Shown here one piece after another: positions 1 to 64,000 of a DNA stretch of 64,000 nucleotides; position 1 is the stretch's first letter, and each line of letters starts with the position of its first letter. The DNA comes from Candidatus Poribacteria bacterium. GTDB taxonomy: Bacteria; Poribacteria; WGA-4E; WGA-3G. Made by a program: the position numbers and the translations under genes. The stretch lies in NCBI GenBank assembly GCA_965214095.1, contig OZ243938.1:4928001-4992000 (forward strand). The letters are read 5' to 3'. The notes below the pieces were generated by a model. The model was not told the origin of the DNA, made no database searches, and was given only the letters and a program-made list of their open reading frames with translations.

Positions 1-510
1 ATAACAAAAATTGGGAAGGCATTGAAAGAATTCCATCAATTAGGATTGATTGAAAAACCAAATACAAGAATACACATAGCACAAGCAGAAGGTTGCGGTC
101 CAATTGTCAATGCTTTCAAGGAAAACAGTGATTTTGTCAAACCAGTGAAACCTGATACAATAGCAAAGTCTCTCGCTATTGGCAATCCTGCCGATGGTAT
201 ATATGCAGTGAATACCGTACGTAATTCTGGTGGTATCGGTGAACATGCAAATGATGAAGAAATCGTTGAAGCAATTAAACTCCTTGCTGCCACAGAAGGC
301 ATTTTCACAGAAACTGCTGGCGGTGTCACACTTGCTGCAACAAAAAAACTTATTGATGATGGACACATCGCAAGAGATGAACGGATTGTTGTAGCAATTA
401 CAGGTAACGGTTTCAAGACAATTGAAGCACTTGAAAACAAGACAGATGATCCACATATTATTGCCCCACAACTCAATGCATTTCGGAAACTGATGACAAA
501 TATTGAGTAA
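1..510 (+). CDS. thrC: Threonine synthase, C-terminal part (5' end lies outside the window)
   Basis: Frame open from base 1; PLP fold-II motifs AQAEGCGPI, TIAKSLAIGNPADG, EGIFTETAGG, ITGNGFK. Confidence 0.85.
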   Translation: MTKIGKALKEFHQLGLIEKPNTRIHIAQAEGCGPIVNAFKENSDFVKPVKPDTIAKSLAIGNPADGIYAVNTVRNSGGIGEHANDEEIVEAIKLLAATEGIFTETAGGVTLAATKKLIDDGHIARDERIVVAITGNGFKTIEALENKTDDPHIIAPQLNAFRKLMTNIE

Positions 511-537
511 ACCGTTGACATTAACCAAAACGCGTTT

Positions 538-559
538 GTAGTCGCGCAATTCATTGCGC
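538..559 (+). repeat. GTAG-type REP-like hairpin (GTAGTCGCGCAATTCATTGCGC family)
   Basis: Same core at 38326, 61660, inverted at 44669-44691 and degenerate near 21568. Confidence 0.7.
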
Positions 560-674
560 CTCGGACATTCACTGGCATGCGAAGGTTCATAACCTTGACA
601 GTTCACAGTGTCAAATTAAATCTAAATTCTACTATATGTTCTAAACCTTATAGCAACGCTTAGAGGATAATAGC

Positions 675-1241
675 GTGTCTCAAATGGAAACACACGAACT
701 TTCACAAGATTTATCCAGACAACATGCCACAATGACTTTAGATGAATTTCTTGAGGATGATGTGGAAGGGTATGAATACGTTAAAGGGGAATTAATTCCG
801 ATGGCTGCAGCGTCAATGAGACATGGTAAAATTAGCGTTAATATCCTAAGGTATTTAGATCCGATAGTCTACGATAACAAACTTGGCGAATTATATACTG
901 CTGAAACTTCGTTTAAAGTTGGTGAAAGAGTGCTAAAACCAGATATAGCCTTTATTTCAAAAGAACGGATAACAGGTGACCCAGATAAAGGTTCACCTAT
1001 ACCCCCTGACCTTGCAATTGAGGTGGTTTCACCTACTGATATTCAATCACATATCGTTGGAAAAGCACTTGCTTATTTAGACGCAGGAACACGATGTGTT
1101 TGGGTGGTAGAACCTGTTTCAAGAACTGTCACAGTGTATAAGTCCGAGACAGACATAAAAACACTAACACGTGATGACACCCTCACTGGAGACGATATAG
1201 TTCCCGATTTCTCCTGTCCAGTTGAACTATTGTTTGAGTAA
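675..1241 (+). CDS. Uma2 family (PD-(D/E)xK) putative restriction endonuclease
   Basis: Motifs YEYVKGEL, KPDIAF, PDLAIEVVSP, YLDAG, VWVVEP; AGAGGA RBS before the GTG start. Confidence 0.9.
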   Translation: MSQMETHELSQDLSRQHATMTLDEFLEDDVEGYEYVKGELIPMAAASMRHGKISVNILRYLDPIVYDNKLGELYTAETSFKVGERVLKPDIAFISKERITGDPDKGSPIPPDLAIEVVSPTDIQSHIVGKALAYLDAGTRCVWVVEPVSRTVTVYKSETDIKTLTRDDTLTGDDIVPDFSCPVELLFE

Positions 1242-1251
1242 TGGTAAAAAC

Positions 1252-3576
1252 ATGGAAACACTAAGTGGTATTCTGGAACGTATTGTATATGAAAACGCCG
1301 ACAGCGGTTATACTGTCGGCAGGTTTTCTGCATACGGTCATCCTGAACTCGTAACGATAGTCGGAAATCTCGCATCGGTCAATGCAGGTGAGAGTCTACT
1401 GCTGAGTGGAGAATGGACAAACAACCCAAAATATGGTCCGCAATTCCAAATTGATAGATATGAAACCATCCAACCCGCAAATGTTCTTGGTATTAGAAAA
1501 TACCTCGGTTCAGGTATGATTAAAGGTATCGGACCAAAGATGGCAACACGTATCGTTAGTAAGTTTGGGATGGATACAATTGATGTTATTGAACAAACTC
1601 CAGAGAAATTGGCAGGTGTACCAGGAATTGGTAATAAACGTGTGGAGATGATACAACAAGCGTGGGAGGAACAACGCGAAATAAAAAATGTGATGCTATT
1701 TTTACAATCACACAATGTTAACACAGCCCATGCCACTAAGATATACAAGACATATCAGAATGAATCTATCCCCATTGTAACTTCAAACCCCTACCGTCTT
1801 GCAGATGATATTTACGGTATCGGTTTTGTCACCGCTGATACAATTGCACAAAGTCTTGGCATTGACAGAAATAGTCCACACCGACTCCAAGCAGGAATAA
1901 AATATGTACTTAGTCAAAAAGCCGATGAAGGACATGTCTTCCAACATCCTACTGACCTCATAGAGGCATGTGAAGAGATACTTCAACAGGATCCGCATAC
2001 AATTGAGTTAGGTGTCCTGGCTCTATACCAGAAGGAAGAGGTATTTCTAACATCTCAGAATGGTCAAGTGGAAATCCTTGCTGAAGAAGCCGCTGTGGAC
2101 AATTGGCTCAATAGTTCAACAAACAAAACAATGACTGAGTCAGAAAACATATATGTAGAAACCTGTGATCAAACTGACGAACTTCCAGATGAAGATATCC
2201 CAGACCATGCTTTCAAAGTTGATGAAAAAAGTGCAGTCTATCTTGCACCATTTTACTACGCTGAGATAGGAGTTGTGAACCAATTTCAGCGACTACTCTC
2301 AAGTGAAAGACGATATGCCAGTCGTTCAGACATCTCCAAATCATTAACACAGTTAGAAATTGAGATGGATATACAATTTGCATCTCAACAGAAAGAGGCA
2401 ATTCTTGCTGCCCTAACAGAACGTGCATTGATTCTCACTGGAGGTCCAGGAACTGGCAAAACCACAACGACAATAGGAATACTTCGACTGTTTGAAACTG
2501 ATAATAGACATGTCGTTTTAGCTGCACCAACAGGACGGGCAGCGAAAAGACTCAGTGAAACCACAGACAGAGAAGCAAAAACAATACACCGACTACTGGA
2601 ATTTTCGCCACACGAAAACGGCTTCAAGCGAAATCGTGAGAACCCATTAGAGGCTGATGTGGTCATTATTGATGAAATGTCAATGGTGGATATAGTATTG
2701 ATGAACCGACTGATGCAGGCAATACCTACACATGCAACCGTAGTTCTCATCGGGGACACAGATCAACTTCCATCTGTTGGGGCAGGAAATGTGCTAAAAG
2801 GATTAATAGAATCAAAAGTGATACCTGTCGTCACACTCACAGAAATCTTTCGACAAGCACAACAAAGCATGATTGTCACCAACGCACATCTGATTAATAC
2901 TGGTCAAATTCCCGATCTATCTGGTCCAAATGATCGCAACTTTTTCTTTATAGAAGAAGAGGACCCAGAGGAAATCCTCAATCTCGTCACCTCGGTTATT
3001 TCTGACCGACTTCCCAAGCACTACAACTTCCATCCTATTGACGATATTCAATTGCTATGTCCAATGAGACGTGGTATACTCGGGACAGAGAATTTCAACA
3101 AATGTCTTCAAGATGTACTAAATCCTTATTCAGAACAAGCCATCAGAGGATGGCAAACATTCCGAACTGGCGATAAGGTCATGCAAATTCGCAACAATTA
3201 CGATTATGATGTATTCAACGGCGATATAGGCCGAATCGTTGAAATTGATCAGATTGAGAAAATGTTGGCAATACGTTTTGCTGATAAACAGGTCGTTTAT
3301 GATATGGCAGACCTCAATGAACTTGTCCTTGCTTATGCAACTACCATCCACAAAGCGCAAGGAAGCGAATATCCTGTCGTCGTAATACCCATACATACGC
3401 AACATTATATAATGCTACAACGAAATTTACTCTATACCGGTATCACGCGGGCAAAGGAAATGGTTGTAATAGTGGGTACAAAACAGGCACTCAATATTTG
3501 CATACGCAATAATCAGGTAATGAAACGAAACAGCTATCTTTCCGAACGTTTACAAGATGCAACTTACAATGTCTAA
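1252..3576 (+). CDS. recD2: ATP-dependent RecD2-like DNA helicase
   Basis: N-terminal OB/HhH region (KGIGPK, PGIG), NPYRL, Walker A GGPGTGKT, DEMSMVD, GDTDQLPSVGAG, TIHKAQGSEY; ATG at 1252 preferred. Confidence 0.92.
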   Translation: METLSGILERIVYENADSGYTVGRFSAYGHPELVTIVGNLASVNAGESLLLSGEWTNNPKYGPQFQIDRYETIQPANVLGIRKYLGSGMIKGIGPKMATRIVSKFGMDTIDVIEQTPEKLAGVPGIGNKRVEMIQQAWEEQREIKNVMLFLQSHNVNTAHATKIYKTYQNESIPIVTSNPYRLADDIYGIGFVTADTIAQSLGIDRNSPHRLQAGIKYVLSQKADEGHVFQHPTDLIEACEEILQQDPHTIELGVLALYQKEEVFLTSQNGQVEILAEEAAVDNWLNSSTNKTMTESENIYVETCDQTDELPDEDIPDHAFKVDEKSAVYLAPFYYAEIGVVNQFQRLLSSERRYASRSDISKSLTQLEIEMDIQFASQQKEAILAALTERALILTGGPGTGKTTTTIGILRLFETDNRHVVLAAPTGRAAKRLSETTDREAKTIHRLLEFSPHENGFKRNRENPLEADVVIIDEMSMVDIVLMNRLMQAIPTHATVVLIGDTDQLPSVGAGNVLKGLIESKVIPVVTLTEIFRQAQQSMIVTNAHLINTGQIPDLSGPNDRNFFFIEEEDPEEILNLVTSVISDRLPKHYNFHPIDDIQLLCPMRRGILGTENFNKCLQDVLNPYSEQAIRGWQTFRTGDKVMQIRNNYDYDVFNGDIGRIVEIDQIEKMLAIRFADKQVVYDMADLNELVLAYATTIHKAQGSEYPVVVIPIHTQHYIMLQRNLLYTGITRAKEMVVIVGTKQALNICIRNNQVMKRNSYLSERLQDATYNV

Positions 3577-3634
3577 CAACAACTATAGTATCATTAGATA
3601 CAACTTAAATGGAAAAACAATTAGGAGTTCCAAT

Positions 3635-5173
3635 ATGAAGATACTTATTTTGGTTCTAATAAGTTCAATACTATTCTTATCTCAAACTGCCGCCTTCGCT
3701 GAAGTCCGTTTACCGAGAGTATTCGGCAACAACATGGTAATACAACGGGATATGCCTGCGCCAATATGGGGTTGGGCTGCCCCAAATGAAGCAATCACTA
3801 TTTCTGTTCTTAGACAGGATGTTGAAAGTGAAGTTGACACATACATAGTTAAAACAGATGAAAAAGGAAATTGGAGAACTACACTTAAAGCTACACCAGC
3901 AGGGGGTCCATATAAAATTGAGATTTCCGGTGAAAATACCATTGAATTATCAGATATTCTCTTCGGTGAAGTGTGGGTATGTTCGGGGCAATCAAACATG
4001 GCGTGGTCTGTCAACACTTCAAATAACAGTGAGGAGGAGATCGCCGCAGCAAACTATCCAAATATCCGTCTGTTTCATATCCCTCAAAGGGCATCTGGTT
4101 TACCTGTAGCAGACGTGCACGCTGAATGGCGACCAACGACACCAGACAGTGTCAGACATTTCTCTGCTGTTGCTTATTACTTCGGTAGACACGTGCACAA
4201 AGAACTTGATATACCCATCGGTTTAATCAACTCAGCTTGGGGTGGAACACGCATTGAAGCTTGGACTGCACCTGAAGGATTTGATGCAATTCCAAAACTA
4301 TCTGCTATTTCAGAAGAAATCCACGACATCAATAAAAACTATCGTAGGCAGCTACCTGAAAAAATGATAGCAATTGAAGAATGGATTGCAGAAACACGTG
4401 AAGCATTGGAGAACGACGGTATCATATATAAGATGCCTGAGAATCAACACGCCTTAAATCCACATAATAGACCAACTGCGCTCTATAACCACATGATATA
4501 TCCCATCGTGCCTTTTGCCATTCGCGGTGCATTATGGTATCAAGGTGAGTCCAATATGAAAGAAGGGATGATGTATCATGAGAAAATGAAGGGACTAATC
4601 AAGGGATGGCGTGAGATATGGAAACAAGGTGATTTCCCCTTCTATTTTGTACAACTTGCACCTTGGGGTGGTTATGATAGGGATGATCCGACCCATCTAC
4701 CCCAAATATGGGAAGCACAATCAGCCACATTAGAATTGCCGAATACTGGCATGGTTGTTACAACTGACATTGGTAACATCAGAGATATTCATCCCAGAAA
4801 CAAGCAGGATGTCGGTCTAAGGCTTGCGTTCTGGGCACTTGCGAAAACTTACGGGAAAGACGATCTTGTTTGTTCCGGTCCTCTATATAAATCTATGGAG
4901 ATTGAAGGAAACTCAATCCGTCTTCATTTTGAGCATGTTGGTAGTGGGTTAGTGTCACGAGATGGCGAACCGTTGTCATGGGTTCAAATCGCAGGTGAAG
5001 ATAAGCAGTTCGTGGATGCTGTCGCTGTGATAGATGGCGATACGGTCGTTGTATCAAGCGATGCGGTTGAGTCACCTGTTGCAGTGCGATTAGGATGGAA
5101 TCAAATCGCAGAACCCAATCTTATGAATAAAGAGGGACTACCAGTATCTCCCTTCCGTACAGACACATGGTAG
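3635..5173 (+). CDS. Secreted sialate O-acetylesterase (SASA domain)
   Basis: Signal peptide; GEVWVCSGQSNM, WYQGESN, IHPRNKQDVG; AGGAG RBS before ATG 3635. Confidence 0.88.
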   Translation: MKILILVLISSILFLSQTAAFAEVRLPRVFGNNMVIQRDMPAPIWGWAAPNEAITISVLRQDVESEVDTYIVKTDEKGNWRTTLKATPAGGPYKIEISGENTIELSDILFGEVWVCSGQSNMAWSVNTSNNSEEEIAAANYPNIRLFHIPQRASGLPVADVHAEWRPTTPDSVRHFSAVAYYFGRHVHKELDIPIGLINSAWGGTRIEAWTAPEGFDAIPKLSAISEEIHDINKNYRRQLPEKMIAIEEWIAETREALENDGIIYKMPENQHALNPHNRPTALYNHMIYPIVPFAIRGALWYQGESNMKEGMMYHEKMKGLIKGWREIWKQGDFPFYFVQLAPWGGYDRDDPTHLPQIWEAQSATLELPNTGMVVTTDIGNIRDIHPRNKQDVGLRLAFWALAKTYGKDDLVCSGPLYKSMEIEGNSIRLHFEHVGSGLVSRDGEPLSWVQIAGEDKQFVDAVAVIDGDTVVVSSDAVESPVAVRLGWNQIAEPNLMNKEGLPVSPFRTDTW

Positions 5174-5196
5174 AAGCAATAATAAACGATTAACTT

Positions 5197-5221
5197 GTAG
5201 GCGCGCTTTGTTAGCGCGCCT
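5197..5221 (+). repeat. GTAG REP-like hairpin, possibly also a terminator
   Basis: GTAGGCGCGCTTTGTTAGCGCGCCT just after the 5173 stop. Confidence 0.5.
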
Positions 5222-5229
5222 ATTTCTGT

Positions 5230-5423
5230 TATAGTAAAAACCATAATTATTCACACACGACGGTAGGTTCGGTTTCCTAACCGAACCGGTGTTTGTTCTG
5301 TATTATTTACACACGACGGTAGGTTCGGTTTCCTAACCGAACCGGTGTTTGTTCTGTCTCATAGATGCGATTAGGAAACAGCATCTACCAGAGAGTGTGC
5401 ACGTATTTTTACATTTCACTATA
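5230..5423. mobile_element. MITE-like element with TATAGT...ACTATA ends, carrying a tandem-duplicated GTAG-REP arm and an inverted REP
   Basis: Two ~56-bp copies of ACACGACGGTAGGTTCGGTTTCCTAACCGAACCGGTGTTTGTTCTGT plus an inverted variant; ends resemble 47192-47332 and 61356-61458. Confidence 0.65.
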
Positions 5424-5443
5424 AATACTAAGTAATCCAGAAT

Positions 5444-6382
5444 CTATGCCGCTAATGCAGCAAATATAGCCTTAATGTAACCAACAGAATACGCCAATCC
5501 AACGTTACCCTCTAACCTTGGAATGTGGTCAGCATTGATACAGCCATCAAAACCAACTTTCTGAAGTTCACGCACAATTTTGAACATGTTCATATCACCA
5601 TCATCAAGGAGAGTCTCCTCAAAAGCACCTGCAGTTGCAAGACTGCCACGCACATTCCTTAGATGAACCATAAAGATACGACCTTTACGACCATAGTTAT
5701 TTATCTCATCAAGAACGATAGCACTGCCACCAGCTTCTGCACGTGTTCCACAACAGTATAAATAACCAACGTTTCTACTTGGAAAAGCATCAATCACTCG
5801 ATGAAAACCCAAACTACCCAAAGGTGTATCAGGATTCGGCACATCAGATGGATGTATTGCCAACTTTATATCGTGTTCATCCGCAATGGGTACTAATGCT
5901 CCGTAGACTTCACAGAAACGTTTCCACCATTCATCAAGTTCTTCCATTGTTGGTGTATTTGGTGGGTTTTTCGTGGCTGCACGACTCTCTCCTCGTGAGA
6001 TGTATCCGCCACGATGCACAGCAGAATAACGTGTCATCAAATAACCGAATGTATCACCCCAGAACCTTTGTCGTGCGATTGGTACCCCTGCTTCAGCGAA
6101 TACTTTCAAAGCGTTGCATGTATTCTCAAGTTCTTTCTCACCGCCAGATTGCCCTTTCATAAACTTCTCTGTAATGTTTGGCAGTGTTACGCGGTTGATA
6201 TCCAAACCATAAGAACGAATCAGTTTCCTCATTTTCAACAGTTCGTCTAAATCTGGATACCCTTGTTCTTTGACACCTGGGAAAGATCCATCGTTTCCAA
6301 AATCGATACAATCTGCCCCAAGTTGTGTGACTTGTTTCAGATAGGCTTCAGATAAACCACCGTCCCACACAGATACTTTCAT
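5444..6382 (-). CDS. uxuA: Mannonate dehydratase family protein
   Basis: LAIHPSDVP, YCCGT, FMVHLRNVRG, FEETLLDDGDMNM, ADHIP, AYSVGYIK. Confidence 0.75.
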   Translation of the reverse strand: MKVSVWDGGLSEAYLKQVTQLGADCIDFGNDGSFPGVKEQGYPDLDELLKMRKLIRSYGLDINRVTLPNITEKFMKGQSGGEKELENTCNALKVFAEAGVPIARQRFWGDTFGYLMTRYSAVHRGGYISRGESRAATKNPPNTPTMEELDEWWKRFCEVYGALVPIADEHDIKLAIHPSDVPNPDTPLGSLGFHRVIDAFPSRNVGYLYCCGTRAEAGGSAIVLDEINNYGRKGRIFMVHLRNVRGSLATAGAFEETLLDDGDMNMFKIVRELQKVGFDGCINADHIPRLEGNVGLAYSVGYIKAIFAALAA

Positions 6383-6392
6383 ACATTCTCCT

Positions 6393-7421
6393 TTACAAAG
6401 GTAATGACACCGGTTGACCAGTTTCTACGGATTGATACGCTGCAAGTGCGATTTCAACAGCAGCACGACCATCTTTCCCTGTAATCGGTGGAACTGTCTC
6501 ATTGCGAATGGAATTTACAAATGCTCGTATTTCCTGTTGTACTGGCGGTGGCACTTTAATATCTCCAATTCGGATACTTCTGCCTTCCTGTTCAAAAGGT
6601 TTAATCTGAATGGAGGCATCACCACCCCATATTTGAGGGAAATAGATGCTACCTTTTTCGCAGTCTACACGTCCACCATATCCACCAACTGCAGCTGCAT
6701 GACTGGAATGGAGTAATCCAACTGCACCATTTTCAAATTTCAACGAAGCAAGCACAACATCTGGATAGTCAGTTTCTTTTTGAACAAACTTCCCACCCGC
6801 ACCAAAGACTGAGACAACTTCTCCACATGTCCACCGCATAAAATCTATCTCATGTGCATTGATTTCCATGAGACTTCCACCGGATTTGGCACGTTCTAAC
6901 CGCCATGGGGTCCGATTCCCACCACGCCAAGGTCCGCCGATGCGATGAACCATCATATTGACTGGTGCACCAAGTTCTCCGCTATGTACTATTTCTCGGA
7001 CTTTGGAATGCGTTGCATGATAACGACAAACCAACCCAATTGTCAGATACACATCATTCTCAGCAGCAGCACTGATCATTGCATCACAATCTTCTAATGT
7101 TGGAGCCATCGGTTTTTCAGAAAATACATGCTTGCCAGCATTCGCAGCATTAACCGCCATCTGTGCATGTAGAAATGGAGGTGAAGCAATAAGCACCGCA
7201 CGGATATTGTCATTTGCAAGTAGTTCATGATAATCGGTAGTATATTCTGTGCCGAGATTATCAGCTGCAGCTTTTGCCAAGTCCTTCTGCAGGTCACTGA
7301 CAGATATAATTTTAATTCCTTCAACAGCGTTTGCCCCATTTGCCAGGCTTCTTCCCATACCACCGCAACCGATTACGCCGATGCCGATGGTCTCCATGGA
7401 TTGTGCTTCATCAATTTGCAA
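6393..7421 (-). CDS. Gfo/Idh/MocA family oxidoreductase
   Basis: GVIGCGGMG, EKPM, GGSLMEINAHEID; GGAGG RBS before the TTG start. Confidence 0.9.
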   Translation of the reverse strand: MQIDEAQSMETIGIGVIGCGGMGRSLANGANAVEGIKIISVSDLQKDLAKAAADNLGTEYTTDYHELLANDNIRAVLIASPPFLHAQMAVNAANAGKHVFSEKPMAPTLEDCDAMISAAAENDVYLTIGLVCRYHATHSKVREIVHSGELGAPVNMMVHRIGGPWRGGNRTPWRLERAKSGGSLMEINAHEIDFMRWTCGEVVSVFGAGGKFVQKETDYPDVVLASLKFENGAVGLLHSSHAAAVGGYGGRVDCEKGSIYFPQIWGGDASIQIKPFEQEGRSIRIGDIKVPPPVQQEIRAFVNSIRNETVPPITGKDGRAAVEIALAAYQSVETGQPVSLPL

Positions 7422-7425
7422 GCTT

Positions 7426-8262
7426 TTACCTCCGTCGTGCTTTAATTTGTCCCCAAGTTACACTCAAATGATTTGATGTCGGACTCACATCAAGTCCTTC
7501 TGCATTCATGTTATTTTTAACTTCAGCCGCAGTCAGTGCCCTGTCATAAACGCGAAATTCGTCAAGATATCCTTGGATAGCATCCTCATTAACACCATCT
7601 GACCTGTCACCAATACCTAACAAAAGACCACCGGCAGGGATTGTACCAGCAGCAACAGTATGATCTATCGCAAGTTTACCATCAACATAATAACTAACAT
7701 TTGAACCATCATAAGTGCCAACAATATGAATCCATTTTCCAACAGGTATATCTTCCTGAATGAGATGTTGACCTGCATTCGTTGCCTTACCACCGGCTTT
7801 GACAAAAAACCCGTGTCGATTGTCATCATCGTCGTAATATAGGGTGACAACTTTAGAATTTGTGGGTTGATCATCAAGTGAAATGATACGGTTCCAACTA
7901 TCATCTAAAGCGTTGATTTTGACCCAACATTCTAAAGAGATTTCATCCCAATCTCGGTCAATCTTCGGAGGATCAGAATCCTCAACAAGAAAATAGTCAT
8001 CAAATCCGTCAAGTAAAACGCATTCTCCGACCACACAATCTGCTGCAGAAGCAAGTTCAGGATCACCATCAACTATTGCCTTTAAACCTGAAAAAACATC
8101 CTCTGCCTGTTTATCGATTTGCACAGTATCACTATCAAATGACCAATATGCAACTAAACCGTCTTCAACCGCACCTTTTACCGCATAAACTGGTTGCATA
8201 ATCACTATTGAAAATACAAATAGTATCAAAATAGTGGTGTATATATGAATCTTAGCGAACAT
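7426..8262 (-). CDS. Secreted LamG-like jellyroll protein with C-terminal TWGQIK tail
   Basis: Signal peptide, GLVAYWSFD, WIHIVGTYDG, GYLDEFRVYDRALT. Confidence 0.85.
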   Translation of the reverse strand: MFAKIHIYTTILILFVFSIVIMQPVYAVKGAVEDGLVAYWSFDSDTVQIDKQAEDVFSGLKAIVDGDPELASAADCVVGECVLLDGFDDYFLVEDSDPPKIDRDWDEISLECWVKINALDDSWNRIISLDDQPTNSKVVTLYYDDDDNRHGFFVKAGGKATNAGQHLIQEDIPVGKWIHIVGTYDGSNVSYYVDGKLAIDHTVAAGTIPAGGLLLGIGDRSDGVNEDAIQGYLDEFRVYDRALTAAEVKNNMNAEGLDVSPTSNHLSVTWGQIKARRR

Positions 8263-8404
8263 GATGTCTCCCATTATGGTTAGGCTTGCTAAACACATTA
8301 ATGCATCCAACAAGCCAAATTAAGAATTGCAAACTCAGTTGTAAGATTTACAATCTTGATATTCAAACACAGTTCTCGTAAATACAATTCTGGTATTTCA
8401 CCAA

Positions 8405-9796
8405 CTAAAATACATCACGCATAGCGCGTCTACGGGCATCGGCACGATCACGCTCCGTTTCTGCGTCAGACTGACCATCAGGCTGGTCTGCAAAGATGGA
8501 TACATATTGCGATGCTTCACCTTTACGTTTGAAGATACGGAAATAATCAAAACGGGTCAGGGTCGGTGGAATATTACCAGGACAGAGTGCATGTAATCCT
8601 ACTTCTACTCTGGGACCCAATGCAATACGCGTAATTCCTACCCCTTTCCAATGGATTCCATCTTGACTTGCAAAAGAAGAGATCTGATTACCACGTCTCT
8701 CTAATCGTAAGAATAGTTCTCTTACGTTCTGCATTCCTCCACGTCCAACAAGGTGGAAACGTCTATTGGCGTGTCTTTCAAAACGAACATCTCCACGGAA
8801 AGCGTGTGGTCCAGAGGTCTTCTCTAATCGCACAAACTGGTTTTCATTCTTCCAGATAATTATACCACCGTGTTCCCGTAATTGTGGGGAGACTCGCAAC
8901 CGGGTTTCAATTGCAAAGTCTTCTGTCACTGCCATGAGTAGCCTTGGGGCAGTCATATCGCCACCACGTCCGTTCGGACCGTGCCATAGGTCTTGCCCTG
9001 GATCTGTCCGCATTTCAAGGTAACCTTGACGTTCAGCCCATCCACCACCACCTTGAGGGTCTTCCCATCGCCATTCTGGACGCATATCGTTACCGATGAA
9101 TTCGTCTTCAAACACTAATTCAGTGAATTCACCTGACGATGCCCAGCCTTCTATCTTTATAGCGGATATTGAATCTCCAAAACTTTGCGGCAACAGATGT
9201 AAGTTAGGCAATTCCTTTTTGAATTCGGAAGGTTCCATTCGAATGGATAACTTTGCCCCTTCAAAATCCGGATGTTCATAAAATACAACCTCAGCACCAT
9301 CGGGTGGGAAATCCGGTCCCTTAAATATACGAATTGACGAGATTCTATCTTCAAACCAAGTGCCACCTTGCGGTGTTCTCAGGTTGGCAATATCACGTAG
9401 GATTGTAATCTTTCTACCTTTATATTCTACGTGTTCATAGCAATCCACGATCATCGGTATTGTTCCCCATTCAGGTCCTACAACATCTATTGTTGAACCG
9501 AAATTGATAGAGGATACCCTATCTGCAAAGTTGAATGCTACATCATGTAAGTTGGGGTAAAAACCTGGTCCGAGCGCAAGTTTCTTACCTTTATAGTTGA
9601 CATGTTGGTATAATATTGCTTTGTAATTTGGACTTCCAGAAAAATTGGGTCCCTTATAAATCTTTAGCGAGGAGATATTGTCTTGAAATCCAATACGTCC
9701 TGTATGCGGCACAGGTTCTAAGACATATCCCATCCTTCCACGAAAATTGGTGTGTTGAAACACCTCTACTATCAGACGGGGAATTACAACTGGCAT
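8405..9796 (-). CDS. Beta/gamma-crystallin repeat protein fused to a ConA-like (DUF1349-type) domain
   Basis: Four (F/Y)xHxx(F/Y)xG...D-x-(I/V)-S-(S/A) Greek-key motifs, then APRLL...FASQDGIHW jellyroll region. Confidence 0.75.
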   Translation of the reverse strand: MPVVIPRLIVEVFQHTNFRGRMGYVLEPVPHTGRIGFQDNISSLKIYKGPNFSGSPNYKAILYQHVNYKGKKLALGPGFYPNLHDVAFNFADRVSSINFGSTIDVVGPEWGTIPMIVDCYEHVEYKGRKITILRDIANLRTPQGGTWFEDRISSIRIFKGPDFPPDGAEVVFYEHPDFEGAKLSIRMEPSEFKKELPNLHLLPQSFGDSISAIKIEGWASSGEFTELVFEDEFIGNDMRPEWRWEDPQGGGGWAERQGYLEMRTDPGQDLWHGPNGRGGDMTAPRLLMAVTEDFAIETRLRVSPQLREHGGIIIWKNENQFVRLEKTSGPHAFRGDVRFERHANRRFHLVGRGGMQNVRELFLRLERRGNQISSFASQDGIHWKGVGITRIALGPRVEVGLHALCPGNIPPTLTRFDYFRIFKRKGEASQYVSIFADQPDGQSDAETERDRADARRRAMRDVF

Positions 9797-10060
9797 TTCT
9801 TTCTCCTATTGGTTGGTATTCTCATTATCTAATTGACATTCATGAGTTCAAGTGATTTCCAAATGTGATCTGTAATATGACAGAACACTAAGACTGAAAT
9901 GAAGATATTAAGAAAATCTAAAAAATATGCCTATCTGGGCTTTCTACGATGTTTTAGTACTTACTTGTTTATCACTGATTGAAATAGGTTCTAATGGTAT
10001 TAGAACTATAACAATATTCAGGATTTACAAACTGTTTTTACAAAGATTTGTCTTCATATT

Positions 10061-11245
10061 TCAAGGTCCTAATAGATGTGACTCCGATAAATATTTGGGT
10101 TCGATTGGGTATTCACGAGGCAGATATATTTCAATAGGGATACCAATTTGATCAAGATACTTACACATCAATGGTGCAACATCTTTCCAGTTTAATCCAC
10201 CCAAAGCACAACCCAATGCAGGCATGGCAAGAGATTCAATGCCTTCTTTTCTTGCGTTCTCTTGTACCCATTTTAATCCGTTTTCAATATCCTCAATACG
10301 TGAGTTTGTTCGCCAATGACGTTTCGTTGCAAAAAGTAAAAACCATTTTATAGGATTCTTTATGGGCACACGATGCGGCTTGAGATCAGTCAACTCATCT
10401 GCAACTGATTCCTCACGTTTATAAAGATAAGGACGTTCAGCAGTAATTCTCTTAGTACGGCATACTTTCTCATATTCAACATATACATCTGGATATTGTT
10501 CTTTAGCACGTAAGGCTAATCCTTTACCCATAACACCTTGAAGATTGACTGTGATTGTCAGAGTCTGCAACTCAGAAAAAAAGATGTCACCACCATCAAT
10601 AAGTCTAATATTATTGCCTCTTGTAATGCAATGTTTAGGCTGGAAGTACCTATTGGAATGATAATTAACTGGTAAGTTAACACTATCAGACATTATCTGG
10701 TTCATTAGGTTCATATTATCATCGGCAAGTATCACTGAGCGGATGTATTCAGGCTTTACACGTTCAGGAACTAAACATTCTGCCATGATTTTTCGTTTTG
10801 ATCCATCGCTTTTTCTCCACCAATCATTCTGAAGCACTTTAGCATGTTGTTGGATTTTTTTCAGTCCTTGAGAACAAGGATAGAACTGTGTGAAGTCTTC
10901 AGTTACATTGCCATCAGAAATGATGACACCAGGTTCACTAAGGACTGTGTTGGCAACTTCAAGAATAACTAATTTTTCTAATCCTGTTTCAATAATAGAG
11001 CGGTACAAGATTGGATTACGTGGTTGAAAGAAGAGACCGGCATAATTCAATAAGTTATTGTTATTCATCAGAGGCGCAATCTTAGACCTTTTGTCAATAT
11101 CGTTATATGAATGTTTTTTACCTTTGAATATCGGTATAAATTTACATCCTACATCTTTAATTCTATTATAGGATAAAATACCTCGTTTAATTATAGATTG
11201 CAAGTTATCTATATGCGTAATGTAGAAGAGACTATTGAATTTCAT
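10061..11245 (-). CDS. DarT (DUF4433) ADP-ribosyltransferase domain fused to a DarG-type macrodomain
   Basis: N-half YITHIDNL, FQPRNPILY, SDGN, AECLVP; C-half GDIF, TVNLQGVMGKGLA, FATKRHWR, PALGCALGGLNW. Confidence 0.85.
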   Translation of the reverse strand: MKFNSLFYITHIDNLQSIIKRGILSYNRIKDVGCKFIPIFKGKKHSYNDIDKRSKIAPLMNNNNLLNYAGLFFQPRNPILYRSIIETGLEKLVILEVANTVLSEPGVIISDGNVTEDFTQFYPCSQGLKKIQQHAKVLQNDWWRKSDGSKRKIMAECLVPERVKPEYIRSVILADDNMNLMNQIMSDSVNLPVNYHSNRYFQPKHCITRGNNIRLIDGGDIFFSELQTLTITVNLQGVMGKGLALRAKEQYPDVYVEYEKVCRTKRITAERPYLYKREESVADELTDLKPHRVPIKNPIKWFLLFATKRHWRTNSRIEDIENGLKWVQENARKEGIESLAMPALGCALGGLNWKDVAPLMCKYLDQIGIPIEIYLPREYPIEPKYLSESHLLGP

Positions 11246-11306
11246 GGTTCTACCTTTTGATCAATGTTATGATTTGGTAAGAATTGACAACATAAATGAA
11301 TTATAA

Positions 11307-11942
11307 TTACTGTTTCTGGAATGAAGGTGTAAAGATGTCATTATCTTCTTCAGTTGCAACAACTCTCTTACTTAAATCCAACGGGGTTAATCGGACACTT
11401 AGTAAGTTTTCTACACTGTTGTCAGCAACTATGAATCTTTTAATATACTTGGGTTCAACATTACTAGGAACTAAGCATTCAGCCATCAATTGACGTCTAA
11501 ATTTTCTTGAGTGATCCCATGAAATCCATGAGGATGATTGAAGAATATCTCGTTGTGCATCAATTTTCTTCATTCCCTCTGACTGCGGATAAATCCTAGT
11601 ATGACTACTTGAGGCAATACCATCCGTAATGAATATCCCTTGTCTATCCTCCATTATAGATTTTGATATCCCTAATACTGATATATTTTGTTTGCCTATA
11701 GATTTAAGAATTCTGTATAACATCGGATTACGAGGTTGAAGAAATAGATTAGTATAGTGCCATAGATTTTTCTCATCAGAGGTGTATCTTTCCTTACGAT
11801 CGTTGACAAGGTCCAGGTCATAGATTGAAGTGTAATTAATATTCTCAGTTACAATTCTTTCGTGTGAAAGAATTCCATTGACGAAAATGGATGGTAAGTT
11901 GTCAATATGTGTAATGTAATACAAACCCTTTATGTTCAGCAT
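11307..11942 (-). CDS. darT: DarT-family ssDNA ADP-ribosyltransferase (DUF4433)
   Basis: YYITHIDNLPSI, GILSH, LQPRNPMLY, ITDG, MAECLVP (putative catalytic Glu). Confidence 0.83.
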   Translation of the reverse strand: MLNIKGLYYITHIDNLPSIFVNGILSHERIVTENINYTSIYDLDLVNDRKERYTSDEKNLWHYTNLFLQPRNPMLYRILKSIGKQNISVLGISKSIMEDRQGIFITDGIASSSHTRIYPQSEGMKKIDAQRDILQSSSWISWDHSRKFRRQLMAECLVPSNVEPKYIKRFIVADNSVENLLSVRLTPLDLSKRVVATEEDNDIFTPSFQKQ

Positions 11943-12152
11943 AGTCTTGCACAAGAATAATTCTGTTCACAAAAGTGAAAATAAACGGGTAAATTTCACC
12001 ACAATAAATTCAATTGACGAGTAATAAGCAAGCATTCTGAATATGCATTGATTAAATCCTATTTTCGAAAAAATTCTATTCCAGAATAAAGTCAAAGTTA
12101 TCGATATATAATGCTATGGAAGATCATGAGAATGTTTCATACATCTATATAA

Positions 12153-13241
12153 TCAAAGCAACACTTCATAAATCTGAGCGAACCCATATCTATCCGAAGT
12201 GAACACAACATGTTTCCCATCAGGACTGAAAGATGGATGCGGATGCGTGTGTTGCGGTGCATAAACTTGAATCGGTCCATCACTGTATGGAAAAGGTCCA
12301 TCCCAATGTTCACCTAACGATGATGCATTCGGATAACACAACGTTTTCGGTTCCCCGATTCCATCTCGCGGGTCAAATATTTGAATGCCTATGTCAGGGA
12401 AATTTGTATCAGCCACCATTAATGTGCCGTCAGTGTTACATATTGCATGCCATGCATTGAATGATGTAATTTGCCGTACTTTTTCGGTGTCAACATTGAC
12501 ACACCGGACACCGCGTTGCCAATCCACGAATGCTAACTCACGTGTACGAGGTATCCAAGTTTCGTGTGTTATCCATTCGTTTCTTTCAGCATTCCTTGCA
12601 TAGAGCCTACGATTTCCTGTGCCATCACGATGAATTACCCAAACCCTGTCAGTTAGCGGACCTGCGTAATAGAGTAAGTTTGAATCATCCGGACAAAATT
12701 GTAGGTGTGCAATACTATCCCTACGTAAAATAATGTCATGATCACCTGTCTCTGTATTGACAATAGCAAGTGCAGACTCTTCTCCCAGACTATAGCGAAC
12801 TGCCCACCATTTGTCATCGTGGCTAAGTGCGGTTGTTCCCATCGCTGCAGCAACCATACCACTATCACGCATTTCAGTCGCTGAGAAGTTAACCAACTCC
12901 CGTTCCTCCAACGTTTCCAAGTCAAGCCGCCATCCACTTGTTCCTGCTGTGAAAAACACGGCAGTACCATCGTGTGATGGATGAACTGACCACTCACTAA
13001 ATTCCGGTCTGTCAGTGAGCTGTCGGAGTTGACCTGAACTACGTTCTTCAGCAAAAATCTGCGGTGTTCCTGTCCTATACGACACAAATATTAACCGCTG
13101 CATCGCATCGTCGTACGCAGGAATGATAAAAAACGGATGATGGTGATGTGCTGAAGCAGTCGTTACCTGACGAATGTATGTTCCTGTACGTCTATCGTAA
13201 AATGACCTCGATTCAGCAGAATAAACAGTACCTTTTCCCAT
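12153..13241 (-). CDS. Oligogalacturonate lyase family beta-propeller protein
   Basis: HLQFCP, RVW, THETW, WHA, HPHPSFSPDGKHVVFTSD. Confidence 0.75.
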   Translation of the reverse strand: MGKGTVYSAESRSFYDRRTGTYIRQVTTASAHHHHPFFIIPAYDDAMQRLIFVSYRTGTPQIFAEERSSGQLRQLTDRPEFSEWSVHPSHDGTAVFFTAGTSGWRLDLETLEERELVNFSATEMRDSGMVAAAMGTTALSHDDKWWAVRYSLGEESALAIVNTETGDHDIILRRDSIAHLQFCPDDSNLLYYAGPLTDRVWVIHRDGTGNRRLYARNAERNEWITHETWIPRTRELAFVDWQRGVRCVNVDTEKVRQITSFNAWHAICNTDGTLMVADTNFPDIGIQIFDPRDGIGEPKTLCYPNASSLGEHWDGPFPYSDGPIQVYAPQHTHPHPSFSPDGKHVVFTSDRYGFAQIYEVLL

Positions 13242-13251
13242 CTATTTTTCA

Positions 13252-14250
13252 CTATTCTTCAAATGCAGAATCAAATGCAACCTCAGACGGTTCAAAATCA
13301 TACCCTTTGACTTTGCTACAAGCCTCACTGGCTCCGTGTTCTCTATCCATACCACTGTCTTCCCATTCAATTGAAAGTGGACCGTTATAGCCAATATTGT
13401 TGAGTGCTCGGATAATCTCTTCAAAATTGATATTACCGCGTCCAATTGAACGGAAATCCCAGAAACGTTTTGAATCGCCAAAATTCAAATGTCCACCGAA
13501 CACACCAGACAATCGTGGTGTCTCTGCCCACCAAACATCCTTCATGTGAACGTGATATATCCGATCAGCCAAACGTTCAATGAATGCAACATAATCAACG
13601 CCTTGGTACCCAAGGTGACTGGGGTCATAGTTAAAGCCAAATGTTTCTCTACCATCAAGTGCTTCAATCGCACGTTCAGCAGTAACGATGTCAAATGCAA
13701 TTTCAGTCGGATGAACTTCAAGACCGAACTTAACACCTACCTCATCAAACACATCAAATATAGGATTCCATTTGTCTGCGAAATCTTTAAATCCAGCATC
13801 AATTTGGGATGCGTCTACAGGTGGGAACGAATAGAGTAGATGCCAGATGGAACTGCCTGTAAATCCGTTGACGACATCAACACCAAGTTTTGCGGCGGCA
13901 CGTGCAGTGTTTTTCATCTCTTCGGCAGCCCGTTCTTGAACGCCAGCAGGATCTCCATCACCCCATATTGATTCTGATAGAATTGTTTGGTGTCGGTCGT
14001 CAATATTGTCACATACTGCTTGGCCAACGAGGTGATTACTAATCGACCAAACTTTCAATCCATATTTTGCAAGTAGGTCATGTCTTCCTTGACAATAACT
14101 ATCGTCAGAAAGTGCTTTATCCGTTTCAAAATGGTCTCCCCAACAAGCGAGTTCTAATCCATCATACCCCCACTCACTCGCTTTTTTGGCTATATCTTCA
14201 AGTGTTAGGTCTGCCCATTGTCCTGTAAATAGAGTAACAGGTCTTGCCAT
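13252..14250 (-). CDS. Sugar phosphate isomerase/epimerase (AP_endonuc_2 TIM barrel)
   Basis: [39 protein letters not shown]. Confidence 0.88.
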
Positions 14251-14310
14251 ATTTTTTCTCCTTTATTCATAATTTTGTCCAAGTCATCTGTCTCAATTGT
14301 TTCTATTCTT

Positions 14311-15483
14311 TTATGCTGGCGGTGTATAACTTGCATCCACCCAACCGCGTTGCTTTCCACTTTCAACGGCTGTATTTATGAAATGAACACCACGTGCACC
14401 ATCTTGTACAGTGGGAAAATCGGTGTCAAACTCATCAGGAGATTCACCAGCAATTTTCGCTGCCATTGTCCGTGATGCATTCACATAGATATTCGCGAAC
14501 GCTTCAATAAATGCCTCAGGATGTCCAAAGGGTATTCGTGAATTGTGTTGCGCAATCTCCGCAAGATAATCATTACCGCGTTTATAAACCTGTTCCGGTT
14601 CATCAGGGAAACGCACAGATAGATAATTCGGATTTTCTTGATGCCATTCAAGCGATGCATCAGTTCCATATACACGGATTCGTAGGTTATTCTCTTCTCC
14701 AACAGAGATTTGTGATGCATACAGAACGCCGCGCACTCCGTTCTCATAGTGAACTAAAAGATTCCCATCATCCTCTAACAAGCGTCCTTCAACAAAGGTG
14801 GTCATATCCGCACACACTTCTTCCATTTCAAGTCCTGTGATATAATGTGCGAGGTTTTCTGCGTGAGAACCGATGTCACCTATACACGAGGATGCCCCTG
14901 CCTGTTTCGGGTCTGTCCGCCAGACAGCTTGCTTCGCTCCCTCATCTTCCAAGAATGTTGCCAGCCATCCTTGAGGATATTCCACGACAATTTTTCGTAT
15001 AGTTCCCAGTTTACCATCCTTCACAAGTTCACGCGCTTGTTTCACCATCGGGTAACCGGTATAATTGTGTGTCAGGGCAAAAATTACATCATTTGATTTT
15101 ACAAGATGACATAATGCTTCTGCATCTTCCACCGTCGTTGTCATCGGTTTATCGCAAACTACGTGGAATCCAGCTTCAATAAAGGTTTTTGCTACATCAA
15201 AATGAACGTGATTCGGGGTGACGATTGATACAAAGTCAATTCGTTCACCTTCTGGAAGTTGACTCTCTTTTTCAGCCATCTCCTTATAAGAACCGTAAAC
15301 TCGGTTATCATCAAGAAAGAGTTCTGTTCCTTGTTGCTTTGATTTTTCCGGTGATGATGAAAACGCGCCTGCTACCAGATCAATTTCTCCATCAAGTGCA
15401 GCAGCTTTCCGATGCACCGCTCCAATGAATGCATCAGGTCCACCGCCTACCATTCCATAACGTATCTTCCTACCAAGTGGCAT
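14311..15483 (-). CDS. Gfo/Idh/MocA family oxidoreductase
   Basis: GMVGGGPDAFIGAVHR, IVTPNHVH, CDKP, GDIGSHA, GHPEAFIEAFAN. Confidence 0.92.
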   Translation of the reverse strand: MPLGRKIRYGMVGGGPDAFIGAVHRKAAALDGEIDLVAGAFSSSPEKSKQQGTELFLDDNRVYGSYKEMAEKESQLPEGERIDFVSIVTPNHVHFDVAKTFIEAGFHVVCDKPMTTTVEDAEALCHLVKSNDVIFALTHNYTGYPMVKQARELVKDGKLGTIRKIVVEYPQGWLATFLEDEGAKQAVWRTDPKQAGASSCIGDIGSHAENLAHYITGLEMEEVCADMTTFVEGRLLEDDGNLLVHYENGVRGVLYASQISVGEENNLRIRVYGTDASLEWHQENPNYLSVRFPDEPEQVYKRGNDYLAEIAQHNSRIPFGHPEAFIEAFANIYVNASRTMAAKIAGESPDEFDTDFPTVQDGARGVHFINTAVESGKQRGWVDASYTPPA

Positions 15484-15723
15484 ATTATATATCCATTCCT
15501 TATTCGTTGTGTAAAAGTTCAACACATGAGATTTTTTCTAATTGTATACTATCATTGTGCCATATTTTTTCATTAATTTCAAGGTGTTTTTGCAAAGAAC
15601 AGGGTTATTTAGTTGAAGGTTTTCTTCTATTTTCTTTCACAAATGCAAAGTGCCCTAAGACGGTAGATGCAGTTTCCTAACCTCACCATCTATCTTTTGA
15701 ATAGCACCTTGAAACATCAAACT

Positions 15724-15790
15724 CTAATCCTGAAAATCTACTAATCCTGAAAATCCTGGTTCAGACAAGAATCCGCGCTTCAGACACAAG
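15724..15790. repeat. Short tandem CTAATCCTGAAAATC repeats
   Basis: Two direct copies followed by TTCAGACA twice; a degenerate GTAG hairpin lies at 15663. Confidence 0.5.
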
Positions 15791-15795
15791 AAATG

Positions 15796-16707
15796 CTACT
15801 CAATACTATTACTCACATATAACTGTCCATCTCTATTCACAACAGTAAGATGTAGTTCATTCGTCTCACGACTCCGTGAAAACGACAATTTCCAGATAAA
15901 ACCATCAGGCGCATCAATCCGAGACATGAGTCCCCTTTTGCCAACGTTCCATAAGCGGATTATTGGATCCCTGCCACCACTTGCAAGAATCTTACCATCA
16001 TCGGAGAAGGCTAATGCATTTACAGAATCTGAATGTGCACCGAAGGTTGAAAGAAGGTGTTCACTCTCAAGTTCCCACAACCGAACGGCAGAATCTGAAC
16101 CACCACTCGCAAGTAGACTATCATCAGGCGAAAACATGACTGATAAGACTAAGCCATCGTGTGCAGATATAGAGGATAATTGCCTGCCTGATTCCAATTC
16201 CCATATACGTATCTTACCATCTGAACCACCACTGACAACAGTTTTGCTATCAGATGAGAAAGTTAATGTTCTAATATTAGACGGATCTGCAGTAGAACTA
16301 CTCAACATGCGGACTGCTTCTTCATTCCAAGCAGTCAGTGGAACCCCATCTGGAGAAGATGCCAATGCTTTCACTAAACTCGATGTTTCACCCGCAAGAG
16401 TCGCAATTTCATTAGAGGTGTTTGTATCCCACAGACGTAAAGTGCTATCCTCACTTGCACTGACAAGTGTCCGATTATCTGGGGCAAAAGCAACCGCACG
16501 GATACGGTCTGTGTGTCCTGACAAAACTGCTGACTGTTCACTGTCTTCTAAATTATAAACCCATATCCGTTCGCTACCACCAGCAGCAAGATAGCAGCCA
16601 TCTGGTGAAAACGATAGATCTGTGATCTCTTTATTGCTCAATCTTTCTCGTAAACTCTGTGGTAGTTCTATCTGGTTATTTATGTTGAACACAGCAGTCT
16701 TCTCCAA
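15796..16707 (-). CDS. WD40 repeat protein
   Basis: Repeated GH/AH...FSPD...SGG.D..R.W(D/E) units. Confidence 0.88.
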   Translation of the reverse strand: MEKTAVFNINNQIELPQSLRERLSNKEITDLSFSPDGCYLAAGGSERIWVYNLEDSEQSAVLSGHTDRIRAVAFAPDNRTLVSASEDSTLRLWDTNTSNEIATLAGETSSLVKALASSPDGVPLTAWNEEAVRMLSSSTADPSNIRTLTFSSDSKTVVSGGSDGKIRIWELESGRQLSSISAHDGLVLSVMFSPDDSLLASGGSDSAVRLWELESEHLLSTFGAHSDSVNALAFSDDGKILASGGRDPIIRLWNVGKRGLMSRIDAPDGFIWKLSFSRSRETNELHLTVVNRDGQLYVSNSIE

Positions 16708-17008
16708 TTGATTATCTTAATTTGGACAAAATAATGAACCCTATGTAAGTTTATCAGAAATAAGTTCAGATTTCAATTCTAATTCTATGACAAGATGTGA
16801 AAAGTTTCTTTCTTCATTAAAACAATGAACCCACATTTTGGCATTAAATTGAGCTAAAATCACAAATGAGATTTGACTTGAAAATACACCTATGAATCAA
16901 ACATAATTCTATCAGTATAAGAGAAATATGATACAACACATCCAAATGTAAATATATTTGAATTTGGCAAAATAATATGTTAAAATTCAAAATCAACAGG
17001 AGGGAAAT

Positions 17009-17773
17009 ATGAAAGTAGGTATAAGAGACGGGATGCTACCAGTCCCATTTGAAGAATCATTCAAAAAAGCAAAAGAAATCGGATTTGATGGAATCGAATT
17101 GTGTATGGGTGTGAAATATAGAGACCATACCCTTTGGCAAGATGAAGGTATAGATAAAGTAAATAAACTCGCTGAGGATGCAAACATTGAAGTATCATCA
17201 CTTTCACCAGGTGGTTTTACTGCATTTTCTTTTATGCACCCCACTGACAGTGTCCGCACAGAAGGTATTGCAAAGTTGCAGTTCCTTGCAGAAACAGCAC
17301 CACAATTAGGCACGAATGTCATTCTCGTACCATTTTTCGGCGGTGGTCAAATTAAGGATGAACATATCAACGCACCAAGGTTCATTGATGGGTTTAAGGC
17401 TGCTGCTGAAACGGCAGAAAAACATAATGTGTACCTTGCAATCGAATCAACATTAAGTGCTGAACAACATCAACAAATTATTGACCAAGTCGGTTCAAGT
17501 TATGTTGGTGTCTATTATGACATGGGTAATGCAACCAACACCGGATATGACTCCCCTTCGGAAATACGAAGTTTAGGCAGTGCCATCGTCCAAATGCATA
17601 TAAAAGATACGGGTGGTAATCACGCAGGTGAAGGATCAGTAGATTTCAACGCTGTTTTTGAAGCTGCACACGCAATCGAATACGACAGTTGGTTCGTACT
17701 GGAAACCCCCGGCAAAGACGACCCTATTGCATCCGCTGCCAAAAACATGAACTTTGTTAGAGACAACTTCTAA
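17009..17773 (+). CDS. Sugar phosphate isomerase/epimerase (hexulose-phosphate epimerase-like)
   Basis: GFDGIEL, LAIE, YYDMGN, HIKD, LGEG-like motif, FVLE. Confidence 0.85.
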   Translation: MKVGIRDGMLPVPFEESFKKAKEIGFDGIELCMGVKYRDHTLWQDEGIDKVNKLAEDANIEVSSLSPGGFTAFSFMHPTDSVRTEGIAKLQFLAETAPQLGTNVILVPFFGGGQIKDEHINAPRFIDGFKAAAETAEKHNVYLAIESTLSAEQHQQIIDQVGSSYVGVYYDMGNATNTGYDSPSEIRSLGSAIVQMHIKDTGGNHAGEGSVDFNAVFEAAHAIEYDSWFVLETPGKDDPIASAAKNMNFVRDNF

Positions 17774-17790
17774 AACCCTTAAATGTGCAT

Positions 17791-17815
17791 GTAGGACGAA
17801 CACTATTCGTCCTAC
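17791..17815 (+). repeat. GTAG hairpin (REP-like or terminator)
   Basis: GTAGGACGAA-CACTA-TTCGTCCTAC perfect stem after the 17773 stop. Confidence 0.55.
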
Positions 17816-17907
17816 TAAAACACATATTGACAATCAAATATACATTCCAAAATAATACATTGATTAGATAATATACGATATCTCAAATTGCCTATCTGGA
17901 GGATTGT

Positions 17908-18720
17908 ATGAGCAGTCGGAAATTAGTAATTCCGCAATCTGAAGCCAAGAAACTACTATCACTCCCAACCCGTCAAGCTGAACAACTTTTTCAAAGTTAC
18001 GATAAAGAACAACAACTGGAAATAATACGATCCATTCGCAACCCAAAACAACGAGAAGAACTATACTATCTTGTCCCAGATTGCACAGAACTTATTCAGG
18101 ACAGTCCAACAGAAGATGTGTTACAAGTGTTAGATACACTTCTTGGAACAGGTCTCGCTTGTGGTTTGATACCATGTCTATCAAACGAACAATTTGAAGA
18201 AATCATGGATATAGCTGTATGGCGTGATGGAAAATTGGACGAACGATCACTAAGTCTATGGTTGTTTGAACTGTCTGAATGTGAACGGGATGACCTGAGT
18301 CGATTCCTACATCAAATTGACTTGCGTTTCCTTGCTGAACTACTCAAGAACCGTGTAAAACTAAAAGGTGCTCTCAGTGCAATGATGATTGAAGAAGGTA
18401 TTATTGACCCAAGTTCGCCATCTATTGAATGTAAAGATGATCAAGCAAGAGCAATCCTTAACGCAATCTGGGAAGCGGATAATGACCTATTCATACTACT
18501 ATTACGTGAGATGTTCGCTATTGACAAAGAAACAGAAGCAGAAAAAGATATAGTCAGAGCATTAGAAAAGGCAAAAGCTGAAAGAACTGAACGAGTCGCA
18601 GAACGGGATCGTAAAGCTGGAATCAATATCACCGAATCTGATTTACAGAAAAAAGTCGATCTGGATTCACTCATACTTGCTGAGAACGATGAGGAAGATG
18701 AGAAAGATGAGCACAAGTAA
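17908..18720 (+). CDS. Hypothetical protein resembling the N-terminal half of DUF6178 proteins
   Basis: EQFEEIMDIAVWRDGKLD...WL pattern; acidic tail; GGAGG RBS. Confidence 0.5.
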   Translation: MSSRKLVIPQSEAKKLLSLPTRQAEQLFQSYDKEQQLEIIRSIRNPKQREELYYLVPDCTELIQDSPTEDVLQVLDTLLGTGLACGLIPCLSNEQFEEIMDIAVWRDGKLDERSLSLWLFELSECERDDLSRFLHQIDLRFLAELLKNRVKLKGALSAMMIEEGIIDPSSPSIECKDDQARAILNAIWEADNDLFILLLREMFAIDKETEAEKDIVRALEKAKAERTERVAERDRKAGINITESDLQKKVDLDSLILAENDEEDEKDEHK

Positions 18721-19672
18721 ATTCTCTCTTGTTGCAGATGCAACCATTGATGCCAAGTCCTTTCTCGCAAGAACAATGGTGCACGGCGATAGTCTCGGTA
18801 GAATTGACAATCAAAAATCAGAAACACTATCCGAAGACATTGCTGCACTGGCACACAAACTCATAACCATGAAGGTTGATGACCTATCAGACACATCCAA
18901 ACTTCGCACACAGATTCAAACTTCCTTCGCATTAACTAGCCTCGGTTTAGAATATGGCAGCAAAGGAAACTTAGACAAAGCAGTGAACGTGCTACTCGCA
19001 AATCCTATCGTCAAGTTCTTTCAAATCGGGAATACACTTACGGATAAGTTAATTGAGAAATCCAGGCACCTACTTGAAAATGCATTGATTCAGTCTCCCG
19101 AAGAACTTGAACATCTGGATATTGATAGCATCCGAATCTACAACTTCGCAGAAGCAGAATTCCTTAATGCAGTACACTCTTATTCAACTACTATTTCATC
19201 AGCACAAATCACAATTAAAGAATCACATGAACCAAGATCCTTCAATACATTATCTGATTTAGAGAAAATCAGACAACAACTTGACTACATTGAAGCACGA
19301 TGGACCTATGTGCAAACGTTATCTCATGACGAGATATTCGCTGTTGACCCGCCATTCAGTATTGAAATTGACCCTATACAAAAGTTAACGCTCAATTTAA
19401 TGGCAAATCTGACGCTGTTTTTCCAACCCGAATTTCAGATTGAATCTGACACACTTCAAGATTTTAAAGACATCATATATGATGACAATATTGAAGAAAT
19501 CCGAACGGCACCAAGACAACGATTGCTTGATTGGATACAAGACTATCTCGAACAGTCCAACCGATCTGACAATGAAATAAGGTACGCTGTTAATTATTGG
19601 GACACTTGCCTAAAAACACTGATTAATCCTGAATCCGATATTAATGAAGGGGTTTCTAACCCCGATTTCTGA
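18707..19672 (+). CDS. Hypothetical protein resembling the C-terminal half of DUF6178 proteins
   Basis: LAHKLI, SLGLE, FFQIG pattern; overlaps the upstream stop by 14 nt. Confidence 0.5.
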   Translation: MSTSKFSLVADATIDAKSFLARTMVHGDSLGRIDNQKSETLSEDIAALAHKLITMKVDDLSDTSKLRTQIQTSFALTSLGLEYGSKGNLDKAVNVLLANPIVKFFQIGNTLTDKLIEKSRHLLENALIQSPEELEHLDIDSIRIYNFAEAEFLNAVHSYSTTISSAQITIKESHEPRSFNTLSDLEKIRQQLDYIEARWTYVQTLSHDEIFAVDPPFSIEIDPIQKLTLNLMANLTLFFQPEFQIESDTLQDFKDIIYDDNIEEIRTAPRQRLLDWIQDYLEQSNRSDNEIRYAVNYWDTCLKTLINPESDINEGVSNPDF

Positions 19673-19747
19673 CGCACAAAACTAATATCGGGTTGCAAAC
19701 CCTACAAAAAGCGTAAATCACAACATTTAAAGTCGCTACACAATCAC

Positions 19748-19777
19748 TTGACATTACACTACACAATTATATATAAT
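19748..19777 (+). promoter_or_regulatory. Sigma70-type promoter, probably driving a leaderless transcript
   Basis: TTGACA-N18-TATAAT with ATG at 19784 and no Shine-Dalgarno sequence. Confidence 0.55.
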
Positions 19778-19783
19778 TCCAAT

Positions 19784-20743
19784 ATGGCACAAAATTACGA
19801 TAACATGGCAAAATCAATATTATCAGATTTTGCAACCGAGATCTCACAGTTTGTACTAAGTAATGATGATGTTGAAGTAGTAGAAAATTTAGATACTGAA
19901 CATCAATTCATTATAGGACAACGGACAGATAGCACAAAACGCATCCGCATTAACAACCGCGAAGTCATACTGCACATTGAACTACAACTTCGCGATAGTA
20001 CACCTGAACCTATGTGGGCACGAAATGCAGCATATCATGGATTTCTTTTCAGTAAATATAAAATACCTGTCTATTCCAACGTCATCTATTTTTATCCCAC
20101 TGCGGGACGGAATGATCCTGGATTTTGCCAATATAGTTCAGATGGCTACGAATACACATTACGATACAAAGTGATACGACTGATTGAAATAGATGGACAA
20201 AAAGTATTGGAGATGCAAAACCCTGGTCTGTTGCCGTTCACACCACTAATGAAACCCCCTGCGGGAATGGAAATAGATCAGTGGGTACAAGAATGTGTCG
20301 ATGCTGTATCTTCTGCATCGGTTGATCAGCACACACAAGCAGATTTGTTCTGTGCATTATCTCTGTTCGGTGGTATCGTCCATGACGCATTACTTTTTAG
20401 ACAAAGAATAAGGAAGGCATTCATGCAAGAATCAAAATTCTATCAATTGCTACGCGACGAATTCATAGCTGAAGGTAAGACACAAGGTCTTGAACAAGGT
20501 CTTGAACAAGGTCTTGAACAAGGTCTTGAACAAGGTAAGAGAGATACGTTACTAAATAATATTCTTACCATCCTTAAGTCTAACTTCCCGACGGATGCTG
20601 TCAATGAACTAATTCCAATGCTACATCGTATTACTGATTTACAGCAACTTGAACAGTTCTTTAATGCCGCTTTACAGGTTCAAAGTCTTGATGCATTCAA
20701 ATTAATGCTTGTTGAACAGATTGATCAGACTGAATCATACTGA
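19784..20743 (+). CDS. Rpn family recombination-promoting nuclease / putative transposase
   Basis: YDNMAKSI, RTD, LHIELQ, LLPFTPLM, MQESKFYQ, GLEQ repeats. Confidence 0.82.
   Translation: MAQNYDNMAKSILSDFATEISQFVLSNDDVEVVENLDTEHQFIIGQRTDSTKRIRINNREVILHIELQLRDSTPEPMWARNAAYHGFLFSKYKIPVYSNVIYFYPTAGRNDPGFCQYSSDGYEYTLRYKVIRLIEIDGQKVLEMQNPGLLPFTPLMKPPAGMEIDQWVQECVDAVSSASVDQHTQADLFCALSLFGGIVHDALLFRQRIRKAFMQESKFYQLLRDEFIAEGKTQGLEQGLEQGLEQGLEQGKRDTLLNNILTILKSNFPTDAVNELIPMLHRITDLQQLEQFFNAALQVQSLDAFKLMLVEQIDQTESY
20482..20536 (+). repeat. 12-bp coding tandem repeat (ACAAGGTCTTGA, about 4.5 copies; encodes GLEQ)
   Basis: Read directly from the sequence. Confidence 0.9.
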
Positions 20744-20840
20744 CGTTTCAAGTGTAGTTTCTTATGTTGGTTCCACCTATTATATTCAAATTATATTCAA
20801 AACTAAAAAGGACTCTTTAATGATAGGGGCAATATACTGT

Positions 20841-20964
20841 TAAGCAATATCAAATAATAATCTTCCGATTTTTTCGGCAGATGATGCCACCGAGTTCGTA
20901 GGGACGGGGTTTCCCCGCCCGCTATCAATGGACAATGTGCATATTTAATATTGAAACTTGCTTA
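20841..20964. mobile_element. Small MITE-like element (TAAGCAA...TTGCTTA) containing a GTAG hairpin
   Basis: Short terminal inverted repeat; internal GTAGGGACGGGGTTTCCCCGCCC at 20898. Confidence 0.45.
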
Positions 20965-20986
20965 GCTGCAGTATAATAAAATAAAC

Positions 20987-21526
20987 ATGAAAATTGAAAC
21001 AGCAACATTTGGAGCAGGTTGTTTTTGGTGTGTAGAAGCAGTCTTTCTTCAATTAGAAGGTGTACATAAGGTTATATCTGGATATACTGGCGGAATGACA
21101 GAGGATCCCGATTACCGGTCTATTTGCACGGGTACAACAGGACATGCTGAAGTCATCCAGATTGAGTTTGACCCGGATGTTATCTCCTTCAAAGACCTAT
21201 TGGATGTATTCTGGCACACACACGACCCAACAACTCTAAACAGACAAGGCAACGACACTGGCACACAGTATCGATCTGCAATCTTTTATCATTCCGATTC
21301 ACAACGAAATATAGCAGAAATATCCAAAGCAGAAACAGACAAATCCAATCTATGGAATGATCCAATTGTAACTGAGATAACACCTATTGACGTTTTCTAT
21401 CCTGCTGAGGATTACCACCAAAACTATTTTGAATTGAATCCAACACAACCGTATTGTCAATTCGTGATTCATCCAAAAATGAAGAAATTCACAAAAGATT
21501 TCCAAGACAAACTCAAATCCAACTAA
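20987..21526 (+). CDS. msrA: Peptide-methionine (S)-S-oxide reductase
   Basis: GAGCFWC, SGYTGG, TGHAEV, HDPTTLNRQGND, AEDYHQNY. Confidence 0.96.
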   Translation: MKIETATFGAGCFWCVEAVFLQLEGVHKVISGYTGGMTEDPDYRSICTGTTGHAEVIQIEFDPDVISFKDLLDVFWHTHDPTTLNRQGNDTGTQYRSAIFYHSDSQRNIAEISKAETDKSNLWNDPIVTEITPIDVFYPAEDYHQNYFELNPTQPYCQFVIHPKMKKFTKDFQDKLKSN

Positions 21527-21655
21527 ATTTCAAAAGAACAAGATACCCAATAACACAATGACCGTTCATAGACGCGCAATTTATTGTGCGTCTTACATTT
21601 CTTCTCAATAGAGAGAAGCATCTATAGAAATTGAATAAACTAGGAGGTAACTATA

Positions 21656-23245
21656 TTGAAAACGAAGTATATTATTGTCATATTGATGACTACTATCATT
21701 CTCTATGCATCCACAATTAATTTGAATCCACAAGAAACAGAATCGAACATTTCTGTCAAAGTTGAAACACCACGAAAGGTTACCATAGTCTCGGAAAAGA
21801 CTTACAATGGACATCTACAACCACGTGCGGAAGTCAAAGTATATGCAAATATCTCAGGGAAGATCATTAATCTCAATGCAGTTGCCGGGCAAACCGTAGC
21901 AAAAGGAGATGCACTTGCACAGAGCAGCGCACGACAGGCAAGTATAGCAGCGATTAAGGCAGAAGTCGCATTAAGTGTTGCAAAATCGCAACTGACAACA
22001 ACTGAAGCAAACGCACAAACCCGTGTTGAAACGCAGCTTGTGACTGCAAAAGAGTCGGTCGCAGAAGCAGAAGCAAAACTTGAAGAAACGAAATCTCTTG
22101 CTGAAATGCGAATTCGCAACAAATTGGTAGAGGCAGAATCTGCTTTAAAGGTCGCAGAATCTAACTATGAACGTGCAAAAGTCAGTTCAGAGAAAGGATT
22201 GGAGCGCGCCAAAACAGAGTTTACAAAAACGACCTCTGATTATGAACGTGATAAAGAACTTCACACACAAGAACTCATCAGCGATAGTGCCTACGAAGCA
22301 TCTGAAACTCGCTACAAGTTGGGTAAAAGCAGATATGAAGAAGCAGTCGCCGCAGCAGATCAGTTCAAGGATGGTTCTGCCAAACTAACGGTAGACAAAG
22401 CCAAAGCAGAATTGATTGTGGCACAGAAAATTGTTGAGAGCCGTGGATGGGAACGGGAAATCGCTGCAGCGGAATCAAAGGTCACCCAAGCAAAATCAAA
22501 CCTTGTAACCGCACAAAAACTTGTGGAAGCAAAATCATGGGAACGGGAAATCGCAATTGCAAAATCAGCAGTAAGTGAAGCAGAAGAACAATTGAAACTC
22601 GCTCGCGAACATGTTAGTGATGCTATGGTAACATCTCCTATTGACGGTGTAATCGCCAAAAAACACCTTGAAGTAGGTGAATATGCAAAATCCGCTGCCA
22701 CTCCAGGAGAACCGATTTTCACAGTCGTCGCAATGGATATACTAAAAGCAGTTTGGACAGTACCTATAAGCGACATTAACCTAATAAAAAACGGTAATAT
22801 GGTGCTAATTTCAACGCCTTCAGGCATTCAAAATATCATTGCAACAATTGACTACATAAGTCCTACGGCCAAACAGGGAGAGAATACGGTTGTAGTACAT
22901 GCTACATTACCTCAGTCATTACAATTGTTAGCAAAGAACGATTCCACTACGCCAACCCAGAATAGGGCTTTAAAACCAGGTGTGTCAGCTACTATTTCAA
23001 TCAAAACGGGAGAACGCAAAAACGTATCCTTACTACCGCGTCGTTCTGTTATAAACATCCAGAATGGAAAGGGTTACATATTTGTCGTTGAGGAGAATGT
23101 TGCTCGCTCGAAAGAGGTAAATGTTGGGGGTGTATATGGCAGTGAAATTGAAGTAAATACCCGTCTAACACAAGCATCCCAAGTGATAGTGGACAACCAG
23201 CATCTACTGAAGGATGGCACACCAGTTTCTATAATACACGACTGA
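21656..23245 (+). CDS. Efflux RND periplasmic adaptor (HlyD/MFP) with an extended coiled coil
   Basis: Lipoyl half-motifs (ISGKI...GQTVAKGD; SPIDGVI...EVGEY) around a long helical hairpin; LKPG, VFVV. Confidence 0.8.
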   Translation: MKTKYIIVILMTTIILYASTINLNPQETESNISVKVETPRKVTIVSEKTYNGHLQPRAEVKVYANISGKIINLNAVAGQTVAKGDALAQSSARQASIAAIKAEVALSVAKSQLTTTEANAQTRVETQLVTAKESVAEAEAKLEETKSLAEMRIRNKLVEAESALKVAESNYERAKVSSEKGLERAKTEFTKTTSDYERDKELHTQELISDSAYEASETRYKLGKSRYEEAVAAADQFKDGSAKLTVDKAKAELIVAQKIVESRGWEREIAAAESKVTQAKSNLVTAQKLVEAKSWEREIAIAKSAVSEAEEQLKLAREHVSDAMVTSPIDGVIAKKHLEVGEYAKSAATPGEPIFTVVAMDILKAVWTVPISDINLIKNGNMVLISTPSGIQNIIATIDYISPTAKQGENTVVVHATLPQSLQLLAKNDSTTPTQNRALKPGVSATISIKTGERKNVSLLPRRSVINIQNGKGYIFVVEENVARSKEVNVGGVYGSEIEVNTRLTQASQVIVDNQHLLKDGTPVSIIHD

Positions 23246-23273
23246 AAAAGATAGGGAGATGCATTTGTTGATG

Positions 23274-23888
23274 TTACTCAATATCTTTCCAAGTATTTCG
23301 CTTAACAATAATCCACATTCCAGCTAATGACATCCCATATTCTCTTGAAAGATTATGAAGTGTTTCTCCATCTGCAACTCGTTCATGGATTACTCTGACT
23401 TGTTCTACGTTAACTTTTGCTCCTGATCTCTTTGGACTGGCAACATGTTCTGTTTCGGCACTATCAGTCTCAACAACTTCTGTTTCGTGTTGCGATCCAT
23501 TATTAGTTTTAATTGTATTAAGTTCTCGTTCATGGTTTATATCCTTTTTCTCAACATCTATAATATCAAGTATTTTCTGCCAAAGGTTTTCAACGGAATC
23601 CATACCAAGTTGATAGGAATCACGATTTAATTTCTCTTTTAGTCCTTTGCCTTCGGCGTATATCTTTGAATCCTCCAAATCCTTCTTGTCTTTGTGATTT
23701 AAGAGATTGACTTTTTCCTCTTTTCTCTCAATAAATCCAAGTTCTTCAAAAATAGATAGTCCCGTTTCTATACCAGATTTTTCAAAATCTAATTCATTAT
23801 GCAAAACATTAATATCAATGACACCGTTATATGCTTCAATGAATTCCTTTGTTTCTTTAAACAACTTTCTTAATACATCTTTTTCCAA
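23274..23888 (-). CDS. RecJ C-terminal-like region plus terminal HTH; probably the frameshifted continuation of the upstream ORF
   Basis: GLSIFEELGFIE...KKDLEDSKIY and AKVNVEQVRVI...YGMS...TWK; overlaps the upstream ORF in the -1 frame. Confidence 0.55.
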   Translation of the reverse strand: MEKDVLRKLFKETKEFIEAYNGVIDINVLHNELDFEKSGIETGLSIFEELGFIERKEEKVNLLNHKDKKDLEDSKIYAEGKGLKEKLNRDSYQLGMDSVENLWQKILDIIDVEKKDINHERELNTIKTNNGSQHETEVVETDSAETEHVASPKRSGAKVNVEQVRVIHERVADGETLHNLSREYGMSLAGMWIIVKRNTWKDIE

Positions 23889-25312
23889 TACTTCTGATTT
23901 AATCTTTCAATGATATTTTGAAAATCTTGTGAACTATCATATATTAAATGGATGTATGTGTCTTTGGATGTGAAAGCAGGTTGGCATCGTCTGCTAAATT
24001 CATCTAAACACAAGACTGGATGGCAAATGATAAAGTGATCAACAGAATGTTGTTCTGGTAATGAAGAAATAATTGCGTCTGAGACGATTGCATATAATTC
24101 CCTATTCTCAAGTCTTGTTAACAACTCCTTTTCTTCATCAGCAGTGATGTGTTTGTTGTGAACTCCAATAATGTCTTCTTTTTCATGTCCCATAAATGTC
24201 ATAAATTGTTTGATTTTTTCACTGTCATGAACATAGATTACAGAAGTTCGTTTGGTTTCAAGCAAGTCTATCAGGTATTTCTTTCTATCTGTGTCTCTGC
24301 GATCAATAATGCGGACATCAGAAGCATTGTTGAGAGGTGGAAAAATTGGATTAACCAATGTTTTGAAACGTTGCTCAACATTACTCTTCTCAATCTTTAC
24401 TTCCAAAAGTTGATTCTCAATGGATGTAAGGTTATCCGTGTATTCTTTGTTTTCAATTTCCGTCTTTTCATACTTCTTTTTAAGTGTCTCATACTGTTCT
24501 TCAATACTATTCTTCTCATTTTCAACCTCCTGGAGTTCAGTCATTTTGTTTTTTAGATTCTTATCAGTCTCAAGCCATGCTTCTTCCGCTGCTTTTAAGT
24601 TATCTTCCGCTGTTCTTAAGTCATCCTTTATATTAATGAGATCTTCATCGATTTTTTCCTTATGAAAAAGTGCTTCTTCCAGTTGATTTTTAACATTCTT
24701 CAATTCTACCTTATCTGTATTATGCCGATCCCTCACTTCCTCCAACTGCTCTTCAGATTTTTCAAATTTCCTTTTATATTCTTTCTTTTTAGTTGTTTCT
24801 ATTTCTAATAGTTCTGTTATATCTGAAATCTGCTTTGCAGAATTTTCTGACAAGAATTGATCCCGTATTTTATCAACTTCACTTATTTTCTCAGATCTTT
24901 TGATAACTCTGAGTATGCAAGATATCAGATACAAATATGTTCGAGTAAACTCAAAGTCTAAATCCTTTGATCCACGGTGTTCACAAATATTCCGTCCATC
25001 TCTAATCAACCAAAAAACACTCTGTACAACTAATTTCCAGTCAAACTTCTGTCCAAAAACATTAGACCAATGTTTTTTAATTATCTGAGGAATATGGTTA
25101 ATATCTATTGCAGATCCAACGTCATCATGGTCTTCTAAACCATCATGAAAATTATCTATTTGGTTGTCTTTTAATGCTTCTTCAATCAGATCTTCTACTT
25201 GTTCACCTTTTACTTGTTTTAAGTTATGGACGATATATGGACGCATAGTATCAAGATAAAGGTCATTTGCCTCTCGAATTGCATCACGACAAGGATATTT
25301 TGGCTCGCTCAT
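23870..25312 (-). CDS. Swt1-like HEPN domain, coiled coil and RecJ-C/helicase-like region
   Basis: DINHI...HWSNVF...RNICEH (Rx4H); long E/K heptad region; IIDRR...VIYV. Confidence 0.6.
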   Translation of the reverse strand: MSEPKYPCRDAIREANDLYLDTMRPYIVHNLKQVKGEQVEDLIEEALKDNQIDNFHDGLEDHDDVGSAIDINHIPQIIKKHWSNVFGQKFDWKLVVQSVFWLIRDGRNICEHRGSKDLDFEFTRTYLYLISCILRVIKRSEKISEVDKIRDQFLSENSAKQISDITELLEIETTKKKEYKRKFEKSEEQLEEVRDRHNTDKVELKNVKNQLEEALFHKEKIDEDLINIKDDLRTAEDNLKAAEEAWLETDKNLKNKMTELQEVENEKNSIEEQYETLKKKYEKTEIENKEYTDNLTSIENQLLEVKIEKSNVEQRFKTLVNPIFPPLNNASDVRIIDRRDTDRKKYLIDLLETKRTSVIYVHDSEKIKQFMTFMGHEKEDIIGVHNKHITADEEKELLTRLENRELYAIVSDAIISSLPEQHSVDHFIICHPVLCLDEFSRRCQPAFTSKDTYIHLIYDSSQDFQNIIERLNQKYWKKMY

Positions 25313-25385
25313 GATTCATCTCCAAAATTTATATATTATGTGTTTCGTTAATCTCCTCTACAATTTGCTTGTAAATAGAATTTAC

Positions 25386-26522
25386 TTATTGCTTGTGTAA
25401 AATAAAAACCTGAATGTTTTCCCATTTTCGTTTTGACCTGTGGGTTGCGACACGTCTTTTGATGATAGAGTGGCATTCAAAACCTGTCTCCTCTATGATG
25501 GATTCAAGATTTGTTATTGCCTTAGGTCCGGACGCATCTGCATATCCTAACAACACGATTCCATCAGGTTTTAAGTAGTTGGGAACTTGTTCAAAAAATC
25601 GTTTCAATGTTTGTTGATTTTCGTCGTGGATTGCAAGTTCTGACCTGCTCCTGACACGTGCAACTACCCACGGTGCATTGAATATTATGACATCAAACTG
25701 AGCAGATGGAAACGTATCAAACAGGTCACCTGCCGACATGACATGTATTTTACCTGCATCTGAAAGGTGATGCTGGATGTTCATTTTTGTTGTAGCAACT
25801 GCTTCCGGTAGTATGTCAGATGCATAGATGTCCGCAGCTTTACCAAACTCTTGATGTGCAAGTAGTGTCAAACAACCACTGCCACAACCGACATCTGCTA
25901 TAGTTGAACTTGACTTTGTTAACTTATCCGAGACGGACTGAATTGCTTCTTGAAAACATTCTACAGTTTCCTGAGAACGCGGTGCCAGCACATTTTCAGA
26001 GGCAACAAGGGATGCATTGAGTGCATGAATAGGATAGGTTTCCACAAGTGCACGCTGGAGACGCTGCACTTTTATGACCGATATCAGAAATGGACAATCT
26101 TCGTTAGCATCTGGTTGCTCACCAAGTAACTCCAAGAGATAAGGTAAGTCCGGTGTGGGATCAATTTGGAGTATACCATCTTTATCTACCCAACACATCA
26201 ACTTCGAAAGGGCATTTTCTCTATTCTGTTTTATGTTATCTCGTTTTTCTCGCGATCTGCGCTTTTCATATCGTTTGTTTCTTGTTTCAGTAGAGAGTTC
26301 ATTCTTGTGCTGTTCAATATAGTCCATCACAGAGATAATTTGTTGCCAATCTCCCTCTACAACAGCAACACCACCCCGTTGTATATGTGTGAAAATACGA
26401 CCTAAGTTCTTTAGTTCTTGATTAGGAAATAACTTAACACCACCTCGTGCGAACACCGCTTCACGAAATTCTGTTGGGATATAAAGTTCACCAATTGGAT
26501 TTATAGAATAAAATGCATTCAT
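25386..26522 (-). CDS. Class I SAM-dependent methyltransferase (MTS/HemK-like)
   Basis: DVGCGSG, GDLF, DVIIFNAPW (NPPW-like). Confidence 0.82.
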   Translation of the reverse strand: MNAFYSINPIGELYIPTEFREAVFARGGVKLFPNQELKNLGRIFTHIQRGGVAVVEGDWQQIISVMDYIEQHKNELSTETRNKRYEKRRSREKRDNIKQNRENALSKLMCWVDKDGILQIDPTPDLPYLLELLGEQPDANEDCPFLISVIKVQRLQRALVETYPIHALNASLVASENVLAPRSQETVECFQEAIQSVSDKLTKSSSTIADVGCGSGCLTLLAHQEFGKAADIYASDILPEAVATTKMNIQHHLSDAGKIHVMSAGDLFDTFPSAQFDVIIFNAPWVVARVRSRSELAIHDENQQTLKRFFEQVPNYLKPDGIVLLGYADASGPKAITNLESIIEETGFECHSIIKRRVATHRSKRKWENIQVFILHKQ

Positions 26523-26533
26523 CTAAATATGAT

Positions 26534-27583
26534 TTATTGGATTGCTACGATTTCTCCAGTTCTAACGGATTCTGCTTCTTTGTAACAGAGAAGGAGTGCA
26601 TCTCTGGCACCAACACCAGATAGTGCTGTCGGTTCTTCGTTATTGCTGATTGCATCAACGGCATACTGTATCTCAGCGGTAAAGGCATCAATCGGATCTA
26701 CTTCACCTAAATCCACCTGTTCCACGCTACCATCTTCGGTGATAAGGGTCAACGGCATAGTTGTCGTAGGTTCACCAGCAAGTGTAGAGAAATCAAACAG
26801 GAGCGTTGCTTTCTCAAGGAACATCTCAAATCCGTGCGAAAATGCTCTCCCTTTTTGTGATATTGCTCCTGATGAACAACTGACAGTCAGTTCTTTGTCG
26901 TTGTAGATGTATTGTGTCGTCAAGAAGTCAACGAAATTGCCTCCTGCTATTTTCCCTTGCGAAAACACAGCATCTGGAACACCACAGAGCAATTGGATGA
27001 AATGTGTGTCGTGTATATGTAAGTCAATACCGGGACCACCACTCTTTTCAATGTCGGCTAAATCACGCGACCAACTCGGTTTTGAGATAATCCTCTTGAA
27101 ATGTGCGCCGAGAAGTTCACCGTATTCGCCATTTTCAACAAGTTGTTTTGCATAAGCGTATTCCGCAAAGAATGGGAGCACATGAGCCACCATAAACTCT
27201 TTGTCCGTTTGGTCTGCAAGTGCTACAATTTCATTTGCATCGTCAATGTCAATAGCAATAGGCTTTTCAAGGAGTGTGTGTTTGCCGGCATTTAGTGATG
27301 CCATGCTTACGGACTTATGGAGATGCGTCGGTAGACAGATATCTACAAGATCAATCTCATCGTCTGCAAGGAATTCGTCAATCTGATTGTATGTATTGAT
27401 GTTAGAAAGGTCTTCCATTCCACCACGGGGTCCAAAATTCCCTTGAATACCAGTCCAATCACCTTGTAGTTTTTTCGTGTCACGTGTGCAGATTGCCACC
27501 ACCTCAGCACCAGTTCCGCGTTGAATGCCGTAGTAGTGAATCATCCCCATAAATCCGATCCCGATTATGCCGATTCTTACCAT
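26534..27583 (-). CDS. Gfo/Idh/MocA family oxidoreductase
   Basis: GIIGIGFMG, DICLPTHLH, EKPIA, DLHIHD. Confidence 0.9.
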   Translation of the reverse strand: MVRIGIIGIGFMGMIHYYGIQRGTGAEVVAICTRDTKKLQGDWTGIQGNFGPRGGMEDLSNINTYNQIDEFLADDEIDLVDICLPTHLHKSVSMASLNAGKHTLLEKPIAIDIDDANEIVALADQTDKEFMVAHVLPFFAEYAYAKQLVENGEYGELLGAHFKRIISKPSWSRDLADIEKSGGPGIDLHIHDTHFIQLLCGVPDAVFSQGKIAGGNFVDFLTTQYIYNDKELTVSCSSGAISQKGRAFSHGFEMFLEKATLLFDFSTLAGEPTTTMPLTLITEDGSVEQVDLGEVDPIDAFTAEIQYAVDAISNNEEPTALSGVGARDALLLCYKEAESVRTGEIVAIQ

Positions 27584-27672
27584 TTGTTCTATCCTTGTTT
27601 TATAGAAGAAGGCACAGATGACATATCCTATAGGATAGACACCTGTGCCACCCATGTGTTAGAAAGTTGACG

Positions 27673-28389
27673 TTAATAGTTAGTAACTCTTTGTTTAATA
27701 TTCCCCCATGTAGTTGCGGCTTTATTTTTCGCTGAGACAGCAAGAAGATCGCCGCCCATTGCTTGGTTGATTTCATCCTCGCTGAGTGCACGACTCCATA
27801 TTGCTGCATCGTCAATCATACCGTTTACAAAGGTATATTGTGGCCGGTCTTTTGAACATCCGATCCGTAGGTCTTGGTCGTTGGTACCTGTGAAGTTGAA
27901 CTCTTTCGCTTCTTCAACGGAGAGTTCTCCATCAACATAGATCTTCATTGTGTCCCCATCATAAGTTCCAGCGACAAAATGCCACATTTTTACTTCAAGG
28001 TTATGTGGTTTGTTCAACGTTTGACGGTTCTGGTCTGAACCTAAGAACATATTGAAAGTATTACCATCACCAAAAACACCTATACCGTAGGACGTATGTT
28101 CGCCTCCGTTATGGCAGTTTTTATCGAACCACTGAGCATCTTTGTTCCAGACTTCCATCCAGACCCATGCAGCCATAGTGATTTCACCGCTGATTTTTAA
28201 CTTGTCGTCAGCTGGTACATTCACACAATCCGAACCTTCAGCAGTAATTTTGATTGCCTTGCCATTTTTGCCATCAACATCATCAAAAGTTAAGAAGATA
28301 ACAAGATCGTCTTCAATGGCTGCGAAAACTGATCCGACAGCTATTAACGTTATTATCGCTATGAGCGAGAATACTGTTGACCGTAACAT
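27673..28389 (-). CDS. Secreted LamG-like jellyroll protein with C-terminal TWGNIK tail
   Basis: Signal peptide, ITMAAWV, WHFVAGTYDG, GMIDDAAIWSRALS. Confidence 0.85.
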   Translation of the reverse strand: MLRSTVFSLIAIITLIAVGSVFAAIEDDLVIFLTFDDVDGKNGKAIKITAEGSDCVNVPADDKLKISGEITMAAWVWMEVWNKDAQWFDKNCHNGGEHTSYGIGVFGDGNTFNMFLGSDQNRQTLNKPHNLEVKMWHFVAGTYDGDTMKIYVDGELSVEEAKEFNFTGTNDQDLRIGCSKDRPQYTFVNGMIDDAAIWSRALSEDEINQAMGGDLLAVSAKNKAATTWGNIKQRVTNY

Positions 28390-28667
28390 TGGTATAATCC
28401 TCCAATTTTGAATAATTGTGATTCTTAAGCATTTGTCACTTCAAAAGTTGAGACAATTATAATAACTCAACTTTCATATCTCACATTATATCAAATATTG
28501 AGAATTAGTCAAGATTTGTTGGAGGAATATCAGGATTATTTAGTTTTGATAATTTTCAATCGATGAATGTTACTAAGAGTTTATATCGTAGGTTGTTATA
28601 TTGAAATGTGAAAAATATAGCAGAAATACCGAAAATTAAATAACCCTGAAGTAAAGCAATTTTTCCC

Positions 28668-28696
28668 TTGACATCACTAATTTAATAGGATATAAT
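28668..28696 (+). promoter_or_regulatory. Consensus sigma70 promoter for the DUF1501 operon
   Basis: Exact TTGACA-N17-TATAAT. Confidence 0.75.
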
Positions 28697-28948
28697 TTAG
28701 TAATTCAAGTCGTGAAGTGCGGTTATGAAGGTTTTACGCTACAAATTCCGCATCATTATTAAGGCAAAACCCTCCAATGTAATATGTAAGCAATGTTAGA
28801 ATAGTGAGATAGTTCAACCTGACAAACAAAACTATAAGTGTATACAGGAAACATTTTAGATTATATCTCGTTAGTGACCATAGATCATCATTGTTGTTTA
28901 GTATTCTGTATAAAAAGATAATTGCAAACCAATTTTAGGAGAACAACT

Positions 28949-30262
28949 ATGCCCCAAAGAGACTGCACAAGCACAGACTGCGAAGGTTTTTATCGCAGAG
29001 ACCTTATAAAGGCTGGTGTCCTCGGATTTTTTGGGTTAGGTCTTACAGACTATTTTCGTCTTAAGGCTGATGCACAACCCACTGCTAAACCCGCATCTGC
29101 CAAATCGGTTATTCTTGTCTGGTTAGGTGGCGGTCCAAGTCATCTTGATATGTGGGACCTCAAACCCAATGCACCTGAAGAGATACGTGGTCTGTTCAAA
29201 CCTATTAATACAAACGCCAACGGTATTCAGATTAGTGAACACATGCCAAGGTTGGCAAAACAAGCAGATAAAATGTGTATTGTCCGTTCAATGACATCTC
29301 CTGAAGCTGCACATGAACGCGGCACACATTATATGATCACAGGTTATCAACCATTACCCGGCTTTGCTGTTCCTGGACACGGTTCAGTCGTTGCAGAACT
29401 GAAAGAACAAAGAAGTGCTTTGCCACCTTACATCGCTATTCCCTCACCTGTTGCTTATGCAGGTGGTGGATTCTTAGGTGCATCGCTTGATCCGTTTTCG
29501 CCGGATGGCAACCCTGCCAGCAATAATTTCAAAGTGCGTGATTTACAACCACCGAAAGGTGTCACTTTTGAACGCGTCGAAAATCGGAAGAACTTGCGTC
29601 AAGCAGTTGACAATGCATTCAAGAAATATGAAGCAGGAAATCCGAAGGTTGAAGCAATGGACAACTTCTATAGTGCTGCATACAACCTTATGAGTTCTAA
29701 AGATGCCCGCGCCGCATTTAATCTCTCAAAAGAACCGAAAGAGATGCGCGATGCATATCGACGGGACACTTTCGGACAAAGCTGCCTCCTTGCAAGAAGA
29801 CTCGTTGAAGCTGGTGTTAACTTCGTCACTGTCAGTAACGGTGGTTGGGATAATCATAACAATATCTTCTCCTCACTACCGGGGAAACTCAATGCATTTG
29901 ACCAGACAATGGCAACGCTAATCAATGACCTGTCTCAACGTGGTATGCTTGATAGTACCTTAGTTCTTGCTATGGGTGAGTTCGGTAGAACACCCGTTGT
30001 CAACCGAAATGGTGGACGTGATCATCACTCACGCGTATTCTCAATTATGTTAGCCGGTGGTGGTGTTCAAGGTGGACAGGTAATCGGTGCTTCCGATCCA
30101 TTCGGTATGGAACCTGCTGAAACACCAGTCCGACCCGAAGACTTGTCTGCTACAATCTATCAGAGTCTCGGTATTGACTATAATCAGAGCATTGAATCGC
30201 CTGATGGTGTCCGAATTGTCCTATCACGGGGCGGACGTCCAATCCGAGGTGTCTTGGCTTAG
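28949..30262 (+). CDS. DUF1501 domain protein (Tat-like signal)
   Basis: RRDLIK, GGPSHLDMWDLKP, LLARRLVEAGV, GWDNH, GEFGRTP, GRDH. Confidence 0.92.
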   Translation: MPQRDCTSTDCEGFYRRDLIKAGVLGFFGLGLTDYFRLKADAQPTAKPASAKSVILVWLGGGPSHLDMWDLKPNAPEEIRGLFKPINTNANGIQISEHMPRLAKQADKMCIVRSMTSPEAAHERGTHYMITGYQPLPGFAVPGHGSVVAELKEQRSALPPYIAIPSPVAYAGGGFLGASLDPFSPDGNPASNNFKVRDLQPPKGVTFERVENRKNLRQAVDNAFKKYEAGNPKVEAMDNFYSAAYNLMSSKDARAAFNLSKEPKEMRDAYRRDTFGQSCLLARRLVEAGVNFVTVSNGGWDNHNNIFSSLPGKLNAFDQTMATLINDLSQRGMLDSTLVLAMGEFGRTPVVNRNGGRDHHSRVFSIMLAGGGVQGGQVIGASDPFGMEPAETPVRPEDLSATIYQSLGIDYNQSIESPDGVRIVLSRGGRPIRGVLA

Positions 30263-30284
30263 TCAGTATAAGCATTCATCTATC

Positions 30285-30324
30285 ATAGCGCGGGGTTAAC
30301 GTTGAGTTGTTAACCTCACGCTAT
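30285..30324 (+). terminator. Intergenic stem-loop (mRNA stabiliser or partial terminator)
   Basis: 16-bp stem ATAGCGCGGGGTTAAC/GTTAACCTCACGCTAT with one mismatch; no U-tract. Confidence 0.5.
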
Positions 30325-30458
30325 CTGCTGCTAACTGAGGTTGGGACGTTTTCGCTTGACTTGTAGTAGCATGACTTATGTGTTTCCTACCATATTCCTC
30401 TGCTATTTTCTCATCATTGCTGTCCCTACCTCTACAAACTTAATATTGAGTCGTAAAC

Positions 30459-31508
30459 ATGATTATCCGCAAATATATAGCAATCTCTTTATTCACAGTA
30501 CTAATACTGGGTGTTTTTGTTTTACTTGGAAATTTCCTCCAAGCGGATGAACATCCACAAGTAAAAGAGGAAACCTTATCACCTATCTGGGCACTTGAAT
30601 TTACCCCAGATGGTAAATCTATTGCGGTTGGCAAATATCAGTGGGTGGAACTCTGGGATTTAGAGACACAGAAAATGACCCACGCCTATGAACCGCATGC
30701 CGGCAGAGTCAGATGTATACAGTTTTCTACAGATGGTAAAGTATTGTACGCAAGTGGTGGTCAACCCGCACAAAACGGAGAAATCCGTATGTGGGATGTT
30801 GCCACAGAAGAACTCATCAACACGTTTGAAATTCACGCTGATACCATTGAATCAATAGCCATTAGTCCAAATAATGGGAAATTACTCACCGCAAGTATGG
30901 ATGAATACAGTGCAGTGATTGATATTGACAATCTTGATGATGACATTCCCTTAGACGACCAAGCAAAATGGCTAACACAGCACGTCGGTAGAGTGCTATC
31001 TACCCTCTATCATCCAAACGGAAACTATTTCGTCACTGGAAGCGAGGACAAAACCCTAAAAGTATGGGATCCTGAAACCTATACGGTGCTTGTCAGTTTT
31101 GATGGAAATGATGATGCAGTTTATTCACTTGCTTATGGAACGCGCACAGAACAAATTGTTTCGGGTTCTGCTGATAACACAGTCCGTGCCTGGCGTGTAA
31201 CGCAAGACAACAACGGTAATACACGAGGTGCAGCTGTTCGGACATTCAATGGACATCAAGGTGCTGTTTATAGTGTAGATAGCGGTGTATGGAACAACCA
31301 AGAAGTTATAGCATCCGGCAGTGCAGATTCAACCGTAATTATCTGGGATATTCTTTCTGGAAACCGTAGAAGGACCTTCAATGAACCTACAGATGCTGTT
31401 TATGCTGTCCAGATGAGTCCTGACGGCACACATGTTGCTGCTGGAAGCCGAGATGGTAAAGTAAGAATCTGGAATATCCAAGATAATGAATTAACCCACG
31501 AATTTTAA
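30459..31508 (+). CDS. Exported WD40 repeat protein
   Basis: N-terminal hydrophobic segment; about 7 WD repeats. Confidence 0.88.
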   Translation: MIIRKYIAISLFTVLILGVFVLLGNFLQADEHPQVKEETLSPIWALEFTPDGKSIAVGKYQWVELWDLETQKMTHAYEPHAGRVRCIQFSTDGKVLYASGGQPAQNGEIRMWDVATEELINTFEIHADTIESIAISPNNGKLLTASMDEYSAVIDIDNLDDDIPLDDQAKWLTQHVGRVLSTLYHPNGNYFVTGSEDKTLKVWDPETYTVLVSFDGNDDAVYSLAYGTRTEQIVSGSADNTVRAWRVTQDNNGNTRGAAVRTFNGHQGAVYSVDSGVWNNQEVIASGSADSTVIIWDILSGNRRRTFNEPTDAVYAVQMSPDGTHVAAGSRDGKVRIWNIQDNELTHEF

Positions 31509-31566
31509 TGTCATAATTGTGGGAGGAATTGTAAATGAATTCCACCCCTTTTGGAGGTACTATTCG

Positions 31567-34560
31567 ATGCGTGCCAATAATAAAAGTAAATACTCATATT
31601 CAAATCAACGTCTCGATTTACTATCAAGGTGGGGTTTAAAATATATACCGCTTGTGTGTATTCTTTTTTTGATGTATACACCAATTTCACTCTTTGCACA
31701 AGCCACACCACGTCTCAATTCTCTCTTTCCCGCAGGAGCACAAGTTGGAAAAAAGGTTGAAGTCAAAATACAAGGTTCCGATCTTGACGGTGCACATACT
31801 CTTATCGTTGAAGGTGATCCTGGCATTAAAGGTATACTCAACGTCGGTGGTGGTGAAGTTGATGAAACACATAAACCCGTTTTTGAATCGAATTGTGGAC
31901 AGTGTCATGAATTGCGTTCTCCAAGTAACCGTTCCATGACAGGAACACAGTGGGAAGCTGTTGTCAAACGCATGGTTCGGGATAAGGGAGCAGAAATCGG
32001 TGAAGACGACCAGACGAAAATTGCACACTACCTAAAGTCAGCTGCAAAGGCTACTGGTGGTATGACTGCTGAATTAGAAATTGCCGCAGATGCCCAAATC
32101 GGTGTACGCGAAATACGTATTGTAGGTAAAAATGGTGCTTCCACTGCCTGGCCATTTGAAATCACTGATGTAGAAGACACAGTTGAAACAGAATCCAATA
32201 ACCAGATGGAGGCCGCAACTTTCATAGAACTGCCTATCATCGTCAACGGTGTTATTAGTTCAGGAGGAGACGAAGATTATTTCAGTTTTGAAGGATTAAA
32301 GGGTGAACGTTGTGTCTTCAATGTGAAAGCCTATAGATATAATAACATTAGCCAGCAATTTTTCAATCCCACGATCACCCTCTTTGATGCACAAGGAACA
32401 GAACTTATACGGAGTAACGGATTTTATAGTCTTGATCCGCTTATTGACTATGCATTACCAGATGATGGTACTTATTATCTCCGTATCCGAGACCTGCTTT
32501 ATCGTGGTAATCCAGATTCTGTCTACAGAATAACAATGGGTGTTGTCCCTTACAACACATATATTTACCCGACAGGTGGCAAAATCGGAAGTGTAATTAA
32601 AACCACTATTGGTGGTGAAAATCTACCTGAAACTGAATTGGAAGTAAAACTCCCAAATAATCAACAACCAGGTGTCACGTTGATACGCACCCCTTATGGA
32701 ATCTTCCCGTTTATTGCAAACGAATTCTCTGAAGATATTGAACGTTCTATAGAAGTCGCTACAAACAACACAGCATCTGCTGAAGAAAACGATACACAAG
32801 CCAAGAATGCTGAGTCTGCTATACTGTTCCAAGCTAAATGCACAGCATGCCATGAACTTCGTTCACCTGAAAACCGCGCGCTTACTTCTGAACAGTGGGA
32901 ATCTACCATTACCCGTATGGCAGCGAAAGAAAACGCTGATATGACAGACACGGATCGTGATCGGATTATCGCATTTATTGCTGAAGAAGTCGTCCGCATG
33001 GGACAGCTAATCGCAAAACGGATTGAGAGTGCACAACCCCTCTCAACACCTGGGGCAATAAGTGGTCGTATCTCACAACCGGGAGAGGTGGACTATTACC
33101 GCTTTACCATTTTAGAAGGATCACGTCTCGGTCCTTGGTGGGTTATCCATCCTTTTGACAACACAGACGAAAAAGGATATGAGACCGTCTATCCTCCTGA
33201 GGTCGAAATAGATCTGAAAAAAGAATATATTGGGAAAGAGGGACGTAGGATAAAATGGTATAGAACCAATAGCAGAGGCGAAAATGTCTTCTCAAGTGTC
33301 CCTGAAGATGATGTTACAGGCTATGCTTTGACCTACTTCCAGTCTGAACGTGACCAAAAATACCTGCTCTCTCTCGGATCAGACGATACAATTAAAATAT
33401 GGGTAAACGACAAACTCATCTTTAGCAAATATGTGCATCGACCACTGAACCGAGGCGACGATGTCATTGAACTGCCAGTGAAAAAAGGCAGAAACAAAAT
33501 CCTCGTTAAGGTAACAAACGGCTATGGTCCGTGGGGATTTTTCGCTGATATCGGTGGGTATTCTATTGGTTTATCTGCAGAGAAACTGAATTCACCCCTA
33601 AGTCCTTCTCTGACCTTGTTGAATGAGGAAGGTCGTGTGCTGAGAAATAATGCTGGCAGACGTGGAAGACGGAACGCAATTATTGATTTCAGTTTTGCAC
33701 GTCCTGGTGAATATGCCCTCCGGGTTGAAGACATCGCCGGTAAAGGTGGAGACGGTTATGTTTACCATTTAGACATCCGTCCAACAGTGCCAGACTTTGC
33801 TTTATCTGTTACACCGGACAACCCCAACATCGGTCGAGGTGGGACAGTTTTGATGGAAGTCACACTGCTTCGTCGTGTCGGATTTACCGAACCGATATTA
33901 CTCTCTGTTGAGAACCTACCACCGGGTATCACTGCAAGCAAAAGTTCTATTCTCTCAGAAGGTGGAAATAACGAAGGTTTTCTCACGCTTACTGCTGCAC
34001 CTGACGCTGAATTAGCACATAGCGTTGTTCAGGTTATCGGCACTGTCACAACTGGTTCTGGTCATCAGATACGACGTGCAGCTTCACCGATTGAGGTGTA
34101 TCGGATACGGAATAATGACCAGACTGTACAACGCCAGAGTATTGTCGTCAGTGTAACGGAGTCCTCCCCCATCATCGTTTCGGCTACACCCAGTGAGGTT
34201 GTGGTAACACCAGATGGTCCCGTTGATATTACCGTAAAGGTTGATCGACGCAGAGGTAACCGACAAAACATGAACTTGACAGTGGCGGGTTTACCGTTTG
34301 GCGTGACACTCCAACGAGAAACAACTGTTCTCCGTAGAGGCACATCCGAAGCAACAATAACACTTGTTCCCAACATTGTTACCAGTGGAAATAATGAATT
34401 AAGACGTAACCCATTCATCGGAAATAAACAGGAAAGACCTTACACCTTTGTTATTAATGCTTCTGTAGGAAACCGTCGCATCGCAAGCAGTCCTGCTGTT
34501 GAACTCTGGCTCGGAGACCCACCAGATTCTGATGAACAGGCAAAATTAGACGATAATTAA
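31567..34560 (+). CDS. Secreted multidomain protein: PPC-like repeats, two c-type cytochrome domains and a PA14-like module
   Basis: LFPAGAQVG, ESNN...P...NGVI...DEDYF, CGQCH and CTACH, GSDD.IKIWVN, PDFAL. Confidence 0.75.
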   Translation: MRANNKSKYSYSNQRLDLLSRWGLKYIPLVCILFLMYTPISLFAQATPRLNSLFPAGAQVGKKVEVKIQGSDLDGAHTLIVEGDPGIKGILNVGGGEVDETHKPVFESNCGQCHELRSPSNRSMTGTQWEAVVKRMVRDKGAEIGEDDQTKIAHYLKSAAKATGGMTAELEIAADAQIGVREIRIVGKNGASTAWPFEITDVEDTVETESNNQMEAATFIELPIIVNGVISSGGDEDYFSFEGLKGERCVFNVKAYRYNNISQQFFNPTITLFDAQGTELIRSNGFYSLDPLIDYALPDDGTYYLRIRDLLYRGNPDSVYRITMGVVPYNTYIYPTGGKIGSVIKTTIGGENLPETELEVKLPNNQQPGVTLIRTPYGIFPFIANEFSEDIERSIEVATNNTASAEENDTQAKNAESAILFQAKCTACHELRSPENRALTSEQWESTITRMAAKENADMTDTDRDRIIAFIAEEVVRMGQLIAKRIESAQPLSTPGAISGRISQPGEVDYYRFTILEGSRLGPWWVIHPFDNTDEKGYETVYPPEVEIDLKKEYIGKEGRRIKWYRTNSRGENVFSSVPEDDVTGYALTYFQSERDQKYLLSLGSDDTIKIWVNDKLIFSKYVHRPLNRGDDVIELPVKKGRNKILVKVTNGYGPWGFFADIGGYSIGLSAEKLNSPLSPSLTLLNEEGRVLRNNAGRRGRRNAIIDFSFARPGEYALRVEDIAGKGGDGYVYHLDIRPTVPDFALSVTPDNPNIGRGGTVLMEVTLLRRVGFTEPILLSVENLPPGITASKSSILSEGGNNEGFLTLTAAPDAELAHSVVQVIGTVTTGSGHQIRRAASPIEVYRIRNNDQTVQRQSIVVSVTESSPIIVSATPSEVVVTPDGPVDITVKVDRRRGNRQNMNLTVAGLPFGVTLQRETTVLRRGTSEATITLVPNIVTSGNNELRRNPFIGNKQERPYTFVINASVGNRRIASSPAVELWLGDPPDSDEQAKLDDN

Positions 34561-34569
34561 ACTAATGCT

Positions 34570-34840
34570 GTGTCCATTCGGACATTGTAGGTCGGGTAGA
34601 GGCACCAAACCCGACTTTTATTGATGACTAAGTTGAATAGTGAAGTGTCCATTTGGACATTGTAGGTCGGGTAGAGGCACGAAACCCGACTTTTATTGAT
34701 GACTAAGTTGAATAGTGAAGTGTCCCTTCGGACATTGTAGGTCGGGTAGAGGCACCAAACCCGACTTTTATTGATGATAAATGGATGCATGTCGGGTGTC
34801 GTGCCTCTACCCGACCTACAAGATTAGTGTAGACAGAACA
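34570..34840. repeat. REP-doublet element with its left arm amplified to three 75-bp tandem copies
   Basis: Units start at 34570, 34645 and 34720; inverted REP at about 34790-34821; single-arm copy in the opposite orientation at 45279-45403. Confidence 0.85.
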
Positions 34841-34940
34841 CTACCTTGCTATTTTGCATATACTATAAATGGTTATGATTTAAGCCTCGCCTATCAAATA
34901 TTACACTTTATCTATTTTAATTCCACATCTGGAGGTGTGA

Positions 34941-37900
34941 ATGTCAGGATACTATCGATTCCCAACTATTTCTAATGAAACAATTGTTTTTGTTTGTGAA
35001 GATGATTTATGGACAGTCCCAATCAACGGCGGTGTTGCCCGAAGGTTAACATCAAATCTCGGTGCCACAGGTTCACCTCAATTATCACCGAACGGTGAAC
35101 ATCTCGCTTTTGCAGGTCGTGAGGAGGGTCCAACAGAAGTATATATCATGCCATCTCTCGGCGGTGAAGCAAAAAGACTCACTTATCAAGGTAGTAACGT
35201 CAGTATAGTCGGATGGGATGCGGACGGAGAAAATATCCTATATTCCAGCGGTGCAAGTTCAGCATTTGGCGCATGGATATGGAGCATTTCTCCTGAAGGT
35301 GGTGAACCGCAACGTCTTCCTTACGGTCCCGCTAACCACATTGCATTCGGTAAAGATGGCGGTGTTATACTCGGTAGACTGACACGAGAACCCGCACGAT
35401 GGAAACGATATCGCGGTGGCACAGCTGGACAACTCTGGATTGACGAAAACGGTGACGGACAATTTGAACCTTTCACACCAGTGGAAAGCAATTTTACCAC
35501 CCCAATGTGGATTGGAGACCGCATCTATTTTATCTCGGACCACGAAGGCGTTGGAAACATATATTCCTGTCAAACTAATGGCGAAGATATTCAACGTCAC
35601 ACCCATCAGGAAACCTACTACTGCCGATCCGCGCAAACAGATGGCACGCGTATTGTCTATCATGCTGGTGCCGATTTATGGGTCTACGATATAGATACCG
35701 ATACAAATAATCAAGTTGATGTAGAGTTTAGAAGTCCACGTATCCAACGTCAACGCAAATTTGTTAGTGCATCCCAATACCTTCAAGATTCTATGCCATC
35801 TGCCGACGGTAGATCTGTTGCACTGACTTCCCGTGGCAAACTTTTTACGATGGCAAATTGGGATGGTGCTGTTCTCCAACACGGAAACCGCAACGGAACA
35901 CGATACAGAACACCACGATGGCTGAACGATGGAAAACGCATCATTACTCTTTCCGATGCAGGTGGTGAAGAAGCCTTAGAAATCCACACATGCGATGGCA
36001 GTGCTGAAGTCCGTAGACTTGACGAACTTGATATAGGACATGTCAGACAATTCACCGTATGTCCTAAAGGTGATGACTTAAAAGACCAACTCCTCATCGT
36101 AAACCAACGTTTTGAACTCCTGCATATTGAACTTGAAACACCAGAAATGCGAGTGCTTGATAAGAGCGAATACGGCCGAATAGGAGGCGCAACTTGGTCA
36201 CCTGATGGAAAGTGGATCGCCTATAGTTACCCTGTGACAGAAACAACATCATCAATAAAACTCTGTAATGTAGAAACGGGAGAAACAGTTTATATAACTA
36301 AACCAGAATTCAGAGATTTTGCGCCAGCGTGGGATCCTGATGGAAAATACCTCTACTTCTTATCTCATCGCGAATTTGATCCGGTTGGAGATGCATTACA
36401 ATTTGAACTTAGTTTTCCTATCGCCACACGTCCACTCTTGGTTACATTGCAAAAGGAATTACCAAACCCATTTATTCCAGCAACACCAGCACCTGAAGAG
36501 GATAAAGATAAAGAAAAGAAGGAAAATGGTGACGAGGATACAGAAGAAAAAACTGATGAAAAAGATGATGAATCTAAAGAGAAAGAGGACGAGAATAAGC
36601 AAAAACCCATCAATATTGAGTTAGATGGTATTGAGGAACGCGTTGTCGCATTCCCGTATTCACACGGACGTTACGGACAGATTGCCGGTGTTGAGGGGAA
36701 AGCAATCTTCACCACCTGGCCTTTACACCATGCGACTAATGTTCCTGGAGAAGATGAACAACGTGATAAAGGAAAACTCCACGCCTATGATTTCAAAGAA
36801 CAGAAAAAAGAGGTCCTCGTTTCAGATATTGCTTCTTTCACACTTTCGGGAGATAACAAATCCCTTCTATACCGTACAGGAAACAAGGTGCGTGTGGTGA
36901 AGACTGGCAAAAAAGTTGATGGTCAAAAGGGTAGCAAAGGTGGTTCTAATCGACACACAGGTTGGATAGACATAAACCGCATCCGACCATCTGTTATTCC
37001 CACTGCCGAATGGAAGCAAATGTATCGGGAAGCGTGGCGACTTCAACGCGATTATTTCTGGACTGAGGATATGTCCGACGTTGATTGGGAAAATGTGTAT
37101 CAACGTTATCTACCACTACTTGATAGGATTGCAACACGTGGTGAATTTTCTGACCTTATGTGGGAAATGCAAGGAGAACTCGGAACATCGCACGCGTATG
37201 AATCTGGCGGGGATTACCGCAGTTCACCAAACTACGGACAAGGCTTCCTCGGTGCTGATTTTGTCTACGACGCGGAAAATAACGGATACCGTATTACACA
37301 CATTGTTCGGGGTGATACTTGGAATGAGCGCAGAGATTCACCGCTCAATGCCCCCGGTATCAACGTCCAAGAGGGTGATATCCTGCTATCTATAGGTGGA
37401 CAGCAACTCAGTCAGAATGTGTCTCCTGGCGAATTGTTAGTCAACCTTGGTGGACAAGAAGTGCAAACCACATTCAAAAATGCCAGTGATGGTGCAAACC
37501 GCGTTGTCACCATCAAAACGCTTGGTGGTGAAGGCGATCTACGGTACCGTGAATGGGTAGCACAAAATCGGAAATATGTTCACGAGAAAACGGATGGAAA
37601 AGTGGGGTACGTTCATATTCCCGATATGGGAAGCCGTGGCTATGCTGAGTTCCATCGTGGTTATCTTGCTGAAGTGAGTTATCCTGCCCTCCTGATTGAT
37701 GTTCGCTACAACGGGGGTGGAAATGTATCGCAGCTAATATTAGAAAAGTTGTCTCGCCATCGTATTGGATATGCTATTCCACGATGGGGTACACCTAATC
37801 CATATCCTACTGCTTCAGTATTAGGTCCGATGATTACAGTTACCAATGAAAATGCGGGTTCTGATGGGGACATTTTCTCCCACTGCTTCAAATTGATGAA

Positions 37901-38222
37901 GTTAGGCAAATTAATCGGAAAACGTACGTGGGGTGGTGTCATCGGTATTTCAACCCATCAAGGTTTTGTAGATGGCGGTAGAACAACACAACCGGAGTAC
38001 TCTTTCTGGTTTGTTGATGTGGGTTGGAGTGTAGAAAACTACGGCACTGACCCGGACATTGAAGTGGATTATAGACCACAGGATTATATGACAGATGATG
38101 ATCCACAACTTGACAAAGCGATTGAAATTCTCCTCCAAGAGATGGAAGAAAACCCACCCGAACTCCCCGATTTCGGTGACCGTCCTCGCTTAACGCTACC
38201 CACCTTGCCAAAGGTTGAATAG
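34941..38222 (+). CDS. Tricorn protease homolog (S41 peptidase)
   Basis: Beta-propellers, WKRYRGG, ELGTSHAY, PDZ, YVHIPDM, NGGG, AGSDGD, RTWGG. Confidence 0.94.
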   Translation: MSGYYRFPTISNETIVFVCEDDLWTVPINGGVARRLTSNLGATGSPQLSPNGEHLAFAGREEGPTEVYIMPSLGGEAKRLTYQGSNVSIVGWDADGENILYSSGASSAFGAWIWSISPEGGEPQRLPYGPANHIAFGKDGGVILGRLTREPARWKRYRGGTAGQLWIDENGDGQFEPFTPVESNFTTPMWIGDRIYFISDHEGVGNIYSCQTNGEDIQRHTHQETYYCRSAQTDGTRIVYHAGADLWVYDIDTDTNNQVDVEFRSPRIQRQRKFVSASQYLQDSMPSADGRSVALTSRGKLFTMANWDGAVLQHGNRNGTRYRTPRWLNDGKRIITLSDAGGEEALEIHTCDGSAEVRRLDELDIGHVRQFTVCPKGDDLKDQLLIVNQRFELLHIELETPEMRVLDKSEYGRIGGATWSPDGKWIAYSYPVTETTSSIKLCNVETGETVYITKPEFRDFAPAWDPDGKYLYFLSHREFDPVGDALQFELSFPIATRPLLVTLQKELPNPFIPATPAPEEDKDKEKKENGDEDTEEKTDEKDDESKEKEDENKQKPINIELDGIEERVVAFPYSHGRYGQIAGVEGKAIFTTWPLHHATNVPGEDEQRDKGKLHAYDFKEQKKEVLVSDIASFTLSGDNKSLLYRTGNKVRVVKTGKKVDGQKGSKGGSNRHTGWIDINRIRPSVIPTAEWKQMYREAWRLQRDYFWTEDMSDVDWENVYQRYLPLLDRIATRGEFSDLMWEMQGELGTSHAYESGGDYRSSPNYGQGFLGADFVYDAENNGYRITHIVRGDTWNERRDSPLNAPGINVQEGDILLSIGGQQLSQNVSPGELLVNLGGQEVQTTFKNASDGANRVVTIKTLGGEGDLRYREWVAQNRKYVHEKTDGKVGYVHIPDMGSRGYAEFHRGYLAEVSYPALLIDVRYNGGGNVSQLILEKLSRHRIGYAIPRWGTPNPYPTASVLGPMITVTNENAGSDGDIFSHCFKLMKLGKLIGKRTWGGVIGISTHQGFVDGGRTTQPEYSFWFVDVGWSVENYGTDPDIEVDYRPQDYMTDDDPQLDKAIEILLQEMEENPPELPDFGDRPRLTLPTLPKVE

Positions 38223-38235
38223 GTATCAATAATAG

Positions 38236-38274
38236 AATTGATAAGTGCGTTATGCAAACGCGCTTATCAATTTT
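38236..38274. terminator. Stem-loop terminator between convergent genes
   Basis: AATTGATAAGTGCGTT/AACGCGCTTATCAATT followed by Ts. Confidence 0.6.
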
Positions 38275-38278
38275 ATAG

Positions 38279-38415
38279 TAATACCATTCTGAATAAGAAC
38301 ATACCATTAAAGAAATAGATGGTTCGTAGTCGCGCAATTCATTGCGCCTCTTACATCCTATAACAGTTTGAAATTAAAATTTCATCTTGAGAACTTCTTT
38401 ATTAGAATTGGTATA
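38279..38415. mobile_element. MITE-like element (TACCATTCT...AGAATTGGTATA) carrying a GTAG-REP
   Basis: Homologous to 44622-45197 (inverted, interrupted) and to 61614-61830. Confidence 0.6.
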
Positions 38416-38422
38416 AAATCCT

Positions 38423-39439
38423 CTATTCGGAGATGGATACTTTCTCACCAGTCTCTACACTTTGACTTATCGCTTCCAAAACACGCATGTTCTGATATGC
38501 ATCCTCAAGGCTTGAGTGTGGTTGCGTGCCTGCTTTTAAGGACTGTGCCCAATGTTGCAGCTCCTCAAGGTACCCGGGTCTATTGATGCCGTGATATGCA
38601 GAATTTATACTCCATTCTTCCGTTGGTGTATCAATATAACCACCACCTGTTCCGAGCCAAGTCGGGACACGATAACGTTTTAACTTCATTGTTTCAAACA
38701 CCTGAATTGCCTGATTATTCGTGCCTTTGATAAAAACCATAGATTCTAAGACGGGTCCTGTGCCGAGTGTCATTGTACCAACACCGCCATTTTTATATTT
38801 TAGGTTAACAGATATTGACACATTACTGGATGGGGCATCAATTGCACCAATCGCGTATACTTCGCTGACCTGTCCCATAAAGAATCGCATGCCATCGGTT
38901 GGATGTATAACTTGATCCAACATGAAGTGCCATGCGAAAGGAGAACCTGCTTCACGAACTCGTGGTCCCGGTGCGAGATAGCGGGTATGATATTGACAGG
39001 CAGAACCGAAATCGTCCTCGTCAATTAGGCGTTTTGCGATTTGATGTGCAGGTGCATGCCGCCACATTGTGCCGACCATACCAGTTTTGCCAGTTTCCAC
39101 TGAGGCATCAAGCAACTTTTTTGCACCCGCAACGGTTGATGCAGGAGGCTTTTCTGTATAAATGTGATATCCATTTTGCATGCATATTATACCGATGTCA
39201 CGATGCATGTTATCTGGTCTACCGACAACTGCAACGGCATATAGATCTTCATTCTTGAACATCTCATTGTAATCAGTGTAGTGACGTAATGCCCCAAACT
39301 TTCGTGCGTTTGATTTCGCCTTATCTTCTACAAGATCACACGTGGCAACGAATTCAAACTCAGGTATCATTGGAATGCACTGCTGTAAGCGAGATGACAT
39401 TCTACCACAACCAATAAAGGCTATTCTTATTTTGTCCAT
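38423..39439 (-). CDS. Gfo/Idh/MocA oxidoreductase (tandem paralog 2)
   Basis: FIGCG, EKPP, DQVIH; near-identical to the neighbouring gene. Confidence 0.9.
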   Translation of the reverse strand: MDKIRIAFIGCGRMSSRLQQCIPMIPEFEFVATCDLVEDKAKSNARKFGALRHYTDYNEMFKNEDLYAVAVVGRPDNMHRDIGIICMQNGYHIYTEKPPASTVAGAKKLLDASVETGKTGMVGTMWRHAPAHQIAKRLIDEDDFGSACQYHTRYLAPGPRVREAGSPFAWHFMLDQVIHPTDGMRFFMGQVSEVYAIGAIDAPSSNVSISVNLKYKNGGVGTMTLGTGPVLESMVFIKGTNNQAIQVFETMKLKRYRVPTWLGTGGGYIDTPTEEWSINSAYHGINRPGYLEELQHWAQSLKAGTQPHSSLEDAYQNMRVLEAISQSVETGEKVSISE

Positions 39440-39547
39440 GCAATATTCTCCAATTATATATAGTTGATATTTCTCAAAAGTTAAAGATCAATCCAAAAAC
39501 CATCTTTATCTGGACAAATGATTACTTATCTCATTGTATTACCTTCA

Positions 39548-40567
39548 TCAGTTTGTGATGTGCACTTTCTCACCAGTTTCTATGCTTTGACTTATGGCTT
39601 CCAAAACACGCATGTTCTGATATGCATCCTCAAGGCTTGAGTGTGGTTGTGTCCCTGCTTTTAAGGATTGTGCCCAATGTCGCATCTCCTCAAGGTACCC
39701 GGGTCTACTGATACCGTGAAAAGCAGTGTTTATATTCCACTCTTCTGTCGGTGTATCAATATAACCACCACCTGTTCCGAGCCAAGTCGGGACACGATAA
39801 CGTTTTAACTTCATTGTTTCAAACACCTGAATTGCCTGATTGTTAGTGCCTTTGATAAAAACCATAGCTTCCAAGACGGGGCCAGTGCCAAGTGTCATTG
39901 TGCCGACACCTCCATCTTCATATTTTAAGTTAACAGACATTGACACATTACTGGATGGTGCATCAATCGCGCCAATGGCGTATACTTCGCTGACTTGTCC
40001 CATAAAGAATCGCATACAATCGGTTGGATGTATGACTTGATCCAACATGAAGTGCCATGCAAAAGGTGAACCTGCTTCACTCACTCGTGGACCTGGTGCA
40101 AGATAACGTGTATGATATTGACAGGCAGAACCGAAATCGTACTCGTCAATCAAACGTTTTGCGATTTGATGTGCGGGTGCATGCCGCCACATTGTGCCTA
40201 CCATACCAGTTTTGCCAGTCTCTTTGGACACATCAACTAACATCTTTGCTCCAGCAGCGGTCGTTGCCGGAGGTTTCTCGGTATAGATATGGTATCCGTT
40301 TTTCATACACTCGATGCCGATGTCCCGATGAAGTTTGTCCTCCGGTCTACCTACCACTGCAACAGCATATAAGTCTTCATTCTTGAACATCTCATTGTAG
40401 TCAGTATAGTGACGTAATGCCCCAAATCTTCGTGCATTTGATTTTGCTTTGTCTTCAACAAGATCGCATGTAGCAACAAATTCAAAATCGGGTATCATTG
40501 GAATGCACTGTTGTAGGATAGATGACATTCCACCACAACCGATAAAAGCTATTCTTATTTTTTCCAT
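39548..40567 (-). CDS. Gfo/Idh/MocA oxidoreductase (tandem paralog 1)
   Basis: FIGCGGM, EKPP, DQVIH. Confidence 0.9.
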   Translation of the reverse strand: MEKIRIAFIGCGGMSSILQQCIPMIPDFEFVATCDLVEDKAKSNARRFGALRHYTDYNEMFKNEDLYAVAVVGRPEDKLHRDIGIECMKNGYHIYTEKPPATTAAGAKMLVDVSKETGKTGMVGTMWRHAPAHQIAKRLIDEYDFGSACQYHTRYLAPGPRVSEAGSPFAWHFMLDQVIHPTDCMRFFMGQVSEVYAIGAIDAPSSNVSMSVNLKYEDGGVGTMTLGTGPVLEAMVFIKGTNNQAIQVFETMKLKRYRVPTWLGTGGGYIDTPTEEWNINTAFHGISRPGYLEEMRHWAQSLKAGTQPHSSLEDAYQNMRVLEAISQSIETGEKVHITN

Positions 40568-40596
40568 ATTCTATTCTCCAATTGATTTGATTCGTT

Positions 40597-40696
40597 TATT
40601 GTGAATTCTAAAATTATTTGGATATTCTGCATCGGCGAGGTTGGGAAACCTCGCCTACCGTAGAAAGAAATACATTTCAATTTAGGTTTCACCATA
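40597..40696 (-). mobile_element. Degenerate inverted copy of the TATAGT-ended REP-carrying MITE
   Basis: CTGCATCGGCGAGGTTGGGAAACCTCGCCTACCGT is a near-perfect reverse complement of the core in 47192 and 61356. Confidence 0.6.
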
Positions 40697-40895
40697 GTTA
40701 CATGAGAAGTGTGCATAAAGAAAAGCAATCTCAAATATAGTCTTAAAAGTAGTAGGCACGCTCCGCGTGCCGTCCACAAAATCAAAGCATCTCTATAGAT
40801 TATACTGCCACAAAGGAGAAATTTACATATAAAGAAATACTTGATGAGAGACGCAGCCAATGTTGGCACATAATATATTTATGCACACCCCTCAG

Positions 40896-41285
40896 TTACA
40901 TAAAAGGGTTGTGTGCGACTTCCCAATAAAAGCCATCAGGGTCTTTGAAATAACCGGAATACCCACCCCAAAACACTTTCTGTCCGGGTTTAACAAGCTC
41001 TGCTCCCGCTTCCACAGCTTCTGCTAAGGTCTTGTCTACTTCCTCTGGTGAACCTACATTGTGTGCCAATGTAAATCCTTGAAATCCCGATCCATCATCA
41101 GGGATAGTTATATCTTCAGCCAGTTTGTCTCTTGGATAAAGTCCGAATATTATGCCTTCCAACTGAAAAAATGCGATGCCTTCTGATTCATCCATTCTTG
41201 GAAAACCTAACCCGTCTTGATAAAAGTTAATGGCTCTTTGCAAATCTTCTACACCAAGTGTAACTATTGTAATATGCGGGTTCAT
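40896..41285 (-). CDS. VOC (glyoxalase) family protein
   Basis: ITIVTLGVEDL, FWGGYSGYFKDPDG.WEVAHNP. Confidence 0.9.
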   Translation of the reverse strand: MNPHITIVTLGVEDLQRAINFYQDGLGFPRMDESEGIAFFQLEGIIFGLYPRDKLAEDITIPDDGSGFQGFTLAHNVGSPEEVDKTLAEAVEAGAELVKPGQKVFWGGYSGYFKDPDGFYWEVAHNPFM

Positions 41286-41307
41286 TCATACTCCTTGCGT
41301 GAGATCG

Positions 41308-42477
41308 TTATTGTAATGTCGCACCTTCCGGACGTGGTGCAGTTGGCCGGATAAGTGTGTTTTGGTAGGATTGATATGCAAGTTCTGCCAAATGTGGTGT
41401 TTCAAGTTTTCTATGCTTTTCCGCGCGTGAATGCATGATGGCATCAAGAATTCCAGTTGTTAAGAGTGTGCGTTCTACAGGATATTGTGGAATTCCTGTT
41501 ACGAACATCTCTTCTATATTTAGACTCAGATAACTAAAATGAGCATAAGGCGTTCCGTTCTGTAAGTAAAATTCTGTAGCAAGAATCTCATTACCATGTT
41601 GTGCTGCATAAGCAAAATCTGTTACATATCCGTTTAACATCAACACCGCAGAACAAAAACCGTCACGATGTTCCATCAGAAACACTATAGGACTTGGACA
41701 TCCTTCAATGATAGATGTATTAGGTCTATTCTCAATTTGTGCACAAGCTGCTTCAGCCAAATCAAGTGACCATTCTCCGGATTCTGCTGCGTTCCACACA
41801 TCCTGTCCCTCCAAACACTGAACAGATACAACACCAGATTCACCACCTGTCCGTCGTTCGATCATACACTGTAACGTCTCCAGTGCATGAAAACCGTAGG
41901 ACTCAACACCACCATAACCGATTGCAATAGCAGCATCCAAGGGAGTATCAAGTGGGTGTTCCACAAAGGGTTGCCGCCAACATACAGGTAACGATGATCC
42001 TGCCATGAATGGCACATTGAGTTGAGTTGCCCGTGCGGACATCCAGTCGGCATCATCCCAATTGTAGGAAAGATGTTTATCACAGAAAACGGGTACAGAC
42101 CGACCACTTGATGCAAATACACCACATATCTGCTCAAACATATATCGGCGCGGATACATGTGCTGTTCAAACTCGTTATGCGGATAGTCCCCGTGTTCAC
42201 CGATAAGAAGCACACCATCAACAGCAAGTTCATTTTCACCAAGTGTCAATGCTTGCCGGATACTGGGATAGATCGGTACATTATGTTCTGCCGCTAAATT
42301 AACACCAATGTCGCGAGAATCAATCTGGTCCAGATAAATGGATACCAAATCCACACGCGGTTCAAGAAATCCTTTATCAGTAGGATAACCCTTCATGTAT
42401 TTTGTAGCAATTACGTCTGCATGAGAGTTTGGAAAATAGGTTGTGATTATTGCTGCGATTTTCTTTCGTTGTTCCAT
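41308..42477 (-). CDS. Conserved hypothetical protein, distantly oxidoreductase-like
   Basis: Long ORF in operon with argB; GVLLIGEHGDYP, DKHLS, YGFHALE motifs recalled from uncharacterised Planctomycete-type proteins. Confidence 0.65.
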   Translation of the reverse strand: MEQRKKIAAIITTYFPNSHADVIATKYMKGYPTDKGFLEPRVDLVSIYLDQIDSRDIGVNLAAEHNVPIYPSIRQALTLGENELAVDGVLLIGEHGDYPHNEFEQHMYPRRYMFEQICGVFASSGRSVPVFCDKHLSYNWDDADWMSARATQLNVPFMAGSSLPVCWRQPFVEHPLDTPLDAAIAIGYGGVESYGFHALETLQCMIERRTGGESGVVSVQCLEGQDVWNAAESGEWSLDLAEAACAQIENRPNTSIIEGCPSPIVFLMEHRDGFCSAVLMLNGYVTDFAYAAQHGNEILATEFYLQNGTPYAHFSYLSLNIEEMFVTGIPQYPVERTLLTTGILDAIMHSRAEKHRKLETPHLAELAYQSYQNTLIRPTAPRPEGATLQ

Positions 42478-42492
42478 AAATGTAGTTGTCCA

Positions 42493-43371
42493 TTACCTGA
42501 TTATTTCTGTGCCGATACCACCTTCAGTGAGCACCTCAAGGAGAAGTGAATGCGGTATCCTGCCATCTATTACATGTGTTTTTGCTACACCACCGAGGAG
42601 TGCTCTCTCACATGCCTCAATTTTTGGAATCATACCGCCTGTAATGATACCGTCATTTATATAAGCTTCTATTTCTCGCATTTGAATCGTTGATATGAGT
42701 GAAGTGATGTCCTCAACATTTTCACAGATGCCAATCATATCTGTTAATAGTATAAGTTTTTCAGCTTGAAGTGCAGAAGCGATTTCTCCTGCCATTGTAT
42801 CCGCGTTGATATTATAGGTTTGTCCATCAACGCCTGTTCCATTTGGGGCAATAACTGGAATATACCCTGCCTCATCAAGTGTAATAATTGGCTGCGTATT
42901 AACACCTATGACATTACCGACAAAACCGATGTCTATTTCAGTTTCCTTTCCATCTTCATCTATGAAGGTAGGCTTATGTTTCTCTGCGACAATCATATTG
43001 GCATCTTTCCCACAAATTCCTATCGCCTGTCCACCGTGTTGATTGATTTTTGCAACGATACCTTTGTTAATTGAACCCGCAAGCACCATCTCTGCAATTT
43101 CAACAGTTTCGGCATCGGTAACGCGTAAACCTTGAATAAATTCAGTTTCTTTTCCCGCTTTATCCATCCATGCGCTGATTTTTGGGCCACCGCCATGCAC
43201 AACAATCGGACGCATACCAACATATTTCATCAGGACGATGTCTGCCATCACTGAATCTATAAGAGTATCCTCTTCCATCGCAGCACCACCATATTTTATA
43301 ACAATTCGTCGATTGTGAAACCGACGGATATATGGTAACGCTTCAATAAGCACGTCTGCAGTTCTGATCAT
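42493..43371 (-). CDS. argB: Acetylglutamate kinase
   Basis: EALPYI, IKYGG, VHGGGP, GLRVTD, NINAD, GGMIPK. Confidence 0.96.
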   Translation of the reverse strand: MIRTADVLIEALPYIRRFHNRRIVIKYGGAAMEEDTLIDSVMADIVLMKYVGMRPIVVHGGGPKISAWMDKAGKETEFIQGLRVTDAETVEIAEMVLAGSINKGIVAKINQHGGQAIGICGKDANMIVAEKHKPTFIDEDGKETEIDIGFVGNVIGVNTQPIITLDEAGYIPVIAPNGTGVDGQTYNINADTMAGEIASALQAEKLILLTDMIGICENVEDITSLISTIQMREIEAYINDGIITGGMIPKIEACERALLGGVAKTHVIDGRIPHSLLLEVLTEGGIGTEIIR

Positions 43372-43479
43372 ATTTCTGTGTATCCTTTCGGTGGTATTTC
43401 TTGATGTTATTATACGAATTAATGCTTGACATGGCAAGTGAATTGTTGCACAATTCTGAATACTAAATTATCAATTTAT

Positions 43480-44598
43480 ATGAGTGAGTTTATGTTAGAA
43501 AATACTGACGAAGTTGCACAAGTTGCACTATTTAAGGGTGTTGGTCTACCTTTTGAGTTCAGTGAAGCACCTATTTCAACTTCAGAAAACACAGTCTTGG
43601 TAAGGGTGTTATTATCCACAATTTGCGGTTCTGATCTTCATACTGTATCTGGAAGACGTAGTGCAGAAGTGCCATGTGTGCTTGGACATGAAGCCATTGG
43701 AACTGTCGCCGCGCATACAGATGTCTGTTCTACTGATGGAAAACCACTACAGATTGGAGACAGAATTGTCTGGAGCCTCACAACTTCATGTGGTGAATGC
43801 CATTACTGCGAAAACAAAAGTCTTCCACAGAAATGTAGCACAATGTTCAAATATGGTCATGCTCAGGGAGTGGGGGAAAATGTTCTAACAGGGGGTTTCG
43901 CAACGCACATGAAGCTACGGAAAGGAACCACTATTTATCATATTCCAGATTCAATAACCGATGCAGAAGCAGTACCGATAAATTGTGCACTGTCAACTGT
44001 CGTAAACGGTTTACAACAAATAGGAACTCGCTCTGGTGAAACTGCTGTTATCCACGGTGCTGGTATGTTAGGTCTCTATGCTGCATGTTTTCTACGAGAG
44101 GCAGGCTACAAAATAGTCGCAATTGTAGACAAGAATGAAACCCGTTTACAGATTGCCAAACAGTTTGGGGCAACACACATCTTTAACGCTGATACAACAT
44201 CTACTGAGGAAATTGATGGTATCCTGAAAGGTATAACGCAAGGTCATGGCATAGACCTCGGTGTTGAGGTCAGTGGTGCACCGTCCGCTATTCCGAATCT
44301 GACTGAGTGGTTAACGATTGGTGGTAGATGTGTGACATTAGGATATGTATATCCATTGGATCATGTGCCTCTGAATTTACACCAACTGGTTACAAAATGT
44401 ATCAGTCTCCAAGGTGTTCACAACTATCATCCTCATGTGCTGAAATCTGCCTTAAGTTTCGTAGAAAACAGTCGGATACGTTATCCGTTTGCAGAATTGA
44501 TTGGTGCAACATATCCTTTATCAAAAATTGATAATGCCTTTGAGGCATCATTTAGACAAGATACAATTCGTGTTGCAGTTGACTCACAGACGGATTAA
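43480..44598 (+). CDS. Zinc-binding alcohol dehydrogenase, phosphonate-catabolism-associated type
   Basis: ICGSDLHT.SGRR, GHE, CGECHYC...PQKC, KYGH, NCALSTV, GAGMLG, GVHNY; TTGACA-N17-CACAAT at 43426-43454. Confidence 0.8.
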   Translation: MSEFMLENTDEVAQVALFKGVGLPFEFSEAPISTSENTVLVRVLLSTICGSDLHTVSGRRSAEVPCVLGHEAIGTVAAHTDVCSTDGKPLQIGDRIVWSLTTSCGECHYCENKSLPQKCSTMFKYGHAQGVGENVLTGGFATHMKLRKGTTIYHIPDSITDAEAVPINCALSTVVNGLQQIGTRSGETAVIHGAGMLGLYAACFLREAGYKIVAIVDKNETRLQIAKQFGATHIFNADTTSTEEIDGILKGITQGHGIDLGVEVSGAPSAIPNLTEWLTIGGRCVTLGYVYPLDHVPLNLHQLVTKCISLQGVHNYHPHVLKSALSFVENSRIRYPFAELIGATYPLSKIDNAFEASFRQDTIRVAVDSQTD

Positions 44599-44727
44599 TC
44601 TTTATGATATTAATTTGGTATTATACAATTTCTAATGATGATTTTTCTTTTTCAATTGGAATGTAAGAGGCGCAATGAATTGCGCGACTACTAACCAGTT
44701 ATTTCTTTAATGGTATGTTCTTAAATA

Positions 44728-45181
44728 CTATAGTTTGGATAATTTCTCTTGGTTACATACTGATATTGTTGGCATTTGCAATATATTGTGAGTTTGGGAT
44801 AGGATAATACTTTGATGAAAAAGTGTGAATACGTCAAAATGAGCAGCCCCAGCGGGGCGACAGGTGTATAGAAAAATGTGCACCATAGGCGTCAATTTAG
44901 TGTAAATTAGGCGTTTTCCCCAGGACGGTAGGTTCGGTTTCCTAACCGAACCGGATCCTACGCGAGAACCTCTATGAAGGTATTTAGCACAAAGCCGGTT
45001 CGGTTAGGAAACCGAACCTACCGGTCCTTGGAAGGACGCTAAATTGACGCCTATGGTGTATAGAAAAATGTGCCCCGACCAATGCAAGCCCCAGCGGGGC
45101 GACAGGTGTATCATTATGATGACTGTGATGCTCCTTGTCCAGAGCACTGTTCAAGTCCTCAAAAAACTGTCCAAACTATAG
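44728..45181. mobile_element. MITE with 18-bp TIR and 7-bp target duplication TTAAATA
   Basis: TIR CTATAGTTTGGATAATTT / AAACTGTCCAAACTATAG; TTAAATA at 44721-44727 and 45182-45188. Confidence 0.8.
44883..45056. mobile_element. Inner MITE with perfect 18-bp TIR, a REP doublet and 17-bp flanking direct repeats
   Basis: CCATAGGCGTCAATTTAG...CTAAATTGACGCCTATGG; TGTATAGAAAAATGTGC on both flanks. Confidence 0.8.
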
Positions 45182-45278
45182 TTAAATAGATATGGTAGAT
45201 GAATAACATTTGTGCTATAATCTTGCACCAGTTGGTATAATTCTAATCAACAAACAATCTGACGGAAGTGCAACTAAT

Positions 45279-45403
45279 GTTCTGTCTACACTAATCTTGT
45301 AGGTCGGGTAGAGGCACGAAACCCGACAGGCATCCATTATCATCAATAAAGGCCGGTGTCGTGCCTCTATCCGACCTACAATGTCCAAATGGACACTCCA
45401 CTA
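45279..45403 (-). repeat. REP-doublet element (34570 family) abutting the phnA start
   Basis: Reverse complement of the 34720-34840 segment. Confidence 0.8.
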
Positions 45404-45406
45404 AAT

Positions 45407-46516
45407 GTGAAAAAACGGAAAATCTTAATCCTCTGTATTGACGCTGGAAGCCAGGATTACTTGGCAGCAAGCGACATCCCGAATATCCGAAAATTAGCAG
45501 ATGAAGGATTCTATCAGGACGCAAACGCTGTGATTCCATCAGTGACCAATGTCAATAATGTGAGTATTGCGACAGGCACATTTCCTGAGAAACACGGCAT
45601 TACATCAAATTATTATGTTGATAGAAAAACAGGAAAAGGTGAATTTATTGAGGATAACCGTTTCTTGTTGACTCCAACACTATTTGAGGTTTCTAAAAAG
45701 ACTAAATTTGCTGATAAAACTGCGTTATTCGTGACAAAGCAGAAGTTGTTGAGAATGTTAGAAGGTGGCACTGATATTGCTGTTGCGGCTGAAGCACCAC
45801 CTCCTGAATATATTGATGCAATCGGTCCTGCCGAACCGATTTATTCTATTGAAATCAACTGGTGGTTGTTACGGGCAGTTCATTACACTTTACGCAAATA
45901 CGATCCACAAGTTGTGTATTGTTCAACAACGGATTGGGTGCAGCACAAGTTTCCACCTGAAGCAGAGATGTCACAGAAACACATGGCTGAACTCGACCGC
46001 ATTATCGGTGAGATAGTTGATGATGACCCAGAACGCGAGATATACATCACGGCTGATCATGGTATGTTGGACAAATCGGTCGCACTTGATCCTGGACGGA
46101 TACTAACACAAGAAGGGATCCCAGCAGACGCTATTCCGATTATTAAGGATAGATATGTCGCACATCATGGCAATTTAGGCGGGGCAGCATACATATTTCT
46201 TAAAGACAGTAAAAGCATTGATTCCGCTGTTCAGATACTAAAAAAGACCTCTGGTATTGAGGAGGTGTATACTGCTGAAGACGCAGCACGTATATTTCAC
46301 CTTCATCCTGATAGGATTGGTGACGTTTTTGTATTGGCAGACAAAGATACAGTTTTTGGTGAATTGGAGGTGACTTCAGAACCGATTTCAGTTCGTTCAC
46401 ACGGTTCGCGTCACGAAAGTTATGTGCCGATAATAGGCTATAACAGTCCTTGGTCGGCATCAGATTTTGAATATAACCTTGATGTAGGTAGGCTTTTTTT
46501 AGAAAGTCTGCATTAA
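45407..46516 (+). CDS. phnA: Phosphonoacetate hydrolase (alkaline phosphatase superfamily); start uncertain (GTG 45407 or ATG 45389)
   Basis: CID, IPSVTNVNNVSIATG, STTDWVQHK, TADHGM, RSHG. Confidence 0.8.
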   Translation: MKKRKILILCIDAGSQDYLAASDIPNIRKLADEGFYQDANAVIPSVTNVNNVSIATGTFPEKHGITSNYYVDRKTGKGEFIEDNRFLLTPTLFEVSKKTKFADKTALFVTKQKLLRMLEGGTDIAVAAEAPPPEYIDAIGPAEPIYSIEINWWLLRAVHYTLRKYDPQVVYCSTTDWVQHKFPPEAEMSQKHMAELDRIIGEIVDDDPEREIYITADHGMLDKSVALDPGRILTQEGIPADAIPIIKDRYVAHHGNLGGAAYIFLKDSKSIDSAVQILKKTSGIEEVYTAEDAARIFHLHPDRIGDVFVLADKDTVFGELEVTSEPISVRSHGSRHESYVPIIGYNSPWSASDFEYNLDVGRLFLESLH

Positions 46517-46548
46517 TACTAATTATACTTTCAAAAAGGAATACAAAT

Positions 46549-47151
46549 ATGGCAGCAGAACAGACAAATGGATGGATATCTCTCTTTGATGGTGAAACAC
46601 TAAACGGTTGGGGTGCCACTGGTAAAGAAGAAGGATGGGCTGTGGATGACGGTGCTATTCTCTGCACTGTTAAAGGCGGTAATATGCTCTATTCAGAAGA
46701 GCAATTTGACAACTTCGTCTTGTCATTGGAATATATGAGTGAACCGACTGTGAATAGTGGTATTTTTATACGTTGGGCAGATTTGCAACGTCCAGTGCAA
46801 ACAGGACTTGAGATTCAGATTTTAGACACACACGGCAAAGAACCTGCTACGAAACACTGCTGTGGTTCACTTTATGATGCTTTGGAACCGACACGGAACG
46901 TATGCAAACCTGCAGGTGAATGGAATGAAATGATTATCACTTGTGATGGAAGCCTCGTCATTGTTGAAATGAACGGTGAAGAAATTGTCCGTGCAGATTT
47001 AGATGAGTGGGATACACCGCATGAGAATCCTGATGGTAGCAGGAACAAATTCGGTATCGCTCTCAAAGATTTTCCGCGTAAAGGACATATCGGTCTTCAA
47101 GATCATGGTGGAAAACTCTGGTTTCGAAATATAAAGGTTAAACTGTTGTAG
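46549..47151 (+). CDS. DUF1080 (3-keto-disaccharide hydrolase family) protein
   Basis: LFDGETLNGW, NSGIF, EIQILD, GSLYD, GHIGLQDHG, FRNIK. Confidence 0.9.
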   Translation: MAAEQTNGWISLFDGETLNGWGATGKEEGWAVDDGAILCTVKGGNMLYSEEQFDNFVLSLEYMSEPTVNSGIFIRWADLQRPVQTGLEIQILDTHGKEPATKHCCGSLYDALEPTRNVCKPAGEWNEMIITCDGSLVIVEMNGEEIVRADLDEWDTPHENPDGSRNKFGIALKDFPRKGHIGLQDHGGKLWFRNIKVKLL

Positions 47152-47191
47152 ATGGAAGGTTGAGGTGCGTTTTCTCGTGCCTCTATCGTGT

Positions 47192-47332
47192 TATAGTGAA
47201 TTATAAATATAAGTTGTCACTTTCGACCCACGGTCGGCAAGGTTTCCTAACCTCGCCGATTCGTCCCACGGTAGGCGAGGTTTCCTAACCTCGCCGATGC
47301 AGAGTGTTCAACTAATTTCAAAATCCACTATA
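47192..47332 (+). mobile_element. TATAGTG...CACTATA MITE carrying a duplicated GTAG-REP
   Basis: Near-identical to 61356-61458, with one extra REP arm. Confidence 0.75.
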
Positions 47333-47396
47333 ATAACGAGATTAAGGCATCATTTTTATGGAAAATTGACATGAAATGTAGTATACTATTTATATC

Positions 47397-49202
47397 ATGT
47401 CAACATTACTTCACAACATTCGCAATTTCTGTATTTTAGGACACATAGACCACGGCAAAAGCACATTAAGTGATCGTCTCTTAGAGCAAACAAATACGCT
47501 TGCTGAAAGAGAGATGCGGGAACAAGTGCTGGATTTAATGGATTTGGAACGGGAACGCGGTATCACTATAAAAGCTACCGCAGTCAAACTCCATTATCGT
47601 GCTGAGGATGAAAATGTCTATGAACTCAATTTGATTGATACGCCAGGACATGTAGATTTTACTTATGAGGTGTCCCGAAGTCTTGCGGCGTGTGAAGGTG
47701 CTATCCTTATTGTTGATGCAGCACAAGGCGTTGAAGCACAAACGTTGGCAAACGCCTATCTTGCTGTAGAAAATGAACTGGAAATTATCCCTGTAATTAA
47801 CAAAATTGACCTCCCCGCTGCCCAACCTGATGAAGTCAGAAGACAGATTGAGGAGGTCGTTGGTATACCGGCGGAGGATGCCCTCCTTGTCAGTGCGAAA
47901 GCCGGCACCGGCATCCCCGCTATTTTAGAGGCAGTTGTCAAGCGAATACCCGCACCTATTGGGAACTCTGCAGCCCCATTAAAAGCACTTGTGCTGGATT
48001 CCATTTACAATAACTATCGTGGTGTGATTATTTACACTCGCATCTTTGATGGTAGCATTGCACCGGGTGATAAGATTCAACTCATGCAGACTAAACAGTC
48101 TTATGAAGTTGAGGAAGTTGGCATTTTTACGCCACAAATGCAACCCGCTTCCGAACTCAATACAGGTGCAGTCGGATATCTTATTGCGGGTATTCGTGAC
48201 ATTGACAATGCTAAAATTGGCGATACTATAACGCATCATCTGCATCCTACCGAAGTACCACTTCCAGGCTATCAAGAAATAAAACCGCTTGTATTTAGTG
48301 GTCTGTATCCTGCAGATACAAACCAATTTCAGGCACTCAGAGAAGCACTGGAAAAGTTACGGCTCAACGATTCCTCTTTCACCTTTGAACCAGAAACCTC
48401 TGTTGCGCTTGGATTCGGGTTTCGATGCGGATTCTTAGGTCTACTCCACATGGAAATCATCCATGAACGGCTTGAACGAGAATTTGAACTCTCGCTTGTT
48501 CGTACTGCCCCCAGTGTGATGTATCGGGTTTTTCTCAAATCTGGTGATGATGTGTTAGTGGACAATCCCGCACATCTGCCAGAAACACAGGACATTGAAC
48601 GAATTGAAGAACCGTATGTCAGTATTGATATAATCGTTCCACGGGAATATATCGGAAATGCAATGGAACTTTGTCAAAAACGACGGGGTATATATAAGCG
48701 GATGAACCAATTGGATGTGAGCAGAGTACAACTCCTCTATGATTTGCCACTCAGTGAAATGCTTGTTGATTTTTTCCCGAAGTTAAAATCACTCACTCGC
48801 GGATATGCTTCACTTGAATACGATATCGGTGAATATAGAACAGAGAAACTGGTAAAGTTAGATGTTCTTTTAATGGGAAAACCTGTTGATGCGCTCTCAA
48901 CTATTTTACCACGTGAAATGGCTGAAAACCGTGGAAAGAATTTAGTATCTAAACTGAAAGAGTTGATACCCAGACAAATGTTTGAAATACCGATCCAAGC
49001 TGCGATCGGGACTAAGATTGTAGCACGCGAGTCGGTCAGACCGCTTCGTAAAAATGTAACCGCAAAATGCTACGGTGGTGATATTACAAGAAAACGAAAA
49101 TTGTTAGAAAGACAAAAGGAAGGTAAAAAACGCCTCAAACAGATCGGGAATGTTGATGTGCCACAAGAAGCATTCACAGCAATGCTTGCTACAGATGATT
49201 AA
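47397..49202 (+). CDS. lepA: Elongation factor 4
   Basis: [51 protein letters not shown]. Confidence 0.98.
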
Positions 49203-49250
49203 CATACACATATCAGATATACGGACAAATCCATTTTTCACGAGGACAAC

Positions 49251-50651
49251 ATGAAGTATATCAATATATTATGCCTAATATCGCTCCTTCTATTCAGTTC
49301 ATTTACTTTCGCAGCTACAATCAATGTGCCAGCCGATCAACCGACAATTCAAGCAGGGATTGATATATCTCAAAATGGTGACACTGTTTTGGTAGATGAT
49401 GGCATCTACAAAGGCAAAGGAAATGTTAACATTGATTTCAAAGGAAGAATGATAACCGTAAAGTCTCGCAATGGTGCTGATGCAACGATAATTGATTGTG
49501 AGAAAATTCTTGAGACCAGAGGTTTTACCTTCCATAATGATGAAACGATTGATTCGGTGTTAGATGGCTTTACAATTAAAAATGGGGTCCATATATTTGG
49601 TGGTGGTATCTATCTTAGTTATGCTTCCCCAACAATTAAAAACTGTGTAATTGATAGCAACGAAGCGCGTAGGAACGGAAGTTGGACTGGTCTTGGTGGA
49701 GGCATATATATTTTTAATGCAGATCCGATTATAACCGACTGCACAATTATCCGAAATGAAGCAAGAAATACTTCTGGTGGCGGAATATGCATACATGGTG
49801 AATGGTTTAGGGATGGGGTTGTTTTGAGAGAAACTGATGCAACACCCACAATAGAAAATTGCTCTATTACTGATAATACCGGTAGTGGGATTTATGCTAT
49901 GTTGAGTGTTAACCCTATTATAAGTAATTGTACGGTATCGAAAAATAGCGGACAAGGTATTTTTTTTAATATCGAGGCACGCACCAGGAATCCTATCACA
50001 AATTGCCGAATAGAGCAAAACCGTGGTGGTGGTTTAGAAGTACGTGAATATTCTGTTATGGAAATTCAAAATTCTATCATAGTGGGAAATACAGCAGAAT
50101 ATGGTGGAGGGATTTTTTGTAGTCTAACTTCAGTATTAGCGGTCACGGACTGTGTAATTGCACGAAACACAGCAACCAAGAATGGCGGTGGTATTGAGGT
50201 GACATCGAAATGGGGCGGAACAGTGGTCAAGTATTGCACAATTACACAAAACACTGCCCACGAAAAAGGTGGTGGGATATATGCTAAGATGTTTCTTAGT
50301 GGTTTTGACCTAACCAATTCAATTGTTTGGGGGAATAAGTCTGAAGGGACACACGCGGAGGTATTCGCTGCAGGTAGGCAGGTAGTTATTAGGTTTAGTG
50401 ATATTAGGGATGGACTTGATGGTATAGATTACGAACCTGATGGTGAGAAGTTTACTGATGGTGAGGATTTTATCTATGAAAACAACATAGATGAGGATCC
50501 GATGTTCGTTGATGCAGACTCAGGTGATTATCGTCTTAAGCCTGGTAGTCCGGCTGAAGCGATGGGAGTACAAACGTTTCATGTCGGTCCAACTGCTGTC
50601 TCACAACATGGAAAACGTTTGGTAAGATGGGCAGATTTAAAACGAAGATAA
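49251..50651 (+). CDS. Secreted right-handed parallel beta-helix protein
   Basis: Signal peptide, VPADQPTIQAGID, repeated I..N.A..GGGI units, DP.FV; tail WADLKRR. Confidence 0.85.
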   Translation: MKYINILCLISLLLFSSFTFAATINVPADQPTIQAGIDISQNGDTVLVDDGIYKGKGNVNIDFKGRMITVKSRNGADATIIDCEKILETRGFTFHNDETIDSVLDGFTIKNGVHIFGGGIYLSYASPTIKNCVIDSNEARRNGSWTGLGGGIYIFNADPIITDCTIIRNEARNTSGGGICIHGEWFRDGVVLRETDATPTIENCSITDNTGSGIYAMLSVNPIISNCTVSKNSGQGIFFNIEARTRNPITNCRIEQNRGGGLEVREYSVMEIQNSIIVGNTAEYGGGIFCSLTSVLAVTDCVIARNTATKNGGGIEVTSKWGGTVVKYCTITQNTAHEKGGGIYAKMFLSGFDLTNSIVWGNKSEGTHAEVFAAGRQVVIRFSDIRDGLDGIDYEPDGEKFTDGEDFIYENNIDEDPMFVDADSGDYRLKPGSPAEAMGVQTFHVGPTAVSQHGKRLVRWADLKRR

Positions 50652-50808
50652 CATTCGGAACTTTTGTTGAATAAATAGCCGTATTATCTCAACAAATCTT
50701 ATGGTGGAACTCAGGTTATTGGAACGGTGTTTATTAGGTTAGACACAGTCCACTTCAGAATTTTAGTAACAATAGCAATAGAATATACTCAACCATAGGA
50801 GAAAAAAC

Positions 50809-52251
50809 ATGTTACAAATTAGAATGTTCGTCTATTCAATAATTATTGTATGTTTCTCTTTTTTATGTCCACTTACTTTTGCAGCTACGATTAATGTGCC
50901 TGCAGACCAACCGACAATTCAAGCAGGGATTGATACCGCACAAAACGGTGATACTGTTTTGGTAGATGATGGCACCTACAAAGGCGAAGGAAATGTTAAT
51001 ATTGATTTCAAGGGTAAAGAAATAACTCTTAAATCTCGCAAAGGTGCTGAGTCAACGGTTATTGACTGTGAAGAGAAACTTGAAACCAGAGGATTTTATT
51101 TCCACAATGGAGAGACAAACAAAGCGGTGTTGGATGGATTTACTATTATTAATGGATTGCATCAATTTGGTGGAACAATCACTCTTATTTCTGCTTCACC
51201 TACGATTAAAAATTGTGTAGTTAAGGATAATCTGAGACCTGGCATATATTGCCTTAATTCCGCTCTAAACGTTACAGACACCATTATCTCACGTAATATT
51301 GGGTCAGGTATACTCATTGGAGGAATTGATTTCCTTTTAACGCTTATTCGGGATGATGTTATACAGGATGATGTTAGTTTGGTTGAAACCTTGATAGTAC
51401 CGACTATCAAGAATTGTACTATTTCTGACAATACGGGTAACGGGATTTACTGCGTGCTTGAAAGCGCAATTATCGATAATTGTACTGTTTCGAATAACGG
51501 TAGACGAGGTATAAATCTCGATTCTTTCGCTGGAGCGGATATAACAAATTGTCATATCACTGAAAATTCTGGCGGTGGTTTAATATGTCAAGACTATTCC
51601 GGCATAACAATTAAAAATTCGATTATAGATAAGAATACAGCGGAAAATGGTGGTGGTATATTCTGTAGTCCAACTTCAAGGTTAAATGCCACGGATTGTG
51701 TAATTGCAAACAATACTGCTCTGAAGAATGGCGGAGGTATATGGGATCTTACAAGATTCGGCGATGCTTATGTCAAGTATTGTACAATTACACAAAACTC
51801 AGCAGGAAATAGGGGTGGCGGTATTTGCGTTGAAGACCGAGGTCATCTTAACTTGACAAATTCAATCGTATGGGATAATACTTCTGATGGGACACACACT
51901 GAAGTATTTGCCCAGGGATCCGTAACCATTAAGTCATGCAATATTAAAAATGGTCTTATGGGAGTTGATCCCGATGGCAGACAGAAATTTTTAAAATATG
52001 TGGACAACATAGATGAAGACCCGCTGTTTGTTAATGCAGACGCTGGTGATTTTACACTCCAACCAAATAGTCCTGCTGAAGGAATGGGAAAACGTGATGA
52101 AGCTGACCAAGAAGAAGATGTGCAGGAAGAAGTTGAACAGGAGGTAGTGGAGCAGGAAAAAAATGAGCAGGAACAAGAGAAAGAAGATCCACTATCTGTA
52201 TCTCATCATGGAAAACGATTGGTAAAATGGGCAGATTTGAAACGAAGATAG
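50809..52251 (+). CDS. Secreted right-handed parallel beta-helix protein (paralog)
   Basis: Same architecture, with an acidic linker before WADLKRR. Confidence 0.85.
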   Translation: MLQIRMFVYSIIIVCFSFLCPLTFAATINVPADQPTIQAGIDTAQNGDTVLVDDGTYKGEGNVNIDFKGKEITLKSRKGAESTVIDCEEKLETRGFYFHNGETNKAVLDGFTIINGLHQFGGTITLISASPTIKNCVVKDNLRPGIYCLNSALNVTDTIISRNIGSGILIGGIDFLLTLIRDDVIQDDVSLVETLIVPTIKNCTISDNTGNGIYCVLESAIIDNCTVSNNGRRGINLDSFAGADITNCHITENSGGGLICQDYSGITIKNSIIDKNTAENGGGIFCSPTSRLNATDCVIANNTALKNGGGIWDLTRFGDAYVKYCTITQNSAGNRGGGICVEDRGHLNLTNSIVWDNTSDGTHTEVFAQGSVTIKSCNIKNGLMGVDPDGRQKFLKYVDNIDEDPLFVNADAGDFTLQPNSPAEGMGKRDEADQEEDVQEEVEQEVVEQEKNEQEQEKEDPLSVSHHGKRLVKWADLKRR

Positions 52252-53262
52252 GAGTCAATAAAGTCTTTAACGAAAAAAGTGTTTATACTTTTTCGGTAGG
52301 AACGATCTCCGAATTGTAACGAAACACTATGAAATTCGGAAATCCAAATCAACGGTATGAATCATGGAATATGCTAAACGCGCATGCTTCTTTAGGCATT
52401 CCCGATGTACCCTCCTACAAATCAAATGTAAAGTGAGTTGCAAAATCTACTATCATTAGAAAACATGAAAAGATTTAGAATATTATTAACTATATTACTA
52501 ATATTCGTAGCATTCTCTGCTAACGCTAATTATTTGGTTAAAACAATTTATATTAAACCGAATAATGTGCAGAATGTCCCGTTTGATAAAATTAGAGGAT
52601 GGATGGATGATGTTCAGCAATTATATATTGAAGAAATGTCTAAATACGGTTATGGAGATAAAACCTTTAAATACGAAAGAGAACATAACGGAAATATAAA
52701 AGTAAATGTAATAAATACTAACCGTCCATCTCATATATACCAATCTAATACTTGGGAAAATATAGAACCAGAAATACCAGAAAGATTTAAAGATCAAAAA
52801 AATGTACATGTTTTTATTGTAGGTGGTATTGACACAATCAATTTAAATCGTGGATGTTGTCAATGGGGTGTTGGATGGCCTATATATAATTTCAATTTTG
52901 GTGGTTCATGTATAGTTGCAGAAAATGCAAATACCTCTATGGTTAGATTAATTACACATGAAGTAGGACATACATTTAGTTTGTATCATACTGGAACAGC
53001 GAATACAATAATGGGATCAGGAGAAGAACTATTAGAGTATGAAGCAAGATGGTTAGATAAACATTATTTTTTCAATCCTGATAGAATAATAAAATGGCAA
53101 CATCCAAAGGTTAATCAAGTATTTAATGTTGAAGAAATAAAAGATAATATAATTAGCATCAAGATTAATATTACAAGTCCAAACGATTTATATCAAATTG
53201 TCGTTATGGATAATGATATATTGGTACTAGGTTGGCAATATATTGATGGTAAAAATACTAAT

Positions 53263-54304
53263 AGACATTATAATGATTTAGTTGCAAGTTTAGTTAACCT
53301 CTGTTATTCTAATTACAATCTTATAAATGGAGGTTTTCTCATTATCGTTTTTGAAGATATTAAGGACAAAGCTGATACGCTTCTATCTCTCACTGGATAT
53401 ACTTTAGAAGAGTTTACAAAACTATTACCTCATTTTTCTAAATGTTTTTTAGCTTATATGGAAACACATACCCTTGATGGAAAACCGCGCATAAAACGGA
53501 GATATAAACCCTACAAGAATAGTTGTTTTGCTTCACATGAAGATATGTTGCTATTTATATTAATTTATCTTCATGAAGCTCCGAAACAGGTTCTATTCGG
53601 CACGCTCTTTGGTATGGCTCAACCTCTTGCGAATAAATGGATTCACTTGCTTTTACCGATATTGAACACCGCATTAGCAGAACTTGAAGAGCTGCCATCT
53701 CGGGAAACAGTTCCCACATCTATGTGTGATACTTGTGAGGTATCAAGTCAAAGTCAAGATAAAGCGTATTTTTTTTCATGATGGTATAGAACGGCGAATA
53801 CGGCGTCCAAGAGACCCAGAAGCTCAAAAGGCATATTATAGCGGTAAAAAGAAATGTCATACAGCAAAAAATAATCTGATTATCAATGAGAGCTGCAAAG
53901 TCGTCCTATTGACACCCTCTTTTGAAGGAAGACACCATGACAAATACATAGCTGATCAGGTGGGCTATTGTGTGCCCCCGGGAAGCACCTTGTATCAAGA
54001 TACCGGTTTTCAGGGGTTCACTCTTCCTGATGTTCACATCGTTCAACCGAAGAAAAAACCGAAAGGTGGAGAACTGACAGAAAAAGAAAAAGAAATCAAT
54101 AGAAAGATAGCGTCTATACGCATACGTGTTGAACATGCCATTAGTGGTGTCAAAAGATACCGCATTGTCAAAGACAAACTCAGAAATTGGAAGAAAGGGT
54201 TTTGTGACTTAGTTATGGAAACCTGTTGTGGTTTACACAATTTTCGACTAAACTTCAGACCCTGGTGTTATGAAACTCCTACTATTTAATTCATTATAAT
54301 GTCT
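53263..54304 (+). mobile_element. IS5-family (ISL2-like, DDE_Tnp_4) insertion sequence, 1042 bp
   Basis: 14-bp perfect TIR AGACATTATAATGA / TCATTATAATGTCT; 3-bp target duplication AAT (53260-53262, 54305-54307). Confidence 0.9.
53341..54289 (+). CDS. Transposase in two frames (HTH part, then DDE part) joined at a T8 run
   Basis: LTGYTLEEF; HDGIERRIRRP, YSGKKKCHT, QDTGFQG, RIRVEHAI; +1 shift at 53769-53776. Confidence 0.8.
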
Positions 54305-55162
54305 AATGTAGATATGAGAATAAGTAGAAGTAAACTAATAGGAAAAAACAATCTAACCTTTATGATCATGGATACTTTAGGTGCTTTTACCTTTCATAGA
54401 TACGATTTCGTTATGCCTCCAAGATTTATAGAAGAGAATGTAGATTTAGGACTTGAGGAAGACCTTGAACCAATAACTATTAAAGAGGATACATCAGAAA
54501 ATGTTGTATATCTTAACATTAATTCAGGTAAAAAGACTTTACCTGATCAAAAAGGATTAAAACCGTTTAATTCTACAGCTGAATACAAAAATGGATGGGG
54601 ATGGCGAGCTATTTCAGATAATAAAACTAATAATGGTAACTCTATTATTATTAGAAATACTACTTTTGAAAGAGGTATTTCGCTATCTCCACCTGACAAT
54701 CCAAAAGTCTCATCTCTTAAATATAATTTAGAAGGAAATAATTACATTGCTTTTGAAGGATATATTGGAATAACTAATGATAGAGATTTTGAGATTGATG
54801 AAAATCAGAATGAAAGTTGTTTTGTAGGTGGTAGTTGTATATTTACATTTGAAATTGATAAAAAAAATATGTATAAATCGGGATTATTAACTGGTAAAGA
54901 CAATTATGAAAAAATCAGTTTTTATATACCCTTTGATGCAAAAGTATTGAGAATTGTTATTGATAGTGGAGTAGATACATCTTTGTGTGATCATCCGGCA
55001 ATAGGAGATCCAAAATTAATATCTAACTCACAAATTAGATATAGAATACAACCTAAAGGAAAACTTACTACTTTATGGGGTGAAATAAAAGGAATTTAGG
55101 AGAATAACTTTGATTATGATTGTTGGCAGTAAAACACTAAGTTGATGTCTATTGAGAATAAT

Positions 55163-55849
55163 ATGAAGCAATCACAACTAACCAAAATAAAAACAGCAAA
55201 ATTACATCAGATTAAGGGATTTGTCTTCGTGCTGATCTTCGTTTTTGGGTTCTTCCGTCCATTTATTGTTGATGCGTATTTGATTCCATCCGGTTCAATG
55301 GAAGACACACTCCTCATCGGTGATAGAATTGTGGTGTGTAAGTTTATGTATGGTATTAAAATCCCCGGCACTGATATAAAGGTCTTTGATTTTCATGAAC
55401 CCGCTCGTGGAGATGTGTTCGTTTTCATCCCACCGCATGAGAGAGAACTTCACTTTATCAAACGGATTGTTGCCGTTGAAGGTAATACAGTCTATACAAA
55501 AGGTAAATACCTATATGTAAACGATGTAAGGGTTGATGAGGACAGTTACACAAAACACATACCAAACAACAAATATCGACAGGATTTTCCACCCTTCCGC
55601 AGTTCTGAATATCAAAAATACACGAAAGTTGAACCCTATATAGTGCCAAAAGGCATGGTATTCGCGATGGGAGATAACCGAGACTTGAGTAGTGATAGTC
55701 GGACTTGGGGACCTGTTGATGTTGACGACATTAAAGGTCAAGCATTCATGGTCATGTGGTCAACCGCAAACCGACCAATGAAGTTGTGGGAAGTTTGGAA
55801 GTTAGTAACAAATATTCGATTTAATAGAATTGGTAAAATAATTCGTTAG
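55163..55849 (+). CDS. lepB: Signal peptidase I (paralog 1)
   Basis: IPSGSMEDTL (Ser), FIKRIV (Lys), MGDNRDLSSDSRTWG. Confidence 0.92.
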   Translation: MKQSQLTKIKTAKLHQIKGFVFVLIFVFGFFRPFIVDAYLIPSGSMEDTLLIGDRIVVCKFMYGIKIPGTDIKVFDFHEPARGDVFVFIPPHERELHFIKRIVAVEGNTVYTKGKYLYVNDVRVDEDSYTKHIPNNKYRQDFPPFRSSEYQKYTKVEPYIVPKGMVFAMGDNRDLSSDSRTWGPVDVDDIKGQAFMVMWSTANRPMKLWEVWKLVTNIRFNRIGKIIR

Positions 55850-55875
55850 AATAAAACGTATAAAAGGAATATTTA

Positions 55876-58404
55876 ATGAAAATATTGTATATAATATCAA
55901 TCACATTCTTAATTGTATTTGCTGTGGGATGTGATGAAATGCAAAGTCAGGTAATGAAACCTATGACGATGCCTGACGGTGAAGGTCCGACAGATGATGA
56001 AGTAGTTACATCCGTAGGTACGATGAAGGATCCTTCTATGACAACCGATGATTCAAAGGAAGAGGATCCTCCTGCTGAAACTCAAACTACAGAAGAGGAT
56101 ACCGTTGATGAACCTCAAACACCCGATGCTGCATTTGTGAGTGCGGATCCCGAAGACGGGGATATTAAAGTAACTGATAGTATTGAACTCACATTTGACA
56201 ACGACCCTGGTGAAGTAACTGTGAATGAAGGAACAGTCTCAGGTTCAGGCACGTCACGAACTATTAGCGGTCCTTTCCCAGAAGGCTTACTTAGCCTGAC
56301 AATTTCGTGGCCAAACGGCGACGGCAGCAAAACACTGGAATATAACGTTGAGGCTGATGAATCTCAGCAGATACCCGACGCGGCATTTTCAAGCGCGTCA
56401 CCCGCAAGCGGGGATATTTCTGAAAACGGTAGTATCGCCATTAATTTTGACAACGACCCCGGTGAAGTAACTGTGAATACTGGGACAGTCTCAGGTTCAG
56501 GCACGTCCCGAACTATTAGTGGTCCTTTCCCAGTTGGTTCGCTTTCTCTGACAATTTCGTGGCCAAACGGCGACGGCAGCAAAACACTGGCCTATAACGT
56601 TGAGGCTGATGAATCTCAGCAGATACCTGACGCAACATTTTCAAGTGCGTCACCCGCAAGTGGGGATATTTCTGAAAGCGGTAGTATCACCATTAATTTT
56701 GACAACGACCCTGGTGAAGTAACTGTGAGTGAAGGAACAGTCTCAGGTTCAGGCACGTCGCGGACTATAAGCGGTCCTTTCTCTGTTGGTTCGCTTGCCC
56801 TGTCAATTTCGTGGACAAACGGCAACGGAAGCCACACACTGAACTATAACGTTGAGGCTGATGAACCTCAAATACCTGACGCAACATTTTCAAGTGCGTC
56901 ACCCGCAAGTGGGGATATTTCTGAAAGCGGTAGTATCACCATTAATTTTGACAACGACCCTGGTGAAGTAACTGTGAGTGAAGGAACAGTCTCAGGTTCA
57001 GGCACGTCGCGGACTATAAGCGGTCCTTTCTCTGTTGGTTCGCTTGCCCTGTCAATTTCGTGGACAAACGGCAACGGAAGCCACACACTGAACTATAACG
57101 TTGAGGCTGGTGAACCTCAAATACCTGACGCAACATTTTCAAGTGCGTCACCCGCAAGTGGGGATATTTCTGAAAGCGGTAGTATCACCATTAATTTTGA
57201 CAACGACCCCGGTGAAGTAACTGTGAATACTGGGACAGTCTCAGGTTCAGGCACGACACGGACTATTAGCGGTCCTTTCTCGGAAGGCTCACTTACCCTG
57301 TCAATTTCGTGGACAAACGGCAACGGAAGCCACACACTGAACTATAACGTTGAGGCTGATGAACCTCAAATACCTGACGCAACATTTTCAAGTGCGTCAC
57401 CCGCAAGTGGGGATATTTCTGAAAGCGGTAGTATCACCATTAATTTTGACAACGACCCCGGTGAAGTAACTGTGAATACTGGGACAGTCTCAGGTTCTGG
57501 CACGTCACGGACTATTAGCGGTCCTTTCTCTGTTGGTTCGCTTACCCTGACAATTTCGTGGACAAACGGTAACGGAAGCAAAACACTGGAATATACCGTT
57601 GAAGATTCAACTCCGCCAGAAGTTTCAACCAGTAGCACTGCTGACGGTGCAGTGGATGTTGACCCCACAACAGTGTCTAACAGTGGCATCACGGTTACCT
57701 TCAATGAAACAATAGGTAGTGGAGAACTAAAGTTGTATAAAGACAATGTAGATGTCGGTTGGTCAGCAATGCTTTCAGGGAACACCATCACGATCACAAA
57801 AGGTTCTGGTCAAGAACTCAGCCACGATACTATGTATGAAATAAAGGGGACTGTCAAAGACAGTGCTGATAATGAAAAGGCAGTTAGCATTACCTTCACA
57901 ACAAAATCAGCATCTGTGCAGCTTCAACCACTAGCTCGAGGTGAAGGCTTAAGAATCGGTGTCACAGCACCAACATTCTCTGTGAATGACAGTGATGGAA
58001 ACACCTACAGTTTTGATGGCAACAACGGTGGTAGCAGTAATATAGTAATTTTGTTTTACCGGGGTTGGTGGTGACCGGTTTGTCGTACGCAACTCGGTGA
58101 GTTGCAAGACAACTACGATGATATTAGTGCAGCAGGCGGATCACTCATCGCTATCAGCAACGATGACACCACTGCTGCTAAAAATGCAGCCGATACTATT
58201 GGGAACGCGTTCACTGTGCTATCTGATACCAGTAAAACGGCAATCAATGCTTACAACGTATTAAATAAAAACAGTGATAATTATGCCCAACCCTCAGTTT
58301 TTATCATTAAAACGGATGGGACGATTGGATATAAATCTATTGATGCTGATTATTCAAGATCTGATTCATCATCCATTATAAGTGCATTGGAAGGTCTTGA
58401 CTGA
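55876..58404 (+). CDS. Selenocysteine-containing lipoprotein: Ig-like repeats, Big_5-like domain and AhpC/TSA-like redoxin (UxxC)
   Basis: Lipobox FAVGC; TGA at 58072-58074 is in frame with the downstream ORF, giving FYRGWW-U-PVCRTQLGELQ; hairpin follows the UGA. Confidence 0.85.
56115..57600 (+). repeat. Six 249-252 bp coding tandem repeats (about 83-84 aa Ig-like units)
   Basis: PDA.F.SA.P..GDI...FDNDPGEVTV...GSGT.RTISGPF repeated six times. Confidence 0.95.
58081..58111 (+). promoter_or_regulatory. Bacterial SECIS-like stem-loop
   Basis: TGTC..GCAACTC-GGT-GAGTTGC..GACA; G-containing loop 21 nt after the UGA. Confidence 0.75.
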
Positions 58405-58417
58405 TTCTTTCTTGCTT

Positions 58418-58590
58418 CTATAGGTGTTAATTTAGTGGTTTCCCCAAGTTGGTAGGTTCGGTTTCCTAACCGAACCGGACATACGAGAAGACTTTTATGA
58501 AGTGTTTTGATACAAATCCGGTTCGGTTAGGAAACCGAACCTACCGGTCTGGGAATTATATCTTAACTTCCCTTATGTTGACATATACAC
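58418..58590. mobile_element. Degenerate copy of the CCATAGG-TIR element with a REP doublet
   Basis: CTATAGGTGTTAATTTAG left end; inverted GGTAGGTTCGGTTTCCTAACCGAACCGG pair as in 44883 and 62820. Confidence 0.65.
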
Positions 58591-58644
58591 AACTCACGTT
58601 TTTATAGAAAGGGATAACCGTATTATTTACGGTTTTCATACATA

Positions 58645-59424
58645 ATGAGTACTGATGCTCAATTGTCCAAATGGCAGGAATTCCGCAAAACAGTCGTCTG
58701 GGAATATACCCAAGTAATTGCAGTTGCACTCATACTTGTTTTTGGGTTCATTCGACCTTTTGTTGTAGAAGCTTTCAAAATACCTTCCGGTTCAATGGAA
58801 GATACACTCCTCATCGGCGACAGAATTCTGGTTTGCAAGTTTATCTACGGTTTCAAAATTCCAGGAACAGACATTAAAGTCTTTGACTTTCATGAACCTG
58901 CGCGTGGTGATGTGTTTGTATTTATTCCTCCGCATGAAACTGACCGCAACTTCATCAAACGCATTGTAGCAGTTGAAGGTGATACTGTTCACACAGAAGG
59001 CAGAAATCTCTATGTCAACGGTATAGAAGTAGACGATAGTAGTTACACCAAACACGTAGGTGGACGTTTCGTTAGGCGAGGTGATTTTCCACCATTCCGA
59101 AAAACGGAAGATTATATGAGGGAAGCAAAATTATACGCGGATTATACACTGACAGATAGCCAGTTTAAAAGCAAATTTCCCAATGGCAAGCCGTTTCTTG
59201 TTCCAAAAGATCATGTCTTTGCAATGGGTGATAATCGAGATCAAAGCAGTGACAGTCGCACTTGGGGACCTGTGCACGTTGATCGTATCAAAGGACAAGC
59301 GTTCATGGTATATTGGTCATTTGGACAAGCAAAACCCAAAATATGGGAAGTGTGGAAGATTATAGGAAATATACGGTTCAACCGTATTGGTAAACTTATC
59401 CACACAGATGATGGACTCAACTGA
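58645..59424 (+). CDS. lepB: Signal peptidase I (paralog 2)
   Basis: IPSGSMEDTL, FIKRIV, MGDNRDQSSDSRTWG; TGATG overlap with selB. Confidence 0.94.
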   Translation: MSTDAQLSKWQEFRKTVVWEYTQVIAVALILVFGFIRPFVVEAFKIPSGSMEDTLLIGDRILVCKFIYGFKIPGTDIKVFDFHEPARGDVFVFIPPHETDRNFIKRIVAVEGDTVHTEGRNLYVNGIEVDDSSYTKHVGGRFVRRGDFPPFRKTEDYMREAKLYADYTLTDSQFKSKFPNGKPFLVPKDHVFAMGDNRDQSSDSRTWGPVHVDRIKGQAFMVYWSFGQAKPKIWEVWKIIGNIRFNRIGKLIHTDDGLN

Positions 59425-61370
59425 TGCAGCAAGACAGACGACACCTTATTATCGGCACTGCCGGACATGTTGACCATGGAAAAACTGCTCTGGTAGGTGC
59501 TCTCACAGGCATTCAAACTGACAGACTTAAGGAGGAACGAGAACGCGGTTTATCCATTGAGTTAGGTTTTGCATACTTTGACCTACCAGATAATTCACGC
59601 GCTGGAATTGTTGATGTTCCCGGTCACGAGAAGTTTATACGCAATATGTTGTCGGGTGCTTATGGAATGGATGTTGTCCTTTTTGTCGTTGATGCAAAAG
59701 AGGGGGTGCAAGAACAGACACTTGAACACTTAGCTATTTTAGACTTGCTCAACATCTCAAATGGCATTCTTGTCATGACAAAGTCTGATTTGGCTTCGCC
59801 TGATGAATTGGAAGAAGCAACGGAAATGACACAGGAGATGCTCGTTGGTACGTCACTGGAGGGAATACCAGCAGTGAGTGTGTCCTCCATCACCGGGGAC
59901 GGAATTAAGGCTCTAAAGCAGACGATTGTTCAACAGGTAGACCTCGCGAATAAAGCACAAGAACATGATGGAATTCCAAGACTGTATGTTGATCGTGTTT
60001 TTAAAGTGGAAGGATTTGGTGACGTAGTAACAGGAACACTTATCGGCGGTTCAATCAATAAAGATCAGCGAATGATAATACTACCACAAGGAGACACCGT
60101 CCGTGTTCGAGGAATACAAGTGCATAATGAACACGCGAATGTCGCACATGCTGGACAAAGAACTGCACTTAATCTGTCTGGTACAACTGCAGACGAAATA
60201 CAACGCGGGGATGTGATATGTCCAAGTGAATTTTCAAGGGTAACTGATAATATTGACATCTCTTTACAAGTTTTATCTTCGTTCCCAAGGATGCTTGAAC
60301 ATTGGGGACGTTTCCGTGCCTATCTTGGAACACGTGAGATTTTTTGTCGATTGATCCTGTTGGTTGACGAAGCAATTCTACCGGGTGACAAAGTACAAGT
60401 CCAACTTCGCTTAGAACAACCCATACTCACCTTCAGAGGTGATAGAATTATATTACGAGATTTTTCTGCACAGTATACTGTCGGTGGTGGAGCAGTCATC
60501 AACCCATTCGCACCGAAACACAAAAGGTTTACGCAAGAAACCATCAACACATTAGCACAATGGGAAGAAGTTGACGACACGCAGGTCGTCAATGCACTAT
60601 TAGAAAATAGTCTGACGCTATGCGTAGAAGAATCTTTTCTATATTACTATTTACCCTATTCACAATCTGAAGTAAAAAACATATTAAACACTTTGGAATC
60701 TGAAGGGAAAATTGTTCGCTGGGATAAATCTGCAAGAACGCCTCTCGTTTCCGATGCTGACCGCACCACAGACGTTACTAAAAGGTTGTTAGCAGCACTG
60801 TCCGAATTCCATGAATCACAACCCTTGCAGGCAGGTCAAAACAGTTCACAATTGAGTCGTGAACTTGAACTGGATGAGGTGGCATTTGAAAAAATCACTG
60901 ACCAACTCATAAAAACAAAAGAGTTAGTCAAAGATGGAAATCTGCTACGATTAGCATCCCATGAAATACAATTCTCTGAAGAAGAGTCAACCGCAAAAGA
61001 AACGTTGGAGAATTTATTTCTCAATGCTGGTATTAACACTCCCGGTCTAAAAGAACTGAATACGCTACTGTCAGAGTATACACCTCAAGTGATTGAGTCT
61101 ACATTTTATGCATTATTGAATTTGGGTCAGTTTATCAAGGCAGCGGACAATTACTTCATTCACAAAAAAGTCTATGAGGATATAACAGAGACATTAACCG
61201 ATTATCTACGAAAAAATGAAACAATATCAGTCGCAGAATTTCGGGAATTGGCTCAGACATCGCGGAAATATGCAGTCCCTTTTCTTGAGTATTGTGACAC
61301 GCAAAGTGTTACCGTCAGAGATGGAAACGTCCGCAGATTGTCATCCAGACAGAAATATAGTGAATTATAA
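59424..61370 (+). CDS. selB: Selenocysteine-specific translation elongation factor
   Basis: GTAGHVDHGKT, TDRLKEERERGLSIELGFA, DVPGHEKFI, C-terminal SRKYAVPFLEY. Confidence 0.97.
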   Translation: MQQDRRHLIIGTAGHVDHGKTALVGALTGIQTDRLKEERERGLSIELGFAYFDLPDNSRAGIVDVPGHEKFIRNMLSGAYGMDVVLFVVDAKEGVQEQTLEHLAILDLLNISNGILVMTKSDLASPDELEEATEMTQEMLVGTSLEGIPAVSVSSITGDGIKALKQTIVQQVDLANKAQEHDGIPRLYVDRVFKVEGFGDVVTGTLIGGSINKDQRMIILPQGDTVRVRGIQVHNEHANVAHAGQRTALNLSGTTADEIQRGDVICPSEFSRVTDNIDISLQVLSSFPRMLEHWGRFRAYLGTREIFCRLILLVDEAILPGDKVQVQLRLEQPILTFRGDRIILRDFSAQYTVGGGAVINPFAPKHKRFTQETINTLAQWEEVDDTQVVNALLENSLTLCVEESFLYYYLPYSQSEVKNILNTLESEGKIVRWDKSARTPLVSDADRTTDVTKRLLAALSEFHESQPLQAGQNSSQLSRELELDEVAFEKITDQLIKTKELVKDGNLLRLASHEIQFSEEESTAKETLENLFLNAGINTPGLKELNTLLSEYTPQVIESTFYALLNLGQFIKAADNYFIHKKVYEDITETLTDYLRKNETISVAEFRELAQTSRKYAVPFLEYCDTQSVTVRDGNVRRLSSRQKYSEL

Positions 61371-61458
61371 ATATAAGTTGACACTTTCGCCCCACGGTAG
61401 GCGAGGTTTCCTAACCTCGCCGATGCAGAGTGTTCAAGTAATTTCAAAATCTACTATA
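61356..61458 (+). mobile_element. TATAGTG-ended MITE overlapping the selB 3' end
   Basis: First 25 nt identical to the 47192 element; contains GTAGGCGAGGTTTCCTAACCTCGCC. Confidence 0.75.
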
Positions 61459-61495
61459 AACAATCAATGGCTGCAATTTTCTTTATCTAACTTAT

Positions 61496-61589
61496 GGGGG
61501 AGGATAGGGTCTGGTGGCTCTACCGGTCTTCAAAACCGGCTTGTCCATGCAAGTGGATAGGTGGGTTCGATTCCCACCCTCTCCCGCCA
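61496..61589 (+). tRNA. selC: tRNA-Sec (anticodon UCA)
   Basis: 8-bp acceptor stem, 6-bp D-stem with 4-nt loop, CCGGT-CTTCAAA-ACCGG anticodon arm, long variable arm, 5-bp T-stem with TTCGA, GCCA end. Confidence 0.96.
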
Positions 61590-61613
61590 TTTTACAAGTG
61601 AACCATTACAAGT

Positions 61614-61830
61614 AATACCATTTCTGAAAAATAACTTCTCATTAAGAAAGGAACCGTTCGTAGTCGCGCAATTCATTGCGCCTCTTACATTCTCCATTTT
61701 AAGTTATACCATTTCTAATAGAAAACACCGCATTTTTGTAGCACAAACTGCCAGTTTGTGCAGTCCTTCAAGGCATTCATAACAAATGTTAATGGGATAA
61801 ACATTTATAGAAATGGTATAAAATTGGAAT
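61614..61830. mobile_element. Two adjacent or nested TACCATTTCT-ended MITEs, each with a different GTAG hairpin
   Basis: Inner element 61705-61820 has a perfect 13-bp TIR TATACCATTTCTA; the outer resembles the 38279 family. Confidence 0.6.
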
Positions 61831-61838
61831 ACAAAACG

Positions 61839-62729
61839 ATGAGACCCCTCCCAATTGTCACCGCAAATGCTACCAAACGCAGACACCCATCATGGATTAA
61901 GGCTCGTATCCCTGGCGGTAATAACTACACTGAGTTAAAAAAACTTATGCGTGAGTTACAACTGCATACTGTCTGTGAAGAAGCGCGTTGTCCAAACATT
62001 GGGGAATGCTGGAACAGTCGCACTGCAACTTTTATGATTTTAGGTGATGTATGCACACGTCGATGCATGTTCTGTGCAGTGAAGAAAGGAAATCCCGATA
62101 GTGTGGATTCTGATGAACCAAGACGACTTGGTGAAGCAGTCGCACACTTGAAGTTGAATCACGTGGTGATTACTTCCGTTAACCGTGATGATTTACCGGA
62201 TGGTGGTGCATCCATATTTGCAGACTGCATCTATGAGGCACGCAAGCAACGACCAGATTGTACCGTTGAAGTGCTTATTCCCGATTTAGAAGGAAATTGG
62301 GATGCACTTGAAGTCATTGTTAATGCAGAGCCAGAGGTACTCAATCACAATACCGAAACAGTGGAACGCCTCTACCGACGCGCACGTCCCTACGCAAATT
62401 ACCAACAAACCCTGACACTCCTCAAAACAGGTAAAAAACTAAATCCAAATATACTCACAAAATCGGGACTCATGGTAGGCTTGGGTGAAACAGTGGTTGA
62501 ACTCTTGGAAACTATGCAGGATATTCAGCACACTGGATGCGATATTCTGACTATCGGACAATATCTCTCACCATCCCCACGCCATCTACCCATTCAACGT
62601 TACTACACCCCAGAAGAGTTTGCCGAACTAAAAGATGCAGGTTTAGAAATGGGATTTCGGCATGTTGAATCAGGTCCCTTAGTCCGCAGTTCCTATCACG
62701 CAAAAGAACAAGTATCTCTTTCAAGTTGA
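61839..62729 (+). CDS. lipA: Lipoyl synthase
   Basis: CEEARCPNIGEC, CTRRCMFC, TSVNRDDL, VRSSY. Confidence 0.97.
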   Translation: MRPLPIVTANATKRRHPSWIKARIPGGNNYTELKKLMRELQLHTVCEEARCPNIGECWNSRTATFMILGDVCTRRCMFCAVKKGNPDSVDSDEPRRLGEAVAHLKLNHVVITSVNRDDLPDGGASIFADCIYEARKQRPDCTVEVLIPDLEGNWDALEVIVNAEPEVLNHNTETVERLYRRARPYANYQQTLTLLKTGKKLNPNILTKSGLMVGLGETVVELLETMQDIQHTGCDILTIGQYLSPSPRHLPIQRYYTPEEFAELKDAGLEMGFRHVESGPLVRSSYHAKEQVSLSS

Positions 62730-62819
62730 TTGTAGTCAGTATCTCATAGATCAATTGAAGTGTGGTGACTCCGTGTCCACCCAGATACCATACGCGTCTT
62801 CGGGTAAGTAAAGACCCCA

Positions 62820-63129
62820 CCATGGGCGTCAATTTAAGGGGAAGGACGCGCTATAATCCCAGGCCGGTAGGTTCGGTTTCCTAACCGAACCATAGGCGTC
62901 AATTTAGGGAATAACGCTATAATCCCAGGCCGGTAGGTTCGGTTTCCTAACCGAACCATAGGTGTCAATTTAGGAGGAATAACCCTATAATCCCAGGCTG
63001 GTAGGTTCGGTTTCCTAACCGAACCGGATCTTCCGAGAGTACTGTCTATCAAAGAGTTTGGCGCAAACCCGGTTCGGTTAGGAAACCGAACCTACCGACA
63101 CGGGAAGGACGCTAAATTGATGCCTATGG
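62820..63129. mobile_element. CCATAGG-TIR MITE with triplicated left arm and 16-18 bp imperfect flanking repeats
   Basis: Arms start at 62820, 62890 and 62956; right TIR 63112-63129. Confidence 0.8.
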
Positions 63130-63173
63130 GTAAGTACAAAAACCCCACATTCCAATAAGAGTCAGTTTATTTC

Positions 63174-63202
63174 TTGACTCAATATATCTTTCACTATAGA
63201 AT
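63174..63202 (+). promoter_or_regulatory. Sigma70-type promoter
   Basis: TTGACT-N17-TAGAAT upstream of a GGAGG RBS. Confidence 0.55.
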
Positions 63203-63241
63203 TATCAATACTATTAAACAAACAATTGGAGGATTCTGTTG

Positions 63242-64000
63242 ATGGAAAAAACAGTGTGGGTTGTTGGAACTATGGATACCAAGGGTGATGAATTTGCTTA
63301 TATCACAGATCTAATAAAATCAAGTGGTGTCCCAACATGTGTTGTTGATACAGGCATCTTAGGAGAACCGCAGTTAATACCCGATATTTCTGCTGATGAG
63401 GTTGCAAAAGCAGGCGGTTCCTCTTTGAAAGCATTGCAAGCGGAAGGGGACAGAGGCAATAGCGTGACTGTGATGGCACAAGGGGCAGCAACTCTCGTCG
63501 CTGAAAAACACGCTGCCGGTGAGATTGGTGGAATAATTTCACTCGGTGGTTCCGCTGGTACTACTATCGGTACGGCTGCAATGCAAGCATTGCCAGTGGG
63601 TGTACCAAAAATCATGGTTTCAACCTTGGCATCAGGTGATACAAGTCCTTATGTGCAGTCCAAAGATATTTGCATGATGTATTCTGTAGTTGATATTGCT
63701 GGCATAAATCGTCTGTCACGGCAGATACTTGCCAACGCTGCTGCAGCTATAATCGGCATGGTTACGGCTGATATTCCGGAAGCATCAGATGACAAACCTC
63801 TCATTGCTGCAACAATGTTCGGTGTAACGACTCCGTGCGTTACAAAAGCACGAGAGATCCTTGAAGCCGCTGGCTATGAAGTACTTGTCTTTCATGCAAC
63901 AGGCACTGGTGGACGTGCAATGGAAGACCTTGTCAAGGGTGGATTCCTTGCAGGTGTGCTTGACGTAACCACAACGGAACTTGCCGATGAATTGGTCGGC
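63242..64000 (+). CDS. Tm-1-like ATP-binding (UPF0261) protein, truncated by the window end
   Basis: Manual translation: MEKTVWVVGTMDTKGDE..., LPVGVPKIMVST, MMYSVVDIAGIN, TMFGVTTPCV, FHATGTGG. Confidence 0.88.
   Translation, partial: MEKTVWVVGTMDTKGDEFAYITDLIKSSGVPTCVVDTGILGEPQLIPDISADEVAKAGGSSLKALQAEGDRGNSVTVMAQGAATLVAEKHAAGEIGGIISLGGSAGTTIGTAAMQALPVGVPKIMVSTLASGDTSPYVQSKDICMMYSVVDIAGINRLSRQILANAAAAIIGMVTADIPEASDDKPLIAATMFGVTTPCVTKAREILEAAGYEVLVFHATGTGGRAMEDLVKGGFLAGVLDVTTTELADELVG

Follow-up and report, generated by a model that had tools for sequence, protein, structure and literature searches.

Five genes in one 64,000-nucleotide stretch of Candidatus Poribacteria DNA (the window) encode proteins of unrelated types that end alike, which raises the question of whether this shared C-terminal tail is a signal and, if so, what reads it. 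An earlier note had quoted five such C-termini, and all of them are present in the window where it had placed them. When the non-overlapping ORFs of at least 100 aa in the window (n = 49) were searched with a profile built on tails of the same genome, only these five matched (16.5–28.1 bits). The features are:

7426..8313, minus strand: LamG (PF13385) protein with signal peptide and tail, a 295-aa ORF
7426..7491, minus strand: tail peptide and stop codon of this ORF (profile 16.5 bits)
27673..28389, minus strand: LamG protein with signal peptide and tail, 238 aa (quoted C-terminus and domain search)
27673..27741, minus strand: tail peptide and stop codon of this protein (profile 28.1 bits)
49251..50651, plus strand: right-handed beta-helix protein with signal peptide and tail (domain search, structure model, 120 relatives)
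50595..50651, plus strand: tail peptide of this protein (profile; modelled as coil and then a 6-residue helix from the Trp)
50809..52251, plus strand: second beta-helix protein, paralogue of the one at 49251, with acidic linker and tail (quoted C-terminus and domain search)
52195..52251, plus strand: tail peptide and stop codon of this paralogue (profile 20.3 bits)
52438..53261, plus strand: 5' part of the fifth tail gene, signal peptide and metallopeptidase-like domain (domain searches)
53262..54305, no strand assigned: insertion sequence of 1044 bp inside the fifth tail gene (DDE transposase, weak IS5-family match)
54306..55099, plus strand: 3' part of the fifth tail gene, NPCBM domain and tail (domain search, orthologue comparison)
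55043..55099, plus strand: tail peptide and stop codon of the split fifth gene (profile 24.9 bits)

Domain searches agreed with the earlier assignment of two LamG and two beta-helix proteins but not with that of the ORF ending at 55099 as a signal-peptide metallopeptidase, since ORF 54299–55099 holds an NPCBM domain and lacks a signal peptide. This ORF forms the 3' portion of a gene (52438–55099) for a signal peptide, a metallopeptidase-like domain, NPCBM and the tail, interrupted by the insertion sequence, of which four further full copies are located elsewhere in the genome. Orthologues of the fifth gene in the same genus have uninterrupted frames of 539 and 562 aa.

Distribution and structure of the tail

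A search of the genome revealed W[GAS]x[ILMV]K within the last 16 residues of 157 out of 3880 ORFs, where the internal rate would predict 0.97, and in none of 1994 shadow ORFs, so the tail is not due to chance. The profile gave 160 matches in 33 sequence groups, and the genome-wide consensus of 158 seeds, L-[ASPD]-V-[ESD]-[PA]-x-[GD]-K-[LV]-[TA]-[TV]-T-W-[GA]-x-[LI]-K, describes a tail of about 18 residues with near-fixed V, K, W and K, the Trp being situated 4–15 residues before the C-terminus in the seeds. Comparing the tail profile with signal peptides across the proteome, as the earlier note had proposed, showed by a loose heuristic a signal peptide on 141 of 158 tail proteins and on 1065 of 3639 others (29%); the tail is rare on proteins without one. 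The tail proteins have a median size of 269 aa against 900 aa for CTD cargo, and the tail carries a mean net charge of +2.3 on acidic passengers. In this dominant sponge symbiont about 4% of the predicted proteins bear it, for the most part small lectin-like or repeat proteins of a kind thought to be host-facing.

The tail is a real, uncatalogued peptide on about 160 exported proteins of many unrelated folds. No Pfam or NCBIfam model covers it, and among the papers listed by full-text literature searches none names it in the title or abstract opening; nor do 'TWG', 'Poribacteria' or 'Eisenbacteria' occur in the accessible part of the Haft preprint (bioRxiv 10.1101/2023.06.07.544157). It was found in 41 of 41 Poribacteria genomes. 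A search of 1.84 billion representatives gave 531 matches at E 0.001, which carry no taxonomy, and among the best 150 of these the motif lies at most 16 residues from the end in 144, is internal in five and is a repeat artefact in one. The ESM Atlas returned three unnamed clusters only (38–43 aa, 0.82–0.85), which were uninformative.

Among 120 relatives of the beta-helix protein, chosen by whole-protein similarity, the V, K, W and K are kept in 97, 97, 100 and 100% of cases while the linker before the tail is kept in only 23–57%, and the preservation of these residues beyond the linker was counted in favour of a functional signal. In the AlphaFold2 model of beta-helix 49251 the tail lies outside the fold as coil followed by a 6-residue helix beginning at the Trp. 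The tail is predicted to be separate from the passenger fold both by the models and by its presence in 33 sequence groups. The proposal of a sorting, anchoring or processing signal is supported by the sequence (33 groups, signal peptides, no catalogue model), from which we infer the function itself, and none of the three findings that the earlier note had named as refuting it was made.

Relation to T9SS signals

The genome holds 83 T9SS proteins with a type A CTD, and there is no overlap between these and the 160 proteins with a free tail. In four proteins of this genome the tail peptide is internal, directly ahead of a type A CTD, and the same fusion was found at 14 CTD ends from four of five other Poribacteria genomes, i.e. 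in five of the six examined when this one is included. Only four of these 18 fused peptides keep the W, a loss that would be expected if the CTD takes over the job of the tail. In a model of a fused tail and CTD, made from an alignment in which fused and unfused rows were mixed, the peptide is not packed on its own CTD (pLDDT <50 for residues 1–26), and a tail forming part of the CTD fold was rejected, being disordered ahead of the CTD in the model. Fresh truncation of CTDs as the origin of the tail was also rejected, since CTD remnants occur downstream of only 2 of 160 tails. The five window proteins gave no match to TIGR04183/PF18962.

Kamke et al. 2014 (PMC3909097) observed TIGR04183 domains in Poribacteria but detected no Por structural genes, and left the secretion route open; SprA-, PorV- and PorU-like genes have been found here. 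In this genome the SprA-like gene scores 145 bits, under the cut-off of 200, the PorV family has seven matches over cut-off and PorU scores 422 bits against a cut-off of 420 (NF033707); GldM was found in 0 of 10 genomes in a search in which no positive control was detected either. The earlier contrast with the T9SS CTD overlooks a connection, the peptide being fused ahead of CTDs in a genome with T9SS-like machinery.

Like the type A CTD (TIGR04183, PF18962/PF13860; carried by PorV and cut by PorU, NF033707) the tail is C-terminal, goes together with a Sec signal peptide and occurs in many copies per genome on unrelated passengers; it tends to open with a small-residue-Val pair resembling the PorU site, is in some cases fused to CTDs and resides in genomes encoding SprA-, PorV- and PorU-like genes. 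It differs in being only about 18 residues long, without the seven-stranded beta-sandwich or motifs B, D and E, and in its invariant Trp, small cargo and absence from T9SS-bearing Zixibacteria. The missing beta-sheet and motifs, which bind PorV in the part of Ye 2025 available (PMC11969387), count against T9SS sorting, as does the only mild enrichment of tail genes within two genes of CTD genes (18 against 9). The short CTDs of Prevotella intermedia described in that paper indicate that T9SS signals can become shorter without losing cleavage and glycosylation; at 40–55 aa these retain a sheet of three strands as well as motifs B, D and E, none of which the tail keeps. An argument from spacing to the Prevotella 'motif B' was dropped because that motif, as far as the accessible text describes it, has conserved Tyr and Gly and differs from the NYPNP stretch. 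Type B CTDs, which have PorP/SprF shuttles dedicated to them (Paillat et al. 2025, PMC12618676), set a precedent for a second T9SS signal class with its own handling protein, but are 150–235 aa, while no specific shuttle clade for the tail appeared in the PorV-family tree. That FastTree analysis (146 rows from four Poribacteria, five sister-tail and four Zixibacteria genomes, some weak matches left out) gave no supported clade common to both tail groups and absent from Zixibacteria, and a dedicated PorV shuttle was not supported; Zixibacteria have just as many PorV-family matches (12–15). A single-copy barrel of 1100–1250 aa near PorU-PorV was also set aside as not tail-specific, since 37 of 38 genomes have it, 17 of the 18 tail-negative ones among them.

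In 157 of 159 tails a V or I stands about 10 residues ahead of the W, and (G/S/A)(V/L/I) occupies that position in 84 of the 159. This was counted for reading by PorU since it matches the P1'-P2' pattern X/(GSA)(VLI) reported for PorU cleavage in the accessible part of Gorasia 2015 (PMC4560394), while the frequent P and D at the presumed P1' (27 and 22 of 158) count against such cutting. A similar motif is also enriched ahead of ordinary CTDs (14 of 27 against 4.0 at random; 21 of 68 against 10.2).

Sister tail and candidate reader

A sister tail with the core T-W-G-x-[ILV]-K was found in genomes labelled Eisenbacteria, Krumholzibacteriota and Latescibacterota, and the term 'lineage-specific' used by the earlier note is consequently too narrow. 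This tail opens with V-P-x-E-x-[ST]-T-W and its W-G-x-I-K-x-L-Y-R stretch has helical spacing. It sits on a choice-of-anchor W domain, and on 114 of 120 relatives, a passenger that was counted for the sorting-signal reading. The two tail types may be convergent, since they have only 13 columns in common (hhalign 93%) and the profile of either type did not detect the other in genomes. Around 77 sister-tail loci the only recurrent conserved neighbours were CTD cargo, kinases, ABC ATPases and other passengers.

The phylogenetic profiling called for earlier gave a candidate in these phyla but no orthologue in Poribacteria. A distinct PorU-like clade, U2 (support 100/100), is present in 14 of 14 sister-tail genomes and in none of 26 tail-less Zixibacteria, which amount to about one event because they form a single phylum and which still carry SprA-like (G046), PorV and canonical PorU genes. 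Of the 12 genomes with upstream DNA, 9 have a tail gene immediately upstream of U2, and none of 12 has one in the 1.5 kb flanking canonical PorU. This adjacency is largely shared synteny, the adjacent genes being mutually related, which counts against U2 as reader. At 16 further U2 loci from the phylum of genome G043 a tail is upstream in seven, four of them chosen because tail matches were nearby, and not in nine. Among 30 genomes chosen without regard to tails, 22 have many tails and U2, one many tails and no U2, four few tails and U2, and three few tails and no U2 (Fisher p 0.03). Both the distribution of U2 and its linkage to tails were counted for PorU reading. All 14 U2 proteins have the His-Cys dyad and none the PorU Arg, which is likewise missing from canonical PorU of the same phyla (0 of 12). 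When a complex of U2 (950 residues, 8-row alignment) and the sister tail (32 residues) was predicted, the score was 0.01, with no controls folded, and counts neither for nor against an interaction. On visual inspection the genes next to U2 resemble those for cohesins and dockerins.

In Poribacteria the best match to U2 is partial (9e-75) and not an orthologue, so the PorU link of the tail in the window is by analogy. At least two PorU-like genes occur in 40 of 41 Poribacteria genomes, paralogue b in all 41, and this multiplicity was also counted for PorU reading. His, Cys and the PorU Arg are intact in all 12 of the b and c paralogues compared, and the C25 domain of b has the dyad and an Arg about 32 residues after the Cys in 6 of 6 rows, although b scores 353 bits with NF033707, under the cut-off of 420. 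In the PorU tree b and c cluster together, and an AU test rejects a clade of b and U2 (p 0.006). No tail gene lies within 14 kb of paralogue b in this genome, a point against b as reader. By analogy with U2, the best candidate reader is likely a second PorU-family enzyme.

The explanation put forward here, tentatively and at somewhat less than an even chance, is that the tail is a short, CTD-free sorting signal of the Poribacteria T9SS-like system, and that an extra PorU-family sortase likely reads and cleaves it. Once exported by Sec, the passenger would fold while the tail stays unstructured; the W-G/A-x-L/I-K helix would be gripped by a protein reader; a PorU paralogue, here probably the stand-alone one (C1:2779829), would cut just ahead of the small-residue-Val pair opening the tail; and the protein would then be attached through its new C-terminus to a surface glycolipid, or else released. 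A wider reading, possible but on balance doubtful, is a second T9SS pathway in several uncultured phyla, in which an 18-residue peptide without folded domain or TM helix acts by itself as secretion and anchoring signal and is read by a dedicated PorU paralogue, the pairing of Trp tail and extra PorU having arisen twice (in Poribacteria and in the Eisenbacteria/Krumholzibacteriota/Latescibacterota group). If a true T9SS signal, the tail would be far shorter than those in the literature compared and devoid of the motifs presumed necessary for PorV binding, and the notion of a T9SS signal would change; envelope proteins of several uncultured phyla could also be recognised by it, and protein ligation would gain a candidate pair of peptide tag and enzyme. 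Since a candidate enzyme is named and a cut site predicted, this is testable in vitro without culture of the organism.

Competing explanations

The tail could instead be a non-covalent docking peptide, never cut, which plugs into a pocket on some carrier or scaffold, such as a protein with a CTD, a barrel of the outer membrane or a receptor in the periplasm, small binding modules thereby passing piggyback through the T9SS or being shown on the surface. A fixed W and K on a disordered peptide suit a linear docking motif, as do the small cargo, the decay of W after CTD fusion and the appearance of the genes beside U2, but Pfam did not confirm cohesin and gave dockerin at E 0.29 only, and the fused peptide is not packed on its own CTD in the low-confidence, mixed-alignment model. 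Docking alone also leaves the cleavage-like Val and the second-PorU link unaccounted for, and this reading is considered rather unlikely.

An improbable reading is that of a sorting signal for a non-T9SS reader (a peptidase, chaperone or other secretion system), the T9SS links arising from shared cargo and gene neighbourhoods. T9SS-like machinery without tails in Zixibacteria would fit, as would the lack of an orthologous reader common to Poribacteria and the sister phyla in the PorV and PorU families, which were the ones compared out of the whole proteomes; the CTD fusions in five of six Poribacteria genomes, the distribution and tail linkage of U2 and the exclusion of exosortase speak against it. 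More improbable still is direct binding of the tail, as a basic amphipathic anchor, to membrane or LPS, by which acidic binding proteins would be retained in the periplasm, at the surface or in vesicles with no protein reader involved. Its charge, the short terminal helix predicted and the helical spacing in the sister tail would suit such a role, but the helix has only 6 residues, the hydrophobic moment over W-5..W+4 peaks at 160 degrees and not at 100, and four near-invariant residues (V, K, W, K) with set distances between them presumably exceed what lipid binding usually needs.

That the tail is a functionless linker left by proteins that lost their CTD, as its position ahead of CTDs in fused proteins might suggest, is very improbable and largely refuted by the conservation in the 120 beta-helix relatives, and also opposed by the scarcity of CTD remnants, the better keeping of W in free than in fused tails and the presence in all 41 genomes. 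Least credible of all is an exosortase-processed PEP-CTERM derivative, for although the start of the sister tail has what we take to be a resemblance to PEP-CTERM motifs, and a choice-of-anchor W passenger, only 2 of 158 tail proteins have a TM segment after residue 80 and PF09721 was found in none of 8 Poribacteria, in 8 of the 14 other genomes with tails and in 15 of 16 without, which refutes exosortase as reader in Poribacteria at the sensitivity of that search and upholds the earlier statement that the tail has no TM helix and is not PEP-CTERM. With LPXTG, PEP-CTERM, GlyGly-CTERM and MYXO-CTERM, as treated in the accessible part of the Haft preprint, the tail has in common a short conserved motif, a basic end and a many-to-one relation to a putative processing enzyme, and differs from them in having no TM helix, no exosortase found in Poribacteria and a C25 peptidase as candidate enzyme. 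Apart from the TM helix it shows all the attributes listed there for sorting signals: C-terminal position, multiple copies, near-invariant residues, a basic end, a signal peptide and unrelated passengers.

A conserved C-terminal peptide on exported proteins

The tail, a C-terminal peptide of about 18 residues with near-fixed V, K, W and K, is a real peptide, uncatalogued in the libraries and literature searched, that strong selection maintains on about 160 of this genome's exported proteins; neither Pfam nor NCBIfam has a model of it. All five C-termini quoted in the earlier note were found in the window, which spans C1:4928001-4992000. Genome-wide, 3880 ORFs reach 100 aa, and 157 of them carry the pattern W[GAS]x[ILMV]K within their final 16 residues (0.97 expected), as do none of 1994 shadow ORFs. 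A tail profile gave 160 C-terminal matches at 6 bits or more, one of which (C1:508797) is probably a false positive, falling into 33 BLAST groups, the largest with 57 members and the next with 45, the latter held together by chaining. The passengers among those scanned include LamG, beta-helix, NPCBM, F5/8, CBM9, PD40 and TolB-like propellers, and many have no family assignment. Their median size is 269 aa versus 900 aa for cargo carrying the type A C-terminal domain (CTD) of type IX secretion systems (T9SS), and the peptide is basic (mean net charge +2.3). It was found in 41/41 Poribacteria genomes searched, with 18 to at least 150 matches per genome, and the relatives of the beta-helix protein at 49251 that bear names are all Candidatus Poribacteria.

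The co-occurrence with signal peptides proposed in the earlier note was borne out using a loose heuristic: of the tail proteins that reach 100 aa it called one in 141 of 158, versus 1065 of 3639 others, and in 63 of 83 CTD proteins. The note also stated that there is no transmembrane helix, and a later transmembrane segment is present in just two of the 158. Of the 17 tail proteins lacking a signal peptide, the window's own and a further 12 were checked, and seven of these 12 have an upstream piece with a signal-peptide-like start. The window's own case is the metallopeptidase ending at 55099, which does carry the tail but not, as had been supposed, a signal peptide on the same piece: its gene (538 codons) is interrupted by an insertion sequence and the signal peptide sits on the upstream piece.

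Insertion sequence in the fifth tail gene
window 53262-54305: insertion sequence of 1044 bp with terminal inverted repeats

Orthologues in the genomes G018 and G039 are uninterrupted. The genome contains four further copies of the element, 99.7-100% identical, plus a partial one, and the copy at C1:4369201 likewise interrupts a tail-bearing LamG gene.

An AlphaFold2 model of the window beta-helix protein (120-row alignment, mean pLDDT 89) places residues 443-457 mostly below pLDDT 50, with a six-residue helix beginning at the Trp. Among 120 relatives, picked by whole-protein similarity without regard to the motif, V450, K455, W460 and K464 are kept in 97-100% after a variable linker; being disordered in the model and conserved behind such a linker, the tail is thus best described as a conserved linear motif outside any fold.

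A related tail and a second PorU-like clade in other phyla

Scanning of GTDB contigs with the pattern W-G-x-[ILV]-K-x-L-Y-R-stop revealed at least 127 loci, 80 of these with flanks, where the matches mostly close ORFs of ~200-300 aa with signal-peptide-like starts. Among the matches listed, most named records belong to Eisenbacteria, Krumholzibacteriota or Latescibacterota; a few are Fibrobacteraceae, Gemmatimonadota or others whose labels may be loose. This sister tail is present in 13-72 copies in 13 of 15 such genomes and once each in G053 and G046. It shares a 13-column core with the Poribacteria tail (93%, E 2.6e-7), and the two profiles do not detect one another in the genomes searched. 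A choice-of-anchor W domain (179 bits) is among its carriers, and the sister tail ends 114 of its 120 best relatives. In genome G041 (L188:9936-12562) two beta-helix proteins with Phe for Trp in the sister tail lie near a PorV-family gene. Zixibacteria served as a T9SS-positive, tail-negative control: the sister tail occurs in 0/25 further genomes of the G046 phylum (labelled Zixiibacteriota), and the Poribacteria form in 0/4, by a search run without a positive control.

Three candidate readers of the tail were rejected, an exosortase and a dedicated PorV because the searches were unsupportive and a conserved ~1200-aa barrel because it is present in 37/38 genomes. Of 12 sister-tail genomes searched for PorU, nine gave a second match weaker than the first, and 8/8 Zixibacteria gave a single match. 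These second proteins, U2, consist of C25 and a FlgD-type CTD (~1350-1530 aa, with a C25 propeptide in most), form their own clade (support 100/100) and keep His and Cys in 14/14. A profile seeded on eight rows matched U2 at full length (E 4e-128 or better) in all 14 sister-tail genomes, six of them outside the seed, and U2 in 0/26 Zixibacteria (best match 1e-59).

Twelve genomes have DNA upstream of U2, and in nine of them a tail gene lies directly upstream of it; near canonical PorU one lies in 0/12. The exceptions are G043, G050 and G053, the last two showing <1 kb, while in G051 and G052 U2 is at a contig edge. Among 30 further genomes from the G043 phylum, drawn regardless of tails, 22 have many tails and U2, one many tails and no U2, four few tails and U2 and three few tails and no U2 (p 0.03, the relatives not being independent). 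In two of the four with few tails and U2 a variant tail lies ~4 kb upstream of it. The linkage is not general in this phylum, being seen at 7/16 fetched loci, some picked for linkage, and U2 has no match in genome G081, where 26 tails occur. At L404-L410 the genes upstream of U2 encode ~200-aa tail proteins that by eye are cohesin-like, and their partners end in a dockerin-like motif, likenesses that Pfam does not confirm.

The type IX system and PorU paralogues of Poribacteria

The Poribacteria genome has 77 matches to TIGR04183 and 83 CTD proteins by a local model, and encodes a 2196-aa SprA-like protein and three CTD-bearing C25 peptidases; the PorV family gave 15 matches. The tail belongs neither to the type A CTD family nor to the tripartite signal families, and no protein in this genome has a free tail together with a CTD. 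The peptide directly precedes the CTD in four proteins, and 14 further fusions were found in four of five other genomes (best 30 loci); modelling predicts disorder for the peptide in its fused form. Trp is retained in only 4/18 fusions versus 100% of the 120 beta-helix relatives, the fair comparison since the free-tail set was seeded on Trp. CTD remnants lie downstream of 2/160 tails versus 5/3185 other genes. A conserved helical hairpin (W-L-x-x-A ... G-I-x-x-L-E-x-L-L), e.g. at C1:979507-989061, precedes many Poribacteria CTDs; it is a second module that recurs ahead of this domain.

In 157/159 cases the tail starts with V/I and in 84 with (G/S/A)(V/L/I), the latter being the pattern following PorU cuts according to Gorasia et al. 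(PMC4560394), so that in sequence the opening resembles a PorU cut site. A looser form of the pattern is enriched ahead of ordinary CTDs in both groups compared.

U2 is absent from Poribacteria, where two other PorU-like paralogues are conserved, c adjoining a PorV-family gene and b standing alone. Paralogue b is present in 41/41 genomes, and 40/41 have two or more PorU-like genes; the window's genome has three PorU paralogues, at C1:2779829 (the stand-alone one), C1:2636073 and C1:3092996. Both b and c keep in 12/12 the His, the Cys and an Arg that Gorasia et al. (PMC4560394) describe in PorU and not in gingipains. In a tree without rows T51_2b and Po04_c, b groups with c (99), and grouping of b with U2 is rejected (AU p 0.006). 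Each tail-bearing group has two or more PorU genes, against one in the group without tails, and the additional copies are not orthologous. This pattern, together with the usual PorU-PorV position being occupied by c, leads us to infer b as the candidate reader of the Poribacteria tail. The reading that we tentatively favour is a short signal that is linked to the T9SS and that an extra PorU processes; next comes a docking peptide, which we consider rather unlikely.

Neighbouring genes and further modules

The conserved barrel rejected above as a reader, a single-copy protein of ~1100-1250 aa with a barrel-like outer-membrane end and no family (C1:3285898-3290810; L187, L196, L222-L245), adjoins an NHL-like protein, and in the genomes G041 and G042 follows closely downstream of PorU-PorV. 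It is possibly a second translocon or a core part of the non-Bacteroidota T9SS. In the same two genomes one gene run contains a TonB-dependent receptor, a PorV-family barrel, a GWxTD protein and putative ExbB/ExbD/TonB-like genes, the ExbBD names being based on BLAST matches; at L189 it additionally contains a CTD-like protein.

TonB/ExbBD-like gene run
loci L189 and L197 (also L192 and L199); C1:2227532-2240326 in the Poribacteria genome

GldM gave no match in 10 genomes, in a search without positive control, and an ExbBD-TonB motor might supply the power for these T9SS-like systems. In Zixibacteria (L246-L248, L253) the open frame containing the PorV-family gene that adjoins PorU measures 900-1070 aa and has a long insert past model position 40.

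Directly downstream of the three-gene tail cluster in the window lie two signal peptidase I paralogues (55142-55849 and 58645-59424). At 55876-58404 a Big_5 protein of 732 aa terminates at F-Y-R-G-W-W, and an ORF of 100 aa continues in frame, which suggests a peroxiredoxin-like domain interrupted by what may be a selenocysteine codon; a putative SelB-like gene lies at 59424-61370. Two tandem ORFs at 10061-11954 begin Y-x-I-T-H-I-D-N-L and presumably resemble DarT-type ADP-ribosyltransferases of toxin-antitoxin systems.
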